Shown here: piece after piece, positions 1 to 64,000 of the stretch
Position numbering within the stretch: position 1 is the first letter of the stretch
How the letters are laid out: each line of letters starts with the position of its first letter
From: a virus
Lineage: Duplodnaviria > Heunggongvirae > Uroviricota > Caudoviricetes
Virus record (IMG/VR): IMGVR_UViG_3300003310_000099
Span: 202,295 to 266,294 of that record
DNA length: 64,000 nt
Strand: one strand, 5' to 3'
Notes under the pieces: model-generated
Told to the model about the DNA's origin: nothing
The model's input: the letters and a program-made list of their open reading frames with translations, nothing else
The model's database searches: none
Position numbers and translations under genes: made by a program

Positions 1-219
1 GAGAGAGGAGCCTAAAATGAAGCTTACTTTTGGCGACTTGCAAATTGGTGATTATTTTATTGGATTCCCGTTGGATGGGGATAACGCAGGTCATGGTGGA
101 TATTTAGGAAAACACAATGTTTTCAAGAAGCTGGCTGAGCCTAATGCGGCTATCATGTTAGCTACCAAGACAATTAGCCACATGCCTAATAGCATGTTTG
201 TTTTAAGGGTGGATTTATA

Positions 220-675
220 ATGATCGAATTCAAGCTGGATGATATCTTCAAATCCGACTGCGAAGCTATCACTAACACAGTAAATTGTGTTGGTGCAATG
301 GGTGCTGGTCTGGCACTAGCATTCAAACGTCGGTATCCAGAAATGTATAAAGAATACGTTGAAGTTTGCAATAAGGGCGAACTACGTCCTGGTAAATTGC
401 ACATTTGGGAAAATCCTAATAGCCCTCCAAAATATATTATTAACTTCCCAACCAAAGACGATTTCCGTAAAGATTCAGAAATGAGTTATATCATCGAAGG
501 ACTCGTAACCTTGAAGGATGAAATCAAAGCCAGGGGTATTAAGTCTATTGCTGTACCTAGTTTAGGATGCGGATACGGGGGACTTTTGTATGAGGATGTT
601 AAGCCTCTACTTGAACAATTTGCCAAAAATTTACCAGAAAACATAAAAATTGTTATTTATGAGCCATTAAATTAA
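220..675 (+). CDS. Macrodomain ADP-ribosyl hydrolase (DarG-like)
   Basis: NTVNCVGAMGAGLA, IINFPTK and IAVPSLGCGYGGL motifs typical of DarG-type macro domains. Confidence 0.9.
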   Translation: MIEFKLDDIFKSDCEAITNTVNCVGAMGAGLALAFKRRYPEMYKEYVEVCNKGELRPGKLHIWENPNSPPKYIINFPTKDDFRKDSEMSYIIEGLVTLKDEIKARGIKSIAVPSLGCGYGGLLYEDVKPLLEQFAKNLPENIKIVIYEPLN

Positions 676-682
676 GTAAATG

Positions 683-724
683 TAACTATCCTATTCCATG
701 CACATTTATGGAATAGGATAGTTA
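683..724 (+). promoter_or_regulatory. 17-bp perfect hairpin occluding the translation start of the HNH gene
   Basis: TAACTATCCTATTCCAT (683-699) pairs with ATGGAATAGGATAGTTA (708-724); 3' arm includes AGGA and the A of ATG 724. Confidence 0.7.
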
Positions 725-1380
725 TGAATAATTTATGTTGTTGTGGGTGCGGTCAAGTAGTCGAGAAGTCAAAAAGTAAAGGCTACACAAGAAAGTACGC
801 AAATGGCCATGAGCGCGTTGCTAGAGTATTGAACTACCGAATCAAGAAGACTAAAAAATGCAATGGGTGTAAAAAAGAAAAGAATATCGGAGAATTTAGT
901 GTTAGAAATTTTACCGCTTCAAACGGACTAACATATGAAAGGTTAAGGAGTAGATGCAAAAAATGTGAAGGTGATTATGCGCATAATGTTTGGACAACGA
1001 ATCCAGAACTAAGAAGTCGTAGACGTGAATACAAAAGAAATGATAGGTCACTCAAAAGTTTGATTCAGAACCGCATTGCATCTTGGAAAAAGAAAACTCC
1101 TAACTCCGACTTGACAACTGAATATTTGCTGGGTGTTTTTGAAAAACAAGAAGGCAAATGCTATTACACTGGACAGCTTTTAGAGACGCTTAAAGCATTT
1201 GAATGGAAAGAAAAATTCCAGAACAGTATTTCTCTCGATAGACTCGATCCAGACAAAGGCTATATGCAGGGCAATGTGGTTTTTTGTTCATATGTAATCA
1301 ACACCATGAAAGGCACATTGACAGAACAAGCTTTCTATGAAAAAATGAAATTTATTTTGGCAAATAAAAACCAGAATTGA
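724..1380 (+). CDS. HNH-type homing endonuclease
   Basis: N-terminal CxCGCG, CxxC pairs, KCYYTG and SLDRLDPDKGYMQGNVVFCSYVINTMK nuclease motif; AT-rich. Confidence 0.8.
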   Translation: MNNLCCCGCGQVVEKSKSKGYTRKYANGHERVARVLNYRIKKTKKCNGCKKEKNIGEFSVRNFTASNGLTYERLRSRCKKCEGDYAHNVWTTNPELRSRRREYKRNDRSLKSLIQNRIASWKKKTPNSDLTTEYLLGVFEKQEGKCYYTGQLLETLKAFEWKEKFQNSISLDRLDPDKGYMQGNVVFCSYVINTMKGTLTEQAFYEKMKFILANKNQN

Positions 1381-1480
1381 GGCGGACGTAAGAGATGAAA
1401 GGTAGTGCTATCGCTTGGACGCGATACAGTGGAAGAGAAGTCATGGCTTGGATAGACGGCAAGATCGTTGCGCTGCGTAC

Positions 1481-1508
1481 TTTACAAACAGCAACTTTGT
1501 AGTATCAT
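1481..1508 (+). promoter_or_regulatory. sigma70-like promoter
   Basis: TTTACA-N16-TATCAT upstream of ATG 1543. Confidence 0.55.
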
Positions 1509-1542
1509 AACTGTGACAACAACCAACAACAAGGAACAAACC

Positions 1543-1995
1543 ATGAAGAAGACTTACCAGTTTTTCAACCGCACGAAGACCACCCAGCCAGCTTTTATGG
1601 GCAAGCTAAATGGGTATTTGGCTAGGTCATGGGGCAGTCTCGGCAGCATTTCGGTTAGCCTCAGCCAGCCTAAGCCCAATGAATACGAAATCATGTTCTT
1701 CCCCGCCGTGCGAGAACTGCATGGTGGTAAGAACGACGGTGAATTGTACTTCCCTGGATTTACGCTCAATATTGGTAAGTTCATCCGCGTATTCGACAAA
1801 GACCCGTCCCCAAAGGTTAAATTTGATTGCTTACAGCAATGTACAGTTGAACATCTACTGTTCATTGGCAGGATTGATGGCTCTAAGGTCAAGGTAGCTA
1901 TTCTTTCTGGACCGCCGCAAGGACAGGCTCCAGTGGAGAAGGTATATACTCAGGGACCGAAGAAGGGTATGATTGAACCTATCGAGAGGGTGTAA
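1543..1995 (+). CDS. hypothetical protein
   Basis: ORF with AAGGA SD before ATG 1543; TAATG-coupled to next gene. Confidence 0.6.
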   Translation: MKKTYQFFNRTKTTQPAFMGKLNGYLARSWGSLGSISVSLSQPKPNEYEIMFFPAVRELHGGKNDGELYFPGFTLNIGKFIRVFDKDPSPKVKFDCLQQCTVEHLLFIGRIDGSKVKVAILSGPPQGQAPVEKVYTQGPKKGMIEPIERV

Positions 1996-2447
1996 TGAAC
2001 CCTATTGAAAAATTGCGTCAAGGTGCCCGCCGTGCTAGTGGGTATCTCGACCTGTATAACATGACTGGTTCCGATGAAATGAAACAGCGTTGCGACAAGG
2101 AATTAGAAGAAGTTTTGTATAACAAAGAAATAGAAGAAGCATTTGACCGCATGGCATGGGAAGATGAGTTGGAACGGCAAAGCGAGGATTACTTCATTGA
2201 CCCATAAAATGTATAGAACTCAAAGATATCAAGAAGTTGCGGGTGATGCCACCATTTTGGATTTGGCACTAGCTTTACATTGCTGCTGTTCAGGAGCATG
2301 TGAAGGTGAACCAAAACATATGGAGGCTATTGCCGAAGTGTTAAGAGAAGTAATTAACACTTGGAAGCCACCAATTCCACAATACGCAGCTTTTGATAAT
2401 GCTTGCTTCCAAGTTGTGGAGGCAGCGTTATATGAGTATGAAAATTC

Positions 2448-3077
2448 ATGAAAGATTATCCATCTATACCTAAAGTTCTAAAAGATCATATCGACTCTGA
2501 CTGCATTGCATTCTATAAGTACGATGGCAGTCAAATTAGAGTAGAATGGTCCAAGAAAAAAGGCTGGCATAAGTTCGCAACCAGAGGCCAACTCTTCGAT
2601 AAGTCGGAGAAGACTTTCGGTTGCGCCGTAGACATTTTCAACAACACACATGCCGAAGCCTTGAACAAAGTCATCCAAGACAAATATCCTAAAGCCACAG
2701 AAATCCTGGCATTCTTGGAATTTGTAGGACCACATTCATTCGCTGGACTCCATGACCCTGGAATCTTGAATGTAGAAAGTAATGATCCCAAGGAACTAGT
2801 CCTTTTCGATATCAATATCCACAAAAAGGGCATTGTAAGTCCAGCAGAGTTTGTCAAAAACTTCTCCCACCTTCGCTCTGCCGAAGTTCTATACCAAGGC
2901 AAGCTAAACGACGACTTCATCAAGGATGTTCGTGAAGGTAAGTTTAAGGGTGAGGAAGGTGTCGTCTGTAAGGGTGGAGAAGGGCACAAAATTTGGATGG
3001 CAAAGATTAAGACTTGGGCATATTTGAAGAAGATTCAGAAGTTTTTTGGTAGCAGTTATGGGAGCTATTGGGAGTAA
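2448..3077 (+). CDS. RNA ligase-like nucleotidyltransferase
   Basis: Motif I KYDGSQ, motif III FLEFVG, motif IV EEGVVCK, motif V MAKIK. Confidence 0.7.
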   Translation: MKDYPSIPKVLKDHIDSDCIAFYKYDGSQIRVEWSKKKGWHKFATRGQLFDKSEKTFGCAVDIFNNTHAEALNKVIQDKYPKATEILAFLEFVGPHSFAGLHDPGILNVESNDPKELVLFDINIHKKGIVSPAEFVKNFSHLRSAEVLYQGKLNDDFIKDVREGKFKGEEGVVCKGGEGHKIWMAKIKTWAYLKKIQKFFGSSYGSYWE

Positions 3078-3463
3078 ACATGTTCTACTTGGATTGCTTT
3101 ATTGAGTCAGACAAAAACTTCCCTGTTAATTCTTATTGTGATGAAGACCCCGAAAAGTTGGCCAAGGTTGGTGCCGCACTACTAAAGATTGAAAATAATA
3201 TTGGCATAAATGAGCTAATTGGGCATCCCTTGGAAGAAATTATTCGTTATTATGTCGAAGAAACACTTAAATTGACTAATGACAGTCGTGAAGAAGCCGC
3301 CCGTATTCTTGGCATTGGCGAAAGAACAATATATCGCTATATTCAGGCGTGGAAAGACCAGCCAATGAAGCCGATTAAAAAAAAGAACATTTCAGGCATT
3401 GCGGAAATAAGAATAAGCAAAGAAACCAAAGGTATGAGTCCCATTAAACTTGAAGGTGATTAA
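3068..3463 (+). CDS. Fis-type HTH protein
   Basis: LKLTNDSREEAARILGIGERTIYRYI matches HTH_8 pattern. Confidence 0.7.
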   Translation: MGVNMFYLDCFIESDKNFPVNSYCDEDPEKLAKVGAALLKIENNIGINELIGHPLEEIIRYYVEETLKLTNDSREEAARILGIGERTIYRYIQAWKDQPMKPIKKKNISGIAEIRISKETKGMSPIKLEGD

Positions 3464-4518
3464 TGGAATCCTACATCGTCGGCGGCACTTTTGATAAGGA
3501 TGGCGGCAAGCCATCCTATATCGTTGGTGAAATTGCCAAGGAAACTGGTTTCTATCCCATCAATGGCGGCAACCTCAATCAATTGCAGAATTTTGATTTC
3601 TCCAAAGTTCAAACAATTATCTGGATGCCCAATGTCTCCAACGACGAAGCCAAGATTCTCCCAGACATTAAGAAAGCAAACCAAAAGCTGCTACTAGTAT
3701 CCTCTAAACGAGCTATCGAAAAGGATTACAAAGAGTCTGATGTAATTGGTCACTTATTGGCCAATAAGTCCAACCTTGGCATCATGATTACCAAGGAAGA
3801 TAAATATAACTTTAAGCTGCTAGACCCATTAGGCAATATCTGGGCTGATACTATATCTATTCCTCAGCTTTGCACCAAAATGCTTAATAGGTTAGATTTC
3901 CTTGGCAGCTTAACTAGATTTGGTTCAGAGAAGATTGGTGAGCTTAGACCATTTGATGTTGATTTAGCATTCTTGAAGATTATCCAGCGATTTGGCAATG
4001 AATTCACAAACTATGTGAATGCAGTGAATCCTAATCGTTTCCTGGGCAATGCTGCAACTCGTTGCTCTTATGGTTTTCCTTCTACAAGGAAGAATAATAG
4101 AATTTTTGTAACTCGCAGGAACGTGGATAAAACTTCCATTCAGGCGAATGATTTTGTAGAAGTTGAACCTAAAGGTGATAAAGTTGGGTATTATGGGGAT
4201 AATAAGCCATCGGTGGATACACCGATTCAGTTGAAGTTGTTTGAGCAATATCCGAATGTCAACTACATGATTCATGGGCATGTATATGCGCAAGAATCGC
4301 CTTTTACGGGTTGGATGGACACAAGGAAACCAGCAACGTCCAAGATTCCTTGCGGCTGTATCGAGGAAATTTATGAGATAGAGAAATTATTCCCAGAGCG
4401 AAGCAGTTGGAATTTTACTGTGAACCTGTTCGGTCATGGTTTTCTTGCGTTTGCTAAAGATTTAGAATATTTCGATAAAATTATGCTAAGGGGTAGGCCA
4501 TTCCCTGAAACTGTTTGA
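3463..4518 (+). CDS. Class II aldolase/adducin-domain protein
   Basis: KPSVDTPIQLKLFEQYPNVNYMIHGH (PSxE/D...HxH) and later GHG. Confidence 0.6.
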   Translation: MESYIVGGTFDKDGGKPSYIVGEIAKETGFYPINGGNLNQLQNFDFSKVQTIIWMPNVSNDEAKILPDIKKANQKLLLVSSKRAIEKDYKESDVIGHLLANKSNLGIMITKEDKYNFKLLDPLGNIWADTISIPQLCTKMLNRLDFLGSLTRFGSEKIGELRPFDVDLAFLKIIQRFGNEFTNYVNAVNPNRFLGNAATRCSYGFPSTRKNNRIFVTRRNVDKTSIQANDFVEVEPKGDKVGYYGDNKPSVDTPIQLKLFEQYPNVNYMIHGHVYAQESPFTGWMDTRKPATSKIPCGCIEEIYEIEKLFPERSSWNFTVNLFGHGFLAFAKDLEYFDKIMLRGRPFPETV

Positions 4519-4543
4519 CAAATGTGCAAGGATAGCGTAAGCT
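4515..4543 (+). promoter_or_regulatory. sigma70-like promoter
   Basis: TTGACA-N17-TAAGCT, then GGAGG SD for ORF 4573. Confidence 0.5.
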
Positions 4544-4835
4544 AAAGGAGGCTTAATACATGGAGGCTGCATATGAAACTTTCCATAAAAGAAATCAAAG
4601 AATCGGGCAAGGCTACTCCTGTAAAGTATGTTCGAGTGGGCGAAAAAGACTTTAGATTCGCTTCGCCAGAGAGCTATACCAATCACTCAGATTTGGTAGA
4701 AAAGCATGAAAATCCAGTCTCGGCTGGATTCTTCATCTATGTTGATGGTGACATACACCTTCAAGATTCGCCATCTACCACCCTGAAATTAGGACCAAAA
4801 GCAGAAGACCAAGGGCTTTTGGAGGATATTTTCAA

Positions 4836-5288
4836 ATGAAAAATCGCAGAACAGTTTTGAAGACTATGTTGGGTAGCGTCCTTGGATTTCTAGGTTTTAC
4901 GCAAACCAAGGAAGTGATAGCAGAAGACCTGGGTGTTAGTAGTTGCTCATTGAGAAGTAGCAACGGTATTGTGTGCTTTGATATTGATGATGTTATGGTG
5001 TGCGACCGCAACATTAACGTTACAACTAATAACAGATTGATTTCAAAGCCTTCAATGTCTGTAATAAGCCAAATGATTTACGGACCAACGCCGATTAATG
5101 GAACGGTAATTTTAACCAGGGATGGGTTGAAGCAGAAAATAGAATTTAAGAATTATGCTGTAAGATGTTACGGGCTTAAATACAATGGACAACACCAAAT
5201 GGATGCTGTTCATCAACATGATGTTTTGTCATTCAATGAGAATGATATAGTGATGGTTATTGATTTGGTGCCATATGACAACACATGA
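4836..5288 (+). CDS. hypothetical protein with twin-arginine-like N-terminus
   Basis: MKNRRTVLK followed by a hydrophobic stretch. Confidence 0.45.
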   Translation: MKNRRTVLKTMLGSVLGFLGFTQTKEVIAEDLGVSSCSLRSSNGIVCFDIDDVMVCDRNINVTTNNRLISKPSMSVISQMIYGPTPINGTVILTRDGLKQKIEFKNYAVRCYGLKYNGQHQMDAVHQHDVLSFNENDIVMVIDLVPYDNT

Positions 5289-5437
5289 AAAGTTAGAGTA
5301 TCTGCAAAGTCTGAAAGCTGATGTATTCACAGTTGCAGAACTTAATATACTCATGTGGAATACAAGTAAAATGTTTGCCCATGAGTATGAAGAGTACGCT
5401 ATCCACATAGATAAAATTTATGAAAGAGTGAAAAAAG

Positions 5438-5737
5438 ATGAAAGTTTACGAAACGAAAGTACATCCAGCACATGAATATAAAGCTCTTGTGTGTCGCTCT
5501 TGTGACCTATGTGGTAAGACAACCAAAGGTACTGATTGGCCTAAAGGGTTTTATTATGAAGTTAATGAAACAGAAATCAGTGTTAAGATTAAGCAAAAGG
5601 AAGGTCATAACTTTCCTGAAGGTGGGAATGGCACAGAATATGAAATAGACTTGTGCCCAGATTGTTTCAAAGACAAGTTAGTTCCTTGGCTCAAGTCTCA
5701 AGGTGCGAAAATAGAAGAAAAGGAATGGGATTGGTAA
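5438..5737 (+). CDS. small Zn-finger protein
   Basis: CDLCG...LCPDC. Confidence 0.55.
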   Translation: MKVYETKVHPAHEYKALVCRSCDLCGKTTKGTDWPKGFYYEVNETEISVKIKQKEGHNFPEGGNGTEYEIDLCPDCFKDKLVPWLKSQGAKIEEKEWDW

Positions 5738-5921
5738 TGTTATTTGCAGGTAAAACAAAATCTGGTAGTTGTCATTTGTGGCCTCGTTGGTGGGTATTTT
5801 TGTTTGGTGGTAATTACAATCAAGCCAACGGAGGTTATGGACGCTGTTACTCTATTATATCAAGAATCAGAAGATACTATCGTGAACGATGGTATGAACA
5901 ATATTCACTGATAGGCTGGAT

Positions 5922-6734
5922 ATGGCAACAAGGACCATACTCACATTAAAGGATAATATGCTTAGTAAATATCAAATAAAGACAATTCAGGATTTCATGC
6001 CGCCTGCTTGTACATTGTTAATGAAAAAGAACAATCTGCAATGCAGTGTCACCGCAACCAGAGTAGTATACGACGTTCTTACAAAACTACACTTCAAAGT
6101 CAAACCCTTGGCTGTTGAAGCAAGAGTGTACAACCCCATGTACACTCAGAAGTTGCGTCCACCAGAGAACGACGAAGAAGCAAATAAGTGGCTTGAAGAA
6201 GGTTGCTGGAGTGTAATTTTGGGTGATCTTGTGCCCAAAGCTGCCAACAAGTGGCCAGGACATTTAGTGGCCATTATCAACGATGCCTGTATCATGGATT
6301 TAACCATTGTACAAGCATATCGCCCTGATAAGAATTTAATTGTAAACCCTGTATTTGCTGAAATCAATGAAGCATTTATTCAGGGGGATATACAACGTGG
6401 CGTCATGAATAATGATTGCCTTATTGTATATCAGGCAGTCCCCTACAACCAAGATTGGTTAAAGGCTAAGGATTGGAGCAATAAGAAGGGTGTTGAGAAT
6501 ATTGAGAAGGATGTACTGGCAGAAATAAGGCTTAGAAATCGTCCTGTAAAGCAGAAGCAAGTGAGGAAAGATTCTTCAATACTGAGGGAATCAAAGCACT
6601 TAGCTTTGAAGGAGGGTTCTTATGAAGAAATCGCAGTCTCCAGACCGACCGAAATCACGAACATCCCAATCGCGGCAATCCCCCCGTTCAAAGAAGTTAT
6701 GTCGCCCAACACCGAAGGATGTGGGTCCGTTTAA
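5922..6734 (+). CDS. hypothetical protein
   Basis: Long ORF in + strand gene run; start uncertain. Confidence 0.55.
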   Translation: MATRTILTLKDNMLSKYQIKTIQDFMPPACTLLMKKNNLQCSVTATRVVYDVLTKLHFKVKPLAVEARVYNPMYTQKLRPPENDEEANKWLEEGCWSVILGDLVPKAANKWPGHLVAIINDACIMDLTIVQAYRPDKNLIVNPVFAEINEAFIQGDIQRGVMNNDCLIVYQAVPYNQDWLKAKDWSNKKGVENIEKDVLAEIRLRNRPVKQKQVRKDSSILRESKHLALKEGSYEEIAVSRPTEITNIPIAAIPPFKEVMSPNTEGCGSV

Positions 6735-6938
6735 CATTGGCATAGCATTGGGCAAGATAAACGGTGCCATAGATGAACTTGTGTGGGCGAGTATGGGGTA
6801 TAACCCATCAGAAAGAAATCATCTAATGCACTGTATTACAAGAATGGCATTGATTGTTCATAGGTATCCAAATTCCGAGAACAAAAAAGCTGATGAAGAA
6901 TTGAAGATGCTGTTGCAGAAGTATGAGGAAAAATACGC

Positions 6939-7238
6939 ATGGCTGGACGAGCTTTGGTAGTCAATATCTACAAAGATAAATTCGATGTTTATATTGGAAG
7001 AAAAGGAAAAGGTCATGATGGTTATTTTGGCAACCCTTTCCGTTTGAAACATGAGGGTGAAAGAGCCGAAATCCTAGAATTGTATCGTAAGTATTTCTAC
7101 AACAGATTGGATACTGACCCAGAATTTAAGAGTAGGATTCTAGGTCTAAAAGATAAGGTATTGGGCTGTTTTTGCAAGCCTAAACTATGCCACGGTGACG
7201 TGATTGTTGAGTGGTTAAAGGAGCAAAATAATGTTTGA
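6939..7238 (+). CDS. DUF4326-like protein
   Basis: DVYIGR, YFGNPF, LGCFCKPKLCHGDVI. Confidence 0.8.
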   Translation: MAGRALVVNIYKDKFDVYIGRKGKGHDGYFGNPFRLKHEGERAEILELYRKYFYNRLDTDPEFKSRILGLKDKVLGCFCKPKLCHGDVIVEWLKEQNNV

Positions 7239-7872
7239 ATTATTCACCGACAGAGCCAGAAAAGTAGTACAATACGCCAAAGAAGATGCGTATAAGAGAA
7301 ATTTTGAATATGTTGGCACAGAATGTATCTTGATCGGCCTGCTCAGAGAACCAAATGGTGTTGCCAACCATGTTCTCGAAAGTCTTGACGTGAGCATTGG
7401 TCGTATTCATCTCGAAATAGAAAAAATAGTTCAGACTGGCCCTGATTATGAAGTTGATAGAGACAAAATTCCATTCTCCCCAAGAGCTAAGAAGTTGTTT
7501 GAATACTCCAAGGATGAGGCCAAGACTCTTAAACATAAGTACATCGGCACCGAACACCTTCTTCTTGGCCTATTGAGAGAAGAGGAAAGTATTGCTGCAC
7601 AAATTCTTTTGAATCTTGGCGTCAACGTCAAGGCTACTCGTAAGGCTGTAATGGAATTGTTAGGTCATCCTGATATGGACCGCTACCAATTCGATAAAGT
7701 GTACAGCAATGAAGGTGAGCTTTATAATGTATTGAAACTTTATGGCAATGGTGACAAAGAACATATTGCTTTCTTTGACAATACAACCAAAAAGTTATGC
7801 GTTCCCAAGGCAGTGGAACTTGATGAATTAGCAGAGGTAATCAACGCTTGTAAGGCAAAAAATGAAACGTAA
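7231..7872 (+). CDS. Stand-alone ClpC N-terminal (Clp_N repeat) domain protein
   Basis: MFELFTDRARKVV...VGTECILIGLL and FSPRAKK...IGTEHLLLGLL repeats; no Walker A/B. Confidence 0.85.
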   Translation: MFELFTDRARKVVQYAKEDAYKRNFEYVGTECILIGLLREPNGVANHVLESLDVSIGRIHLEIEKIVQTGPDYEVDRDKIPFSPRAKKLFEYSKDEAKTLKHKYIGTEHLLLGLLREEESIAAQILLNLGVNVKATRKAVMELLGHPDMDRYQFDKVYSNEGELYNVLKLYGNGDKEHIAFFDNTTKKLCVPKAVELDELAEVINACKAKNET

Positions 7873-8266
7873 AATTGTCAGAAGTAAATGTTACCGAGTC
7901 ATCAGAAAACTGCTTAAAACTACTACGCCAGAAGTAGTAACTGGCAATCTACTTGACCAAATCGACCTTGAAAAGTTATTAATGATAATTTGCAATGAGT
8001 GTGTTTTCAAGTCTAATGCAATTCTTAATAAGAAAAAGAAAAAGTCCTGGTATGGGGTAGCTCGCCTTATCCATCGAGCAATGGATGAACTAAAACTGGA
8101 AAAAGAAAAGAAAACCATTTTCAAAGTGTCCAGAAGAGACGTTTACACTTGTAAATGTAAGAAAAGGTTTTATGTTGATCCTTTACATGATAAAAACTGT
8201 GCATTTGACGTGGATCGGGGACTTGTTATTGTAACTTGCCCCCACTGTGGAAAGAAGGAATAAATC

Positions 8267-8761
8267 ATGGGCGTAGATCATAATGCTTACATTGGGCCTT
8301 ATCTCCGTGTAACAGAAACGGTCAAGAAGGTCCAAATTGACCATTGTAAAAACCATGATCGTGGTGATGCTACTTATTGCCCTGAATGTGGTTTATCAAA
8401 ACAACAGCGTAGGGAAACACAAGAATGCAGTGATGCTCCTGATGATTGGGAAACTGAATATAAAAAAAATGGTAAAGAAGCTGATTTTAATGATTATCTT
8501 TGCTCCACATCTTTCATGTCATCCCCAGATATTATTAAAGGTAAGCGCACCTATCTTTACACACCAAACCGTTATTACGAAGAATTGAACATACCTGATA
8601 TTGATGGTGACAAGTATTCAGAAGAAGAAGTGCCATTTGACGAAATTGACGTTCCAGGGACAATTAAGAAGTTCAAAAAGCTTTTTAAGGATGAAATTGC
8701 TTATTTGGAGCAATGGTTTGAAGTGGAAGTTAAGTTTGGTTACATTAGTTATTGCTCTTAA
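8267..8761 (+). CDS. Zn-ribbon hypothetical protein (paralog of 54965..55465)
   Basis: YIGPYL, YCPECG, C-terminal VEVKFGYISYCS. Confidence 0.6.
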   Translation: MGVDHNAYIGPYLRVTETVKKVQIDHCKNHDRGDATYCPECGLSKQQRRETQECSDAPDDWETEYKKNGKEADFNDYLCSTSFMSSPDIIKGKRTYLYTPNRYYEELNIPDIDGDKYSEEEVPFDEIDVPGTIKKFKKLFKDEIAYLEQWFEVEVKFGYISYCS

Positions 8762-8818
8762 AATTTATTCAGCCTTCTTGAGTCACATGTGTAAATAATA
8801 TGTGACTCAAGGAGGTTA

Positions 8819-10306
8819 ATGGCAACTTTTAAGGCATTGATAATTTCTGGTGGCGTTACAAAGCAAATACCAGATGCAGATACACTTAATGTAGCAGCTG
8901 GTATCATTTCCGCAGCAGCAACAACAAATCTAACAATTACTGCCGCTACAGGCGTCGTTGCAGTCACTAGTGCAGCCACATTTGCCAGCACAATTACTGT
9001 AACAGGTCAAAGTAATACCAATGGTGGTATTGGCCGTTCTAGCTCTGGCACTCTAAACATTGGTAATGAACCTAATACAGTTGCAGTTAATTTTGCAACT
9101 GGCGTCAATACAACAGCAGTAAGCATTAGCCGTACTGGTCAATTAACAACTATTGCTGGTAATTTCCAGGTTAATGGCACAACCGCATTCGTAGGTACAG
9201 CCACATTCAATAGTGCAGCCGTTGTTGGCAATGGTGTCGGTGGCCCAGATACATTGGCATTTGACGCCACAACTGGACGCTTAGGCTCTATTGCCCTGCC
9301 AGACGTAAAATGGTTAAAAGAAGTAAATCACCAATTCTATGTTGATGACACAACTACAGCAGCCACTCCTGGTGGTAATTTAACGATTGCCGCTGGTTTA
9401 GGTACTGCTGCTGGTGGTAATTTAGCCCTAAATGCAGGTGCTGGCACTACTAATGGTGGTGTAAACATCGGTCTAATTAACACTATTGGTGTTAATATCG
9501 GTGCAGTTGGCGTTACAACAACCGTAACAGGCAACCTAACTCAACTAACAGGTGCATTTAGCTTAACAGGCAATGCAGCTTCCCAAGCAGTCACAACTGT
9601 TGGTGCATTAACATTAAGTGGTATTGGTGTAAATTTACAAGGTGGAGGCACCAATGCTCTTGTTATTAACAGCACAGGCACAGCATTAACAGTTCAAGCA
9701 GGTGCTATATTAGGCACAACTGGCACTGGTAATATAAACCTGCCAAATAACGCTTCTGCAAGATTCCAGGTCGAAGGTGTTGCTGTATCTGCTAATGTCA
9801 CAACAGCTAATCTTAATACATTAACAGCAGGACCAGCATCCGACGCAAGTGCATTACACACTCACTCAGGATTGGCAGGAACTGTTACAATCCCAGCAAA
9901 TGCTAATCAAACAGTGGCCGAACCTGCTGGTATTACAGCGGGTATGGCTGTTGCGGCATTAGTTGGCACAGGTGTAAGAACATGGGTAAGAGCCGATGCT
10001 TCTAATAGTGCTGTTGTATCTTGTAATTTTATTGGCGTTGCTAATACAACTGTCGCTCAGGACGGACAGATGGCGGTTATTGTCTCTGGGCAGGCAGTTA
10101 TTCCAGACGCATTCTGGGATGGCGGTGTTCCAGCACAAGCTTCCATCGGTAATAGAGTATACTTGTCTGCTACAACTCCTGGTAATTTCACACTAACTGC
10201 ACCATCTACTTCTGGACAATGGGCACAAAGAGTTGGCATTTTAACCAGAGGTGGTACTGGCGTAGCATCTATTAGTGTTGATCCAGGTGAAGGTGTTGCA
10301 ATATAA
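8819..10306 (+). CDS. Putative virion structural/fibre protein
   Basis: G/A/T/N-rich beta-type sequence, GGAGG SD, C-terminal domain shared with 11319..12128. Confidence 0.6.
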   Translation: MATFKALIISGGVTKQIPDADTLNVAAGIISAAATTNLTITAATGVVAVTSAATFASTITVTGQSNTNGGIGRSSSGTLNIGNEPNTVAVNFATGVNTTAVSISRTGQLTTIAGNFQVNGTTAFVGTATFNSAAVVGNGVGGPDTLAFDATTGRLGSIALPDVKWLKEVNHQFYVDDTTTAATPGGNLTIAAGLGTAAGGNLALNAGAGTTNGGVNIGLINTIGVNIGAVGVTTTVTGNLTQLTGAFSLTGNAASQAVTTVGALTLSGIGVNLQGGGTNALVINSTGTALTVQAGAILGTTGTGNINLPNNASARFQVEGVAVSANVTTANLNTLTAGPASDASALHTHSGLAGTVTIPANANQTVAEPAGITAGMAVAALVGTGVRTWVRADASNSAVVSCNFIGVANTTVAQDGQMAVIVSGQAVIPDAFWDGGVPAQASIGNRVYLSATTPGNFTLTAPSTSGQWAQRVGILTRGGTGVASISVDPGEGVAI

Positions 10307-10326
10307 AATAGATTACTATTTTATAT
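10301..10326 (+). terminator. AT-rich hairpin between genes, overlapping a TACTAT element
   Basis: ATATAAAATAG-ATTA-CTATTTTATAT 11-bp stem. Confidence 0.35.
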
Positions 10327-10327
10327 C

Positions 10328-11302
10328 ATGGACAATATGCTAATCCTATTGGATGAAATAAAAGAAAGCCTAATCAACAATTACACCAAATTTCCTAAAA
10401 CTATAAATAGGGAAATAAAAAAGATAGTTAACGGCTATGAACTAAGTTCAAGGCAATTAGAAGAACTTAATATTAGGCTCAGACCCTTGTTAGATAAAAT
10501 CAAGCAACAATACACTGATAACAAGGCAAATATTGTCAGTGAAATTGAATTGATTGTTAGTGAACATTTAGAGCGTAGCAAGGAGAAAACTGTTGATTTT
10601 GCTACATCTGTTGACTTTGATTTCAAGGGTTTTTGGCGTGGCAACTGGCATATTGAGCATGAAAACGCATTTGGTTGGGATAATGTGTTGGTAGTTAATG
10701 ACCCAACGCATGGCAGAGTTTTGCAGATATTGCATAAAAGTGCTACATCTTGTGCTAAAATAACACCAATCAATCCAGGTGGCTTACAGTTTTTTAACGT
10801 TTTCAAACAGAAATACGATCATTTGATATTGGAATATGGTGTAAAGTTCCAAGAAGGATTCAGATTTTGTCGTGGAGGAAGGCTCCCAGGGCTTTATGCT
10901 GGCGATATTACCAGTGAAGATCAAGTTCCTAATGGAACTAATGGCTTTTTAAGTAGGATAGGATGGACTAGCAATGGGTTTGGTGAATTAATTTTGAATT
11001 TACCTCCTGTTAATGGACAGAATAGTTGGCATTATACAGGTGGTGGCTGGAGATTTACTCCTGGTAAATGGCACACAATTCAACAAGAAATATACCTTAA
11101 CAAGGACAGTAAAGACGGTTATGCAAAGATAACATTTGATGACAAAAAGGTTATATTTATGCCTGATTTGTGTTTCAGGAACTCCGTTGATGTAAAGATC
11201 AAGGGTATTGCGTTTACTAATTATTATGGTGAAAATGATCCTTTGGCTACTTGTCCTGCTGACACTTGGATGGAATTTAGTTCTTTTAAAATCCTCACAT
11301 AA
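10328..11302 (+). CDS. Polysaccharide lyase (PL14-like)
   Basis: YGVKFQEGFRFCRGGRLPGLYAG, GFLSRIGW, GKWHTIQQEI resemble PL14 GGKLPGL signature. Confidence 0.7.
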   Translation: MDNMLILLDEIKESLINNYTKFPKTINREIKKIVNGYELSSRQLEELNIRLRPLLDKIKQQYTDNKANIVSEIELIVSEHLERSKEKTVDFATSVDFDFKGFWRGNWHIEHENAFGWDNVLVVNDPTHGRVLQILHKSATSCAKITPINPGGLQFFNVFKQKYDHLILEYGVKFQEGFRFCRGGRLPGLYAGDITSEDQVPNGTNGFLSRIGWTSNGFGELILNLPPVNGQNSWHYTGGGWRFTPGKWHTIQQEIYLNKDSKDGYAKITFDDKKVIFMPDLCFRNSVDVKIKGIAFTNYYGENDPLATCPADTWMEFSSFKILT

Positions 11303-11318
11303 TCTCTAAATATTCAAT

Positions 11319-12128
11319 ATGACAGCACAAGCAGTAACTGGAGTTGGTTCTGGGTCTTCGGAAGGACCACTAAGAGGATTTGACCTTGATAATATCCGTA
11401 GGGTTTATATCGACCAAAATGGCGAATTGCTACCATGTGTTTTCCTAATAGATGAGACAGGTCCACACACAGGCAAATGGGTTCTTCGTGCCGTTGGCGA
11501 TGGTCAGATTAAAATAGATGCAAGCGATGAAATCTCAGGCTACTTTTCAGATAAAATTATTCCTGGCACTGGTGTAGTCTTTGTAACCTCTCCTGGTCCA
11601 AATAAAACCATCACAATCAACACAACAATAGACGATCACAAGGTTCTTGTTGATGGTGCGGACGTTATTGCAGGCTTCCTTGACACTAAAATACTGGCTG
11701 GAACGAACATTACGTTCAGCACTTCTGCGGGTCCAAATAAAGCCATTACAATTAATAGCTTTGGACAACCAGTTCTTACAAGTGCTACTGTTTACAACTG
11801 TCCAGCTTCCGTTGCTGTAAACGATGCGGTTTATGCCACTATTGTCGATGATACTGTTGACCAAGCAAATGCCACATCTTTTGCAACTGCGCCTATAATA
11901 GGATTTGTTATTAGTAAGCCAACCGCTGTTACTTGCATGGTAGCTTATGCTGGTGAAATAACTGGATTTGTAGGATTATTGGCTGGAGAACAGTATTATC
12001 TTGACATTGTTAATGGTGCTATTACCACGGTTGTACCGAGTAGTCCAGGTAATATTGTGCAAAGAATAGGTACTGCCAGGAATTCGACTACTTTGGTAGC
12101 ATCCCTTGACGATTACACCGAACTCTAA
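11319..12128 (+). CDS. Putative virion structural protein with internal repeat
   Basis: Two ~37-aa repeats (GYFSDKI..GPNKTITIN / GFLDTKI..GPNKAITIN); C-terminal PSSPGNIVQRIG like 8819 protein. Confidence 0.55.
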   Translation: MTAQAVTGVGSGSSEGPLRGFDLDNIRRVYIDQNGELLPCVFLIDETGPHTGKWVLRAVGDGQIKIDASDEISGYFSDKIIPGTGVVFVTSPGPNKTITINTTIDDHKVLVDGADVIAGFLDTKILAGTNITFSTSAGPNKAITINSFGQPVLTSATVYNCPASVAVNDAVYATIVDDTVDQANATSFATAPIIGFVISKPTAVTCMVAYAGEITGFVGLLAGEQYYLDIVNGAITTVVPSSPGNIVQRIGTARNSTTLVASLDDYTEL

Positions 12129-12418
12129 GCAATCTTGGTCAAAGTGTGACCAATTAGGTCTAAATTCCATTGCCCTTCATTCGGATTGTCTATATTCACG
12201 CCTTTACTGCGTGCAATTGCTTTAGCTTCTTCAACATACTCATTGGTTAGTTTATCAATATTACTACTGAGGTTCCTCAAATTGTCTTCCTGGGTCTTCA
12301 AATTGATATAGGCATCAGCTAATGCTATCTTCGTGGCGTTGATTTTTTCTTGCATAGCTAGAATTTTTGCCAAATCATCCTGGCTTAAAGCAAACTTACT
12401 TTTAGTTTTTTTACTCAT
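12125..12418 (-). CDS. coiled-coil hypothetical protein
   Basis: Heptad-like sequence; TACTAT-N8-ATG upstream. Confidence 0.6.
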   Translation of the reverse strand: MSKKTKSKFALSQDDLAKILAMQEKINATKIALADAYINLKTQEDNLRNLSSNIDKLTNEYVEEAKAIARSKGVNIDNPNEGQWNLDLIGHTLTKIA

Positions 12419-12458
12419 GATATAAAATAGTAATCTATATAATTAAAAGGAGTAAAAA

Positions 12459-12626
12459 ATGTGCTGTGGAAGAAAAACACCAAGAAAAGCTGGTAAACGA
12501 AGTCAGTTAATAAAAAAACCACAACAGAGCGAGAACAGCCCTGTTGTGGTTCCAGAAGTGCCTGAACAACCAAGGCAAGAACCTGAATATAATAAACCAG
12601 AAGAACAAAAGCAAGGGGAAATCTAA
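12459..12626 (+). CDS. small hypothetical protein (MCCGRK..., 55 aa)
   Basis: AAGGAG SD; TAA abuts ATG 12627. Confidence 0.55.
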   Translation: MCCGRKTPRKAGKRSQLIKKPQQSENSPVVVPEVPEQPRQEPEYNKPEEQKQGEI

Positions 12627-14768
12627 ATGCATTGGTTCAATTTCTCATTCCGTGATTGGGTGCTGGCTGAAGGTGTAAACACTAATCTTCTGACTGCGCA
12701 ATATAAGAAAAGATTCCCACAAGCCACAGAAGAAGAAATTGCCGAGAAAATCCAGTTAGCCGTAGCTGCCGATCCGACTCCTAATAAACAATATGTTACT
12801 TGGATTTTCAGGGAATTGCTCAACAACAGAATGCGTCTCCCCGAAGATTCCCCTGTTACCCTACAACAATTAGCAATATTTGATAAAAGCAAACCCGCTC
12901 TCAAAAGATTAGGTAAAGAAGTCGATATAACCAAATATGATCGTCCAACCCTCTGGAAGACCTTGAGTGAACTAGGAGGTGTAACTAGCAAGCGTGCCGA
13001 AGCTGCTAAAGTTAAACAAGAAGGTGCGGAAAAGATATATGAAGATGATGAATGGTTAGTAATTAAAATGACCAAACCAGAAGCTTGTACTTATTATGCA
13101 AGAGGGACCAAATGGTGTACTTCCAATGCAGAAGTTGCTTCAGGGTATTTGGATGAAGGTCCATTATTCATGATTTATCGCAATGGGCAAGTATATGCAC
13201 AGGCTCATGTCGAGAGTGGGCAGCTAATGGACCCAGAAGACGTGCCAATTCCTCCAGGTAAAGTGCCAGAAAAATTAAGAGACATTATTAAACAGCATGT
13301 TCCTGTTGACGATGAATATAAAGGGAAAAGGAATGAATTATTCGGCATTAAGGAAAAAGTAATTGAATATCCAGATGGATTTTATTGGGGAACATCAAAC
13401 CATAAAGACTTCTTATTAATCGCCCCAAGTGGTGAGGAAGAAGTATTTTTAAGAAACGTAGATGGTACTGTGTGGGTTGATCGACCAAAGGACAAAACGC
13501 TTGAAGGTATCATGGATCGTAAGGGCGATTGGAAAAAGAACCTGGAAGAATATAAGCATTCTTCTAATTGGAATAAGTATATTGTTGACTTTATTCTTAA
13601 AAATAAGTCTATAACACACATTAATCCTCTGCAAACTACCTGGAATTTAGGTGATCTATCTGAGGAAGATAGGAATACGTTGTTCACTGCTAGACAAGAT
13701 TTAATGCCACCAATTGAGATGAAAACAGATGGTTATTTGTGGACGGCTCTTGGGCTTGGTAGCTACGTTCTATTAGATAAATGGTATCCAACTCTATCTA
13801 TGCAGATGGACAACGACGGAAACTTATCTTATGGAAATTGGTTAAATAAATCTCAATCTAAGATACTCAATGATGAGAAATTTGATAAATCTAAATACAG
13901 TCTTGCTACGGCTCAATTCTTGATAAGAAACAATATAGAACATTATCCTAGAGATAACCGCACTAGACACTATAACTCCTGGGAGTTCAAGGACTTGCTG
14001 CCAGAGCATCAAGCAATGGTTTTGCAGAAATTCCCACATTTTAATGATGACTTAGTTTATCATCAAAAGCAGTCAACGGATCAAAAAGAATTATTAAAGA
14101 GATTAGGTTCATCGAGTGGTTTGTATGACATGCAGTCACTGGATGAGAAAACAGTGATACTAAGACCATACGATACTTTAAGTGCGGAGAAAATAGGTGA
14201 TACCAGGCACACGCATGACCTATTCGGCAGCAATTACGAAGAAAAGGACAGGATTAAAAAGCTGCTTTACAACAAGATAAATGGGTATGGAGATGGTAGT
14301 ATAGGTTGGGAATTTGAGCAAGATTTCAAAAATGGTAATTTGGACAAAATTAAAGAAAACCTTCCATTCTTGGACACGGAACTATTGAAAGGTGCAGACC
14401 CGAAAAGCTATACGGTTGCCAATTCATTGGCTAACGCTGTAGGTAAACACGTTATGCGTGAATTTATGAAAATATTGTATAATGATTTGAAACCTTTTGA
14501 AAATGATAAATTTAAGATCGTGTTAAAGGATGATAACATTTACTTTGTGACAGATTATGATAATGTTATCAATTATTACAAACAAGAAAAGAACTTGAAG
14601 TCATTGGAGGAAGAATATAAGAAGTGGCATAAGAGTATAAAGATTCCATTTGAGACGCTTGAGCAACAAATAGTGGCGATACCTAGAGAGGTGGATAAGG
14701 AAGATTTCGTTAAAAATCTAAACAGCGATAAATATTATCAAAAGAATAAATACAGTTTTTCAAACTAA
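12627..14768 (+). CDS. Large hypothetical protein, possible internal head protein
   Basis: 713 aa; N-terminal FRDWVLAE; YYARGTKWCTS motif. Confidence 0.55.
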   Translation: MHWFNFSFRDWVLAEGVNTNLLTAQYKKRFPQATEEEIAEKIQLAVAADPTPNKQYVTWIFRELLNNRMRLPEDSPVTLQQLAIFDKSKPALKRLGKEVDITKYDRPTLWKTLSELGGVTSKRAEAAKVKQEGAEKIYEDDEWLVIKMTKPEACTYYARGTKWCTSNAEVASGYLDEGPLFMIYRNGQVYAQAHVESGQLMDPEDVPIPPGKVPEKLRDIIKQHVPVDDEYKGKRNELFGIKEKVIEYPDGFYWGTSNHKDFLLIAPSGEEEVFLRNVDGTVWVDRPKDKTLEGIMDRKGDWKKNLEEYKHSSNWNKYIVDFILKNKSITHINPLQTTWNLGDLSEEDRNTLFTARQDLMPPIEMKTDGYLWTALGLGSYVLLDKWYPTLSMQMDNDGNLSYGNWLNKSQSKILNDEKFDKSKYSLATAQFLIRNNIEHYPRDNRTRHYNSWEFKDLLPEHQAMVLQKFPHFNDDLVYHQKQSTDQKELLKRLGSSSGLYDMQSLDEKTVILRPYDTLSAEKIGDTRHTHDLFGSNYEEKDRIKKLLYNKINGYGDGSIGWEFEQDFKNGNLDKIKENLPFLDTELLKGADPKSYTVANSLANAVGKHVMREFMKILYNDLKPFENDKFKIVLKDDNIYFVTDYDNVINYYKQEKNLKSLEEEYKKWHKSIKIPFETLEQQIVAIPREVDKEDFVKNLNSDKYYQKNKYSFSN

Positions 14769-14770
14769 AT

Positions 14771-15637
14771 ATGGATGTGTTAAATTTTAGTAAATGGTTT
14801 CTGAATGAAATGCCCATACAGGTCAAGACTTTGGGCAATTGGGAGGATAAAGACAAGCGATATCGCTGGGACAAGCCTAGTATTGGTATTTTAACCAATC
14901 CAGTTGGTGTTCAGAAAATTGTTCAAAAATGGAGCAGACTTCCTCAACAGTTTAATGCGTGGATGTTAAAGGGTCCAGGTGCTTCAAAATATATTGAAAT
15001 GGGTCAAGTAGATGAGTCATTTCTAACAAACAATCTAAAATTAAAAATAGTACCAAATCCTACTAAACCTGATGAAATTAATATCGACCCTAACGCTATA
15101 AACGTCATTTATACGCAGAATATAGGCAATGAGAAAATGCCAATGAATTATTGGACTATAGCTCACAGGTTCGGTCATACGGTCAGAAGACAAAATCAAA
15201 CTTGGGATTATTTTACCAGAGAATTAGAAAAAGATATTTTAACATTAATGCAAAATGTTTTCGGTAGAAAACCAACGAAAGAAGGTATGTACGGGCAATT
15301 CTATAATTCTAAAGGCAGGCAATTTCTTAAACAGTTTGCTAACGCATTAGGTACTATGGGTTCAGCAAGAAAAGGTCAATTAAGGGATTTTGGTGAATTT
15401 CCATATGAATTATTGGCACAGTATATGCTAACTGGTAAAATTACTTTCAATAAATTACCATTTAAGATCGTGGACAGGTATGCTTGGGGTAATCCACAGC
15501 ACATTCGTCCTCAGTGGGCATTAAAACAAGATGATTTTGAACAATGGAACGAATTCATCGTACACATGGAAGAAAAGTATCAGCAATTGTTGGAAGAAAT
15601 ACTAGAATCTTCTGTAGGCAAAATATTTATTATGTAA
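14771..15637 (+). CDS. hypothetical protein, possible internal head protein
   Basis: N-terminal FSKWFLNE; AHRFGH (HxxxH) and downstream YELLAQ. Confidence 0.55.
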   Translation: MDVLNFSKWFLNEMPIQVKTLGNWEDKDKRYRWDKPSIGILTNPVGVQKIVQKWSRLPQQFNAWMLKGPGASKYIEMGQVDESFLTNNLKLKIVPNPTKPDEINIDPNAINVIYTQNIGNEKMPMNYWTIAHRFGHTVRRQNQTWDYFTRELEKDILTLMQNVFGRKPTKEGMYGQFYNSKGRQFLKQFANALGTMGSARKGQLRDFGEFPYELLAQYMLTGKITFNKLPFKIVDRYAWGNPQHIRPQWALKQDDFEQWNEFIVHMEEKYQQLLEEILESSVGKIFIM

Positions 15638-15697
15638 TCAATCTACCATACGCTGTACATTTCTTTTTTGATCTGAATATATACGGTGGAGGAAATC

Positions 15698-15931
15698 ATG
15701 CAAAAACTAGTTACCAGAGTTGCTTTGTGTAGGCTCGGCGTCAGACTCTTTGAAAATGAGGTAAATGCTTATCTAGCAGATGGTTGGGACTTAGAAGAAT
15801 ATGATGTTGAGCCACATTTTTTACGAATTGTTTGCTCTGCACTCCTTGAAAAAGAAGATTGTTCTTGTGATTGCTGCAAGGATATCTGCAAATGCTGCTG
15901 TACTTGTTGCAAGACGCACAGTGAAGAGTAA
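15698..15931 (+). CDS. small protein with Cys-rich C-terminus
   Basis: GGAGG SD; CSCDCCKDICKCCCTCC tail. Confidence 0.55.
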   Translation: MQKLVTRVALCRLGVRLFENEVNAYLADGWDLEEYDVEPHFLRIVCSALLEKEDCSCDCCKDICKCCCTCCKTHSEE

Positions 15932-15937
15932 TTCAGC

Positions 15938-15965
15938 TTTACAAATCTACGGTTTGTGCTATAGT
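15938..15965 (+). promoter_or_regulatory. sigma70-like promoter
   Basis: TTTACA-N16-TATAGT. Confidence 0.55.
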
Positions 15966-16155
15966 AAATAGGATGAAACCTAATCCTTGGTATTTTGCTG
16001 GCATTGTTGTTGGTGTAGTGAACCTGCTGGTCGCTTGTATAGGTGCTGCCATGTATGGCATCTATTACAATGCTATGTGGGTGCATAGTCTTATTCTAGC
16101 AATTGCGGCGGTATGGGTATGGGCACTTCGGCCCTATAAAAAATAACTGAGGATA

Positions 16156-16171
16156 GCTTAGCTGTACCGAG
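16156..16171 (+). repeat. Dispersed element copy 1
   Basis: GCTTAGCTGTACCGAG. Confidence 0.9.
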
Positions 16172-16360
16172 GAAATTGAAAATGGCGAAATCGAATGGTC
16201 CAAGTGACGCAAGTTTTGCAGTAGCAATGTTAATGTTTGGAGTAATCGGGGCTTTAATTGGATTCGGCACTCAGGGTACTTTACAAGGTGCCTGCTTGGG
16301 TGCAGGGGTTGGGGCATTGGTGCCAGTTGTACTTTTAATTTTTAGTGGGATGCCTTGAAA

Positions 16361-16377
16361 GCTTAGCTGTACCGAGT
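16361..16377 (+). repeat. Dispersed element copy 2 (before rIIB)
   Basis: GCTTAGCTGTACCGAGT. Confidence 0.9.
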
Positions 16378-16414
16378 GATTTGTTCTGAAACCTACAAAC
16401 AAGGGAGAAGTTAA

Positions 16415-17356
16415 ATGATTCCTGGTGGCGTTATTGTCTCGGACTCTGGTGTTATCACAGTCTCGGTCAGTGGCAAGCTTTATTCGTTTGCCAGGGACCA
16501 CATGAATTACAATCTGGTCAAGGAAGCTCTGAAGGACAATAAGCTGGAGAATATTCCCAAGTTGGCGGATATTCCCAAGTCTATTCAAGAGTTCACTGGT
16601 TCCAATGTCACTGTTGTCAATGGCAACATTCTTTATAAGAATAAGCCGCTTGAGAACAGTTTGACACGGCGAATCCTTGCCCTTATGAATGAGGGTTTCC
16701 CATTCGCTCCGATGCTCAAGTTCCTTGAGAATTTGATGCAGAATCCGAGTTGCCATTCTGTACGGGAACTTTATAATTTCCTGGTACACCGCAACTTGCC
16801 GATTACTGAGGATGGGTGCTTCTTGGCTTATAAGTCTGTGCGCCCAGACTATATGGATTGGCATTCCAACAGTGTTCTCAATTCGGTTGGTGCAACCATT
16901 CCGCCGATTGAGCGCAATGAAGTTGATGATAATTGGCGTCTCGACTGTAGCTCAGGCTACCATGTCGGTGCTATGGAATATGTCGATAATTTCCACCGTC
17001 ATGATGGGCACATCATGATTGTGAAGGTTAATCCGAAGGACGTGGTTAGCGTTCCCGAAGGGGAATGTACCAAGTGCCGTGTGTGCTGGTATGAAGTTGT
17101 GGGCGAAATGCAGGAAGAGGAATTGGTGCGTCCCGTCTACGCTACTACTCCTACATCCTATCAGCCTTCCGTCCCTAACAGCATCACCCAACAAGATGAA
17201 GGCGGCTGGCCCAATGATATCGTTGCTGATGACGACGACGATGACGAAGATGAATGGGGCGACGACGATGACGATGGTGGTTGGCCCGAAGATGACGAAG
17301 ACGATGACGAAGAATATGAAGAAGATGACGATGAGTACGGTCCCGTCGAACCGTAG
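16415..17356 (+). CDS. rIIB: rIIB-like protein with acidic tail
   Basis: NPS..SVRELYNFL...ITEDGCFLAYKSVR, CSSGYHVG, VKVNPKDVVSVP. Confidence 0.85.
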   Translation: MIPGGVIVSDSGVITVSVSGKLYSFARDHMNYNLVKEALKDNKLENIPKLADIPKSIQEFTGSNVTVVNGNILYKNKPLENSLTRRILALMNEGFPFAPMLKFLENLMQNPSCHSVRELYNFLVHRNLPITEDGCFLAYKSVRPDYMDWHSNSVLNSVGATIPPIERNEVDDNWRLDCSSGYHVGAMEYVDNFHRHDGHIMIVKVNPKDVVSVPEGECTKCRVCWYEVVGEMQEEELVRPVYATTPTSYQPSVPNSITQQDEGGWPNDIVADDDDDDEDEWGDDDDDGGWPEDDEDDDEEYEEDDDEYGPVEP

Positions 17357-17372
17357 TCAGTAAGTGTTAATT

Positions 17373-17414
17373 AACAAATAGGGACTAGGAGTTAAATTCT
17401 AGTCCCTATTTGTT
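17373..17414 (+). terminator. Rho-independent terminator-like hairpin after rIIB
   Basis: AACAAATAGGGACTAG / CTAGTCCCTATTTGTT 16-bp stem. Confidence 0.7.
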
Positions 17415-17644
17415 TTGGAGCAAATCATGAAGCTTACAAAAGCGATGGTGATTCTTAGCTCTGCATGTGATAAAGTAATCATTGAAACCGATTTTCCATG
17501 TCCGTATGTTGTGGCTTTTGCACCAAAGCAGCAACCCCTCTCGATTATGTTTGATGCAACTTATGATACGGGTGTTCAGTATGTTCGTGACAATTTTGGA
17601 TTAGAGCCAGAAATCGTGAATACGCGACTGTACAATAAGTGATA

Positions 17645-17661
17645 CCTTAGCTGTACCTAGT
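17645..17661 (+). repeat. Dispersed element copy 3 (before rIIA)
   Basis: CCTTAGCTGTACCTAGT. Confidence 0.9.
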
Positions 17662-17707
17662 AATTTGTTGACGAGTGAGAACAACTGTTTAACTGGAGTA
17701 AATAAAC

Positions 17708-19825
17708 ATGAAGCTTGAAGACAAGGTTGGCAACGTTTCGATTTCCGCTGGTATCAAGGTCACGAATTTCCGTCTCAAGGTTAATAAGCATTCTTTTAAG
17801 CAGCTTTACAGTGGTCTTTACAGCGATAAGATTCACGCAATCATCCGTGAATTGGCTACGAATGCTGCGGATTCGCATGTTTCTGCTGGTCGTGCTGACG
17901 TTCCTTTCGAGGTCCATCTTCCGAGTGAACTGGAACCGTTTTTCTATATTAAGGATTTCGGTACTGGTCTTTCCCCCGAACAAATTGACGGTGAAAACGG
18001 TATCTACATTACTTTCTTTGAATCTGATAAGGCCCATAGTGACGATTTCACTGGTTGTCTTGGTCTAGGTTCCAAGTCGCCGTTTGCTTATACTGACAAC
18101 TTTATGGTGGAAAGTCGCCATAATGGTAAGAAGTACAATTACGTCTGCCTTCACAATGAGGCTGGTGAACCGTGTATCGCGCCGATGGGTGAATGCGATA
18201 CTGATGAACCGAATGGGTTGAAGGTGGAATTTGCGGTCAAGACGGAAGATTTCCATAAGTTCCACGGCAAGGCTGAGGAAGTGCTTAGTTGGTTTAAGGT
18301 TAAGCCGACTGTCTTCGGTCGTGATTTTGAGTTTAAGAAGCACGAATATCTCCGTAGTACGGAACGGTATGGAGTGTGCAAGAATAATCGTGGTCATTCT
18401 ACGGTTGTCATGGGCAATGTTGCTTATGATGTTCATGCTACTGATTTCAGTTATAGTAAGCTTAGCGATGTTGAGCGACAGGTGATTGAGTGGGGTGTCG
18501 ATCTTTTCGTGGATATTGGGGACGTGGAATTCGTTCCTAGTCGTGAAAAGTTGGCGATGACTGATAAGACGGTTGTTGGCGTCCGCAAGTATTTGGGGGA
18601 CGCTATCAAGTCGATTCAGGAAGAATTGGAACTCCAGGTGCAGAAGGCACCAACTGTTTGGCAGGCACGCCGAATGCTTCACGATATCAAGCATTCGATC
18701 TTGGGCAAGGTCCGTAGTATGACTACGGTAATGTATCAGGGCGAAGAAATTTCTGAATACATTAGTTTGAACAAGCTTTATGAGGCTGAAGATGTAGCCA
18801 AGCCGAAGTTTGAATCCTTTTCTTTGAAGAAGGAAAACTATCGTCGGGCTGACGAAAACACCATCTATTGCGATGGTACGGTTATCTATCTGAATGATCT
18901 GGAGCATGGTGGTTATGCTCGTATCAATCAGCATCTTCGCAATAATAGTTACAAAAGGGGCTTCTGCGTAAGCAATGCGACCAAGGAATTCCTTGATAAG
19001 ACTGGTATCGGGGAAGTTGCCATTCTTACTTCTAGTCTGCCGAAGCAAGAACGCCAGAAGCGGGAACGGGTTGAGGGTGAATCTTCTGGTTATGTCAAGC
19101 GGACGCTGTTGCAGGAATACGTTCCTAGTGGCAACAGCTATGCTGGTAACTGGTGGCAGGATATTGAAGTCGATCTTGAAGAGGGTGGTGTTTATGTCGT
19201 AGTGTCTTACGGGCAGGTGGTTGAAGGTGATGGCAAGCGTTCTCCGCAAGACATTCGTTATAAGTACAACCTCATGAAGACGCTTAATCCCGATTTCAAG
19301 TTGCTGGCCATTCGGCCCGCTCACTTGGAAAAGATGGGCAAGCACGCGCACAAGTGGATTAAGTTTGACGATTATGCCAATGTTCTCTTGAAGGAGAAGG
19401 AAAAGTACGCTGAAGTGGCATTGGCATATTTGCAGCACAATGAAGTCGAGAACAAGGATCGTTACGAATTCTTTTTCAAGACCACTTTCGAGGATTATTC
19501 CTTGTTTGGTGATTTTCTTGAGAAATTGAAGGCTGCTCGGATTCATAAGGATAACGCAATCGCAGCAGCGTATGCTGAGTTGGACGGTCATTGCACGGTT
19601 AAGTGTCCTCTTTTGACGAAGAGGAATGCACTTGAACACATGCGTAATTCGATTGAGAAGGCATATCCTCTGCTTTCTAAGTTGGATTGGTGGAATGTTC
19701 GGAATGGTAATGTTGAGGATATTGCGGATTATATCCGTGCGATGGATGATCGTCGCATGGATAACATTGTGGCTCATCGACCTGCCGTTCGAGAAGCGGA
19801 GGTCCATTTAGAAGAGGCGGTTTAA
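17708..19825 (+). CDS. rIIA: rIIA-like protein (GHKL ATPase N-domain)
   Basis: LYSDKIHAIIRELATNAADSH, DFGTGLS, GLGSKSPFAYTD, FVPSREKL. Confidence 0.85.
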   Translation: MKLEDKVGNVSISAGIKVTNFRLKVNKHSFKQLYSGLYSDKIHAIIRELATNAADSHVSAGRADVPFEVHLPSELEPFFYIKDFGTGLSPEQIDGENGIYITFFESDKAHSDDFTGCLGLGSKSPFAYTDNFMVESRHNGKKYNYVCLHNEAGEPCIAPMGECDTDEPNGLKVEFAVKTEDFHKFHGKAEEVLSWFKVKPTVFGRDFEFKKHEYLRSTERYGVCKNNRGHSTVVMGNVAYDVHATDFSYSKLSDVERQVIEWGVDLFVDIGDVEFVPSREKLAMTDKTVVGVRKYLGDAIKSIQEELELQVQKAPTVWQARRMLHDIKHSILGKVRSMTTVMYQGEEISEYISLNKLYEAEDVAKPKFESFSLKKENYRRADENTIYCDGTVIYLNDLEHGGYARINQHLRNNSYKRGFCVSNATKEFLDKTGIGEVAILTSSLPKQERQKRERVEGESSGYVKRTLLQEYVPSGNSYAGNWWQDIEVDLEEGGVYVVVSYGQVVEGDGKRSPQDIRYKYNLMKTLNPDFKLLAIRPAHLEKMGKHAHKWIKFDDYANVLLKEKEKYAEVALAYLQHNEVENKDRYEFFFKTTFEDYSLFGDFLEKLKAARIHKDNAIAAAYAELDGHCTVKCPLLTKRNALEHMRNSIEKAYPLLSKLDWWNVRNGNVEDIADYIRAMDDRRMDNIVAHRPAVREAEVHLEEAV

Positions 19826-19887
19826 TATGCGTGATGACATGGCGAAAATTAAATATTTTTACTATATAGATAACATGGAGGTTATCT

Positions 19888-20589
19888 ATGGTAAAAGATG
19901 GGGATGTATTTGGTCGTTTAACCGTCCTTCATAAGACAGAAGAAAAGCTTCGCAAAAGGTTTTTATGGAAATGTAGGTGCGTATGTGGTACTGAGTTATT
20001 AGTTGTGCAGGATGCACTTAGGAAAATCGGTGGCACTCAATCCTGTGGGTGTTTATTAAGAGATAAGATTACTGAGCATGGAAGAGGATTGGTAGATATT
20101 AGTGGGCAAAGGTATGAACGACTATTGGTAGTGAAAAATTCTGGTTTAAGGAAATATAATCGTGTTCTTTGGGAATGTTTGTGCGATTGCGGCAAGGTTT
20201 GTTTTTTGTTAAAAACCTCTTTAGTTGGCAAATTAGTCAAGTCTTGCGGATGTTGGAAGGCAGACCTTGCAAGGCAAAGATGTAAAGAAAAACATCCCGC
20301 ATGGAAAGGGGGAATGGAGAAACAATGTAGGGACAGGAATTGCCAGGCTCTTAAAATTTGGCGTAAAAAAGTATATTATAGAGATAATTATACTTGCCAG
20401 GTTTGCGATAAGCGTGGTGGCAGGTTAAACGCACATCATTTAGAGTCTTTTGCGGATTATCCAGAGCTTAGGTTCATTGTCGAAAATGGAGCTACATTAT
20501 GCGTAGGTTGTCACCGTTTATTCCATAAAAAATACGGTAAAGAACACGTTAGAAAATGGCAGTTTTTGGAGTTTCAAAATGAGAAGTGA
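19888..20589 (+). CDS. HNH homing endonuclease
   Basis: Two GRLTV..WxCxCxCG..SCGC repeats; RDNYTCQVC..AHH..NGATLCVGCH. Confidence 0.85.
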   Translation: MVKDGDVFGRLTVLHKTEEKLRKRFLWKCRCVCGTELLVVQDALRKIGGTQSCGCLLRDKITEHGRGLVDISGQRYERLLVVKNSGLRKYNRVLWECLCDCGKVCFLLKTSLVGKLVKSCGCWKADLARQRCKEKHPAWKGGMEKQCRDRNCQALKIWRKKVYYRDNYTCQVCDKRGGRLNAHHLESFADYPELRFIVENGATLCVGCHRLFHKKYGKEHVRKWQFLEFQNEK

Positions 20590-21268
20590 TATGCACAGAG
20601 TAATTACGGAACGCCCGCGAGTTGGCGGGCGTATCAAGGCTCCCAAGGGCGAGAATAAGAAGAAGAATTGGGAGAAGAATAACGAAGCGGAGTCCAAGGG
20701 TGAGTCTATCCGCAAGAAGTGGAAGGCAACCTACGAGAATAAGCAATTCTCTGAAAAGCTTGGCCCGCTCTATCGTTACCTTCTCAGCAAGATCGGTTGC
20801 AAGTGGGACGAAGTTTATTCTGAAATCTGCGACGGATTAAGTCAGGATTCCGTAGTACAGAGCCATGTTCGTGACCATGTTTTCGATTTCGTAGCGGTGG
20901 ATTGCTACGAAGAGAATGGCGAGATTTATGAAGCGAACCATCCTGGTTCGCCAATGGACAGCTATAGCAAATATCATTCTCTTTATGTTCTGAATGGTAT
21001 CCTATGTAAGCTGCCACAACGTAAGCGTAAGAGTTGGCGTCAAGAGCAACCGAAGTTCCACGTCGGTACTCAGGTTTTGAAGTACCGTGGTATCTGGTAC
21101 GAAGTCGAATTGGTTGCCTTTGATGACCCTAACTCCAAGGTCAGTTTGAAGGATATGTTCCTTGGACAAGTGAGCGACCGTTGGAAGTTGCACAAGTTCT
21201 ACGGGAGCTATCTGCGCTGTGTCCGTAAGCGTTGCTTGAACAGCAAGGAAATTGAGAAATTAACATGA
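20579..21268 (+). CDS. conserved-looking hypothetical protein (MRSDMHRVITERPR)
   Basis: ORF with AAG-rich codon style like rIIA. Confidence 0.6.
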   Translation: MRSDMHRVITERPRVGGRIKAPKGENKKKNWEKNNEAESKGESIRKKWKATYENKQFSEKLGPLYRYLLSKIGCKWDEVYSEICDGLSQDSVVQSHVRDHVFDFVAVDCYEENGEIYEANHPGSPMDSYSKYHSLYVLNGILCKLPQRKRKSWRQEQPKFHVGTQVLKYRGIWYEVELVAFDDPNSKVSLKDMFLGQVSDRWKLHKFYGSYLRCVRKRCLNSKEIEKLT

Positions 21269-21682
21269 TTACTTTTGAAGGCATAGCTAGTGGCGACCAT
21301 GAATGCTTTTGCTGGGATGTTACCAGAGAGGTTTACAAAGAAATCACTGGTAGCTTTCCCAGCAAGTATGACAAGTCCACCTTTAACAAGGGTGGAAAGA
21401 AGCAGCTTTACAAATTGTACCCTGGTGCTATATTAGATAAGCTGGGGGTCGGTCCCAATGTCAAGTGTAAAGTCACCATTAGTGCCGAGAAGGTAGAAGG
21501 TTCATAGTGGGGTTCAAAAAGCACGCCACCTTAAAATGCCATACATGCAAGGCAAAAAAGGCATTGGGCGGCACGAAAAAGATGGGTAAGTTGGATGATG
21601 GAACTTGGCAAATGATTAAGATGCCAAAAGTGGGTTATGTTTGGCTGTGTCCAACTTGCAACAGGAGACGAAATGGGTAATT

Positions 21683-22219
21683 ATGGAAGGTCTGCAATAT
21701 AAACCCAATTATTTAGGTGATGAAGCTGAAAAGCTAATACTCAACAAAATAGACTCGCAAGATTGGTCTACGGAGTTGAATCGGCGTGTGCAGCATTATG
21801 GCTATAAATATGCCTATAAAGAAAGAAAAGTCACACCTGAAATGTATCTTGGGCCACTGCCGAAGTGGTTGCAGATGATGAGCAATCAGTTGCTCAAAGA
21901 TGGGTTGATGTTCAGGGTGGCGGATCAGGTAATTATAAATGAATATGAGCCAGGGCAGGGGATTGGTAAGCACGTTGATTGTGTGCCATGCTTTGACGAT
22001 TCAATAGTTTCAATTTCCCTTGGCTCGTCTTGCATGATGGAATTTCAGCATCTCAAGAGCAAAGAAAAGCATTTATTGTTCTTGGAGAGGCTTTCTGCTG
22101 TATCAATCTCTGGTGAAGCGCGGTATGATTGGTTCCATTCGATTCCGAAGCGTTTGAGCGACAATGGCATTCCAAGGAATCGAAGAGTGTCTTTGACGTT
22201 CCGCAACGTGGTGATTTGA
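21683..22219 (+). CDS. alkB: AlkB-family 2OG-Fe(II) dioxygenase
   Basis: RRVQHYG, NEYEPGQGIGKHVD, WFHSI, RRVSLTFR. Confidence 0.85.
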   Translation: MEGLQYKPNYLGDEAEKLILNKIDSQDWSTELNRRVQHYGYKYAYKERKVTPEMYLGPLPKWLQMMSNQLLKDGLMFRVADQVIINEYEPGQGIGKHVDCVPCFDDSIVSISLGSSCMMEFQHLKSKEKHLLFLERLSAVSISGEARYDWFHSIPKRLSDNGIPRNRRVSLTFRNVVI

Positions 22220-22443
22220 TGAAACCAATGACAAAGGCTGCTAGGAAACGTCACCTGGAAAGTGCTGGCACCTATGGTTGTCCGTACTGCAAAGCGGATA
22301 TGGAAGAATTTGATTACGAAGAACCAGAGCCTGTTGAGGATGGCTCCTTTCAGCAGAAAGTAAGTTGTTTAGTTTGTAAGCGTCGTTGGATGGATGTGTA
22401 CGTCTTGACTGATGTTTGTGAACTCTATTGAGAGTAATTCAAA

Positions 22444-22992
22444 ATGGCTAGAGTTAAACTCGAAGTCAATAAGGTCGAATTGCAAAAAGTGGTGACTGAT
22501 TTAGAAGCGAAGCAAGTCTTTGCTAATCCTAGTTACCTTTGGAAAGCAGTTGAAGGAACTGAGTGGGCCAAGAGTCAGAAGCCACGTCCTTTGACGGCTA
22601 GTGTTGCTTGCGCAAGGGCGAAGGAATTAGGAATTGTATCCAAAACTCCTCCAGGGAAGAAGGGTCGGGGTGGCAATCCTAATTTTGGCAAAGGCCCAAA
22701 AGGACCAAGAATCCCTCGTAGTGAGAAGTTCAAAGCATTCGACAAGACTTTTGAAATTATGGCAAAGGAAGTGCCACAGCAGTATCGTCATTTGATTGAT
22801 AAAATTCGGAAGGGCAGTATGAAGTCTGCCTTAAAATTGAAGTGTCTGGACTGTTCTGCATGGGATATCAAGGAAGTCAGGCAATGTGTTTGTACTGGCT
22901 GTTCTTTATTCCCATTCCGTCCAGGGGCTAATAAAAAGGTGGTGGCTGATGTACCTGAAAGCGAAGATGACGCGGGTGAAGGGGAAGAATGA
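22444..22992 (+). CDS. basic hypothetical protein with Cys cluster
   Basis: LKCLDC...EVRQCVCTGCSLFPFR. Confidence 0.55.
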   Translation: MARVKLEVNKVELQKVVTDLEAKQVFANPSYLWKAVEGTEWAKSQKPRPLTASVACARAKELGIVSKTPPGKKGRGGNPNFGKGPKGPRIPRSEKFKAFDKTFEIMAKEVPQQYRHLIDKIRKGSMKSALKLKCLDCSAWDIKEVRQCVCTGCSLFPFRPGANKKVVADVPESEDDAGEGEE

Positions 22993-25900
22993 TGTTCCCA
23001 CTGGTCTACACTATGCCATTTTAGTCTATAAGACTGAATCCGTTTATATTGAGGGTGATGAACGGAGTCGGACTAATCCAGGGCATGGCTACCCTGCTCG
23101 CACAGAGGTCTATGAAAGCTTTGAACATTATGTAACTCTTTATAAAGACGAATGGCTCAAGGCTATTGAAGAATTTGCCACGAATGAAGACACCAAGAAC
23201 AAATTCATTTGTTTTGAAGTGCCGAAGCTCTCATCCGTCAAGACAAAGGTAGTGGTGGACATTGACTAAGCGAGAGAAAAAATTAGAGCAAGTAATTGAA
23301 TCACTATTGCCGCTTGTCGCAAAGAAGTCTGGCACAGCAATAGTGTGCGGTCATTGTGGGATTATATTTCCGCCGCATGACAATGACTGTCCAGTTCGTT
23401 TAGCAGAAAATGCTTTGTATTTAGAGGATGATGATGATGAAAGTTGATAATGTAAAGCAATGTTGGAGTGGTGCAGTAAGTGGACGGGATGAAGTCACGT
23501 TCACCGCTACCAAGGCTGAAGCTGATGAATTGAGAAATGCTCTGGCTATTGTAGATAAATGGCAGAAGCAAGCTTTGAAGAAAGTACCATCGGCAAAGGG
23601 TGCTGACTGGACAATGGTAACTTATGCAGTTAAGACGGACAAGGTAATTGTGGGCGTTGAATCAGGAGCATGTGGTTAATGGCATTCTATGTACAAGCTG
23701 CTGGTAATCTCACTTATAAAGTCGAACATGCTCTCCAGAAGTTCTTTGGGGATAAGGCAGAAGTCCATTGGTATAATGGACAAGTGTTTGTTAAGGTTAA
23801 GGATAATGCTGGGTTCGTTGCCGAAGATCATCGCTTGACTGATGAAGAGATTAAACAAGGTGTATTTGGTGGTGGTCGTATTGATGGATTAGATGGTAAG
23901 ATGTTCTGTATTAAGGTAGAAGAAATCAAAGAATGGCCTTGGAGAAAATATGAATCTTGAGCAGAGAGAATGGGATAGGCTTAAAGATATATTGTTGCCT
24001 TTCCTCAAGACGGCGAAGGGTATCCCTGACAACTGGCCTAAACAGTGTAGTTTACTTTACGATACTAGGGTAAATAATAAAAATGAAGAATACGCATACA
24101 TTACTTATCATAGGGCTGGGATTGATGCTGGTCCGACGATTGGTGATTATGCCAAATTAGAAGAATGGTGTAAGGACTATGGTGTAGAAGATGCAAAGTA
24201 ATCATCATCCTGAAAAGACAACTTATCCTGCGAACAAAATGATTCCAGTTGAAGCATTGTCTCTTTATAAGAAATACCCTAGAGCAAAGAAACACATGAA
24301 GCGAGAACATACAAGAGCTTCACGTCGGTATCTAAAACATAATTTGAAAGATGAGCATGAAACATTCAATACATAAACGTGCTAAGTTTGGCTGTTTGCC
24401 TGGCGATGTTTCTAAATCAAGAAAGATTGCCATGTTAGAAGGTGAAAGCACATCGCTAGGTGCCAAAACCTATCGTAAAGATTTAAAAAAAAGCAAATCG
24501 TAAGTTCCGTCATACTGCCATTAAGGATGAAACAAATGGAAGAGTATAAAGAACCAGAATATGAGAAAGTTAATTGTCTGGTTTGCGATAAAGAATTAGA
24601 TTATGACCCAGGAAAGACGCATGATGGCAATGTCATGGATGGCGGCTTTATGCTTATAAGCTTCCATTATGGAAGTCGGCACGATCAATGCCTTGGTTTC
24701 TCTGGAAGAAAAGCACATAGGAAAGACGCTTCTCCTATGCACAAACTGCTTACTTGCGACGATCTTGAAGCATTCATTTGCGATGATTGTTTTGAGAAGA
24801 AATTCGATAAGGTGAAGGGTTATGATATTGAAGTTCGCACTAGGAGACACCGAACCAAGGTGGTGTAACCATGAGTAGTCATCAATTAAAAAATCTTCAA
24901 ACCCGACGTAATGAAGCCGAAGCTTTATGGATTAATGCCAAAGCTAAGGTGACTGATGCTCAACGTGATGTTGAGAAATATCGCAGTCAGATGAAAAGTC
25001 TTGATGACGAAATCAATAAAGTGCGGATTAACATTGTTGTAAGTGAACATGCCTATGTCCGATTCTTTGAACGTGTATTAGGGCATGACTTGGAAGAGAT
25101 TAAAGAACAAATTATCCCTCCTGATGTTATGTCCATGATCCAAAGTCTAGGGGATGGTTCCTATCCAGTGGGAACTACCCATAAGGTGAAGGTCAAAAAC
25201 AACACGATTGTTACCGTTCTCACCAAAGACGAGAAAGATTAATGAAACTCAGCAGATTAATGCCTGAACATGCCGTATCCCCCAAGCGACTTTCCCTCGT
25301 CCGACTCGATTGCTTTGTCCAATGGCTTAAAAAGAATAAGCCAGAAGTAATCAAAGAAGCAGGAAAGTCTCTTGGTATCAAGGAACTCCATCAGGCTTTT
25401 GACGATCTTGGAGTAGGTACGGAACTTTATCGCCCGTGAATAGATACTTTTGCCGTAAGTGCCTGAAAATAAACAACTTAGTGATTTTGGTGAATAGATA
25501 CATGAATAGATCAGACTGTCCAGACTTTGACGATGACAAGTATGAGGAAATTCTTACATGGGCTAAGGCGGAAGTAATCTATGATGATGTTTTTGTAAAT
25601 GGTAAGGGGGAGAGGTTTGTTCGTCCAGAGCGTGGTTACTGGACGTTGCATTGGGAACATGGATTTATTGGTTTTAATACTCTTGCCAAGCAAGATGAAA
25701 AAGTGGCACGCATGGCTGCTGCGATGTTTATTTATTTATGGTGTAATGGTATTATGGCATCTATCGCTGATTCATTAGCGATATTGTATGCGAGGGCTTA
25801 TGTACGATCAACCCAATACTCGGAAGCAACTCCAGAAAAAGCAAGCACAACTGCAAAAGCAGATGGCTGAGCTTGAAAAAGAATTAAAAGCCATTGATCC

Positions 25901-26100
25901 TGACCCGATCAAAGAAGTAGCTCACGCCATTCATAGAACAATGTGTCGTAAAAGGCATGACGACGATTGTTCTTTTTATTATGATAATTGGGATAACCCA
26001 AGTGGGGAACGCCAAAAGTTCGTTAAAAAAGCTATTGAAATGTTGAAGTGTGCAGATAAAAACAAGGTTTTGGACATTTTAGACATTTTAGGAGAATAAA

Positions 26101-26769
26101 ATGGAGTTAGAACCTGGACAGAAATGTGCCCGTTGCACTCGTCTTCTGGACGGCGGTTATACAACCATTTACAATGAAAAAATGGATGCTATTAAGGAGA
26201 TTATTTGTACTATTTGCAATACTGTTGAATACATGGATGATTACAAGAAGGATGGCATCATTACGACAAAGATTATGATGGAAGCGTCGATGGCTAAGTA
26301 TTATTTTGAGGAAACTGACCTTAGCCGTTTGCGTCCCGAATGTCGTGAATTCTTCATGCAGAATAAAGTGCCATTGCTCCAAATCGCCAATGATGTGGTA
26401 GAAATTCACAAGTTGGTGGATGAATTTGAAGATAAGCATTGGCTTCCATATATCAAAAAGTATTGGAATGATACGAATGAGCGTGGTCATATCGCTGATT
26501 CAAGGAATTGCACTATTATGATGTGGGGGTGTGCTGGGCGTGTACTCATTACTGCTGAGCAGCCTGGCAGTAGTATTACTATGATTTTCAGTGATTATGT
26601 TGCTACTGAGGAAGATATCAAGAAGTATGGTGATATGTTCAAGCAACGGGGTGGCATTCAAGGTATCACTGCCAAGAAGGAAGACGCTATCTTCATCATG
26701 AAGGAACTGAATAAGATGAAGAAAATTAAGTTCCATCCCAAGGAAAGTGTAACAATGGCGGGGTTATGA
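26101..26769 (+). CDS. hypothetical protein with N-terminal Zn finger
   Basis: CARC...CTIC; GGAG SD. Confidence 0.55.
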   Translation: MELEPGQKCARCTRLLDGGYTTIYNEKMDAIKEIICTICNTVEYMDDYKKDGIITTKIMMEASMAKYYFEETDLSRLRPECREFFMQNKVPLLQIANDVVEIHKLVDEFEDKHWLPYIKKYWNDTNERGHIADSRNCTIMMWGCAGRVLITAEQPGSSITMIFSDYVATEEDIKKYGDMFKQRGGIQGITAKKEDAIFIMKELNKMKKIKFHPKESVTMAGL

Positions 26770-27387
26770 TTCTAGATTTGCATATAGGCAATAAAACCGT
26801 GAAGATTACAAAAGATATGAAGCTGGCAATGGCTCGCTATTATCTCAAGCCTTGCGAAGATCATTTGCAGGCTGTTAAAAAGTTAGCTGAAAAGGCTGGA
26901 ATGACTTTCTCTGCATTGCCATCTGAAGGACAGTTTAGGTTTGAATTCTATGTCAAGCGGGTTGGGCATTTGAGTAATTGTGTTATCGAATGCAACGTGG
27001 ACAATTTTCTTGATGGTGGTTATAAGATGGTATTTGCACCATGTCTTTGTGGAGATGAATACTAATGGGGATGGACGCAAAAGCTAATGTGTTTTATGGT
27101 TATAAGCAAGATGTAATTTGTCAGGATGATGAAGGTGACTATCTTCCTATGCCTGATGGCATTAATATTGTCAGGCAATGCGATTCCCATTATATGGCAG
27201 TTAAGCAAACTAATCAAAGGTTTGATTGGGACTACGGTATCCAAGATTTGAAGCTAGATTCCATGCAGAATCCTAATTTGATTGCTTGGAAGGCATTGCT
27301 GAAACAGGGGTGCGATGCTTTGGGGCTGGAATTCAAGGAAGAATATTGCGGCTGGTTCGTAGTTTGCGATTATAGATAAAAATTTTG

Positions 27388-27415
27388 TGAACCTTTTTGC
27401 TGTTTCATTCGTCTA
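27388..27415 (+). promoter_or_regulatory. ECF-sigma-like promoter for hsp20
   Basis: TGAACC-N16-CGTCTA. Confidence 0.5.
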
Positions 27416-27420
27416 TTATT

Positions 27421-27507
27421 ATGGAAGTGATGCATCATTCCATGAGGATGCGCCGTAGTGCGGTCCTCGACCAAGTAAATTTTTTTTATTGGCAAAGGAG
27501 AATTTTT
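27421..27507 (+). promoter_or_regulatory. Structured 5' UTR, fourU-like RNA thermometer candidate
   Basis: Three hairpins; U8 tract (27480-27487) pairs with AAGGAGAA SD (27495-27502). Confidence 0.5.
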
Positions 27508-28014
27508 ATGAATCAGTTAGTAGCATCATCTCGTAATGGTTTGACCCCTCGTAGAGACGACATTTTTGCCCCATTTGAATCATTTTTTAATCAAGTTTTC
27601 GATGAAATGTGGGGCGATTTCAGTGGTCTTAAGTCCAATGCCCGTAAGGGTTTCCCTGTTTTAGACGTTATTGAAGACAATGGTAAGTACATAGTTGAGG
27701 CATGTGTTCCTGGTGCAAGCGGTGAGAATTTGTCTGTGGAGATAGAGCCAGCTAAGGAAACTGATGTAACGAAGACAGCCAGAATTTTGAGGATTTCTGG
27801 ACGTTTGGATCAGACCCATCAATATTCTGATAAGGCTCAGTATTACAAGAAGGAACTTCGTAGAAGCTCATTTGAGCGAGCGATGTATTTGCCAGATTAT
27901 GTTCAAGGAGAGCCAGAGGCTACTCTTAAAAATGGCATGTTGAAATTGGTATGGGACGTTCCAGAATTGAAGCCACCTGAAAAGAAAACAGTAGCCATTA
28001 AGTGTTTAGATTAA
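27508..28014 (+). CDS. Small heat shock protein (Hsp20/alpha-crystallin)
   Basis: FPVLDVIED, EACVPG, ELRRSSFERAMYLP, ATLKNGMLKL. Confidence 0.9.
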   Translation: MNQLVASSRNGLTPRRDDIFAPFESFFNQVFDEMWGDFSGLKSNARKGFPVLDVIEDNGKYIVEACVPGASGENLSVEIEPAKETDVTKTARILRISGRLDQTHQYSDKAQYYKKELRRSSFERAMYLPDYVQGEPEATLKNGMLKLVWDVPELKPPEKKTVAIKCLD

Positions 28015-28021
28015 ATCATTT

Positions 28022-28053
28022 GTAATGCCCCATAGCTTCCTATGGGGCATTAC
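28022..28053 (+). terminator. Terminator-like hairpin after hsp20
   Basis: GTAATGCCCCATAG-CTTC-CTATGGGGCATTAC 14-bp stem. Confidence 0.7.
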
Positions 28054-28212
28054 TATTATAAAGCATGTTAAAACTATTCCTTGCAGGTGCGGTTCTATTT
28101 TATATGTTTCTTTTTTGGCTATGTAGGCCAAAAAGGATTAAGGTTCCGTGTTGCCGCAGAATCTATCCCCAAATGAGTTGTACTAATGACGAATTGGATA
28201 GGGAAGTAAAAA

Positions 28213-28662
28213 TTGATAACAATATACACTGATGGTTCCGCTTGGCCTAATCCTGGTCCTGGCGGTTGGGCTGCTATTATCGACGGTAAAGAAATTTTTG
28301 GTTCCGAGAAACAGACTACGAATAACCGTATGGAAATTACGGCAGTCCTGCGTAGTCTTGAAACACTCCCACATGATTCAGACGTTAAAATATACTCAGA
28401 CAGTCAATATGTCGTCAATGGCATAGGGTCTTGGGTAGGTGGCAAACCATTCAAGGAAGGTTGGATGGTTGGTTGGCAAAAACGTGGTTGGACCCGTAGA
28501 GAAGGCGAATTGCAAAACGCTGATTTGTGGAAAGAAATTTATTCACTTGTAAAATTGTACAGTAGCGTTGAACTTAGATGGATTCGTGGTCATGACGACG
28601 ATGAATTAAATGAAAGATGTGATAAATTAGCATTAAAAGCGAGGATGAGTAATGGACAGTGA
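28213..28662 (+). CDS. rnhA: Ribonuclease HI
   Basis: IYTDGS..NPGPGGW, TTNNRMEI, SDSQYV, NADLW, WIRGH, NERCDKLA. Confidence 0.95.
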   Translation: MITIYTDGSAWPNPGPGGWAAIIDGKEIFGSEKQTTNNRMEITAVLRSLETLPHDSDVKIYSDSQYVVNGIGSWVGGKPFKEGWMVGWQKRGWTRREGELQNADLWKEIYSLVKLYSSVELRWIRGHDDDELNERCDKLALKARMSNGQ

Positions 28663-29338
28663 CATTAGATGGATTTTATGGAGAATCCAAAATCTTAAAG
28701 AGATGAATTCACCAAATCGTTTGCCAACCTATCGTAATATTTGGCAAGGCTGCTATGATGTGTGGCATTGTGAGCAAGATCGTATTGATTCTGTTGAAAT
28801 ACCAAAAGCCAAAATGAAGGCAGCAGAGGAAGGCGGCTTCATTAAAAGCGAGATAGTAAAGATGGGTAAATTCGATCAAGTAGTTTATTCACTAACCGAG
28901 TTAGGCGAGAAAACCTTGAGGGAAAACAATGAACAAGGAACTTGAGAAGCAGTTGCAAGAAAGATTTCCTAAGCAATTCAGGGATTTGTACGGGGATATG
29001 CGGGAAACCTGTATGCATTGGGGCTGTACAAATGGTAGCGGCTGGTACGGGATCATTGAGCAAGCTTGTTCTCAGATACAGGAAGAACTTGACGCACATC
29101 CTGAGCTAGATTTCAAGTGGTTGCAGATCAAGGAAAAATTTGGGCAATTGGTATTGAACGGAAGTGGTGGCAACGAAAGGATTTACGAGATAATCAAAAA
29201 ATTCCAGCAAAAGTCACTGGAAGTGTGCGAGATTTGCTCTACAGATGAAGGCAACATCACTACGAAGGGTTCATGGATCAGAACGCTTTGCGATAGTTGC
29301 AGGGCGACTAGGGCTAGGGAAGAATCCTAGTTGGTTAC

Positions 29339-29366
29339 TTTACAAACCGTGGATTTGTACTATCAT
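29339..29366 (+). promoter_or_regulatory. sigma70-like promoter
   Basis: TTTACA-N16-TATCAT then GAGGAG SD and ATG 29383. Confidence 0.6.
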
Positions 29367-29382
29367 CTTAGAGGAGACAGCA

Positions 29383-29721
29383 ATGCTACTCGCAAAAAAG
29401 AACGCACGGTACTATCTGACGGAGCAGCGAGACGAGTGTGAACGTTGGTTCAGGTGTGTCAAGAGTATGGAGACTTATTCGGAGGTAGTCTACATTACTC
29501 CGAGAATGGCCAAAGAGTTATTGGATACAAGGAAGACAAGAAGGAATCTGCGGGTAGTAGGGCCATCTGACTTAAAGCTGGCAGGGACGCATTATAATGT
29601 AGCAATTAGTTTTTCTGGTAATTTGATAGAAGGCCAGCAAATACTAGAAAACATAATTGAAACTAGAAAATCAACAGAAGTTTTAGTTACTTTCAATTTG
29701 TCCGATAGACTAATTTTTTAG
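29383..29721 (+). CDS. hypothetical protein
   Basis: SD GAGGAG; ITPRMAKELL motif. Confidence 0.55.
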   Translation: MLLAKKNARYYLTEQRDECERWFRCVKSMETYSEVVYITPRMAKELLDTRKTRRNLRVVGPSDLKLAGTHYNVAISFSGNLIEGQQILENIIETRKSTEVLVTFNLSDRLIF

Positions 29722-29732
29722 GAGAGATTACT

Positions 29733-30137
29733 GTGGAAACGAACGGCGAGCGTTTTGAGTGGAAGCCAGGATTCAGCCTTACGAAGTATGGAAGCATCTT
29801 TACTCTTAATTGCAATCAAGAGTTCGCTCAAAGGTTTAGGAATGTCCTGCGCGATTGTGGTGCTAATGAACCCACAATTAACAATTTGGCCGAGGATTTC
29901 AAATATTGTTTGGAATCCAATGAAGAGAGTGTGGACCCCGAATCGCATGATTTCATGCTGTCCAAGTTCGGGCATGTCTATCTGCTGACGTGCAAGCGGG
30001 AATTCATGCAAAGGCTCAATGCCGTTTTGCAGAATTTCTTGGTGACAAATCGTGTCTCGCCAGCGATTTTCTCTTTCTCCCAACAACTTGACGGCTATCT
30101 GCTGAACAAGTTCCAAAAAGCCCATACCGATTACTAA
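29733..30137 (+). CDS. hypothetical protein with internal duplication
   Basis: LTKYGSIFTLNCNQEFAQR / LSKFGHVYLLTCKREFMQR. Confidence 0.6.
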   Translation: METNGERFEWKPGFSLTKYGSIFTLNCNQEFAQRFRNVLRDCGANEPTINNLAEDFKYCLESNEESVDPESHDFMLSKFGHVYLLTCKREFMQRLNAVLQNFLVTNRVSPAIFSFSQQLDGYLLNKFQKAHTDY

Positions 30138-30144
30138 GAAGTTT

Positions 30145-30176
30145 ATGATAAGACCCCTGAAAAGGGGTCTTATCAT
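30145..30176 (+). terminator. Terminator-like hairpin with GAAA loop
   Basis: ATGATAAGACCCCT-GAAA-AGGGGTCTTATCAT. Confidence 0.7.
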
Positions 30177-30574
30177 TTAAGGAGCAATTTATGCCGAAGA
30201 AAGCTAAAGCTGAACCAAAGAAAATTGACGTGTTCAAACTCAATTATTATGTAACCAATAATGGTGATGGCTCAGCTAGTGTCCGTTTTTGTGAATCAAA
30301 AGAAAAAGCAGAAAAACTAGACGAAGAACAGGATGAAGGTTGGGGGGAGTCGTCTGCCAGCGATTTTGAACTCAAAATCGAAAATGGTGAAATTTATTGC
30401 CGTGCTTATGACCATGCCAAGCACAAGTATGATTGGCATAAACTAGAAAAGGGGACTCGAAATGAAGGCACATGAACTGACTCGCATGAAGACTTTCCCA
30501 AAGTTCCGCTTGAAAAATGGTAGGGTTGTGTGGGATAATGCGAATTAAAAGATGGTCATTTACTATGTTAAGTA

Positions 30575-31102
30575 ATGACCAAAAGTGAGAAAACAAAACT
30601 TCGACGTAAGACAAGAGCCGAAAATAATAAATGTGTTGTTTGTGGCACAGATTGGCGCGGAAGCAGTGTCACTTGTGAAAAATGTTTAGTTAAACTAAGA
30701 GAAAAAAACAAAATTAATAGAAGGAAGACAGTAGAAGAACGTAGACTTATTGAAGGTGTATGTGCTTATTGTGGGTCGGAATGGCAAGGTAAAACGATAA
30801 AATGCGAAAAATGTTTGCGGCAAGACACCAACCATTGTGCAAATAAGAAAAAAATTGTGTTTGAACATTACGGAAATAAGTGTGAATGTTGTGGCGAGAA
30901 CAACACCAAATTTTTAACTATAGATCATATTAACAATGATGGTAAGTTTTTTCGTAAAATTAAGCCTTACCATTATATTATAAAAAATAATTTTCCTAGT
31001 GACATAAGACTGTTGTGTTGGAATTGTAATTGCGGTCGGGCTAAGAATAATGGAGTTTGCCCACATAAGCAACAATCATTCCCTCCGTTCGTTTTCGTTT
31101 AA
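30575..31102 (+). CDS. HNH endonuclease
   Basis: YGNKCECCGE..FLTIDHINNDG..LLCWNCN; CxxC repeats. Confidence 0.8.
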   Translation: MTKSEKTKLRRKTRAENNKCVVCGTDWRGSSVTCEKCLVKLREKNKINRRKTVEERRLIEGVCAYCGSEWQGKTIKCEKCLRQDTNHCANKKKIVFEHYGNKCECCGENNTKFLTIDHINNDGKFFRKIKPYHYIIKNNFPSDIRLLCWNCNCGRAKNNGVCPHKQQSFPPFVFV

Positions 31103-31437
31103 GGAATAAATTATGTGTATTATACCGAAATTTGTCAGTAATGAAGTAGCAGTCAAGTTAGCAGAGGCAAAGCAGCTTATTGAAAATGGCTGGTGTCAGC
31201 ATCTATTTGCAATTCAGCAAGATAAAGAACGTTTCAATTACTGTGTAGTTGGAGCAATGTATGCGACCTTAGATAGAGGTGAAGTATTTGATAAGATGGT
31301 CAATGCCTTCATCAATGCTAATGGGCTTCCATCCTCAGATTACATGATGGGCAAGACAACCAATATCACTAGCTGGAACGATGATAAAAATCGCACCAAA
31401 GAAGAAGTTCTAGCTGCATTTGACAAGGCGATAAATT

Positions 31438-31986
31438 ATGTTGGATAAACTAAAAGAAGCAATCCAGAAATTACCAGAGCTTTTGCAAGACCCAAATAAC
31501 TTTGATTCTTTGATCGTTAATAGGCGTAAACCACACACTTATAGAGTGTTTACGCATTTTAACGGTTATCGTATTTGTTTGCATAAATTTGATGTTTGTG
31601 ATAGGCACGAAGCGTTCCTCCACCCACATCCCTGGCCTGGCGCTTTTGCTATCTTACTTGGTAGCTATGAAATGGAAGTTGGGTATTCTGTATCTCGTAC
31701 AGAAAAACCTAATCATGTATTAAAAGTGGTATTGCTAGAAGGTAGTAGATACGAGATTACCAGTCCATTAACCTGGCATTCGGTCACGCCACTTGAGCCG
31801 ACTTATACGGTCATGGTTAATGGCGAACCTTGGGACGCTGAGACTGCCCATACAGACGTGCGGACCACTAAGGGCAAAGACTTGGATAGGATGGAGCCAG
31901 ATAAATTACTGCACCACCTGAAATCATTTAGGTTGCTGCTTCCTTTGCATGTTTGCCCAAAGTGCGGGGAAGGAGATAAAGCTTAG
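31438..31986 (+). CDS. cupin-like protein
   Basis: HPHPWP...YEME...WHSV. Confidence 0.5.
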   Translation: MLDKLKEAIQKLPELLQDPNNFDSLIVNRRKPHTYRVFTHFNGYRICLHKFDVCDRHEAFLHPHPWPGAFAILLGSYEMEVGYSVSRTEKPNHVLKVVLLEGSRYEITSPLTWHSVTPLEPTYTVMVNGEPWDAETAHTDVRTTKGKDLDRMEPDKLLHHLKSFRLLLPLHVCPKCGEGDKA

Positions 31987-31997
31987 CTGTACCGAGT
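31981..31997 (+). repeat. Dispersed element copy 4
   Basis: GCTTAGCTGTACCGAGT; supplies TAG stop of upstream gene. Confidence 0.9.
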
Positions 31998-32502
31998 GGT
32001 GCAAAGGAGGATTACATGGTAGTCCAAGATGAAAAAATGCTGGCTTGTTTTGTCAATTCTGAGCAACCACCGCTCAAAGTAAAACACCTGTGTTATTACA
32101 CTACACCGAACATTGAGAGTGATAAGATTAACCTCATGGAAGTGTATGAGGCACATTATCCGCATCCTGAAGCGCCAGATGATGCTATTATCCATCTTAC
32201 CACAACTAGACTGGTTAAGACACTAAGGCGTTCTGATTATGATTGTGCCCATGTCGTTCTGATGGAAGCACAACAGAAAGCGTGCCGATACATCGAAGTG
32301 AGGGGATAAAATGATTAAGATTTCTAATCCTGGTAGCGTGGTTTATCCAAATAAGTTCAAGCCTGGTGATAAGGCGAAGGTGCTTAAAGCGGTTGAATTC
32401 TGCGATGGCACCCGCCACACCAAGGGTCAAATTGTTCCCGTTACAGAACGCAACGTATCCTATTTCAATGTGTTTCATCAAGATCATGAATTGGAGAATT
32501 AA

Positions 32503-32932
32503 ATGGGCGTTGACTGCAAGATTCTGCTTCCCCACAATGTTCAAGTAAATGATGTTGCTGATATTATCGGCGTTGCGGCTGGTCTTAAAACCAGTCGCCG
32601 TCCTTTGAATCACAATGATGCTTGGTCGCTTGAAGTCCACGGCGTTGGCGTCAAGCCCTCAATCGTTCTGACTCTTGCTGACATTCAAATCACTGCACCA
32701 GATGGCACTTTTTTGGTTGGTTGATTTCTTCGGTGGTCGTATGGACTATCAAGATTGCGATGATTCATACGAAGATTATACCAAGTGGCCTAAGTCCAGT
32801 CGTCACAATCGTCCTCAAGATGGCAAGCCTTGGCAGAACTTCCAGAAGCGTATGGAAGCAGTCAAGCCTCTAACCAAGGAAGAACTTGAAACTTTCGATT
32901 GTTTTGCTGCATACAAACGAAAGGATATGTAA
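32503..32932 (+). pseudogene. Probable frameshifted/internally deleted gene
   Basis: ORF 32503-32724 stops at TTGGTTGGTTGA; protein-like LVDFFGGRMDYQDCDD continues in another frame without its own SD. Confidence 0.4.
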
Positions 32933-34136
32933 TGCGTCCACCTAATGCAAAAAGTGTGCAGGAAGCTGTTGAACAGCTAAAAGAGGCTGAAAGTCTCTTT
33001 CTGTATGCTCGTAAAGGCATGGGAATGTACAATCCAAAGGATGCTTGGGAGAATTTCAGGGCACATTGCCAACAGTTATCCCAATGGATCGAACATGGAC
33101 GTGGCGTTACCGAAGAAATGAAACCTGAATTAGTCAAGACGCTATTTGCGTCTGAAAAAATTCTAGGGGATAATGATAAATACGATCCGCGTAAACATTG
33201 AAGTCCTGATGGTTGTTCATTGTAGGAGGTTTCATTGATGAAAAAGGCTTTCTTTATCTATACTTCTGACGAAGACGGCTGCGTTGGTTTTAAGTGTGCT
33301 TTGGAAATTCCTGAAAGTATTCACACATATGAAGATGCAATTAATCATCTGCATCCTATTCTTGCCAGTCCAGAGTTCGTCAAGGATTTGATTGAAGGTG
33401 ATGCTCTGGATGATGATTTGTTCATGGGGCATAAGTTCAAGCTTACCTATTGCGGGTATCGCAACTATAATTTGGAATATGAATTCCAATACTGTGGCGA
33501 TGAAGAAATTGATGAAGATGAATTGTATCCAACACAGATTCACTACAAGGACATGGATTTCATTACCATTTGGTGATTATGGACCAATTATTTGAAAAAG
33601 CTTTGTATCTCGCCAATGATTTGAGTGGGATTAACAACACTGGCATGGCTTCTGTCAGAGTCCAGTGGCATCCTTATGAATGTCATTGGGAAGGCGAAGC
33701 TAATTGGAGTTGTAATACTCGGCTGGTAGCTCATGGTGACAGTCCAACCGATGCTGTTCTAGCATTGATTGATCTATTAGAAGATGAAAAAGAGCAAAAG
33801 GGTTGGCGTGAGTTATCGAAGCAATCCTTGAAAGATTGGGCTAATTAATGTACACTTATAGGCTTTACAATAAAGATACAAAGGCATTAAGTGTAAAGAG
33901 ACTCAGAACGTCGTAGAGATTTAGAAAATGAAAGAAATCATTATTGGACTTGTTGCCTTCATCATAGGTATGACATTTTATGTCAGCTATAATCGTCCCT
34001 ATTACGAAATGCGTGGTGTATTAGTAGTCGAATGGCGTCCTTTGGGGGTTGGGTTTTCTTACACTTGGAGCGGCCCTGGTTTCTGCGAAAATTATCCGCC
34101 TGAGTGGAACATTTACCGTGGTACAGTGAGGTTCAA

Positions 34137-35066
34137 ATGATCGTTCTCATTATGGGCTACAATGCTGCTGGCAAAAGCACTTTGGTTGAAAACTATACCA
34201 AAGATGGTTTTCATCGTGTAAACCGTGATGAACTTGGCGGCAAACTCGACAATCTTCCCCTAATCGTTGCCGATCTGCATAAGAAAGGCACAAAGAAGTT
34301 CGTATTAGACAATACTTATGCGGATATTGAGAGCCGTAAGAGTATTATTGAATGCGCAAAGAAACTCAAGCTGCCCATCAAGTGTGTGCTGCTTGACACC
34401 AGTTTCGAGGATGCTCAATTCAATGCCTGTACGCGGATGGTCCGTAAGGTTGGCAGGTTGATGGACCCCGAAGATTTCAAAACGTGCAAAGACCCTAATT
34501 TATTCCCTCCTGTTGCTTTATTTTCCTATAAAAAGCGTTTTCAGAAGCCCACTACTGCCGAAGGGTTTGAATCGGTAGAGAAGGTGCCATTTGTTCGCAA
34601 GAAAGACCCAAAGTATTGCAATAAGGCTCTTATTTTGGATTATGATGATTGTTTAAGGGTGTCGAAAACTGAACAAGGCTATCCTATTAAACCATCAGAT
34701 TTGAAGATTTTACCAGGACGTAAAGAAAAGCTTGCTGAATACGTCAAAAATGGCTATAGGTTGTTAGGAGCTTCTAATCAATCTGGTATTGCTAAGGGCA
34801 TCCTTACTGTTCAGCAAGCTGTGGATTGTTTTGAAGAAACTAACCGTTTATTGGGTCATAATATTGACTATTTTTTCTGTAGACATTCCATACCTCCTGT
34901 TGTATGCTATTGTCGGAAGCCACAGGTAGGAATTTTTGTGCATTTTCGAGAAAAATATTTTCTTGATCCAGCACAATGTATTTTTGTAGGCGATCAAAAA
35001 ACCGATGAAACCTTTGCGGTCAGATGTGGAATGAAATTTTATTACGCAAATGAATTTTTTCAATAG
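34137..35066 (+). CDS. Polynucleotide kinase/3'-phosphatase (Pnk-like)
   Basis: P-loop GYNAAGKST, VNRD, VLDNT; HAD domain ILDYDD, SNQSG, CRKP, FVGD. Confidence 0.85.
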   Translation: MIVLIMGYNAAGKSTLVENYTKDGFHRVNRDELGGKLDNLPLIVADLHKKGTKKFVLDNTYADIESRKSIIECAKKLKLPIKCVLLDTSFEDAQFNACTRMVRKVGRLMDPEDFKTCKDPNLFPPVALFSYKKRFQKPTTAEGFESVEKVPFVRKKDPKYCNKALILDYDDCLRVSKTEQGYPIKPSDLKILPGRKEKLAEYVKNGYRLLGASNQSGIAKGILTVQQAVDCFEETNRLLGHNIDYFFCRHSIPPVVCYCRKPQVGIFVHFREKYFLDPAQCIFVGDQKTDETFAVRCGMKFYYANEFFQ

Positions 35067-35067
35067 T

Positions 35068-35928
35068 ATGTCTAATTTTATAGTTAAGTGCAACCAATGT
35101 AATGGTGAAATTGATGTTAAGACAAAGGCTAGGCTTGATAAGATTAAAAAACAATCTTATCTGTGTAAGATTTGTATTATAGAAAATAAAAGTAGGATTT
35201 GTCCAAAATGTAATGGTAAGATATTATATCAATCGCCGTATTCTAAAAGACAAGCAGAGGTTAAAAATTCTATATGTAAAAAATGTTGTTCCAATCAAAT
35301 ACCCAATATTTTTACAGATAATCAAAAAGAATTCATTGATGGTTTGTTGTTAGGTGATGCGAGCATTGTATACCCAAGTAAAAATTCTATTTATCCCAGA
35401 TTGACTTTATCCAGAAAAGCAGAGGATAAGGATTATTTATTTTGGCAATATGATGTATTCAGAGATTTTTATACTGATACTGGACCCACACCTAAGAACT
35501 TTTTTGACTATAGAACTGGAAAAACATATTTTCAATATCATTTACAAAGCAAAAGTGGTGAAGTTTTTACTGAGTATTATAAAAAGTGGTATCCAAATAA
35601 AAAGAAGATTATTCCAAGGGACTTAAAACTTACTCCGACAACATTGCTGGTTTGGTTTTTGGATGATGGAACAATTATTCGTGTCTCTGATGCCAACCTA
35701 ACACTTTGGTTAGCCACCAATGGATTTTGCGAAGAGGATGTTCGCTTTCTTGGCGAAGCTCTGCAAGCCTATTTTGGTCAAGGTTTTCATGTATATGGCA
35801 ATAGTAATAGAGGATACAAAATTAAATGCTCTACAGAATCAACGTTAAAATTTATTAAAGCCATCGACCCTGTTTTTCCAAATTGCATGAAGAGAAAAAG
35901 AACATGGGAATGGCGACCAACAAACTGA
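35068..35928 (+). CDS. LAGLIDADG homing endonuclease with N-terminal Zn ribbons
   Basis: FIDGLLLGDASI and LLVWFLDDG motifs; KKWYPNKKKIIP. Confidence 0.85.
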   Translation: MSNFIVKCNQCNGEIDVKTKARLDKIKKQSYLCKICIIENKSRICPKCNGKILYQSPYSKRQAEVKNSICKKCCSNQIPNIFTDNQKEFIDGLLLGDASIVYPSKNSIYPRLTLSRKAEDKDYLFWQYDVFRDFYTDTGPTPKNFFDYRTGKTYFQYHLQSKSGEVFTEYYKKWYPNKKKIIPRDLKLTPTTLLVWFLDDGTIIRVSDANLTLWLATNGFCEEDVRFLGEALQAYFGQGFHVYGNSNRGYKIKCSTESTLKFIKAIDPVFPNCMKRKRTWEWRPTN

Positions 35929-35982
35929 TTCTACCTTTCCACCAGATGCGGATTTGTTTTTGCTAAGGATTTTTTTAAGTAA
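35912..35982 (+). pseudogene. Relic of original pnk 3' end
   Basis: Reads GDQQTDSTF/TRCGFVFAKDFFK* vs pnk GDQKTDETFAVRCGMKFYYANEFFQ*. Confidence 0.75.
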
Positions 35983-36461
35983 TGGAAATTTTCAAACCTG
36001 TCATCGGGCTTTATGCTTGGGGAACTTGGTGGGATAATCAAGCAGGAACCAACATTGAGTTTGGTAATCCATCAATGGTGGTGCATAAAGAAAAACTGCA
36101 CAGTAAAGGGCCATCCGCTGGCAAAAGAAGTCGATGGGTTCAAATTAAAGGTGAATGCGGCTTACATTTATGGCTGACTTCATGGACTATCATGGAGGAT
36201 AATGACGTAGCTGCCACGATTGATTCTCCATATGAAGGTAATTTCAATTCAATTAAGGCCGCTTTGCATAGGTTAGAAGGCAAGAAGTTAGAATCTATTG
36301 ATATAGATTCTAATGCTACCACCACATTTAGTTTTGATTTAGGTGGAAAGTTGATATGCAAAAGATTTGACGAGTGGAAGTCCGATGAAGAGTTGTGGTG
36401 CTTGCGTACTCCTGGCAAATTTCATGTCTGTTACGCAGATGGAAGCATACGAACCAGTTAA
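35982..36461 (+). CDS. hypothetical protein
   Basis: ORF coupled (TAATG) to pnk relic stop. Confidence 0.55.
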   Translation: MEIFKPVIGLYAWGTWWDNQAGTNIEFGNPSMVVHKEKLHSKGPSAGKRSRWVQIKGECGLHLWLTSWTIMEDNDVAATIDSPYEGNFNSIKAALHRLEGKKLESIDIDSNATTTFSFDLGGKLICKRFDEWKSDEELWCLRTPGKFHVCYADGSIRTS

Positions 36462-37684
36462 ATGAATAAGAAATCTATCATTCCTTTGTATGATCGTAAA
36501 ATTTATTGGAATATACTTAAAGACTGTGCAGCTATGTTCGGCATGAGTAAAAAAGACATTAATGCACAAGTCAAAAAGTTAAAATCAGAATTGTTTAACG
36601 ATGATTTATTTTATCACCATGAACCACTATATTGGGCAGCAAGTTGGGCTGGAATAGATAATCCAGACGATTATCATACCCAATATAGAGAAATACAGAA
36701 AAAATATTATGGATGACATGGACACATGAAAAATCGCATTGCAGACATTTTGGACATATCCAAAATGACGGACGAACAAAAAAAGCAACAGGAAGAGGAC
36801 TTCCTAGCCAAGTCCTATATTTGCGATAAGTGTAGAAACTTACATATGTCCAGTGAAAACCTGGATGGCAATGTCTGCTTTCCACCAATGGGCGATCATC
36901 ATTGCGATGGCATTTTGCGTAAAGCAAGAAGCCTGGATGATGTATTTGGACCAGCAACAAAGGAAGAGAATCGAAATGAGTGAAGAAATCCTACGTCGCT
37001 GGTATAAGGCTCATAAGACGGCGGAAGAGAATCCTAAACTTCTCCTGCGTAACGTCGGTGTCAAAGAATGTACTCGCATTAGCAAACTTTGCGGCGACCG
37101 CATGAAAGAATGCGCTGCGGCGGATGAAGAACTTCTAAAGGTAGAAGGCATTCCTCTCGTCAATCTATTCAAGGAAGCTACCGCCAATCGACCAAAATGT
37201 GGATGTACTTTAGGTGCATTTCGTGGTAGTTATCACCCTGAATGCTGGTGTAGGCTCAAGGAATGGTTTGCATATAGAGACGCTTTGATGGTTTTCATTT
37301 TTGAGAATTACATCAGAGATACGGAATACATGCAGGAGTATCGGCTTGCAGAAAGATTGCAGGCAGAAGATATCGGTGAGAATTTGTTAAGAAGAATGAA
37401 TCATTGGCCTGCATTGAGTGATACTTTGGAAGCAATGTCTCATCAAGATTATGCCGATCTTGAGGAAGAAATAGTCTCGATGATAGAGAGGAGTTTATAA
37501 ATGGACTTTTTCACAAGCTGCGGTCATTGTGGGTTCATGCACAGTGGCGTTTGCCCAAGAATCAAATCTATAGAATACTATGAAAATGGCATGATTAAGA
37601 AAATTGAGTATCATGGTCCTAATGAGCAACAGATGCCTCAGTACGATGATGAAGACGTACATGATGGCGTGCTACCTTTTTAGC

Positions 37685-37712
37685 TTTACAGATGCTGTTT
37701 TTGTAGTAGACT
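37685..37712 (+). promoter_or_regulatory. sigma70-like promoter
   Basis: TTTACA-N16-TAGACT. Confidence 0.5.
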
Positions 37713-37909
37713 AGGAGTGTATGATGCCTCGTAGAGTCTTCTATGTGGATATTTCTAACCTTCTGGATCGGTGGTTTTTCTTCACTGACCTTGATAACTT
37801 CATGGGTTTTTTTAGTAAATCCAAAACCCGTCCAATTCCAGAAGTGGTAAAAGAATGGAATGACAAGTACGCAAAGCATCCAAAACAGTATGTTTTTTGT
37901 AGGTGAAAC

Positions 37910-38113
37910 ATGGAATGCGATGAATTCCTTTACATTATTCGAAATCACAGCCCGCAGGATATCGTTCAAGCAGAGCGAATCATGATGATTTGCCACTTGA
38001 AGGAATGTGAATCTTGTGCGAAGCTTATTGGCGAACAAATCAAATTGCATGGTGTAGTAAATGACGATGAAATTAAGAGATTGTCAGCAATGGATAGAGA
38101 GGTGGTGAACTAA
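37910..38113 (+). CDS. ZAS (zf-HC2) anti-sigma-like mini-protein
   Basis: MECDEF...HLKECESC (C...HxxxCxxC). Confidence 0.55.
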   Translation: MECDEFLYIIRNHSPQDIVQAERIMMICHLKECESCAKLIGEQIKLHGVVNDDEIKRLSAMDREVVN

Positions 38114-38598
38114 TGGCTACTGTGGTTATGCAACGATGGCTAGAGAGTGAACGTGGTTGGAGCATAAGAGACGACGGAGTAAGTCTGCACCTAAGCGAAA
38201 AAGATCGTGTAGCTTATTGCAAACAATATTGGGCTGATGAAAAGAAAAGGAATACAACAGGTGAAGTGCCTGATGAGTATTCCAGGGAAGATGGCAGTCC
38301 AGTCTTGATTGATTTGGATAAGCGTAGTAAACTCTACAAGGATTTGGTGAAGTCCAAGCATGGTATTCGAGTTTACGGAGCATCCAAATGGCTAAAACAA
38401 TCAGTGTAGACTCAAAACAATTTGAAATGCTTTTCCAGCAGACTTTGGACAAACTGGAATTAGCGGCACTGAATGCTAATAAGCATAATTTTAACCCTGA
38501 AAGTCAAGCTATTCGTGACTTGCATCGGGCGTTCCACTATTATGTTCACGAATTGAAAAGGAATCTGGAAGATGCACCAGCAGGTTAATATATAGTGC

Positions 38599-38823
38599 AT
38601 GATTACATTTACAACATGGCTAGAACGACGTGAAGGCGTTGGGTCTAAAATCTTGGCATTAGCACTGCCAATGGGTTCAGCAATAGCAGGTGGCGCAGCT
38701 GGTTTAGCTGCGGGTGGACCAGCAGGAGTATTACCAGGATGGCTTCTTGGTAAAAAATTAGGGGTCAAAGGTTCTGAAAAGCTTTTCCCACAAAGCACAG
38801 CAGAACTGATGAAAAAGAAATGA
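38599..38823 (+). CDS. small Gly-zipper protein, possible internal head protein
   Basis: MITFTTWLERRE; GGAAGLAAGGPAG; TATATA upstream. Confidence 0.5.
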   Translation: MITFTTWLERREGVGSKILALALPMGSAIAGGAAGLAAGGPAGVLPGWLLGKKLGVKGSEKLFPQSTAELMKKK

Positions 38824-39003
38824 CCGAAGAAGACATTGCTAAGATCAAGGAAATCCTTTTAGAAGAGATTGTAAGTAAGCTTACGATTTCATTAAGTCAA
38901 GAGGGTGACAACTATGGTGGTCCAGGTGGCTCTCTTAGTGTCTGTCTAAGATACGATGGTCAAATAATTGGGCAAGATTCAGTTTCTTATTAGGAGTTAA
39001 ACA

Positions 39004-39198
39004 ATGAGAACTGCACAATTTGAAGGCAATATCCCGATGGCATTTTCTCTTGAGGATGCAGTAGCTAATTCTCTTATTGAGAAGGCCACTGAGCATTCCA
39101 AGAAAACAAAGAAGACCGCATCCAGTTTTGTCAACGAAGTATTAAAGTTGGCACTCAAAAACCAGGATATTCTTAATGCGGTGGAGAATGGAAACTGA
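39004..39198 (+). CDS. possible ribbon-helix-helix DNA-binding protein
   Basis: MAFSLEDAVANSL...TASSFVNEVLKLAL pattern; AGGAG SD. Confidence 0.4.
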   Translation: MRTAQFEGNIPMAFSLEDAVANSLIEKATEHSKKTKKTASSFVNEVLKLALKNQDILNAVENGN

Positions 39199-41916
39199 AA
39201 TTTTAGATTCCAAAGTGGTTTGTACCATATTGGAAGTGGTAATAGACGATTATCTAAAGGCTGACACCTTTTATAATCGTCTATTTAACCATAAAAAGAT
39301 CGCAGAAGCCAAGAAAGAATTGTTCAAAGTTTACCAAATGGCCTGTTCACAATTAAACCTGAAATATAACTCAGAACTACAAGAGTTAGTGGAAGGTATC
39401 GAGGAGGTTTTGTAAATGTGTGAGAATTGCAAGAAGCAACGTAATGTTGTTGCTTGTTCCGTCTGTGGCAAGAAGACTTGCGACCGTTGTGGGCTTAATG
39501 TGATTCATGAAAACGGTCCTTGGGTATGCGTCGGTGGTGGAAAGTGTCACTTCATCGCTCGTCAGCAACCTTTGGTGAAGAAATGATGCTTAAAATCATG
39601 CAACCAGCATACATTCCTATTTCACAGGAATTGTATGCGGTTATAGAAAAGTATTTCTCCAAGAACAGGCGGTATTGTTGTCAGGATATTCAGGAAGCAA
39701 CCGAACCTGGGACTAAATTATCCGACGAAGCAGACCAGTTGCGCGCCCAATACGGGCAGTTTTACTTCACGTTATATGATGAATAATGGATAAGCGGAAA
39801 AAAGATAAAGTATGTCCTAAATGCCACGTCTCTGGGTTTATCCACGATGGCTGGACATGCACTGGTCGCCCTCACTTCACCTGCCAAGGTTGCAAATCCG
39901 ACTGGACTTGTGGTAATAAGGACGGCAAACCTTATTACGATAATGCTTTAAGCCATCCAGACAAAATCATCATTCTAGGCTGGACGCAGGAAGATTACGA
40001 TTGTTATAATCTCAGTGTTGAGAATGGGGTTGTTCGTTTTGAGAGAAAGTAATGGGATTAAGCAAATTACCCATTGGCACACCCATCAGGAGGGTAAAAA
40101 CAGAACCTAAAGGTTCTGGTGCCTTTTCCTGAATGGCTCATTCATTCGGGCGTACAGTTAGTGCGCCTAAACACATGAAGAATGAAGTGGGCGACGGTCC
40201 CTCTGGCATTTGTGTATTACTTCATTGTCAGTGCATGAACCAAAAAATGAGCAAAATGCACAAACCTTGGTATAAGGGCGAATATGAGATTCTAACAGAG
40301 AAAGAATACCAAATGTTAGTGCGATATCATGATGAAACATGCAACGTTCTCAAAGAGACAGAATGTCAAATGTTGGTAAGGTATAAAAATGCTTAAAGAA
40401 ATAACAACGACTGTGGAAGTATGTGATGTTTGTGAAAAATATCCAATGCGTTATCGTTGTCAAGGATGTTCTAAATCAGTTTGTCATAATTGCGTCAATG
40501 ATTTCACTCAGTTTCAACGTAGAGTCAGAACTAGTAGTTTGTATACAATAAAATTTTGCCCTGAGTGTATTAAAGTGGAAACACCTTTAATTAAACAGCT
40601 TCAAAGGATTAGTGATTTAAGCAAGGAGTGGTGGGCTTTGTGTGAAAAGTATGATAAATTAGCAGAAGAAGCTGAGTATGGTATTGAGGTTGATTAATGC
40701 ACCCTACACCCCGAAAGCCTATGCGAACCTTGGAAGGTGCCATAGGTAAAAAGCCTTGTGAGATTAAACTGCAAAGTATATTGCAGGAGTTGGGGGATCG
40801 TGTAGCAGTCAACAAAGTATTCGGCACACTATTAGATTTTCGTGAAGGTTTGAAACAAATTGGACATATCCCCGACAAGAAATGGCGTGGGCGTTGCTGG
40901 ATAGAACTTAAAGATAAAACCGCTCAACGATTTACTAATTTATATAAGACTTATGGCTGGCCTGAGACATTATACACTCATGCTTTATGTTGTATGACAG
41001 CTTATTTTAGAGAAACATGGAATAATGACAAATGACCCCTTTTATTATACTATATTTAGCAATTGGGTTTTTAATTGCCGCCAATGCCCTTAAATTACTC
41101 GATGGACTTCCAACCTGGGCTAAGGTTGCTGCATTTACATTTGACTTATTTCTCTGGCCCATGCATCTTTTAATCAGTGTACTTATAATTTTAGTAGCTA
41201 GGAGATAATATGAGAAAGTTTTTTGCTTGTGTGTTAGTTGTGCTTGCTCTGCTCAATTGCAGTTGTGGTGTATTCGTTGCTGAGCGTATGATGGACAAAA
41301 TGACCGAAATGATGGAGAAGATGGCTGAGCTTCAATTGAAGATTGAAAAAGAACGGCGTGCCCAAATCTACACCATTGAAGGTGTAGTAGCAAAAGTAGA
41401 AATGCTTACAGTAGAAAGAGAACTGGAAGCTGCCAAAGAGATGGATAAAGAACTTAAAGCAGAGAAAAATATAAAGATCAATACGAAAAGGACTTATAAG
41501 GTTTACAATGTCATTTTTGAAGATGGTAGGGAAAAGGAATTTAGTGCTGTGCCTTCCAAGCCATTAGAGGCTGGTGTTGCCTATATTATCACCTACAATG
41601 GCATGAACGAGATTACTGAAATTAAGAAGGTACAACCATGAAATGGAAAGTATATGAACCGACTCCTGGCCCGCCTTTAATGAACTGTAAAGGCGTCAGC
41701 TATATGGGTTATGGGATAAAACGCAATGGTCAGTTCCTTGATAAAGAAGATGACATTAAGGATGGCGATACGTTTGCTATACTTGGTGGAGAGGATTGGA
41801 TTGTAGAAAATAATAAGCGTTGGGGTAGGAACGGCACAACTTATTGTGCTTTAGAGTTTGCTAAAGACGACAGGAAATGTTGGGTGGCGGCTGGTTTCTG
41901 GTACTGCCCACAGAAA

Positions 41917-41932
41917 GCTTAGCTGTACCGAG
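41917..41932 (+). repeat. Dispersed element copy 5
   Basis: GCTTAGCTGTACCGAG; supplies TAG stop of upstream gene. Confidence 0.9.
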
Positions 41933-42078
41933 GGAGTTGAAATGAGACAGTTCATGTTTGGTTTGGTGGCGGGTCTTTTTATTGGCAGCGGAGTAACTTA
42001 CATCGTTGCTGATTATTATTGGCCTACAGTAAAAATCAGAGTTCAGAGTGGTCCTAATCCATTCTATGGAAGGTAAAA

Positions 42079-42612
42079 ATGAGTATTGTTGAAAATGCTG
42101 AGAAGATTGCACGCAAGGCTCACGAAGGACAGCTTCGTAAGTGGAGTGCTAACGTCCCCTATATCGTTCACCCGATTGGGGTTGCGGAAAAGGTTAAGAG
42201 TCTTTCTAATGTCGATGATATCGACATTGCAGCAGCACTTTTGCATGATGTTCTTGAAGATTGTGGGGAACATTGGGCATCCGTTATCGAGGAAGAAGTT
42301 GGTCGTGAAGTTCTTGACCTTGTGCGAGAATTAACGTTCCCCACCGAAGGCGAAGAGTGGGCTGGACGTTCGCGGGCTGAAAAGAATGTCATTCGTTTCG
42401 CACAAATGGAGCGAATGAGTTCCAAAGCCAAGAAGATCAAGATGGTTGACCGTTGGTATAATCTGAATGATATGAAGAATGCACCTTACAAGCTTATCAA
42501 GAAGACTGTTGATGAGTCTTGGAAGCTCCTTGAAATCTGCGGTGCCGCAGACAAGGAAATGGCAAAGGATTTGGAAGAGGCTATCAAGAATCTGGAAAGG
42601 CGGCTCAACTAA
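42079..42612 (+). CDS. HD-domain small alarmone hydrolase (Mesh1/SpoT-like)
   Basis: AHEGQLRK, PYIVHP, AALLHDVLED, IKMVDRWYNL. Confidence 0.85.
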   Translation: MSIVENAEKIARKAHEGQLRKWSANVPYIVHPIGVAEKVKSLSNVDDIDIAAALLHDVLEDCGEHWASVIEEEVGREVLDLVRELTFPTEGEEWAGRSRAEKNVIRFAQMERMSSKAKKIKMVDRWYNLNDMKNAPYKLIKKTVDESWKLLEICGAADKEMAKDLEEAIKNLERRLN

Positions 42613-43107
42613 TGTATCACGAATTCCGAAACACGAATCGTAGCGGTTGGAAGTACACTTACACTGGTAAGGAATTACTTCCTTTTGCCAAGCTCTGTCT
42701 TGCCAACTACTACAAGGCAGAGTCTCAGGCGCGGGCAGAAATGTCCAAGCTGATTCAGGATATGCGTCGTAATCAGGATGATCCTGCACTGGTTCAGTGC
42801 CGTAAGGACATTGAATCTAATGGGTCTATGCGGGAAGAGTTGATGGTGTTCGTGCATGAGTTCACTCGTCAACCCGACCGTGAATATTATCTTGCTTTGG
42901 GCGATGTGGTATTCTTCGGGATGCTGGATACTCCAGAGGAGTTGATGAAGTAATGGAAGCCTCATTTTTAATGGCTATAATGACAATAGCATTGTCGTTG
43001 GTAGTTTTCAAAATGTTGGGGCTAATTTCAAAAGTTCTGAAAAAGAAGCCATCCCTTTATCAAGGGATTCCAGTCGAGTATTTGGAAAAATACCCGTTGA
43101 ACTGAAA

Positions 43108-43124
43108 GCTTAGCTGTACCTAGT
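43108..43124 (+). repeat. Dispersed element copy 6
   Basis: GCTTAGCTGTACCTAGT. Confidence 0.9.
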
Positions 43125-43126
43125 GG

Positions 43127-43155
43127 TTTACAAGTGTTGTTTTTCGTGGTAAAGT
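43127..43155 (+). promoter_or_regulatory. sigma70-like promoter (extended -10)
   Basis: TTTACA-N17-TAAAGT with TG. Confidence 0.6.
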
Positions 43156-43175
43156 AATACAAGGGAGGTTCTATT

Positions 43176-43481
43176 ATGGACAGTGATCTGTTGCAGTATC
43201 TTCGTAAGGGTAGTCAGCGAGTGCGGGCTGGTGTTCTGCTTGCCCGCAAGGTCAAGAAGAACAAGAAGGTCAAGGTGCTTGTCGGCTGGAGTAAGTGCAA
43301 GCTTACCGTCGATAAGTTCGACCCTGTTCGCGGCAAGGAAATTGCTGAAGCCCGTATTCAGCTTCGTCTGGAAGGCGATAATCGTAAGGTCAAGGTGCCG
43401 CATTCCATCAAGGCAAAGGTGGATGAATTCGTGCAGCGTGCGAAGCGGTATTACAAGACTGAGAACGTCAAGGTGGTCTAA
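43176..43481 (+). CDS. basic hypothetical protein
   Basis: GGAGG SD; GWSKC..DKFD..GKEIA; strong AAG bias. Confidence 0.65.
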   Translation: MDSDLLQYLRKGSQRVRAGVLLARKVKKNKKVKVLVGWSKCKLTVDKFDPVRGKEIAEARIQLRLEGDNRKVKVPHSIKAKVDEFVQRAKRYYKTENVKVV

Positions 43482-43484
43482 AAT

Positions 43485-43598
43485 TAACCTTGTGCATATT
43501 CTGCTGGTGCAAGCCCAGAGTCGTGAAACTATCCTTGCCTTACGGCAGGCGATAAGCTAGTCTATATGGCGCGAAAGCCAAGAATATGCACAAGGTTA
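43485..43598 (+). ncRNA. Candidate structured RNA (multi-stem junction closed by 18-bp helix)
   Basis: TAACCTTGTGCATATTCT / AGAATATGCACAAGGTTA enclosing 4 small hairpins. Confidence 0.6.
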
Positions 43599-44431
43599 GC
43601 ACTTATGAAAAAAGCTAGATTTGTTTTGGATTACTGAGGCTTAAATGCTCGCCTTACAGTTCGTAAGGTATTGCCATTTTTATTTTCCCATGCGGCTGCT
43701 GTATTCGATAGTGAACCAGCAGTTAGAAAAGCAATACAGGCAATAAGCAACGATGAGCATTATGGAAAGCCCGTTCCCCCTAGAGAGGTTTGGTTTGTTT
43801 TAGAGAAAATTCGCGGTGATTTGAAAGATAAAAATATAGAATTCTTAGTACCGTCACCAGAAGAAACGCATGGAACATGGGGATTGGCAAGCTAATCAGG
43901 AACTTAAAATGTACCCTAAAAAGTCAAAGAAAATTGAAATTGAACTGCCAGAAGAACCGCCTTCTGGCGGCTATGCTGCTTGTCCTAGCGGTGATAATGA
44001 CTACGATGATGCAATGAAAGAATGGCAGAAAAATGTAAATGCCGTTATTCTTGCTGCTATTCCCCGTGGCTATAATCTCAAGTCGTGTGAAACCAAAAAG
44101 GTTCAGATTGTGCGTCACTATGCCACAATCGTTGTGGAGGAACAGTAATGGAAAGACCATTGCATCGTGAGGTGTATGTATTTAATGCGGAAGACAACGG
44201 TGGCGAGTCATTGACTCTTACTACTGATTATTTTGATAATGGCGATGCCGCACATGGTCTGCCTGATGGTATCTTCACAAACCAAAAGCTAACTCTTATG
44301 AGTTATGGTAATTCTGCAAGTTTTGAACTTTGCGGAACCGTTCTCACCCCTGAAAATCTTCGGGAACTGGCTGATATTCTTGAAAATGGTGAGAAGTTGG
44401 CACTGAGCAAGGTAGTAAAGGTGGTTAAGTA

Positions 44432-44758
44432 ATGGAGTGGTTTTGGCTTGGCATAACCTCAATCATATATGTAATTTGCGCCTATTTGACTTATAAAGAA
44501 GAATGGCGCAATGAGTCTTGGTACTTACCAATCTGTTTCTTTTTCGGCACAACTTTAGTTGTTATCTGGTATATGGTTATCAAATATATCGGTGATAAAG
44601 ACCGAATATATTTCTTTAGCCTATGCTGGGATGCAGTTATGGTTGCCGTATACTATGTCCTACCAGTTTTGGTGTTCGGAGTTAAATTGGACAGGTACGG
44701 CATTGGTGGATTGTGTCTGATGATTGCTGGTTTAGTTTTACTCAAGGTGAAGCACTAG
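44432..44758 (+). CDS. 4-TM membrane protein (SMR/DMT-like)
   Basis: Four hydrophobic segments; GIGGLCLMIAGLVLLK C-terminus. Confidence 0.55.
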   Translation: MEWFWLGITSIIYVICAYLTYKEEWRNESWYLPICFFFGTTLVVIWYMVIKYIGDKDRIYFFSLCWDAVMVAVYYVLPVLVFGVKLDRYGIGGLCLMIAGLVLLKVKH

Positions 44759-44921
44759 ATTTTTTAATGGAGAAGACTAATGGAAGACCATGAGAAGTGG
44801 TTGCAAGAAAATGAAGAAGCTCGAAAACTAGTTGAGCTAGGCTTATCCCAAGCGAAGGCGGGACAATTTGCAGAGAACCCACCAGACTTGGAAAAGGATT
44901 TAGAAGATTTGGAAGAGTAAA

Positions 44922-44938
44922 CCTTAGCTGTACCGAGT
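44922..44938 (+). repeat. Dispersed element copy 7
   Basis: CCTTAGCTGTACCGAGT. Confidence 0.9.
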
Positions 44939-45806
44939 AAACCATGAATGACTGGACTTTCGACAAAATCAGTGAAACCTGGCTTTGCGGTAAAGAAAGC
45001 TGTGGTTGTGGCGTATACAATGATGGTAAAGGCTGGGAAGGCAACGTGTCATGCTCAGACCTTATTGTAGGCATTGGTCCATTTACCACGAAGGAAGAGG
45101 CAATGACTGAATGCCTAAAACAATTAGAGGAATTAAAGGTGCGAAATGGTTGAGTTATATGATGCTCATTACGAAATGGATTTGGGATGTGGCGGCGATA
45201 TTTGGCATTTAAGAGGCAATGTAGTCAACCATCCTAATTTCCCAGATTGGGATAGTGTTGGTCCTTCAACTCCAGTTGAGTTCGATGAAGCCACTGACAC
45301 CATGAAAACTGCAAGTGGCAAGACATACAAGATTATGTCTTATATCAACAAAGCAAGCGTCGTTGAGCAAATCAAGAAGGATATTGCAAAGAAAGGATAT
45401 GAAGTACACTAATGGCTAAATTTGCTATCTTTATGGTCTGTATGCTTGTCATGTTTTACGAGGGTCTTGGACTCCATCTGATGTGGGGTTGGTATATTAC
45501 CAAGGTTTTTGGTGGTATTCAACCTGGAATCGTCGCGTGTATTGGCTTGTCGATGATCGTTAGCATGGTTAAGCCATCGCCAGTGCCAGATGATATGGAT
45601 ACGGAGAAGGTTTTGTTTGTACTTCTTAATTCCGTGTTCCGTGTCACTTTCATGCTGATTGTTGGGTATATTCTCCATTTTTGGATTTGAAAAATGATTT
45701 ACTTGGCAATTGTCATAGTTCTTGTTGCATTAAGTTTATATAATTGTTATAATCGGTATAAGAGGCTAGAATGGGCTTCTTATACCGATGGCTTTTATAA
45801 GGGCTT

Positions 45807-47222
45807 TTGGCAACTGCTGTTATATGTATTTTTACTAGGATTAGTGATAGGATGGGGGATTTCAAGGTGAGATTTGGCAATCAACCCAAATCCAACAAAA
45901 TGAAGAAGAAGGAACTTCAAGAAAAGAAGTTCCGTGCAGAACAGCAACAGGCGGCTGTGCCTAAACCACCTGTTGTTTATGTTTTGAAGACGAAGGTACG
46001 CAATCTCTCGAAAGCCATTGAGGAAATTTTTGAAGGGAAGAAGGATTTCCCCTACACCGAAAACAAAATCCATAACATTAAGAATGCCGTAGGCAGTCTT
46101 AATAGAGATGAAGGACTTAAACGAATTCTTCTACATTTTGTCGATCAGAAGGTAGAATTCGCTGAGAAGGGCCATGTAAATAATTATTATGGTCATCGTG
46201 AAAACGTCAAAACTCCATTAAACGCTCTAATTAACCTCTCAAAATATCTTCATAAAGCTATTCGTCCTATTGAGGATTGGGAATCTCCCAGCCACAATAC
46301 TGCTCGCTGTATTGCCAGTTTTGCACGTCATTTGTACGCAAAATACTACGTTCCATCTTTTATGGATGAAGTTTGGTACAATGAAGGACTGGCACATCAA
46401 GTTTGGTTTCTTCACATTGGCTCAGGACAGAATATCAGAACTGCACAGGGTTTGCCTGTTCCATTGACCAAGAAAGAAGCCCATTTCTTTATGCAGGCTC
46501 CCAAGGACATTGGGCCATTAAACGCTATTCGTTACGGTCAAATTATCAATATGGGTGGCAATGAGGCTTTCGTTCGCCAAATCCTCAAAACCAGAATTGC
46601 CAATGATTTCGATATTGAGAGAAATAAGTTTTATCAGAGCATTTTCGTTTGGTTTATGGCAAATCCGATGTTGGACACTTGCCATTATGCGCCTATTCTT
46701 GACTATATTCACAATCAGAAATATGTTGGGTATCGGCTCAATGAACAGGGGATGATGGTTCCCCGTCAGCCCAATTTCTGTATGAAGGGGCGTGAGCCAG
46801 AATCATTATTGAGACAGGTTGAGGCTTGGCACAAGCAGACTGGCAAGGAAAGCCGTGGGAATAATTTCCCTGAATGGGCAGCTTGTGGACGTAAGGGTTT
46901 GTATCATAAGACCAATGATACTCTTCACACGATTCGTGAAATTTGCACTCAAAAGGAATTGATTGAAGAGGGTCGCAAGATGCACCATTGCGTTGCTTCT
47001 TATGCAGGAAGTTGCGCCCGTGGGGATATCTCTATTTGGTCCTACGAAGTCATGGATATTAACGGATTGAATAAGAGATTAACTCTGGAAGTTAGTAATC
47101 GTGAAGCTGTAATTCGTCAGGCTCGCGGCAAATATAATGCAATGGCTACTGCTAGTGATATGCATTTTGTCAAACTTTGGGCTAGGGAAGCTGGTATTGG
47201 CATTTCAAAATACATAATTTAA
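45807..47222 (+). CDS. PcfJ-domain protein
   Basis: ELIEEGRKMHHCVASY...LTLEV...QARGKYN; true start probably 45852 or 45900. Confidence 0.8.
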   Translation: MATAVICIFTRISDRMGDFKVRFGNQPKSNKMKKKELQEKKFRAEQQQAAVPKPPVVYVLKTKVRNLSKAIEEIFEGKKDFPYTENKIHNIKNAVGSLNRDEGLKRILLHFVDQKVEFAEKGHVNNYYGHRENVKTPLNALINLSKYLHKAIRPIEDWESPSHNTARCIASFARHLYAKYYVPSFMDEVWYNEGLAHQVWFLHIGSGQNIRTAQGLPVPLTKKEAHFFMQAPKDIGPLNAIRYGQIINMGGNEAFVRQILKTRIANDFDIERNKFYQSIFVWFMANPMLDTCHYAPILDYIHNQKYVGYRLNEQGMMVPRQPNFCMKGREPESLLRQVEAWHKQTGKESRGNNFPEWAACGRKGLYHKTNDTLHTIREICTQKELIEEGRKMHHCVASYAGSCARGDISIWSYEVMDINGLNKRLTLEVSNREAVIRQARGKYNAMATASDMHFVKLWAREAGIGISKYII

Positions 47223-47237
47223 CCATATATAATCTAT

Positions 47238-48128
47238 ATGGCTAAACCAGAATTTTTTAGAGGCACACCACCAAGTAGTGCATTTGGTAAAGAAATCCCT
47301 TGTCAGGGTCGTATTACAGGCACAGCTGGGAAGCCCGTCTATCAAGACAACCAAACTAATTTAACATCTTTATATTGGACGCCATTTTATGGTGAGAGTA
47401 TAGGTCTGTATAACGGCAGCACTTGGGATGTTATTACATTTACAGAAACTTCTGTATCAGTTCCTGGCACAACAGATACGAACTACGATTTATTTGCTTA
47501 TAATAATTCTGGAACATTAGCTTTAACAACAGCCGCTTGGTTTAATGACAGTACCAGAAATGACCCAATTGACTATACTGATGGCATTCCGCTTCTTATA
47601 TCTGATAAAACAAGACGTTATTTAGGATCATTTAGGACGACTGCATCTAGTGGGGAGACAGAGGACAGCAAGGCCAAGAGACTTGTGTGGAATTATTATA
47701 ACCGTAGGCAGGTAATTGGATTCCGTCCAAGTTTTACAGCTAGTTGGACTAGCAGTGGTAATGGTTCTTGGGCTGCAATGGACAGTGGTGCTTCTGAGTG
47801 GAGATTCGACTGGATACAAGGCGTCAATGAAGACAACATGAACGCGAGAGCATATTGTGGTTGTGGCCAAGGTGCCCAATTCGCCATTGCATTGAACGGA
47901 ACTAGCCCAAATGGTCAGTACACTACAATTGGTGGCCATAATGTATCAGGAATTATAAACTGCTCTTGTGAGTATTCAAACTTTATAGGTATTTTCGGTA
48001 GTTACAACTATTTGCAGGTAGTGCAAACTTCATACAGTGGCAGTTCGGCTACATTTTATGGCCTTAATACCACAGGTAGCGGCACATTGGGTAATAATAG
48101 TGGATTTGTTACTGTTTCTTGGCGTTAA
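47238..48128 (+). CDS. Putative virion/tail structural protein
   Basis: S/T/G/N-rich, RRYLGSFRT; TATATAA upstream. Confidence 0.55.
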   Translation: MAKPEFFRGTPPSSAFGKEIPCQGRITGTAGKPVYQDNQTNLTSLYWTPFYGESIGLYNGSTWDVITFTETSVSVPGTTDTNYDLFAYNNSGTLALTTAAWFNDSTRNDPIDYTDGIPLLISDKTRRYLGSFRTTASSGETEDSKAKRLVWNYYNRRQVIGFRPSFTASWTSSGNGSWAAMDSGASEWRFDWIQGVNEDNMNARAYCGCGQGAQFAIALNGTSPNGQYTTIGGHNVSGIINCSCEYSNFIGIFGSYNYLQVVQTSYSGSSATFYGLNTTGSGTLGNNSGFVTVSWR

Positions 48129-48838
48129 GTTACCAATAAACAAACTGCTTGGCTAGATGCTGAAGCAATACAATATATTAAGTTTGAATTGTTTACTGGA
48201 ACAAGTACAGCTTCACCAGCTAATAATTCAAAACCAGTTGATGATGTAACACCAGATGAATTGCCAACATAAATTATTCCAGTATTGGTACTTTTGGCTT
48301 TAACAAGCACGCCTTTTGTGGATGTGTTAGACGCTAATTGTACGGCTGAAGTGCCAACAGATGTTTGGTTATGAGCGAAACTGGTGCCGATTTCATTATA
48401 GAGATTAGTTCTTAATGAAGTGTTTGAATTATCGGCACATGCGTTAGAAGTAGCACTACTTCCTGTAAGAGAATTGGCCCATTCTGAGACTTGTGAAATT
48501 TCTGCACGGGCTGTTATGGCACTTCCAGTGCTACCGTGTGTCCAAACAACTCTAATATATTGGACTGGTGCCATAAGCTGGAAGGATATGGACTTGACCT
48601 CATTGTTACCAGTTCCACCTGTAAAGGTGTAAAAATCATAGAAATTACTATTATCTGCGCTGCTTTGCACTGTAGCAGATGCGGGCACAGCAGGACCAGT
48701 AGCACCATTGGTGAGCTTTAAGTAAATGTGTTTTACACCTGTTGTGGTGGTATCCTGCGAGGATGAGGTTGTTGGGCCACCTCCTGCGGTTAAGGATATA
48801 TTATTAGAAATAACAGCGGTAGTTTTAGTCCATGCCAT
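48125..48838 (-). CDS. Putative virion structural protein
   Basis: S/T/G-rich; TATAAATA late-type box just upstream on - strand. Confidence 0.55.
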   Translation of the reverse strand: MAWTKTTAVISNNISLTAGGGPTTSSSQDTTTTGVKHIYLKLTNGATGPAVPASATVQSSADNSNFYDFYTFTGGTGNNEVKSISFQLMAPVQYIRVVWTHGSTGSAITARAEISQVSEWANSLTGSSATSNACADNSNTSLRTNLYNEIGTSFAHNQTSVGTSAVQLASNTSTKGVLVKAKSTNTGIIYVGNSSGVTSSTGFELLAGEAVLVPVNNSNLIYCIASASSQAVCLLVT

Positions 48839-48845
48839 ACTTTAT

Positions 48846-49487
48846 TTATACATTCGGCTGATTATTTTTAGGCTTTTGTAGTGGACCTTCCTCTTCAATG
48901 AAATCCACTGCGTTCATTAAATTTTCAATTGGTGGGTTTGTTCCCAAGAAGTTAATTAAACTTAATAAAAATTCTCCCTTATGAAGTCGAATCCTTTCAT
49001 AGCTTATTAATAGAATTGGCATCTCCTCTTCATTTGCTTTAATTATGAAATCTAAGAATAATTGTTCGTGGTGAGTTTTAATTTTAAGTCCATGAATAGC
49101 ATCAGGCACTACATTAAGTCTTACTTCTGTAAGTGCTGAAGCTAAGTGGTCACGGATTATATAAATCCAAAATGGATTCCTGAGCAATTTGTACCAAAGA
49201 GGAAGATTTACACCACACTGCGGGATTTTCCATGACCATACTGGATTTATGTCTCTCTTATCTATTTGTGTCTTAACTTCATTCAGATTAATTGGCTGTG
49301 CTAAAACAGTTTTCCTAAATTCAACGTCTTCGGACAATTCTCCAGTTTTTGTTAGATTACCACCTAGCATATCAACAACTTTGGCTGTCATGCTGGTCCC
49401 ACCTCTACCCTGCCCAATAATACAGTAGGTTCGGTGTTCTGGCATTATTTTTGGTAAGTTAAATACGGCGGTAGAAAAACGAGGCAA
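48846..49487 (-). CDS. Sulfotransferase-like P-loop protein
   Basis: GQGRGGTSM (PSB loop-like), WSWKIP, IIRD..S, ISYE. Confidence 0.6.
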   Translation of the reverse strand: MPRFSTAVFNLPKIMPEHRTYCIIGQGRGGTSMTAKVVDMLGGNLTKTGELSEDVEFRKTVLAQPINLNEVKTQIDKRDINPVWSWKIPQCGVNLPLWYKLLRNPFWIYIIRDHLASALTEVRLNVVPDAIHGLKIKTHHEQLFLDFIIKANEEEMPILLISYERIRLHKGEFLLSLINFLGTNPPIENLMNAVDFIEEEGPLQKPKNNQPNV

Positions 49488-49524
49488 ATGACTCCTTTCA
49501 TCATAAGTTTCTCTGTAGTATATA

Positions 49525-50331
49525 TCATTTATTATTCAATTTAGAGAGAAGCTCGCCAACGGTGATTAACGGTGAAGGCTTTTCAAATTTATCAGGCTCC
49601 GCAGGACACATATTACATATAGATTCATTTTTCTGAGAAACAAATTGCTCAAGTTCTTGGTCCGTTGCTGTATGTTCTAATGGTTTATATGCCAGATAAC
49701 GGTCCCATTTAGGAGATATATTTGGCCATCGTTTTTTTTGAAGTTGCAGATAAGCAATTGTAGAACATTTGTATAATTTGCCATCTAAAATTTGCAGGCA
49801 ATGTTTGCATGGGCAGATGTTCCAGCTATCTTCAGGTCGATTATTTTCGTATGGGAGTACATCTGGCCCATAGCCTTGATAGCGACGTGTCCAATTCTCA
49901 AAACTGTCTCTTATCGCATGAGGGATTGTATTAGAATTCAAATAAGCTATAACTTTATCCCAAGTAATGTTAAATTCAGGAGAGTTACTATGTCTGCTTA
50001 CAATTAGATTAATATTTAGTTCACTAATTATTGTTCCTAGATTTGGGAAATTGGGTAGTAAAAATCCATTTGTTACGAGTTCGATGCTGTTTTTCCAGTG
50101 CTTTCTGGCAACCCTTAAAAAGTCTTCGATGCGGGGATTAAGTAGTGGCTCGCCACCTAATACAGAGAACCTTATTGGATTCAGTCTATTGCTCCACAGG
50201 CTCATTTGTTCGTCGGCATATTCTGGAGTAACTAAGCCTTTGTGTGCATTATTTGAGAAATGGCTACAGCTTTCACATGTAAAGTTGCAAGCATGAGCAG
50301 CGTGTATTTCGATTCTTGTAACATTGACCAT
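49525..50331 (-). CDS. Radical SAM protein
   Basis: CNFTCESC, LGGEPLL, VTNG, C-terminal Cys cluster. Confidence 0.9.
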   Translation of the reverse strand: MVNVTRIEIHAAHACNFTCESCSHFSNNAHKGLVTPEYADEQMSLWSNRLNPIRFSVLGGEPLLNPRIEDFLRVARKHWKNSIELVTNGFLLPNFPNLGTIISELNINLIVSRHSNSPEFNITWDKVIAYLNSNTIPHAIRDSFENWTRRYQGYGPDVLPYENNRPEDSWNICPCKHCLQILDGKLYKCSTIAYLQLQKKRWPNISPKWDRYLAYKPLEHTATDQELEQFVSQKNESICNMCPAEPDKFEKPSPLITVGELLSKLNNK

Positions 50332-50355
50332 TTACTTATATAGTATGTAGCGATA

Positions 50356-50372
50356 GCTTAGCTGTACCAAGT
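50356..50372 (+). repeat. Dispersed element copy 8
   Basis: GCTTAGCTGTACCAAGT in divergent intergenic region. Confidence 0.9.
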
Positions 50373-50374
50373 GC

Positions 50375-50403
50375 TTTACAAACCCCAATTTTCGTGGTAG
50401 AAT
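50375..50403 (+). promoter_or_regulatory. sigma70-like promoter (extended -10)
   Basis: TTTACA-N17-TAGAAT with TG. Confidence 0.65.
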
Positions 50404-50613
50404 GCTCAGAGGGTAACTCATGTATAGGGAAAATCTTCTCGGCGTGAAACGGACCATCAAAGTCTGGAATATCATCAAGGTTTCTGGATTCTTGTTCTGC
50501 CTCAAAAAAACCTTCACTGTGGAAGGCTACGATGAACATGGTCATGTGCTAATATATCTCCCAGAGATTCATCCGCATCACCTGGAAGGTGTTGATTTTA
50601 GGAATCAAGAATA

Positions 50614-51228
50614 ATGGAACTTACAGACATTGAATACTTTAGAGCAACTTATGGCTTGCGTGAATGCGATGTACAGCTAATTCCTTACGGTTCAAGGGTA
50701 TATGGAACGCACAGTGAATCGTCTGATTACGATTACATTGGGCTTGTGCCACCGAAGCGAATGGTGGATACTGGCACCGAATATCGTTGGAATTCGCTAA
50801 ACGTCCACATTTACAACCGTTACGACTTCCAAAAGCAACTGGAACGACATAAAATCCATGCTCTGGAAGCGTATTACATGCCTGATGGCATTGTGGCCAA
50901 GGATTTCAAGTTTGAGTTGCATTTGCCTACATTACGAGAAGTAATCTCGGAAAAGGCATCGCACAGTTTTGTGAAGGCAAAGAAGAAGATCGACAAGGAA
51001 AATGATTTCTATGTCGGTTGGAAAAGCTTATTCCATTCTTTGCGAATTCTGAATTTTGGAATTCAGATTGCAGGTAAGGGTAAGATTTACGATTATTCGG
51101 CTGCGAATAATCACTGGTTTGATATCAGGGATGCACAGCAATATAATTGGGAATACTTCAAGGATAAGTACCAACCAATTTATAATGCTTTGGCAACGGA
51201 GTTCAGGAAGCTGGCTCCAAAGGAGTGA
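50614..51228 (+). CDS. Nucleotidyltransferase (Pol beta superfamily)
   Basis: YGSRVYGT...SDYDY. Confidence 0.8.
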   Translation: MELTDIEYFRATYGLRECDVQLIPYGSRVYGTHSESSDYDYIGLVPPKRMVDTGTEYRWNSLNVHIYNRYDFQKQLERHKIHALEAYYMPDGIVAKDFKFELHLPTLREVISEKASHSFVKAKKKIDKENDFYVGWKSLFHSLRILNFGIQIAGKGKIYDYSAANNHWFDIRDAQQYNWEYFKDKYQPIYNALATEFRKLAPKE

Positions 51229-51730
51229 AAAATGGAAAATACACTTTTAGAAAAACTGCTACATGCAGTTGACGAAGCTATCCTCTATCGGACAGAGGGT
51301 AAGCTGAACGACTTGAAGAAGGTTCGTGAAGAAATTCGTCGTAAGAACGAATTGATTGCACTGACCCTCAATGCTTTTCGTTCAGAGAACATTGACCAAG
51401 ACAAGTATCGTGAGTTGTTTCTGTTGGAAGGAAGTTTGGATAAGTGGGGGCAAAACCGATGATTACCAATATGTTGGATAAGGATGTGCTTTTTAATGAT
51501 AAGGAATGTCTAATGGGTTAGAAGGTCGAATCGTAAAGGACTAAGAAAATGGCACTAGAACTACAAATAGCCATATTAATTGTGGCTGGTGTTGTCGGCA
51601 GTTTCTTAATCGGGTTGGGAGCTTATCTTGGATTGAAAGATTCCAATAACCCAACTGGATTTCTTTTTGGGCTTGGCGGTTTAGGTCTAATCGTATTTGC
51701 TATTCTAGCCGTGATTGGTAAGATCAAATA

Positions 51731-51747
51731 GCTTAGCTGTACCGAGT
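51731..51747 (+). repeat. Dispersed element copy 9
   Basis: GCTTAGCTGTACCGAGT. Confidence 0.9.
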
Positions 51748-52389
51748 AGTCCATGATTACCTACAACCAAATTAAGAATCTGCCGAACAATCATCCTCTG
51801 GTCGAACAGTTTAAGCGAGAACTGCAAGACTTTGAGATGTATGAAAAGCGTATTGGCGACAATAATCCATTGGCGGATGAAGAATCCAAGGCTTATTTCG
51901 ACCGTTATATTGCGGGGGACCGATGACGCCACATGATTTTCGCACAGTCGCTCATGACATGTGGACTAAGATTGCTTGGACTGATGAAGAATTACTTCAA
52001 GCACTCAAGGTCCACTACTGTCTTCTAGCTTATTTCTGTGAGCGTGGCGAAGGAATGATTTCTTTCGCTCTCCAAATGGAATTGAGTGCATTGGAGGGCT
52101 ATGCCAACGCCAGGAAGTGGAAGTGCAGTAATGATGGCACTAATACTTGGCAAATTAGGCGAAAAGATGGGACGCTTGCATGATAAATATATACATGGTT
52201 GAATACATGGATAAGAGTGCTGGTATTGGTAAGCAGTTCTATTACGATGACCAGAGACTTGAGTTAGTTGGGCAAGATGAAATGCACGTTCCTTATTTTG
52301 CCCCGATCAATGACAAGAGTAAGAGATTTACGCTGCCCGATGGTGAACATATCGCACAACAGTTGATGTGCGGGGAATAGGAGTTTGCC

Positions 52390-52929
52390 TTGACTGAGAA
52401 CGTTAATGGAATGCAAGCTGCGGTTAATCAAAATCCTTTCGATACTGTAACCCGTTTAGTTTATGCTGATGCTCTTGAAGAAGCTGGCAATTGGAAAGAA
52501 TCCTGTTATCAGCGCAGGTTTGCTCAACGACTTGAAAAGCCATTAACCGATAAGCAAATTGAACAGCTTGAGGCTGATTTGAAGCGGGCTAATGGCAAGC
52601 GACGTGAACGCACCTTGAGTCTTGAAAATTGCATTAATTGTGCAAGGCGTGCATTGCTTGACGATGAGCGTTGGTCTTATGTTGCGGGCGGTACTGTGGC
52701 CAATGCTTATGGATATCGCAGTTATCAAACGGTTTGCGTTGCTGCGGTTCGTTCTAATGGCACGGTCAGGATTGGTGTTGCAGTGACTAGCGGCACTAAG
52801 GGGTCTAGTCCTACCACTCCTGTATGCGGTCTTAACAAGAATGCTGACAAAAAGGCTTTTCGTGCCTGGGCTGATAATAAGGATTCTGCGTTCACTATCA
52901 TAAGGTGCAGTCGTTCTAGTGGAGGATAA
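52390..52929 (+). CDS. TIGR02996-like domain protein
   Basis: AAVNQNPFDTVTRLVYADALEEAG. Confidence 0.7.
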   Translation: MTENVNGMQAAVNQNPFDTVTRLVYADALEEAGNWKESCYQRRFAQRLEKPLTDKQIEQLEADLKRANGKRRERTLSLENCINCARRALLDDERWSYVAGGTVANAYGYRSYQTVCVAAVRSNGTVRIGVAVTSGTKGSSPTTPVCGLNKNADKKAFRAWADNKDSAFTIIRCSRSSGG

Positions 52930-53851
52930 TCATGTCCATTAAGTATGATTCAAAGACGAAGCGAGTCAAGCAGCAGATTTCTACCCTGAGCATGTACAAC
53001 TTTGAGGGAGAATTCTCCAAGGCTATCAAATATCTTCAAGATGAATTTAAGTCATTGAAAAAGAGTTATTCTAAACCTACCAAGGTAGTGGAATATAACT
53101 ATAATGGCGGTGCATACGCCGATGGCACTAGGGAAAAGAAAGTTTCCTTTGACAAGTTCTTTATCGAAGAAGGCCAAGATTATGAAGGTGATAAGGAACT
53201 GCAAATTTGGGGCGAGCGTGACATTCTTCCCGAAGAAATGGAAGGTTTGAAAGAAAAGGAGAAGAAGGAGGAAGAAGCTCGTACCGAATGGAAGCGTAAG
53301 CAATTTGAGGCTCTTAAAAAGGAATTTGGCGAATGATAATGCCTTTTGATTGGGCAGTTTTGACTATCGAAGAAGCCAAGCTGCTCATGGAATATATTGA
53401 GAAGTCTACGGCGACGAAGACCCAACCGAAGTATTATGAAAAGATACAGAGGCTGGGTATGTTGCCTATTTATGAAAAACTGCGAGAGTTCGTAGAATTA
53501 AATAGCCATTATCAGGGTCTGCGAACCCTTAACATTGGCGACTTGGCAACCTTAACGGACCCCTGGAATGATGAGTGATATCAAAATAATTAGCAGTGTA
53601 TTAGAAGGTGTAATGCTTCGCCCAAGCATGTACATTGGCCAACTGCATCTGGACCGTTTCCAATGTTTTATTTGCGGCTATATCTGTGGCAGTAACAATG
53701 ACTGCCAAGAATGGTATGATTTTGGTGAATGGATAATGAAAAAGTATCGTATTGCTCATTCGTCCATTGGGCCTTGTGGTGTGGTTGCTGAAAGGTTTGG
53801 CTGGAAAAAGCGTGGCTTGAAAGAACTTGTCCGCTTATGGAATGAATACAA

Positions 53852-54406
53852 GTGCAAAAAGTAGCAATTTTAGGTCTAGCTGGTGATCCTCCTCATAACG
53901 GGCATAAAGCAGTCATGCAGCTTGCCTCTCGTTATGTGGATGAAGTTTGGCTCATGCCATGCTATTTACATAAATTCAAAACCCCCATTGCATCACCAGA
54001 AGATCGTTTGGCAATGTGCAGTTTGGTAGGCAAGACTAGCAATTACGAAATCAATCATAAGTTCTACGGCTATACCTTTGATATTGTCAACAATCTCAAA
54101 AAGGATATGCCTTATGATTTTAGTTTTGTAATTGGGCAGGACAATGCAGACCATATTAATACTTGGTGTAACTGGCAGGAACTAATTAAGCTGGTCCGAT
54201 TCATTGTAATACCTAGAGGCAACACGAAGCCATTGCAGGATTGGTATTTGAAGGATGGTCATATTTTCGCAGATGGAGTTGACGGACAGAATTGTAGTAG
54301 TACCAAGATCAGAGAGTTGATTAAGAAGAATAAATATGAAGAGGCAGGGGTTTATTTAGACCCTAATGTATTGCAATACATAAAGGATAAAGAGCTATAT
54401 GTCTGA
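53852..54406 (+). CDS. nadD: Nicotinate/nicotinamide nucleotide adenylyltransferase
   Basis: DPPHNGH, VWLMP, IGQDN, CSSTKIR. Confidence 0.85.
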   Translation: MQKVAILGLAGDPPHNGHKAVMQLASRYVDEVWLMPCYLHKFKTPIASPEDRLAMCSLVGKTSNYEINHKFYGYTFDIVNNLKKDMPYDFSFVIGQDNADHINTWCNWQELIKLVRFIVIPRGNTKPLQDWYLKDGHIFADGVDGQNCSSTKIRELIKKNKYEEAGVYLDPNVLQYIKDKELYV

Positions 54407-54964
54407 ACGTACAACAGCTAGATTACTCCGACGTGAAGGAATAAGGATTATGGATGAAAAGGTAGCAATAGCGGCATATAAGCCGAGATGTGTATGTTTG
54501 TTTTGTGCGAAGAGTGTTCCATTAGAGAAGACTGAGGAAGCATTTGCCCAGCATGAACCGAATTGCGAATGGGTGAAACATACTCGTACTAATTGGGAGA
54601 ATTGGAATGGACGTAAACGAGATGACGCCAACGCAGCTACGGGAACTGGCTGCTAAAAAGGAAAAAGAGGCTTCTGAGCGAATAAGCCATGTTGGTTATT
54701 TGAAAATGGATTTGTTTGATTTTGATGCACCAACTGGTCTTGATTCTTATGGCGAAACTAGGTATAGATTTTGTTTAAAACCAAAGAACAAAGAGACAGA
54801 CTTATCAAACAGTTTGAAGAAAAATTTGCGTTGGTAATGGACAAAGGTACAAAATTTGTCCGTTATGCTGAATGTGGCTCTTGGTGGGATACCGTGAATT
54901 ATGGCGTAGAAAATATGAGTGACGAGTGGGCTGGAATTTATTTGGAAAACATTGAGGAGTGCAA

Positions 54965-55465
54965 ATGAGCCTGGACTATACCACCTATCTTGGTCCTTAT
55001 CTCCAGTGTAAAGTCAGCAAAACTGACTCTATGACCACTCGTAGAACCTGCACTAACAGTGCTTGCCCAAACCAGAACGGTCACATGAACAGCAAATTCT
55101 GCTATGAATGTGGTTCACCGATTGGCGATGTGGGATTCATTGTGAAAGCAAATAAAGTGGATTCTGGTGATATTCGAGAAGCAATCCATAATGATATGTG
55201 TCCTCCAGGTGGAGAATATTTTTACAAATTATCAAGGGATCAAGGAATCGACATTTGGATTGGTAATCTTTATCGCACCAAAAATTCTCGCCCATTTAGC
55301 TTTGATAGGGAAGAATCACAGCTAATTCCTATTGGTGCTGGTGTGATGAAGGGCGAGATTGATGAGTTTGTTGCTCAGTACGCCAAACAAATTGAGGTGA
55401 TTGAAAAGGCGTATGGAAAGGATAATGTAGAGTTGAAATGGGGTTTAATTCATTATATTTGTTGA
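54965..55465 (+). CDS. Zn-ribbon hypothetical protein (paralog of 8267..8761)
   Basis: YLGPYL, FCYECG, VELKWGLIHYIC. Confidence 0.6.
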   Translation: MSLDYTTYLGPYLQCKVSKTDSMTTRRTCTNSACPNQNGHMNSKFCYECGSPIGDVGFIVKANKVDSGDIREAIHNDMCPPGGEYFYKLSRDQGIDIWIGNLYRTKNSRPFSFDREESQLIPIGAGVMKGEIDEFVAQYAKQIEVIEKAYGKDNVELKWGLIHYIC

Positions 55466-55581
55466 GGCAAACATGTTTGAAAAATTTTTGTATTACTATG
55501 TTGTTGGGATGTTTTGGATTTTGTTTTTCTCGCCACTTATTGTACTTGTTCTAATGTTGACTCGGTTGTTTTAAGGACATT

Positions 55582-56085
55582 ATGAAAGTAGCTTATTTTG
55601 TATTGGGTCCAGAGTCTAGTGGCACCCGCATGTTGACCGAAGCATTCATTAAATCTGGATGCTACGGCGACTGTGGCATAGACCAAAAAATGGATGATAT
55701 GAATTTCTCCGAAAGCTTAATTGTTTTTAGGAGAAGTTTGCCACATGGGGGCATCTGGCCCAACCTCCGTTACATAATTGAAAAGATGAAAAATGCTGGT
55801 TATAGAATTCATCCAATAATGATTTTGAGAGATAAGTTCTATACAGTTAAGTCCCAAGTCAAAAACCAGCATGTTGCCAATGAGATAGAGGCAAAAGACA
55901 ACATTCGTTTTGCAATAGAATACGCATATAGAAATCTGGCTGCGGTAGGATTGACTCCTACAGTTGTGTTGTATGAGATATTTGTTAAATACCCTGAAGT
56001 AAGGGAATTGATTTTTAAGTCTTTTGGGTTAATGCCGCCAATCATGGAATTCCATGATGGTAATTTGCAATATCAAGGAGTTTAG
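55582..56085 (+). CDS. Sulfotransferase-like protein
   Basis: VLGPESSGTRML, ILRD..VKSQ, VLYE. Confidence 0.5.
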   Translation: MKVAYFVLGPESSGTRMLTEAFIKSGCYGDCGIDQKMDDMNFSESLIVFRRSLPHGGIWPNLRYIIEKMKNAGYRIHPIMILRDKFYTVKSQVKNQHVANEIEAKDNIRFAIEYAYRNLAAVGLTPTVVLYEIFVKYPEVRELIFKSFGLMPPIMEFHDGNLQYQGV

Positions 56086-56379
56086 TAATGATTACTCTGG
56101 CATGGGCAACCAAACGTCTGTTGATGGCTGAAATCTGCAATGAGGATGAAGGTGGCGTTACACCCGCTACCATTAGCTCTGCACTTGAAAGTGTGCGGTC
56201 GGGCTATGATCCAGCCCCCGAAGAAGAATTCGATATGAAGAAAGTCGAGGCTCAATTAACAGAATTGCTTGATGAGTTTCCTAATGGTCTTGCTAGTGAT
56301 TTTTTAGTTAAGGCGGATTGGGATATGCGATTTGAAATTGCACAGCGTAGGGAACGAATGAAGAGACGTGCTGCCAAAA

Positions 56380-56396
56380 GCTTAGCTGTACCGAGT
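56380..56396 (+). repeat. Dispersed element copy 10
   Basis: GCTTAGCTGTACCGAGT within 3' end of ORF 56088..56429. Confidence 0.9.
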
Positions 56397-56432
56397 GATG
56401 AGTTGGAACCTTCAAATCAGGGGGAATAAACT

Positions 56433-57287
56433 ATGCGTCGTGGTTGCAATGGCGGCTGGCTTGGTGAAAATAAAGAAAAGCCTCATGAGGGCAGCTTCAT
56501 GGGGGTGAATTTAGGGGCTTCATTCTGTGCCGAGCATGAATGGGGCGTCAAGCGACTAAATCAATGCCTTGGTATCAATAGTGATAGTAAAGTCATGGGC
56601 ATTAAGCGTTACCATGTCGGCAAGGTTGCGGAAGGTGTTATTACCTTGATGGAAGAACCCAACGATGTGGCACTCATTATTGAGGAACCTTCGTCTTGGA
56701 ATAAGCGGGACAAGATTGACAACGTGAGTAGGGAACTCACTTTTTCTTCGTACTCCAAGACTCCTGATTTCGCTACTGCTTGGGACGAAAAGAGCCTTGG
56801 TATTCGTGTCAAGGGTGAAAAGAACATTAAGAAGTTGAAGCGAGTACATGAAGCTTTATTGAACAATGATGCGGCTGTTTGGTTGGGGGGTGGTCATGTT
56901 TTCGAGAATGCTGGTCTTGTGATCGGTATTGTCAGTTTGATCCCCAAGGAAATGAAAGATACGATGAAGGCCGCTCACGAAGATCGAAAAAAGCTTGAGG
57001 ATGCTTCGGAGAAGTGCGGCATCAAGCAGCGTATTGATGAAATTAATAACAATTTCAGCAAGGAACATCCTGGTTGTTATGATACTCCGCTTGGTTATTT
57101 TGCTTTAAGTCCGTCTTGGAAGCGGAGCGACATGAAGACTAAGCATCCAGTGATGTACTGGTTGAATCCACGGCATCAGGACAAGGTGAACTATGGTTGG
57201 TTCACCGTCGAACAGCTTGAGCAGTGGATTGAAGGCAAGGGACCGATCCCCATGACTAAGAAACAGATGAATGAAAGGCGACGATGA
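56433..57287 (+). CDS. hypothetical protein
   Basis: FCAEHEWG, YWLNP..NYGWFTVEQL; AAG-rich. Confidence 0.65.
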   Translation: MRRGCNGGWLGENKEKPHEGSFMGVNLGASFCAEHEWGVKRLNQCLGINSDSKVMGIKRYHVGKVAEGVITLMEEPNDVALIIEEPSSWNKRDKIDNVSRELTFSSYSKTPDFATAWDEKSLGIRVKGEKNIKKLKRVHEALLNNDAAVWLGGGHVFENAGLVIGIVSLIPKEMKDTMKAAHEDRKKLEDASEKCGIKQRIDEINNNFSKEHPGCYDTPLGYFALSPSWKRSDMKTKHPVMYWLNPRHQDKVNYGWFTVEQLEQWIEGKGPIPMTKKQMNERRR

Positions 57288-57463
57288 GTTATTATTCAAC
57301 TGCTGACGCAAAGTACAAGAGTGCTTGTGACCATATAAAAGAAGCGATTAGAGATTTGTCTGCCATTGTGGTTGATGAAGTGGATGGCTACAGCGACCAC
57401 AATGACTTCCATGTTATAGAAGCTTTGCAGGAACTAATCGCAATTAAGAAAAAGCTCGAATAA

Positions 57464-57480
57464 CCTTAGCTGTACCGAGT
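57464..57480 (+). repeat. Dispersed element copy 11
   Basis: CCTTAGCTGTACCGAGT. Confidence 0.9.
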
Positions 57481-57496
57481 GATGCAGGAGGAACCA

Positions 57497-57823
57497 ATGC
57501 CTGATTTTAACATCGAAGCTTTTTACCACTGTATCACTGCTGAACGCTTCCGTACAGAAGTTAAGGGCAGCAAAGGCAATTACACCGTAGAGTTTGGTCC
57601 GTCACAGGGTCGATATGAATACGATTACACTTGTAATTGCCAAGCGTTTAAGTTTGGTAAAGGCAAGCCATGTAAACACATCGAGGAAGTAATTGATTCT
57701 GGCAAACGTTGCGGCTGGATGCAAGTAATTGATGGCGGTATACCGCTTGAACCCCTGTGCGATGGGCACAAGGTATGTCCAAGGTGTGGTAGTGACGTAA
57801 GTGTTGCACGGCACGCAGTTTAA
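57497..57823 (+). CDS. SWIM zinc-finger protein
   Basis: YTCNCQAF...PCKHI; GGAGG SD. Confidence 0.75.
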   Translation: MPDFNIEAFYHCITAERFRTEVKGSKGNYTVEFGPSQGRYEYDYTCNCQAFKFGKGKPCKHIEEVIDSGKRCGWMQVIDGGIPLEPLCDGHKVCPRCGSDVSVARHAV

Positions 57824-58107
57824 GGAGAATAAAGTGGAAGTAGAATATAAAAGCTATAGGTACGGTAAAGAATCTGTGGAAGTAGAAAGCGTCCAGGCTT
57901 TCCTTCATGACCAGATTCTTTATAAAGAAGAATACAGTGGTGGGCGTGAAAGGGTGCGACTTGAAGCTCAGCCTGAATTGGTCTGTGCTGCTTTGGGTCG
58001 TTTGGTGAATCGGCTTTTGGACAAGGGTGTTCTCAACCTGGAAGATTTGCATTTCATTGCTGATACGGGTTGGTCGATGAAGGATTTGAAGTTGAAGCCC
58101 GAAGAAA

Positions 58108-58227
58108 AGGACGAATCGTGAGGCGCTAATTACTGTAGTTTACAGCCCCGTTCGTTTTGATTAGTGAAAACCAAGGGTCGTGAGGCGAATAATTACAATT
58201 AGTTTACAGCCCCGCCCTTGGTTTTCA
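58108..58227 (+). repeat. Tandem duplicated stem-loop motif (candidate RNA element)
   Basis: Two copies of TCGTGAGGCG..TAATTAC..TAGTTTACAGCCCCG, each closed by a different stem. Confidence 0.75.
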
Positions 58228-58246
58228 TAATTTTCATGGAGTTGAA

Positions 58247-58726
58247 ATGAAATATGCACTGATTGACCTTGGCCCACCGCAAGGTCCAGTCTATTCCACT
58301 GCTTACCTTCACACACCTAAAGGCAACTTTATGGTGAAAGGTAATCATTTTATAATTACCAATCATTTGGCAAGTGATGATTTTCCACCTTTTTTTGGTA
58401 AGATTTTGATTCATCGCCATAAGCGTGCAGGGTCACTTTGTAATCTTATTAGTAAAGGTGTGAGGCTCAGCGTTAAACGAGAAGGTAAACGGGCATATTA
58501 CTTCTTTGAAAGTGAAGATGGTGGTTTTCTTTTTAAGAAAACCAGGCGTTTACCAAACAAGTGGATTAATTGTATTGAGCCTGATGTAAAGACTCATCTT
58601 CTGGTATCGGCGGATTACCTGGAGGAAAAAGGTCTTATTATCGGTGCTGAGTTCATTAGGCGTAAAGTTGAAGCGATGCCTGGGCATCCCAAGATTTATC
58701 AAACTTGTCCTCTTAGGAGAGTTTAA
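58247..58726 (+). CDS. hypothetical protein with C-terminal TIGR02996-like motif
   Basis: EPDVKTHLLVSADYLEEKG..AEFIR. Confidence 0.55.
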   Translation: MKYALIDLGPPQGPVYSTAYLHTPKGNFMVKGNHFIITNHLASDDFPPFFGKILIHRHKRAGSLCNLISKGVRLSVKREGKRAYYFFESEDGGFLFKKTRRLPNKWINCIEPDVKTHLLVSADYLEEKGLIIGAEFIRRKVEAMPGHPKIYQTCPLRRV

Positions 58727-59123
58727 TGTACAATTCCGTTGAGGAAATCATTGAAGATTGTAAGAATAAGGGTATTGCTTCATGGGGGGATTATTACATT
58801 GAGCATAAGCGGGATACCCTGTTCGAGCAAGGTTATACAAAGCTTTACAAATATGCTCATCCCGATTCGTTGAGCATGAATCATCTTATTGACAGGGGCG
58901 ATCTTGAAGAATTGGCTTGGGATTTGATGCTTTACAATGAGCCTGTTGAAACTGTATGGGGTAATTTCTAAATAAACTATGAGACGAGCAGAAATTAAAA
59001 CTAAAACTGTTACACAAAGCAATGATGCACATTGCCACAATCCACGGTCTAACGGGCATAAAAACCGTAAATCAATCAGGCGAAATAGCTCCAAGAGGCT
59101 AAGGCAATTAGTAAAACGGGATA

Positions 59124-59140
59124 CCTTAGCTGTACTGAGT
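59124..59140 (+). repeat. Dispersed element copy 12 (variant)
   Basis: CCTTAGCTGTACTGAGT. Confidence 0.85.
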
Positions 59141-59160
59141 CAGGTACAGGAGAACTAAAA

Positions 59161-59541
59161 ATGCACTCGACCAATTACACTTACGAAGACGAAAAGAACA
59201 ATCGTGTTCTGGAAATTGATGTTCGGTATTCCCCGATTCCGTATACGCCTGCCCGATTGACGGCAGACCCTTACTATTCTGAGCCTGCTGATGGCGGGTA
59301 TTGCGAAGATTTCGATTTCAAGGTAATTCGTTGTACCACTTATGACGATGATGGGAATATCGTTAAGGATGATTTCACCAAGGAAGAGTTGAATCTTCTG
59401 ACGGCTGAATTTGATGAGATTTTCAATAACGATCAGAAGTTGCAGGAGCAAATCAACGACATTTGCATGGAAGCATCTGAGCGTGATTATGACGATGAAG
59501 GTTCCTGTTATGATGACGACGATTACGGGTGGCTTCCATGA
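59161..59541 (+). CDS. highly acidic hypothetical protein
   Basis: D/E-rich, AGGAG SD. Confidence 0.65.
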   Translation: MHSTNYTYEDEKNNRVLEIDVRYSPIPYTPARLTADPYYSEPADGGYCEDFDFKVIRCTTYDDDGNIVKDDFTKEELNLLTAEFDEIFNNDQKLQEQINDICMEASERDYDDEGSCYDDDDYGWLP

Positions 59542-60542
59542 TCGTAAAAATTCAGCCTATTGAGCAATGGACTGGTCAAACCTACGAAGATAAGGCAGTC
59601 TATCTCGATGTGCCAGATAGCGTTGATGTAGATATTATTACATTAAATGATCCAAACATATTTTACTATGGGGAGAATGCTGACCTCTTAATCCAAGAGC
59701 TAATACGTCTAGGTTCAAAAGTCATAGACTGCCCTATCAAGGTGATTCATGTGTAAAAAAAGTACGTCGAATTACACTCGTAGACATTGGCTCCACAAGG
59801 CATACTTGGTTGGATTTGATGCAGGTGTTAAAAAGAATGATGAGTGTCCGTATTGTTGCGGCACCAAAGAGTGGGAATGGTGGTGGGCTGGTTGGGGGGA
59901 AGGAGTTTTAGCTTAAAATGGAAAACGACCGTTATATTCCGTGTCAGTGTTGCAGGCAGCGACTCAAGGATTGGAATTGGTATATCTGCAATGAATGCAG
60001 TTTCCGTGTATGCCCAAGCTGTCTTAGTCGGCATCGTGGGCCTTATGGCAACGGTGGTATGAAATGCTCACAGTGCGATTATGGCAGACTTCGCCAGGAG
60101 CGAAACTAATGAATCTTGCACCTAATGAAACGCTTAACAAGCTTATGAAAATGCCTTCTCAGGCGTTTACGGTTGAGGAACTCAAGTATCTTATTACTTT
60201 GAGTTATCCGTATCCTATTGGCTTTGAGAAGAATTTAGAGAGGATTTACAACCGACTTAGGGAAGTACCGCCAGAAGCTGGTGGTTTAGCAGGGGGCTAT
60301 TTGCAGTAATGGACGCTATTAAGAAAAATCTGACTGATATTCTGAATGAAATGGAAGTCCCTGCCATGAGGCGGGAGTTAAATATCCAGAACTTAAAGTG
60401 GTTGGCTCGTAATCTCCACTTTAAGAACAAGGATAAGGATAGTTTTCCTTCGGCAATTCATTTTATTACGACTTTGTTATGGATGCAAGGTGAACAATCG
60501 GTAACTATTGAATAAAATCAGATCAGATTTTATATATAAAGT

Positions 60543-61214
60543 ATGAAATCTTTTGCTGAATATGTGGAAATGAGAGAGGGTGTATTAAGCCAAGTGCGTG
60601 GCTATTTTAACAAAGGCAATCAAGCGAATAATAAACTAGAATTGGATGCTAGGAACGCATTAAAAGCTGTAATTAAAAATCTTGCAAATTCTAGTGACCC
60701 TAAGTTAAAATATCTTTATAGTGGCGGCTATGCTCATGAATTATACAAGATTCGCCAATTTATAATAGCAAATAGGACGCAACCACAGGCTCAGCAACAA
60801 CCACAGCAGACCCAAGAGAGTATTGGTCAGGCTATTGGTAATTGGGCTGGTCAAGGTGGATTACTTGGTGCTGCATGGAACAAAATGACCCGTTCAAAAG
60901 AAATGGTGCAGCACAACGAACTTGAAAATAAAGCAATTAAGGCTTTGCAGGCTCTTGCAGACCGAGTAAATTACGAAAAAGGGGAATTGTATTACAGTGG
61001 TTACGGCTCAAGAATACAGTGGTACGTTAATTGGTTGAAAAAGGCACAGGCATTTAATAATACAAATATGGGCGTTCCTGATGAATCCCCACCAGAGGAT
61101 TATATCTCTTATCGTAGGGTTCAAAACCCTCAGCTTAGAAGTAAGCGAGTATCTGCACCTGGACAACAATTACCTGGCCAACAACAGACTCCAAGATCAG
61201 GCCGTTGGGCTTAA
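60543..61214 (+). CDS. possible internal head protein with internal repeat
   Basis: MKSFAEYVEMRE; two YLYSGGY / LYYSGYG repeats; TATATATAA upstream. Confidence 0.55.
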   Translation: MKSFAEYVEMREGVLSQVRGYFNKGNQANNKLELDARNALKAVIKNLANSSDPKLKYLYSGGYAHELYKIRQFIIANRTQPQAQQQPQQTQESIGQAIGNWAGQGGLLGAAWNKMTRSKEMVQHNELENKAIKALQALADRVNYEKGELYYSGYGSRIQWYVNWLKKAQAFNNTNMGVPDESPPEDYISYRRVQNPQLRSKRVSAPGQQLPGQQQTPRSGRWA

Positions 61215-61216
61215 AA

Positions 61217-61232
61217 GCTTAGCTGTACCTAG
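61217..61232 (+). repeat. Dispersed element copy 13
   Basis: GCTTAGCTGTACCTAG. Confidence 0.9.
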
Positions 61233-62357
61233 AGTTTAGCAAAGGAGATTCTTATGCACTTCGTAGCTGAATTCTGGTGGTTGTGGCTTATTCTTTCTGT
61301 TGTCACGTTGCTCTATGGTGGCTACAATCAAGTTAGCCGCATGAAGGGCATGATGCGAGGTGACATTGATAACTTCTCAAAGGGGTTATTTGCTCTTTTC
61401 GTTGCAGCAATTCTACATTTTGGTTTCCTTGTCCTATTGGTGACTGCTATCGTGCTTCATGTCATCGACTACGCAAAGAACTAAGGAGAAAAAATGACGC
61501 CTCTTCAAATGATTGATGAATTCCAGTGTCCAGGCTGCATTCATGGTGTTAATACCACTGAATGCGAAAAGTTTGAAAAGCGTGATGATGGCACTCTTGC
61601 TTGTAAGAACCATCGTCCTTCAACTTTTATTGGTGGAATTGGTCGCATTGCATTGGGCTTGCCAAAGGGGTTTAACCGTTGCGGTACTATGGAATGGCCT
61701 GAAACCCCGCATTGTTTTATCCGTCTTTATGAAAAGCCCAAAGACCGAACAGAGTATAACAAGTTTAACATGCCTGTTTGGGCGATGGAAAAGGATGGAT
61801 TTCTTTTCGTCCGTTGTTATTCTCCAAGGGTTAATTGGACTTTTGTTGATGTAATTCAGGGCGGCAAGCTGGAACACGCTCCAGGGGCTTTGAATGTTGC
61901 CGAATTCATTGATGATATGGATTAGGAGAATTTATGAAAGTTTTGATGTACGGCAATCGTAAGGAAGACCCATCTTATTGGGATATTAGCACTCCTGAAA
62001 AGGAAGAGGCTGGTTTCCGCTGCTTGTTTCGTCATTTAGATGAAAATTGGCAGATGTTTCAGTATGCTGCCGACGACAACGAATACACCGTCAAGCAGCT
62101 AAAAGAGCTAGAAGAACTTGAAATCCTTTTGAAAGATGGTAAAGTTCCTAAGCTTTTCATCGAAGAGTCCAAGAAGAGTCTTGCTGAATTGCCAAGGGTT
62201 CGCAATCAAGTTGCTCGCCAACAGGAGGAGCTTGAATTAGCGCAGAAAGCCAAAACTGGTGACATTAAAGCTATTAAGTGGCTGTTGCGTTCTATTCAAG
62301 GCAGTGAGTACGCTGATTGGTCGATCATTGAAGTGATGAATCCGTTGGAGGGGTAAG

Positions 62358-63302
62358 ATGCCTAACTGCTTAGTTTGCCATAAACCTATTGTAAAACGGG
62401 TACATAGGCCAGCAAAATACATGCAGAAGTATTGTGGCATTGCATGTAGAGACGAAGCAGCAAGCATTATTAGCATTCAGCCTTGTAAAGTATGCAAAAA
62501 GCCATTTAAGAAGCGTAGAAAGGGCACTGTATGCTGCTCTGTTGAATGTTTTAATGCTAACAAAAAAGGAACGATGGACAAGGATGTTCTGATTGAGGCG
62601 ATGCTTCAATGTCGTTTTGGTGGCTGGCCAAATTGGACCAATATATCTAAAAAACTTAAATGTTCTCATCGTTTTGCAGTTAAAATGGCAAAACATTATG
62701 GTTTAATTGATAAAAAGCGTCGGGGGCCAATTGTCGATGGTGTCTTTCTGCCTATTCCTAAAAAACCGCCAGAACCAATTAATCCAGAATTAACCTCAAA
62801 GGAAACTCTGGAGCGGACATTGATTGAGAACAGACGGGTTGACAACAATGGTTGTTGGTTGTGGACTAAACGGCTCGATTTTCGTGGTTATGGCGTCATG
62901 CACCTGCCAAGACCTTATGAAGATGAGTATTTGGTAAAATTCATCAGTTTGTACATTTGGAAAGACATTCCACTAGAAAAGAGAAAATTTGTTTTTCATA
63001 AGTGTAATGTGCGTCACTGTTTCAATCCAGACCATCTAATTCCTTGTGAAACTAGATTGGAATTGGCTAAATTGTTCACCAAATATGGCAGAAATAAGTT
63101 GCCAATTGGTGTAAAGCATGTAAGATGGACGCTTGATTTACCGACTGCTCTTGATATTAGGGATGCTATCATCCACGGCGAAACTAACAAGCAAATTGTT
63201 AAAAGATTTGGCATCAAGTCTCAAATTGTACAGAATATCAGGATGCGAAGGACTTGGAAATATATTTGGAAACTGAAACACGAATACTTGGAGGCGAAAT
63301 GA
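62358..63302 (+). CDS. HNH endonuclease
   Basis: KYCGIAC/CCSVEC Zn repeats, GCWLWT, HKCNVRHCFNPDHL, C-terminal HTH. Confidence 0.8.
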   Translation: MPNCLVCHKPIVKRVHRPAKYMQKYCGIACRDEAASIISIQPCKVCKKPFKKRRKGTVCCSVECFNANKKGTMDKDVLIEAMLQCRFGGWPNWTNISKKLKCSHRFAVKMAKHYGLIDKKRRGPIVDGVFLPIPKKPPEPINPELTSKETLERTLIENRRVDNNGCWLWTKRLDFRGYGVMHLPRPYEDEYLVKFISLYIWKDIPLEKRKFVFHKCNVRHCFNPDHLIPCETRLELAKLFTKYGRNKLPIGVKHVRWTLDLPTALDIRDAIIHGETNKQIVKRFGIKSQIVQNIRMRRTWKYIWKLKHEYLEAK

Positions 63303-63600
63303 TTGTTTTATCAGAACACTCGCACACTGGCTCTTATAGCGATTTCTCTTTTGTTGAGAGAACTTGCTTTTTTGAGGATTTGAACGTCGTACTCAAAGTG
63401 ACAAGATACGATAGTGGGATTATTAATTACAATCCTTATGGGAACGCAGCTAACTTTGCCAAGGCACAGGAAATCTATGAGCGATTGTGTAAATAAAGTA
63501 TGGACAAAATTAAAGCATGGATGCTCGGCTTAGCTATAAAAGCCACTTTGGTTTGGAGATTCTTTGTCGAGTTAGTTAAAGCTGTCTTCGGCGTCAAATA

Positions 63601-63617
63601 GCTTAGCTGTACCGAGT
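63601..63617 (+). repeat. Dispersed element copy 14
   Basis: GCTTAGCTGTACCGAGT. Confidence 0.9.
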
Positions 63618-63890
63618 AGTGTGGAGGTGCAAAAATGACTAAAGCATTTGACGAACACGGTGAACTTTCTAACCGTTATAAGGATTTGTGGGCCAAGAAG
63701 AATCTGATTAGCCATAAGCTAATCAGCAATATGTCATTCGACAATGACGATGCCAAGTGGAAGGTTTTGGATGAAATTAGTGACGAACTTGAACAGGTGA
63801 GTCACATGTTCATTGACCTTTTGGCGGAACACTTACAGATTCCGCCTAATGTCTTTACTGAAGTTAAGAAGAAGTCTAAGTGTTCGTAGT

Positions 63891-63938
63891 AAGCTGGCAC
63901 ATGTCTGGGAATAAATCTCGGCATGTGGCAGCTTTTTT
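63891..63938 (+). terminator. Rho-independent terminator
   Basis: AAGCTG.CACATG / CATGTGGCAGCTT imperfect stem followed by T run after ORF 63635..63889. Confidence 0.6.
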
Positions 63939-64000
63939 AGGCACTATACCTTTTCTCCTAGCTTCGGCTTTGTCTCTTTGGCTAGGAATTTCTTTGCGGA

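What the first reader, a model, noticed from the sequence alone, without database searches (positions are those of the whole stretch)
16156..63617. 14-copy dispersed element [G/C]CTTAGCTGTAC[C/T]NAG[T] punctuating gene units: phage-specific promoter or cassette recombination site
Seen: the core CTTAGCTGTAC(C/T) starts at 16157, 16362, 17646, 31982, 41918, 43109, 44923, 50357, 51732, 56381, 57465, 59125, 61218 and 63602. All copies found are on the + strand and lie 9-55 nt before a start codon. In 10 of 14 the core begins within 3 nt of the upstream stop codon or contains it, so genes end flush against the site. Two copies (44923, 51732) are 9 nt from an ATG with no SD; two (43109, 50357) directly abut a sigma70-like -35. 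The site is a weak inverted repeat (CTTAG-CTGTA-CYNAG). Several downstream genes (rIIB, rIIA, 43176, 56433, 59161) share an AAG-rich, higher-GC codon style unlike the AT-rich structural and HNH genes. Inference: a contiguous 16-17-bp site does not resemble bipartite sigma70 or T4 TATAAATA promoters. It could be (a) an early promoter for a phage RNA polymerase or activator, (b) an operator or RNA-processing site, or (c) a recombination site that exchanges accessory genes as cassettes. I do not recognise it as a described motif.
Basis: partly seen in the sequence, partly recalled or inferred. Interest (0 to 1): 0.88.

Follow-up and report, generated by a model that had tools for sequence, protein, structure and literature searches.

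The report
Huge-phage promoter giving leaderless mRNAs
A 20-base signal repeated over 110 times in a roughly 600-kb "huge" phage is most likely the phage's own promoter, starting transcription exactly 21 bases downstream (often on the start codon itself), and related huge phages each carry their own version of it.

Summary
CTTAGCTGTAC occurs 14 times in the window, all on the + strand (0.02 expected), and 110 forward against 2 reverse in the 373-kb record, which is a trim of a 596-kb contig. The conserved block is longer than reported: WWAS-CTTAGCTGTAC-CNAGT, then Y20/R21.

In 27 copies an SD-less ATG sits exactly at +21. Those ORFs are mutually unrelated. tRNA 5' ends fall at +21 to +26, never closer.

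Three relatives carry lineage-specific versions with the same geometry:
- G002: CTTAGTTGTACC, 101 forward/7 reverse.
- LR756511: TWAM-AGCTGTAC, 134 copies.
- L098: GGCGACAGTAGTTTAAA.

Twenty-six orthologous gene pairs carry each genome's own variant.

No β, β' or T7-type RNA polymerase is found, including in a complete 595-kb relative. No tyrosine recombinase is found, and the motif has no hairpin potential. The clade does encode sigma-70-family factors.

Best reading: a phage-specific, -35-less promoter occupying -25 to -6, probably read by host core polymerase with a phage sigma, giving many leaderless mRNAs. Motif-bounded genes turn over between relatives. I read that as a by-product of the repeat and not as its function.

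This is a new variant of a known kind (phiEco32 gp36 and T4 late promoters are the closest). No transcript data exist, so the start site and the reader protein are inferred. Neighbouring windows of this scan noted the same motif.

The parts
16153..16181 (+). Motif copy (core at 16157). ATG at +25 behind GAGGAA, 58-codon ORF.
16358..16386 (+). Motif copy (core at 16362) upstream of rIIB. ATG at +53 with an SD. A motif also sits at the orthologous position in G002 and in LR756511.
16415..17356 (+). rIIB gene, driven by copy 16362.
   Evidence: PHROG 609, E 3e-66
17642..17670 (+). Motif copy (core at 17646) upstream of rIIA. ATG at +62. The relatives have a motif at the orthologous position.
17708..19825 (+). 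rIIA gene, driven by copy 17646.
   Evidence: PHROG 612, E 2e-112
31978..32006 (+). Motif copy (core at 31982). The TAG inside the core is the stop of the upstream 183-codon ORF. ATG at +34 behind AGGAGG.
41914..41942 (+). Motif copy (core at 41918). The core TAG is the upstream stop. ATG at +24.
43105..43158 (+). Motif copy (core at 43109) followed directly by a sigma-70-like promoter, TTTACA-N17-(TGg)TAAAGT, so the two are in tandem. ATG at +67.
44919..44947 (+). Motif copy (core at 44923), leaderless class. SD-less ATG exactly at +21, 69-codon ORF.
50353..50406 (+). Motif copy (core at 50357) in an 88-bp divergent gap after a minus-strand radical-SAM gene. A sigma-70-like promoter, TTTACA-N17-(TGg)TAGAAT, follows. 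ATG at +63.
51728..51756 (+). Motif copy (core at 51732), leaderless class. SD-less ATG at +21, 57-codon ORF. The G002 ortholog is also at +21 (+18 from the A of the core).
56377..56405 (+). Motif copy (core at 56381). ATG at +52 behind GGGGG, 284-codon ORF.
57461..57489 (+). Motif copy (core at 57465). ATG at +32 behind AGGAGG.
59121..59149 (+). Motif copy (core at 59125, variant with T at position 11). ATG at +36 behind AGGAG.
61214..61242 (+). Motif copy (core at 61218). ATG at +36 behind AAGGAG.
63598..63626 (+). Motif copy (core at 63602). ATG at +33 behind GGAGG.

Best explanation
The element is a phage-specific promoter. The conserved block, WWAS-CTTAGCTGTAC-CNAGT, occupies about -25 to -6. 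Transcription starts at the purine 21 nt after the first C, with a pyrimidine at -1. Nothing is conserved where a -35 element would lie.

About a quarter of the units place ATG exactly on the start site and are translated as leaderless mRNAs. The rest carry a 12-35 nt leader with a Shine-Dalgarno. A few units drive tRNAs with 0-5 nt leaders.

By elimination the 275-aa SigA-like sigma is the best candidate. The TG-TAnnnA part of the block sits where an extended -10 would be read.

The motif marks the non-structural part of the genome: rIIA/rIIB, tRNAs and a GC-richer block of one-gene units. It is absent from the structural gene blocks.

Shown: copy number, strand bias, fixed geometry, lineage-specific variants, absence of recognisable polymerase and recombinase genes, presence of sigma genes.
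For: 1. Non-random, co-oriented and always at gene junctions. There are 14/14 + strand copies in the window (0.02 expected) and 110 forward/2 reverse in the record. In LR756511 the copies follow gene orientation on both strands.

2. Contiguous conservation from -4 to +15, then Y20 (100/110) and R21 (104/110). Information content is zero further upstream.

3. Fixed geometry. ATG falls at exactly +21 in 27 copies against 0-5 at neighbouring offsets. Those 27 ORFs are mutually unrelated, 25 are at least 51 codons long, only 4 have any SD-like string, and 19 have an AAx second codon. The same peak appears in G002 (25 copies) and in LR756511 (18 copies at +18/+19 from the A of the core).

4. tRNA 5' ends lie 18, 20 and 23 nt (G000) and 20, 20 and 20 nt (G002) after the A of the core, never closer than 18.

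5. Lineage-specific variants.
- L072 (sigma 82% identical) has our exact motif, with ATG kept at +21 at an orthologous site.
- G002 has CTTAGTTGTACC, 101 forward/7 reverse, with AGCTGTAC only at chance level.
- L096 has the same T variant.
- LR756511 has TWAM-AGCTGTAC-WAAAW, 134 copies against 8 for the control.
- L098 has a different block with one ATG at +21.
- Twenty-six orthologous gene pairs carry each genome's own variant.

6. Some copies directly follow hairpin-plus-T-run terminators (5-8 copies). One lies in a divergent gap after a minus-strand radical-SAM gene.

7. No polymerase of the phage's own is detectable. PF00562, PF00623 and PF00940 are absent from G000 and/or the complete 595-kb relative. 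The T7 positive control worked. There is no DxDGD signature in large ORFs. The largest unknown proteins look like a tape measure and a fibre.

8. Sigma genes are present and conserved across the clade.

9. Precedent: phiEco32 gp36 reads a single block, AATGTA, centred at -11.5 (PMC12276001).
Against: - No transcript 5' ends exist for this uncultivated phage, so the start site rests entirely on geometry.
- A 20-bp contiguous, near-invariant block is unusual for a sigma-70-family promoter.
- Sigma275 keeps an intact region 4 helix (KERVRQ), yet no -35 element is conserved.
- Upstream hairpins are only weakly enriched: 24% of copies against 16-23% in controls. Most copies directly follow an upstream ORF, so read-through transcripts that could be processed are plausible.
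- The tRNA-Met junction also has a conserved sigma-70-like promoter about 60 nt upstream.
- The sigma-to-motif link is co-occurrence in five lineages that were themselves chosen through the sigma. It is not an independent test.
- About 222 kb of this phage's 596-kb contig was not available.
Confidence: 0.72

Rival explanations
1. The element is a promoter, but it is read by an unrecognised phage-encoded RNA polymerase, either virion-delivered or early-expressed, and not by a sigma factor on host core enzyme. This would resemble T7, N4, phiKZ or AR9.
For: The block is long, contiguous and almost invariant, its distance to the start is fixed, and its specificity changes by lineage. All of that is typical of single-polypeptide phage polymerases (my own knowledge of T7/T3/SP6). 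The motif also covers the small-gene block that looks like an early region. About 222 kb of the genome is unseen, and many large proteins match no family.
Against: PF00940, PF00562 and PF00623 find nothing in the complete 595-kb relative that uses the same core, and the T7 positive control worked. There is no DxDGD or HDS signature in large ORFs of G000. The largest unknowns resemble a tape measure and a PKD fibre. Hairpin-plus-T-run terminators and tandem sigma-70-like promoters fit a programme run on host polymerase.
Confidence: 0.12
2. The element acts in RNA. A sequence-specific endoribonuclease recognises it in long polycistronic transcripts and cuts at Y20/R21, which releases leaderless mRNAs and near-mature tRNA 5' ends.
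For: The fixed +21 ATG and the tRNA offsets fit a cleavage point as well as a start point. Most copies directly follow an upstream ORF with no terminator. At the tRNA-Met locus a sigma-70-like promoter upstream would transcribe through the motif.
Against: - The motif has no secondary structure (-1.2 to -2.7 kcal/mol), and no known RNase reads about 20 nt of single-stranded sequence (my own knowledge).
- Several copies sit immediately after hairpin-plus-T-run terminators.
- One copy lies in a divergent gap with no co-directional upstream transcript.
- In three copies a sigma-70-like promoter lies downstream of the motif, so its transcript would not contain the motif.
- All conservation lies upstream of the putative end, as in promoters.
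Confidence: 0.1
3. The element is a recombination site that exchanges accessory genes as cassettes, either integron-like or as a target for homing or site-specific exchange.
For: Gene content between G000 and G002 differs in motif-bounded units. Only 61 of 111 units have a homolog, the order is shuffled in the dense block, and only 10-20% of the 220-320 kb stretch aligns.
Against: - No tyrosine recombinase in the record, with the control ringing 14/14.
- No inverted repeat or hairpin.
- A recombination site does not explain ATG at exactly +21 in 27 unrelated genes, or the tRNA offsets.
- The site lies 5' of each gene, whereas attC lies 3'.
- Since every gene junction carries the motif, any gene gain or loss will look motif-bounded.
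Confidence: 0.03
4. The element is an operator for a global phage regulator (repressor or activator) that overlaps ordinary promoters.
For: It is a contiguous double-strand-like site containing two 4-bp palindromes, AGCT and GTAC. In three copies it abuts a sigma-70-like -35.
Against: Most copies have no recognisable -35/-10 pair for the host sigma nearby, so the motif is the only candidate start signal. A block covering -25 to -6 would exclude polymerase rather than recruit it. The fixed distance to ATG and to tRNA 5' ends is not expected of an operator.
Confidence: 0.03

Closest known systems
phiEco32 middle/late promoters read by phage sigma gp36 (with gp79)
   Same: A phage-encoded sigma-70-family factor on host core polymerase reads a single conserved block in the -10 region, AATGTA centred at -11.5, which shares TGTA with our core. 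There is no canonical -35 consensus, and the block appears in many copies before middle and late genes (PMC12276001).
   Different: Our block is about 20 bp instead of 6-9 and lies about 3 bp further upstream. The sigma here is a 275-aa SigA-like protein or a 159-aa ECF-like one, and neither is shown to be a gp36 homolog. No gp79-like partner was identified. The adjacent 262-aa gene belongs to a broad, probably enzymatic family. Leaderless starts at a fixed offset are not described for phiEco32 in the text I read.
T4 late promoters (TATAAATA, gp55/gp33) and T4 middle promoters (MotA box, AsiA)
   Same: A single -10-region element without a -35, read by a phage sigma-like protein. Early, middle and late classes sometimes sit in tandem. 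rIIA/rIIB and tRNA genes belong to the non-late classes (my own knowledge of T4). This phage also encodes a 110-aa protein with only region 2, like gp55.
   Different: The sequence and length are unrelated. No AsiA or MotA homologs were detected, though the controls were silent. The block lies at -25 to -6, not at -30 plus -10.
T7/T3/SP6-type single-subunit polymerase promoters
   Same: About 20 bp, contiguous and near-invariant. The start point is fixed. Single-base specificity differences separate relatives, as between T7 and T3. There are many copies, all co-oriented with genes.
   Different: No single-subunit polymerase gene is found in 373 kb of this genome or in the complete 595-kb relative. 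Conservation ends at -6 instead of running through +6.
PeSL (promoter-early stem-loop) regulatory cassettes of T4-type phages
   Same: A repeated promoter-containing junction element flanks small variable genes in hyperplastic regions. It is thought to favour modular gene shuffling by recombination between repeats (my own knowledge: Arbiol et al. 2010). Here motif-bounded units turn over and are reshuffled between G000 and G002.
   Different: PeSLs are host sigma-70 early promoters paired with a stem-loop. Here the promoter is phage-specific, and only about a quarter of copies have an upstream hairpin.
Leaderless-gene promoters of actinobacteria, Deinococcus and archaea
   Same: A promoter element lies at a fixed short distance from ATG with no SD, so the transcript begins at the start codon (my own knowledge).
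   Different: In those organisms the element is the host's ordinary -10 or TATA box. Here it is a phage-specific 20-mer used for both leaderless and leadered units.

Membership tests
Phage sigma-dependent, -35-less (-10-region) promoter | The phage encodes a sigma-70-family factor | tested here: met
   Three genes: 159 aa (regions 2 and 4), 275 aa (regions 2 and 4; E 9e-17 to SigA/RpoD structures) and 110 aa (region 2 only). Homologs are present in G002, LR756511, L096 and L098.
Phage sigma-dependent, -35-less (-10-region) promoter | The conserved block overlaps the -10 or extended -10 position relative to the transcript start | tested here: inconclusive
   With the start inferred at +21, TG lies at -15/-14 and TAnnnA at -13 to -8. 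The start itself is inferred from ATG and tRNA geometry and has not been measured.
Phage sigma-dependent, -35-less (-10-region) promoter | No conserved -35 element | tested here: met
   Information content is 0.01-0.06 bits at every position upstream of -5 from the core, in all three genomes.
Phage sigma-dependent, -35-less (-10-region) promoter | Holoenzyme carrying the phage sigma initiates at the motif | not testable with these tools
   This needs in vitro transcription or 5'-end mapping.
Single-subunit (T7-like) polymerase promoter | The genome encodes a T7-family RNA polymerase | tested here: not met
   PF00940 finds nothing in G000 (373 of 596 kb) or in the complete 595-kb relative. The same search finds T7 gene 1 at E 1e-109. 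Very divergent forms of the N4 vRNAP type could be missed.
Single-subunit (T7-like) polymerase promoter | Contiguous block of about 20 bp with a fixed start | tested here: met
Multisubunit phage polymerase promoter (phiKZ/AR9 type) | The genome encodes β/β'-like subunits | tested here: not met
   PF00562 is absent from G000 and LR756511, and PF00623 is absent from LR756511, with controls ringing 14/14. There is no DxDGD in ORFs of 150 aa or more, except in one 188-aa ORF.
Integron attC / site-specific cassette site | An associated tyrosine recombinase | tested here: not met
   PF00589 is absent from G000, with the control ringing 14/14. The unseen 222 kb was not searched.
Integron attC / site-specific cassette site | An imperfect inverted repeat able to fold as a hairpin | tested here: not met
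   Minimum free energy is -1.2 to -2.7 kcal/mol for 22-mers.
Integron attC / site-specific cassette site | Gene-content differences bounded by the site | tested here: inconclusive
   Units differ between G000 and G002. Because nearly every junction carries the motif, this would be seen under any model.
RNA processing site | A defined RNA structure or a known nuclease recognition pattern | tested here: not met
   There is no stable fold, and copies occur after terminators and in a divergent gap.
RNA processing site | Monophosphate or hydroxyl 5' ends at the site | not testable with these tools
   This needs differential RNA-seq.
T4 MotA-dependent middle promoter | MotA and AsiA homologs, with a box at -30 plus a sigma-70 -10 | tested here: inconclusive
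   There are no PF09010 or PF09158 matches, but the controls rang nowhere. The block's position, -25 to -6, does not fit a -30 box.

The most novel reading that the evidence does not exclude
A clade of roughly 600-kb huge phages runs most of its non-structural genome from a 20-bp single-block promoter. A phage sigma factor (or a still unrecognised polymerase) reads the block in a mode not described for sigma-70-family proteins: contiguous recognition from -25 to -6 with no -35. Leaderless mRNAs are made on a large scale. Each lineage has a mutually distinct promoter/reader pair, which amounts to a natural set of orthogonal transcription systems. The same repeats also serve as the joints at which accessory genes are swapped.
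Probability: 0.25. Interest if true: 0.8.

Novelty: new variant of a known kind. Interest (0 to 1): 0.62.

Why it matters
Huge phages of 500-700 kb are known almost only from metagenomes, and how they schedule the expression of hundreds of genes is unknown. This element gives the following.

- **A transcription map.** It yields a concrete, testable map for one such clade, with more than 110 units and predicted start sites.
- **Dependence on host polymerase.** The clade appears to rely on host core polymerase redirected by its own sigma factors.
- **Leaderless translation.** About a quarter of the units appear to be leaderless, which is unusual for phages.
- **Natural specificity variants.** Variants that differ by as little as one base across about 100 sites could pinpoint the recognition determinants and supply orthogonal promoter/sigma pairs.
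- **Annotation aid.** The motif marks true starts of small genes and of non-coding RNAs in the hypervariable accessory block.

Tried and rejected
- **Close relatives by DNA or single protein.** Megablast of 20 kb against deposited phages found nothing. The exact 16-mer occurs only once per contig in other IMG/VR contigs, which is chance level. The 355-kb contig G001 does not use the motif. rIIA as a single query found no viral-contig relative.
- **Literature.** A full-text search for the motif string returned only unrelated primers. The two huge-phage papers I read do not describe it.
- **Large unknown proteins as hidden polymerases.** L012 has β-propeller repeats, L018 is tape-measure-like and L022 is PKD- or fibre-like.
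- **The 262-aa gene overlapping the sigma275 stop as a dedicated sigma partner (gp79-like).** Rejected, because it belongs to a broad family of 222 homologs that includes HNH- and exonuclease-named members and a fungal hit.
- **"A terminator precedes every copy".** Rejected. Only about 24% of copies have a strong upstream hairpin and only 5-8 have a hairpin plus T-run. Enrichment over controls is weak.
- **The tRNA-Met divergent junction as proof of promoter function.** Weakened by a conserved sigma-70-like promoter about 60 nt upstream.
- **A -35/-10 reading with the start near +32 to +36.** Rejected. The spacing to the TRTnA element would be only 13 bp, the supposed spacer would be the most conserved part, and the +21 start codons would lie upstream of the transcript.
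- **Covariation of sigma region 2.4 residues with the motif variant.** Residues differ between lineages, but four lineages are too few to draw any inference.
- **A T4-late-like second promoter class.** My crude test gave 37 hits against 39 for a scrambled box, with a gap peak at 4-5 nt. This is unresolved.
- **Whole-record search of the 590-kb contig through its locus.** I reached the record instead through its IMG/VR copy.
- **One contig look-up timed out**.

Full report

Yes. CTTAGCTGTAC occurs at all 14 stated coordinates, always on the + strand, against 0.02 expected. Variants with one or two mismatches are near chance, so the set is sharply bounded.

The window is bases 202,295-266,294 of a 373,404-bp IMG/VR record. 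That record holds 110 forward and 2 reverse copies, and the reversed-string control finds none. The record is itself a trim of a 596,394-bp metagenome contig, so about 222 kb of this phage was not available to me.

Copy density rises from about 190 kb to 13-24 copies per 10 kb at 290-325 kb. That block is also richer in G+C (45-50% against about 40%). The motif stops abruptly at 325.2 kb, just before the structural gene block.

- The 'inverted repeat' has no folding potential (-1.2 to -2.7 kcal/mol).

**2. Anatomy**

Counting from the first C as position 0, the conservation pattern is as follows:
- -4 is A/T, -3 is W, -2 is A, and -1 is G/C.
- The core occupies 0 to 10.
- Position 11 is C (96/110), 13 is A (110/110), 14 is G (106/110), and 15 is T (94/110).
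- After a weak stretch come Y at 20 (100/110), R at 21 (104/110), T at 22 and A at 24.
- Upstream of -5 there is no conservation at all.

The downstream sequence falls into two classes.
- **Leaderless class (27 copies).** An ATG lies exactly at +21 with no Shine-Dalgarno. Neighbouring offsets hold 0-5 ATGs. These 27 ORFs are mutually unrelated by BLASTP, and 25 are at least 51 codons long. Only four have any SD-like string, and 19 have an AAx second codon. The fixed distance is therefore an independent constraint on many genes and not something inherited within a paralog family.
- **Leadered class (most of the rest).** Position 21 is the G of a TTGTAAC-like string, and an SD-led ATG follows at +33 to +54.

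Other features:
- tRNA genes that follow a copy begin 18, 20 and 23 nt after the A of AGCTGTAC. That is +21, +23 and +26 from the first C.
- The motif supplies stop codons. The TAG inside the core, or the WAS prefix, often ends the upstream gene.
- Three copies are followed directly by good sigma-70-like promoters with a TGn extended -10. These look like tandem promoters.

**3. Relatives**

The exact motif is not reused in any other IMG/VR contig, and the string is not in the literature. The 275-aa sigma factor and rIIA led me to a clade of huge phages.

| Relative | Size | Identity of sigma275 homolog | Motif version | Copies |
|---|---|---|---|---|
| L072 | 11.9-kb contig | 82% | Identical to ours. 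One copy is at an orthologous site and keeps ATG at +21 although the bases between differ. | 2 |
| G002 | 390-kb trim of a 590-kb contig | 56% | CTTAG**T**TGTACC. AGCTGTAC is only at chance level (1 forward/5 reverse). | 101 forward/7 reverse |
| L096 | 586-kb contig | 39% | The same T variant as G002. | seen at junctions |
| LR756511.1 | 595 kb, complete | 37% | Shares only AGCTGTAC, flanked by TWAM and WAAAW. | 134 (control 8) |
| L098 | 95-kb contig | 30% | A different block, TGGCGACAGTAGTTTAAA. One ATG lies exactly 21 nt from its first base. | 8 forward/0 reverse in 20 kb |

Further points:
- G002 is collinear with our genome. It has the same rise in copy density towards a GC-richer small-gene block, and 25 of its copies have ATG at the same offset.
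- In LR756511 the copies follow gene orientation on both strands. They sit upstream of its rIIB and rIIA, and SD-less ATGs lie at +18 or +19 from the A of the core.
- Aligned on the start point, all versions share GTA at about -14 to -12.
- Between G000 and G002, 26 orthologous gene pairs carry the motif in both genomes, each with its own genome's variant. The change from C to T was therefore concerted across many sites, which is what one expects when a trans-acting reader changes its specificity.

**4. What reads it?**

I found no polymerase belonging to the phage.
- PF00562 and PF00940 are absent from G000.
- PF00562, PF00623 and PF00940 are absent from the complete 595-kb relative.
- The PF00940 search does find T7 gene 1, at E 1e-109.
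- There is no DxDGD or T7 motif C in large ORFs.
- The largest unannotated proteins look like a tape measure and a PKD-bearing fibre.
- No tyrosine recombinase is present.

The phage does encode three sigma-70-family proteins:
- 159 aa, ECF-like, with regions 2 and 4.
- 275 aa, closest to SigA/RpoD, with regions 2 and 4.
- 110 aa with region 2 only, as in T4 gp55.

All three have homologs in G002, and both full-length sigmas have homologs in LR756511.

With the start at +21, the TG of the core lies at -15/-14 and TAnnnA at -13 to -8. The family-wide conserved A sits four bases after the TA, which is the geometry of an extended -10. The ECF-like sigma would suit the few GAAC...CGTC sites, and the region-2-only protein would suit a late class. 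This assignment is inference. In G002 and L072 the operon that contains this sigma has its own motif copy, which would allow positive feedback. G000 lacks that copy.

**5. Why a promoter and not the alternatives**

*RNA processing site.* This explains the fixed +21 equally well, and I cannot exclude it without transcript ends. Several points count against it:
- The motif has no structure.
- Several copies sit immediately after hairpin-plus-T-run terminators.
- One copy lies in an 88-bp divergent gap behind a minus-strand radical-SAM gene.
- Three copies lie upstream of a host-type promoter whose transcript would not contain them.
- All the conservation lies upstream of the putative 5' end.

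I also have to be frank about two limits. Upstream hairpins are present in only about a quarter of copies and are barely enriched over controls. And the tRNA-Met junction has a conserved sigma-70-like promoter upstream of the motif.

*Cassette recombination site.* This model lacks a recombinase and lacks the required repeat structure, and it does not explain the start-codon geometry. Only 61 of 111 units have a homolog in G002, the order is shuffled in the dense block, and orthologs can switch between the leaderless and leadered forms. Since almost every junction carries the motif, this would be seen under any model. Recombination between identical 20-mers, as proposed for PeSL elements of T4-type phages, is a reasonable by-product.

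**6. Comparison with what is known**

- The closest functional precedent is phiEco32. Its own sigma, gp36, reads the single block AATGTA centred at -11.5 on middle and late promoters (PMC12276001).
- T4 late promoters and the T7-type promoters resemble this element in logic or in form.
- It fails the membership tests for T7-type and phiKZ-type promoters (no polymerase) and for attC sites (no integrase, no hairpin).
- It differs from phiEco32 and T4 in three ways: the length and near-invariance of the block, its position extending to -25, and the systematic use of leaderless starts.

**7. Verdict**

I rate this a new variant of a known kind, with moderately high interest. It gives the first concrete transcription map for a clade of roughly 600-kb phages, along with natural specificity variants that can be tested.

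Earlier first-stage notes on neighbouring windows of this genome had seen the same motif and proposed the +21 start. I tested that claim here and it holds.

Noticed in passing
whole record (window = G000:202295-266294): The 373-kb IMG/VR 'provirus' record is a trim of a 596,394-bp JGI contig (3300005058 Ga0071082_100015), with rIIA at about 442-446 kb of that contig. About 222 kb of the phage is missing from the record. G002 is likewise a 390-kb trim of a 590-kb contig.
   Followed up: partly
genome 167507-167581 (outside the window): One of the 58 tRNA genes has a CUA anticodon (ARAGORN calls it tRNA-Pyl), so it looks like an amber suppressor. The promoter motif carries an invariant TAG that often serves as the upstream stop codon.
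   Followed up: no
genome 306457-321670 (outside the window): A conserved hairpin family, CAGGGTnCGCCCACCCTG, occurs 11 times forward and never in reverse. Nine of the 11 copies end 8-14 nt before a motif copy. They may be unit-end terminators or 3'-end stabilisers specific to the dense block.
   Followed up: partly
genome 321900-322135 and 324230-324465 (outside the window): A repeated non-coding element of about 220 bp lies between a + strand terminator and the next + strand motif. It contains the only two reverse-strand motif copies, which point back into the terminator and the 3' end of the upstream gene. It may encode an antisense or small RNA.
   Followed up: partly
window 43127-43158 and 50375-50406; genome ~196430: Good sigma-70-like promoters, TT(G/T)ACA-N17 with a TGn extended -10, lie directly after three motif copies. 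These are tandem host-type and phage-type promoters. Such host-type promoters are otherwise rare in the genome (7 forward, 2 reverse).
   Followed up: partly
window 48125-50328, minus strand: A three-gene minus-strand island sits in an otherwise + strand region. It includes a radical-SAM protein (49525-50328) and a protein with an F5/8 type C-like domain (48125-48835).
   Followed up: partly
L098 (95-kb Logan contig), whole 20-kb locus: A distant phage with a 30%-identical sigma has its own junction block, TGGCGACAGTAGTTTAAA (8 forward, 0 reverse), lying 34-57 nt before gene starts. The single-block promoter style may therefore be widespread among phages that carry this sigma family.
   Followed up: partly
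L096 10001-12402 (586-kb contig): Two tandem paralogs of the 275-aa sigma (289 and 256 aa) are followed by the conserved ~260-aa neighbour gene.
   Followed up: no
genome 344114-347272 (outside the window): A 1052-aa protein is interrupted by an intein with a LAGLIDADG homing endonuclease. The host protein was not identified.
   Followed up: no
genome 266731-267294 (just beyond the window end): A 188-aa ORF contains VWDFDGDK, which resembles the catalytic DFDGD of two-barrel polymerases. It is far too small to be a polymerase subunit on its own. I did not examine it further.
   Followed up: no
window 45807-47222: A 471-aa protein has a PcfJ-like domain (PF14284, E 6e-13).
   Followed up: no
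genome-wide, both strands: The T4-late-like box (nATAAATA 4-5 nt before ATG) noted by another reader shows a gap peak at 4-5 nt. In total it is no commoner than a scrambled control (37 against 39), so this is unresolved.
   Followed up: partly

Follow-up and report, generated by a model that had tools for sequence, protein, structure and literature searches.

A conserved hairpin behind a huge-phage gene, with an optional RNA insert in its loop

In the genome of a huge phage, an 18-bp helix (P1) follows the stop codon of a gene for a small, very basic protein and encloses 78 nt that relatives of the phage carry whole, in part, or hardly at all. Comparison of homologous loci shows that P1 is a selected helix of the sense-strand RNA, placed behind a conserved gene and one of a class of post-gene hairpins that spans the genome. 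The enclosed interior is shown to be an optional, non-coding loop insert of distinct composition, which is strongly conserved in its carriers and has been deleted repeatedly in other lineages. The element as a whole is probably, if far from certainly, a conserved post-gene mRNA hairpin with an accessory, dispensable nested RNA domain.

A sense-strand helix behind a conserved gene

The stretch analysed (the window, 64,000 nt) belongs to a huge phage. The 373-kb record from which it comes is labelled a provirus; it is part of the 596,394-bp JGI contig Ga0071082_100015 (146 of 146 bases identical over the stretch compared), which is the ground for the huge-phage origin. The label may be a trimming artefact of a phage genome of about 600 kb. 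The sole relative in the phage database is the 595-kb uncultured phage LR756511. Genes of the record are small and lie nearly all on the + strand.

Homologues of the basic protein (50–91% identical) all lie on huge-phage-like metagenomic contigs. The source contig's own gene call is a 125-aa GTG-start ORF in another frame, which enters the element (window 43183–43560; L026:814–1191); comparison of the homologues identifies the 101-aa frame as the true gene. As the original prediction had stated, this gene is preceded by both a dispersed phage motif (43104–43133) and a sigma70-like promoter (43127–43155). The features of the locus are collected in Table 1.

Table 1. Features in and around the element, in window coordinates
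Feature	Position	Strand	Remark
Dispersed phage motif GAAAGCTTAGCTGTACCTAGT, then sigma70-like TTTACA-17-TAAAGT	43104–43155	+	Upstream of the basic-protein gene
Gene for 101-aa very basic protein, P0001 family	43176–43481	+	Conserved; no Pfam domain
P1 5′ arm of closing helix	43485–43502	+	TAACCTTGTGCATATTCT; 10 of 18 pairs compensated on both sides
Optional 78-nt interior, nested in P1 apical loop	43503–43580	+	GC 54%, genome 41%
H1, CUGG-UGCAAGC-CCAG	43504–43518	+	T-loop-type loop; invariant where present; look-alike of twister-sister SL4
AGT-CGTGAA-ACT sub-palindrome	43519–43530	+	3 bp
H3, 10-bp hairpin	43530–43554	+	Bulged C, UUAC loop
H4, UGGC-GYGAAA-GCCA	43567–43580	+	Abuts P1 3′ arm
P1 3′ arm of closing helix	43581–43598	+	No U-tract after it in the window
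Extra 74-aa ORF in variable slot	43671–43895	+	Between element and next conserved gene
Next conserved gene, P0003 family	43909–44148	+	ATG start at 43909 inferred from homologues
Dispersed motif copies in the window	16152, 16357, 17641, 41913, 43104, 44918, 50352, 51727, 59120, 61213, 63597		

The arms of P1 had been described as a perfect 18-bp match, and they are exact reverse complements; such inverted repeats are expected by chance about 1e-4 times per 64 kb. The fold of a 136-nt stretch scores z = −5.85 against shuffles on the + strand and −4.34 on the − strand, and thermodynamic prediction in the window gives P1 and H3 a pairing probability of at least 0.97. A terminator scan of the window did not call the element, and a search within it for a sigma70-type promoter found none.

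Homologous loci were recovered by protein-based look-ups in independent metagenomic contigs. (W denotes the window and L-numbers the loci of relatives; L040 and L041 are the same locus from two samples.) An equivalent locus is present in nine independent contigs, and in all of them P1 begins 4–9 nt past the stop codon of the P0001-family gene. Pairing statistics were taken from a nine-sequence alignment (A5), in which 99.4% of P1 cells are paired and 10 of the 18 pairs show compensatory double changes; none of 500 shuffles reached the observed values, and with a one-column shift of the 3′ partner pairing falls to 36–42%. Seven P1 cells are G.U or U.G, which on the opposite strand would become A.C mismatches. 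The selected structure therefore lies in the + sense transcript.

Whether P1 also terminates transcription in the classic intrinsic manner is doubtful, since a U-tract after the stem is absent from the window, L009, and L045; one is present in L006 and L011 (UUUUCUU), and L044 is U-rich. The earlier judgement that the element is too elaborate for a simple terminator is borne out: the strong covariation of P1, and an interior conserved well beyond its flanks, make it a sense-strand structured RNA that exceeds a minimal terminator.

An optional interior

Lineages differ greatly in what P1 encloses. The interior is full length (77–78 nt) in W, L044, and L011. It measures 67 nt in L029, where an 11-nt deletion takes the 3′ half of H1; 68 nt in L040/41, through deletions of 2 and 8 nt that remove UG from the H1 loop and CGTTAAAC from the junction; and 31 nt in L042, where a 47-nt deletion leaves H4 and a 5′ stub. 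Elsewhere little is left: a 13-nt loop on an 18-bp stem in L009, with the interior almost gone; a 6-nt loop in L045 and L046, GGTG still being there (the L045 stem has 18 bp); and a 3-nt loop on a 14-bp stem in L006, followed by its U-tract. In the P0005 and P0007 contigs, known from gene calls only, a spacing of 53–59 nt implies no insert. Because the indels of 2, 8, 11, and 47 nt are not multiples of three, the interior is non-coding.

Among more distant relatives, the slot after the homologous gene is empty in L030. In L038 (IMGVR_UViG_3300014202_001569) it holds two tRNA-like sequences (L038:1544–1619 and L038:1626–1698), which score 22.6 and 26 bits against an Rfam tRNA threshold of 29 and are not called by ARAGORN. 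The same slot in L037 (IMGVR_UViG_3300037137_001027; L037:1508–1680) is taken up by some 170 nt of non-coding, GC-rich sequence, with TGTTAGGG...CCCTAACA as its closing arms; it has no Rfam match and is a candidate for another structured RNA.

All four sub-palindromes that the original prediction had listed between the arms are present. Their joint fold as a four-hairpin junction was not confirmed: in the window it is 2.6 kcal/mol less stable than the minimum free energy structure, the pairing probability is about 5% for H1 and for H4, and the AGT-CGTGAA-ACT hairpin is unsupported, being deleted in L040 and half deleted in L029. Predicted interior folds disagree among the homologues. H1 has lost its 3′ half in L042 as well as L029. 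H3 has undergone two wobble-making transitions (A>G and C>U), with a variable bulge and loop. The H4 stem is invariant in six homologues, its loop varying between C and U, and is the most persistent interior module, kept even in L042. No double compensatory change was found in H1, H3, or H4 across the nine sequences, nor in an RNAalifold alternative (P2 GCUGGU/GCUAGU; P3 GUCGU/GCGAU). Covariation, which had been proposed as a check, supports the closing helix, present as a plain hairpin in some relatives, but none of the interior helices. A tetraloop-to-junction pseudoknot (UUAC/GUGA) was rejected; it fits W and L011 and fails in L029.

T-loop modules, with U-G/U-N-R-A loops of the tRNA T-arm type, mediate tertiary docking in RNase P, riboswitches, and rRNA. 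The H1 loop UGCAA, with its G-C closing pair, fits the five-nucleotide T-loop pattern. The motif has been described as widely distributed (bioRxiv 10.1101/2022.12.26.521914).

The kept parts of the interior are about 95% identical regardless of flank divergence. Nucleotide identity with W is 94.8% for the gene and 94.9% for the interior in L044, 89.5% and 95.6% in L040, and 83.3% and 94.7% in L011. In the last pair 72 of 76 interior positions agree, set against 47–65% of third codon positions and 67–72% of arm positions; the binomial P for this excess runs from 0.003 to 5e-10, depending on the reference rate chosen. Of the eight point substitutions, some are transitions in H3 that wobble pairing accommodates, and the others lie in junction strands, loops, and bulges. 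This identity plateau and the RNA-tolerant sites of change argue for purifying selection on the kept interior, recent lateral origin being the alternative. The arm bases that flank the interior differ among carriers (TTCT/AGAA, CTCT/AGAG, and TTTT/AAAA), which argues against transfer of the interior by homologous recombination. Carriers lie on both sides of the clade in the gene tree, so there have been either several losses or several gains; the residual GGTG of L045 and the graded deletions favour loss.

Searches for the interior outside this locus were negative. The whole window has no Rfam match at gathering level; a local E-value search returned noise-level matches only (sn3060, Twister-sister, and group-II-D1D4-4), and the homologous loci gave only miRNA-like hairpin noise. 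Neither ARAGORN nor the Rfam tRNA model found a tRNA, tmRNA, or tRNA-like fold in the element, and a permuted-tRNA reading was rejected. A covariance model built from three copies found no further one when run on the 373-kb record and on four related huge-phage records, pattern scans for the interior found none in IMG/VR viral contigs, and blastn found no match among INPHARED phages. Fourteen matches in a pattern scan of JGI metagenomes are all unrelated, high-GC chance matches; an 18-mer of the most conserved block has only four chance matches in 185,579 prokaryote genomes. Besides the element itself, no complementarity of 11 nt or more, as would mark an antisense or seed target, was found in the phage genome. 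The nested domain is without a described counterpart in Rfam 15, and the hairpin itself is of a known kind. The suggestion that the interior may be a new motif still stands, as it matches no Rfam family; the element could be a new, narrowly distributed motif, seen in a handful of metagenomic huge-phage contigs.

Hairpins, motifs, and the order of the genome

Of 66 perfect hairpins in the 373-kb record whose stems reach 12 bp or more, 28 begin no more than 40 nt downstream of the stop codon of a + strand ORF, against a random expectation of 4.4 ± 2.0. Long post-stop hairpins are thus a general punctuation signal in this phage. The element, which begins 4 nt after a TAA, is placed as members of this class are. 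Other large examples lie outside the window, at G000:C1:143913–144024 (20 bp + 72 nt), 64570–64641 (19 bp + 34 nt), and 67491–67588 (12 bp + 74 nt); the interiors of these three are unrelated in sequence to the 78-nt interior.

The second genome-wide signal is the dispersed motif, with consensus A(A/T)A(G/C)CTTAGCTGTACC(G/A/T)AGT. Allowing one mismatch, CTTAGCTGTACC has 113 copies in the record, 111 of them on the + strand. The motif often ends 5–10 nt 5′ of an ATG that has no Shine-Dalgarno sequence, for example GTACCGAGTAAACCATG, and it resembles a promoter or start signal specific to this phage that yields near-leaderless mRNAs. After the hairpin the next copy is at 44918, with none between the hairpin and the downstream genes. 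Transcription must therefore read through, and the hairpin cannot be a strong terminator.

Those downstream genes are variable. Between the hairpin and the next conserved gene lies a slot (window 43599–43908; L029:193–402; L044:1139–1354; L042:960–1256; L045:1171–1455) that is empty in L009 and L011 and holds unrelated small ORFs in L029/L040, L044, L042, and L045. The hairpin thus marks a mosaic junction.

Two possible relations of the interior to other sequences of the genome were rejected. Its block GATAAGCTAGTCTATAT does not contain CTGTACC, which is invariant in the core of the dispersed promoter-like motif, so the interior is not a copy of that motif. A tandem motif at window 58108–58228 (core TCGTGAGGCG..TTAC..TAGTTTACAGCCCCG, with two different closing stems) shares with it the words TCGTGA, TTAC, and TAGTYTA, but is not matched by the covariance model of the interior, R1. 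(The second copy of the tandem motif has a 13-bp stem, z = −6.6.)

Explanations and comparison with known systems

On the preferred explanation, the 18-bp helix would be the local example of a phage-wide signal, a long hairpin of the sense transcript right after a stop codon. P1 would most likely act at the mRNA level by blocking 3′ exonucleases, by leaky termination, or by both, and would thereby separate the basic-protein gene from its variable downstream neighbours. The interior would form an accessory domain in the apical loop; its GYGAAA hairpin would stack on P1, next to one hairpin of T-loop type and one of 10 bp. In some lineages this domain may be kept by purifying selection, while small deletions remove it in many others; its absence from so many indicates that it is dispensable for the basic job of the hairpin. 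Where present, it might modulate the hairpin in cis or bind a phage or host factor. Against this explanation, the interior helices show no compensatory double change and their predicted folds disagree among homologues, roughly half of the lineages have interior deletions, an uncommon finding for an important RNA, and the high interior identity of distant carriers could come from recent lateral spread instead of selection. A bolder version seems doubtful to us: that the 78-nt interior is a new small functional RNA of huge phages, itself selected, which either binds a factor or acts as a decoy, or else has a new catalytic fold around the T-loop and GNRA-like hairpins. It would be nested in a terminator-type hairpin that is both its closing and its processing stem, and be gained or lost as an accessory "RNA moron".

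Four rivals were considered and ranked: a processed small RNA, a decaying selfish insertion, a site acting at the DNA level, and a ribozyme. The first, which we hold to be fairly unlikely, makes the interior a small RNA gene in its own right, with a product that might bind a factor or act as a decoy and with the hairpin as processing stem; P1 stacked on H4 (18 and 4 bp) would offer about 22 bp to RNase III, and a stable RNA of about 80–114 nt would act in trans. The identity plateau, which ignores flank divergence, suits a gene of this kind, as do the GC enrichment of the interior, its T-loop-type and GNRA-like loops (typical of compact folds), and the tRNA-like and GC-rich structured RNAs in the same slot of L038 and L037. 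The interior, however, shows no covariation, has no complementary target of at least 11 nt in the phage genome, suffers frequent and heterogeneous internal deletions, and is a single-copy sequence limited to one small clade. On the second rival, the interior would be the relic of a selfish or mobile insertion in the hairpin loop, spreading or converting between co-infecting relatives and then degenerating, with no phage function. We consider this quite unlikely. Its presence on both sides of the gene tree, the graded series of deletion derivatives, the W–L011 interior so much more similar than the flanks, the foreign-looking composition, and the position at a mosaic junction with variable downstream genes all accord with it. 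Against it, each genome has the interior only once; five huge-phage records and IMG/VR yielded no copy at another place, and an 18-mer of its most conserved block gave only chance matches in 185,579 prokaryote genomes. Neither terminal repeats belonging to the interior nor a target duplication nor an associated enzyme is present. Its distances mirror the flank tree, and the differing boundary bases would require recombination crossovers with almost no homology.

At the DNA level the element might be a folded recombination site at a cassette boundary, like an integron attC site, or a protein-binding palindrome. Arms that conserve structure and not sequence, a centre that varies from 3 to 78 nt, and a gene 3′ end followed by variable gene content are what such a site would show; yet the wobbles fit a sense-strand RNA, post-stop hairpins occur genome-wide with a strand bias, and no recombinase is linked. 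An attC site would have R″/R′ boxes (RYYYAAC ... GTTRRRY) and extrahelical bases; here L009, L011, and L006 lack the AAC...GTT core triplets, and the helix is perfect in the window, with no extrahelical base. The attC identity was rejected, and a DNA-level site of any kind seems very improbable. As for catalysis, the conserved residues of the twister-sister ribozyme lie in the SL4 loop and in L1, the P1–P2 internal loop that holds the C-A cleavage step (PMC5660989). The original prediction had seen a GUGCAAG loop of twister-sister type, and this much was right: H1 has exactly the loop that is conserved in SL4, and the junction strands are conserved. The ribozyme did not follow. The Rfam match (RF02681) covers only 15 nt, 43504–43518 against model positions 32–46, and scores 13.1 bits where the gathering score is 34; its E-value is 9.3 in the local search and, when this one family is run over the genome, 1.6. 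P1 has 18 uninterrupted pairs and a single G before H1, leaving no L1 and no P2; the SL4-like loop is intact in W, L044, and L011 but deleted or broken in L029, L040/41, and L042, and the junction strand J1/3 is deleted in L040/41. No other ribozyme family appears at E < 10. The element is not a known ribozyme and is not twister-sister, and self-cleavage by a variant or a new class is hardly to be expected.

Huge phages carry many unexplained non-coding features, and here one conserved gene-end hairpin comes as a natural series, from a 3-nt loop up to a conserved multi-hairpin domain of 78 nt. If the insert is functional, it would exemplify an accessory RNA module inside a terminator-type stem, and the deletion variants would provide natural controls. 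Even a functionless insert would leave the locus as a record of long post-stop hairpins that punctuate transcription units in this phage clade, and as a case in which a loop identical to the conserved loop of a ribozyme exists without the ribozyme.

The element shares with twister-sister the hairpin C-UGG-UGCAAGC-CCA-G, equal to the SL4 consensus, and the shape of a multi-helix junction closed by a long P1; it differs in lacking the L1 C-A cleavage site and P2, in a score far below threshold, and in not keeping the SL4-like hairpin. T-loop modules elsewhere dock with a partner; none can be assigned for H1, and ARAGORN and the Rfam tRNA model see no tRNA-like fold in the element. An integron attC site is likewise a structure-conserved hairpin at a gene 3′ end, with a variable centre and variable downstream genes, but the element is without conserved AAC/GTT boxes, extrahelical bases, or a linked integrase, and its signals are those of sense-strand RNA. 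Like ERIC, Correia/NEMIS, and REPIN sequences, it is palindromic, intergenic, transcribed, and some 115 nt long, and it has internal indel variants. Those repeats are dispersed, whereas the element is single copy at one orthologous locus; as the 373-kb record has it once and the four related huge-phage records lack it, a dispersed palindromic repeat or MITE was rejected.

There is a close likeness to the hairpins that follow genes in mRNA: intrinsic-terminator-like structures, REP-type stabilisers, and the RNase III sites of phage T7. The element is, as they are, a stable sense-strand hairpin a few nucleotides past a stop codon; it is kept by compensatory changes, gains a U-tract in L006 and L011, and lies within a multi-gene unit, where it could protect the 3′ end of the upstream cistron. 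It departs from them in its unusually long and perfect stem of 18 bp, in the missing U-tract in the window, and in the 78-nt domain carried in its loop.
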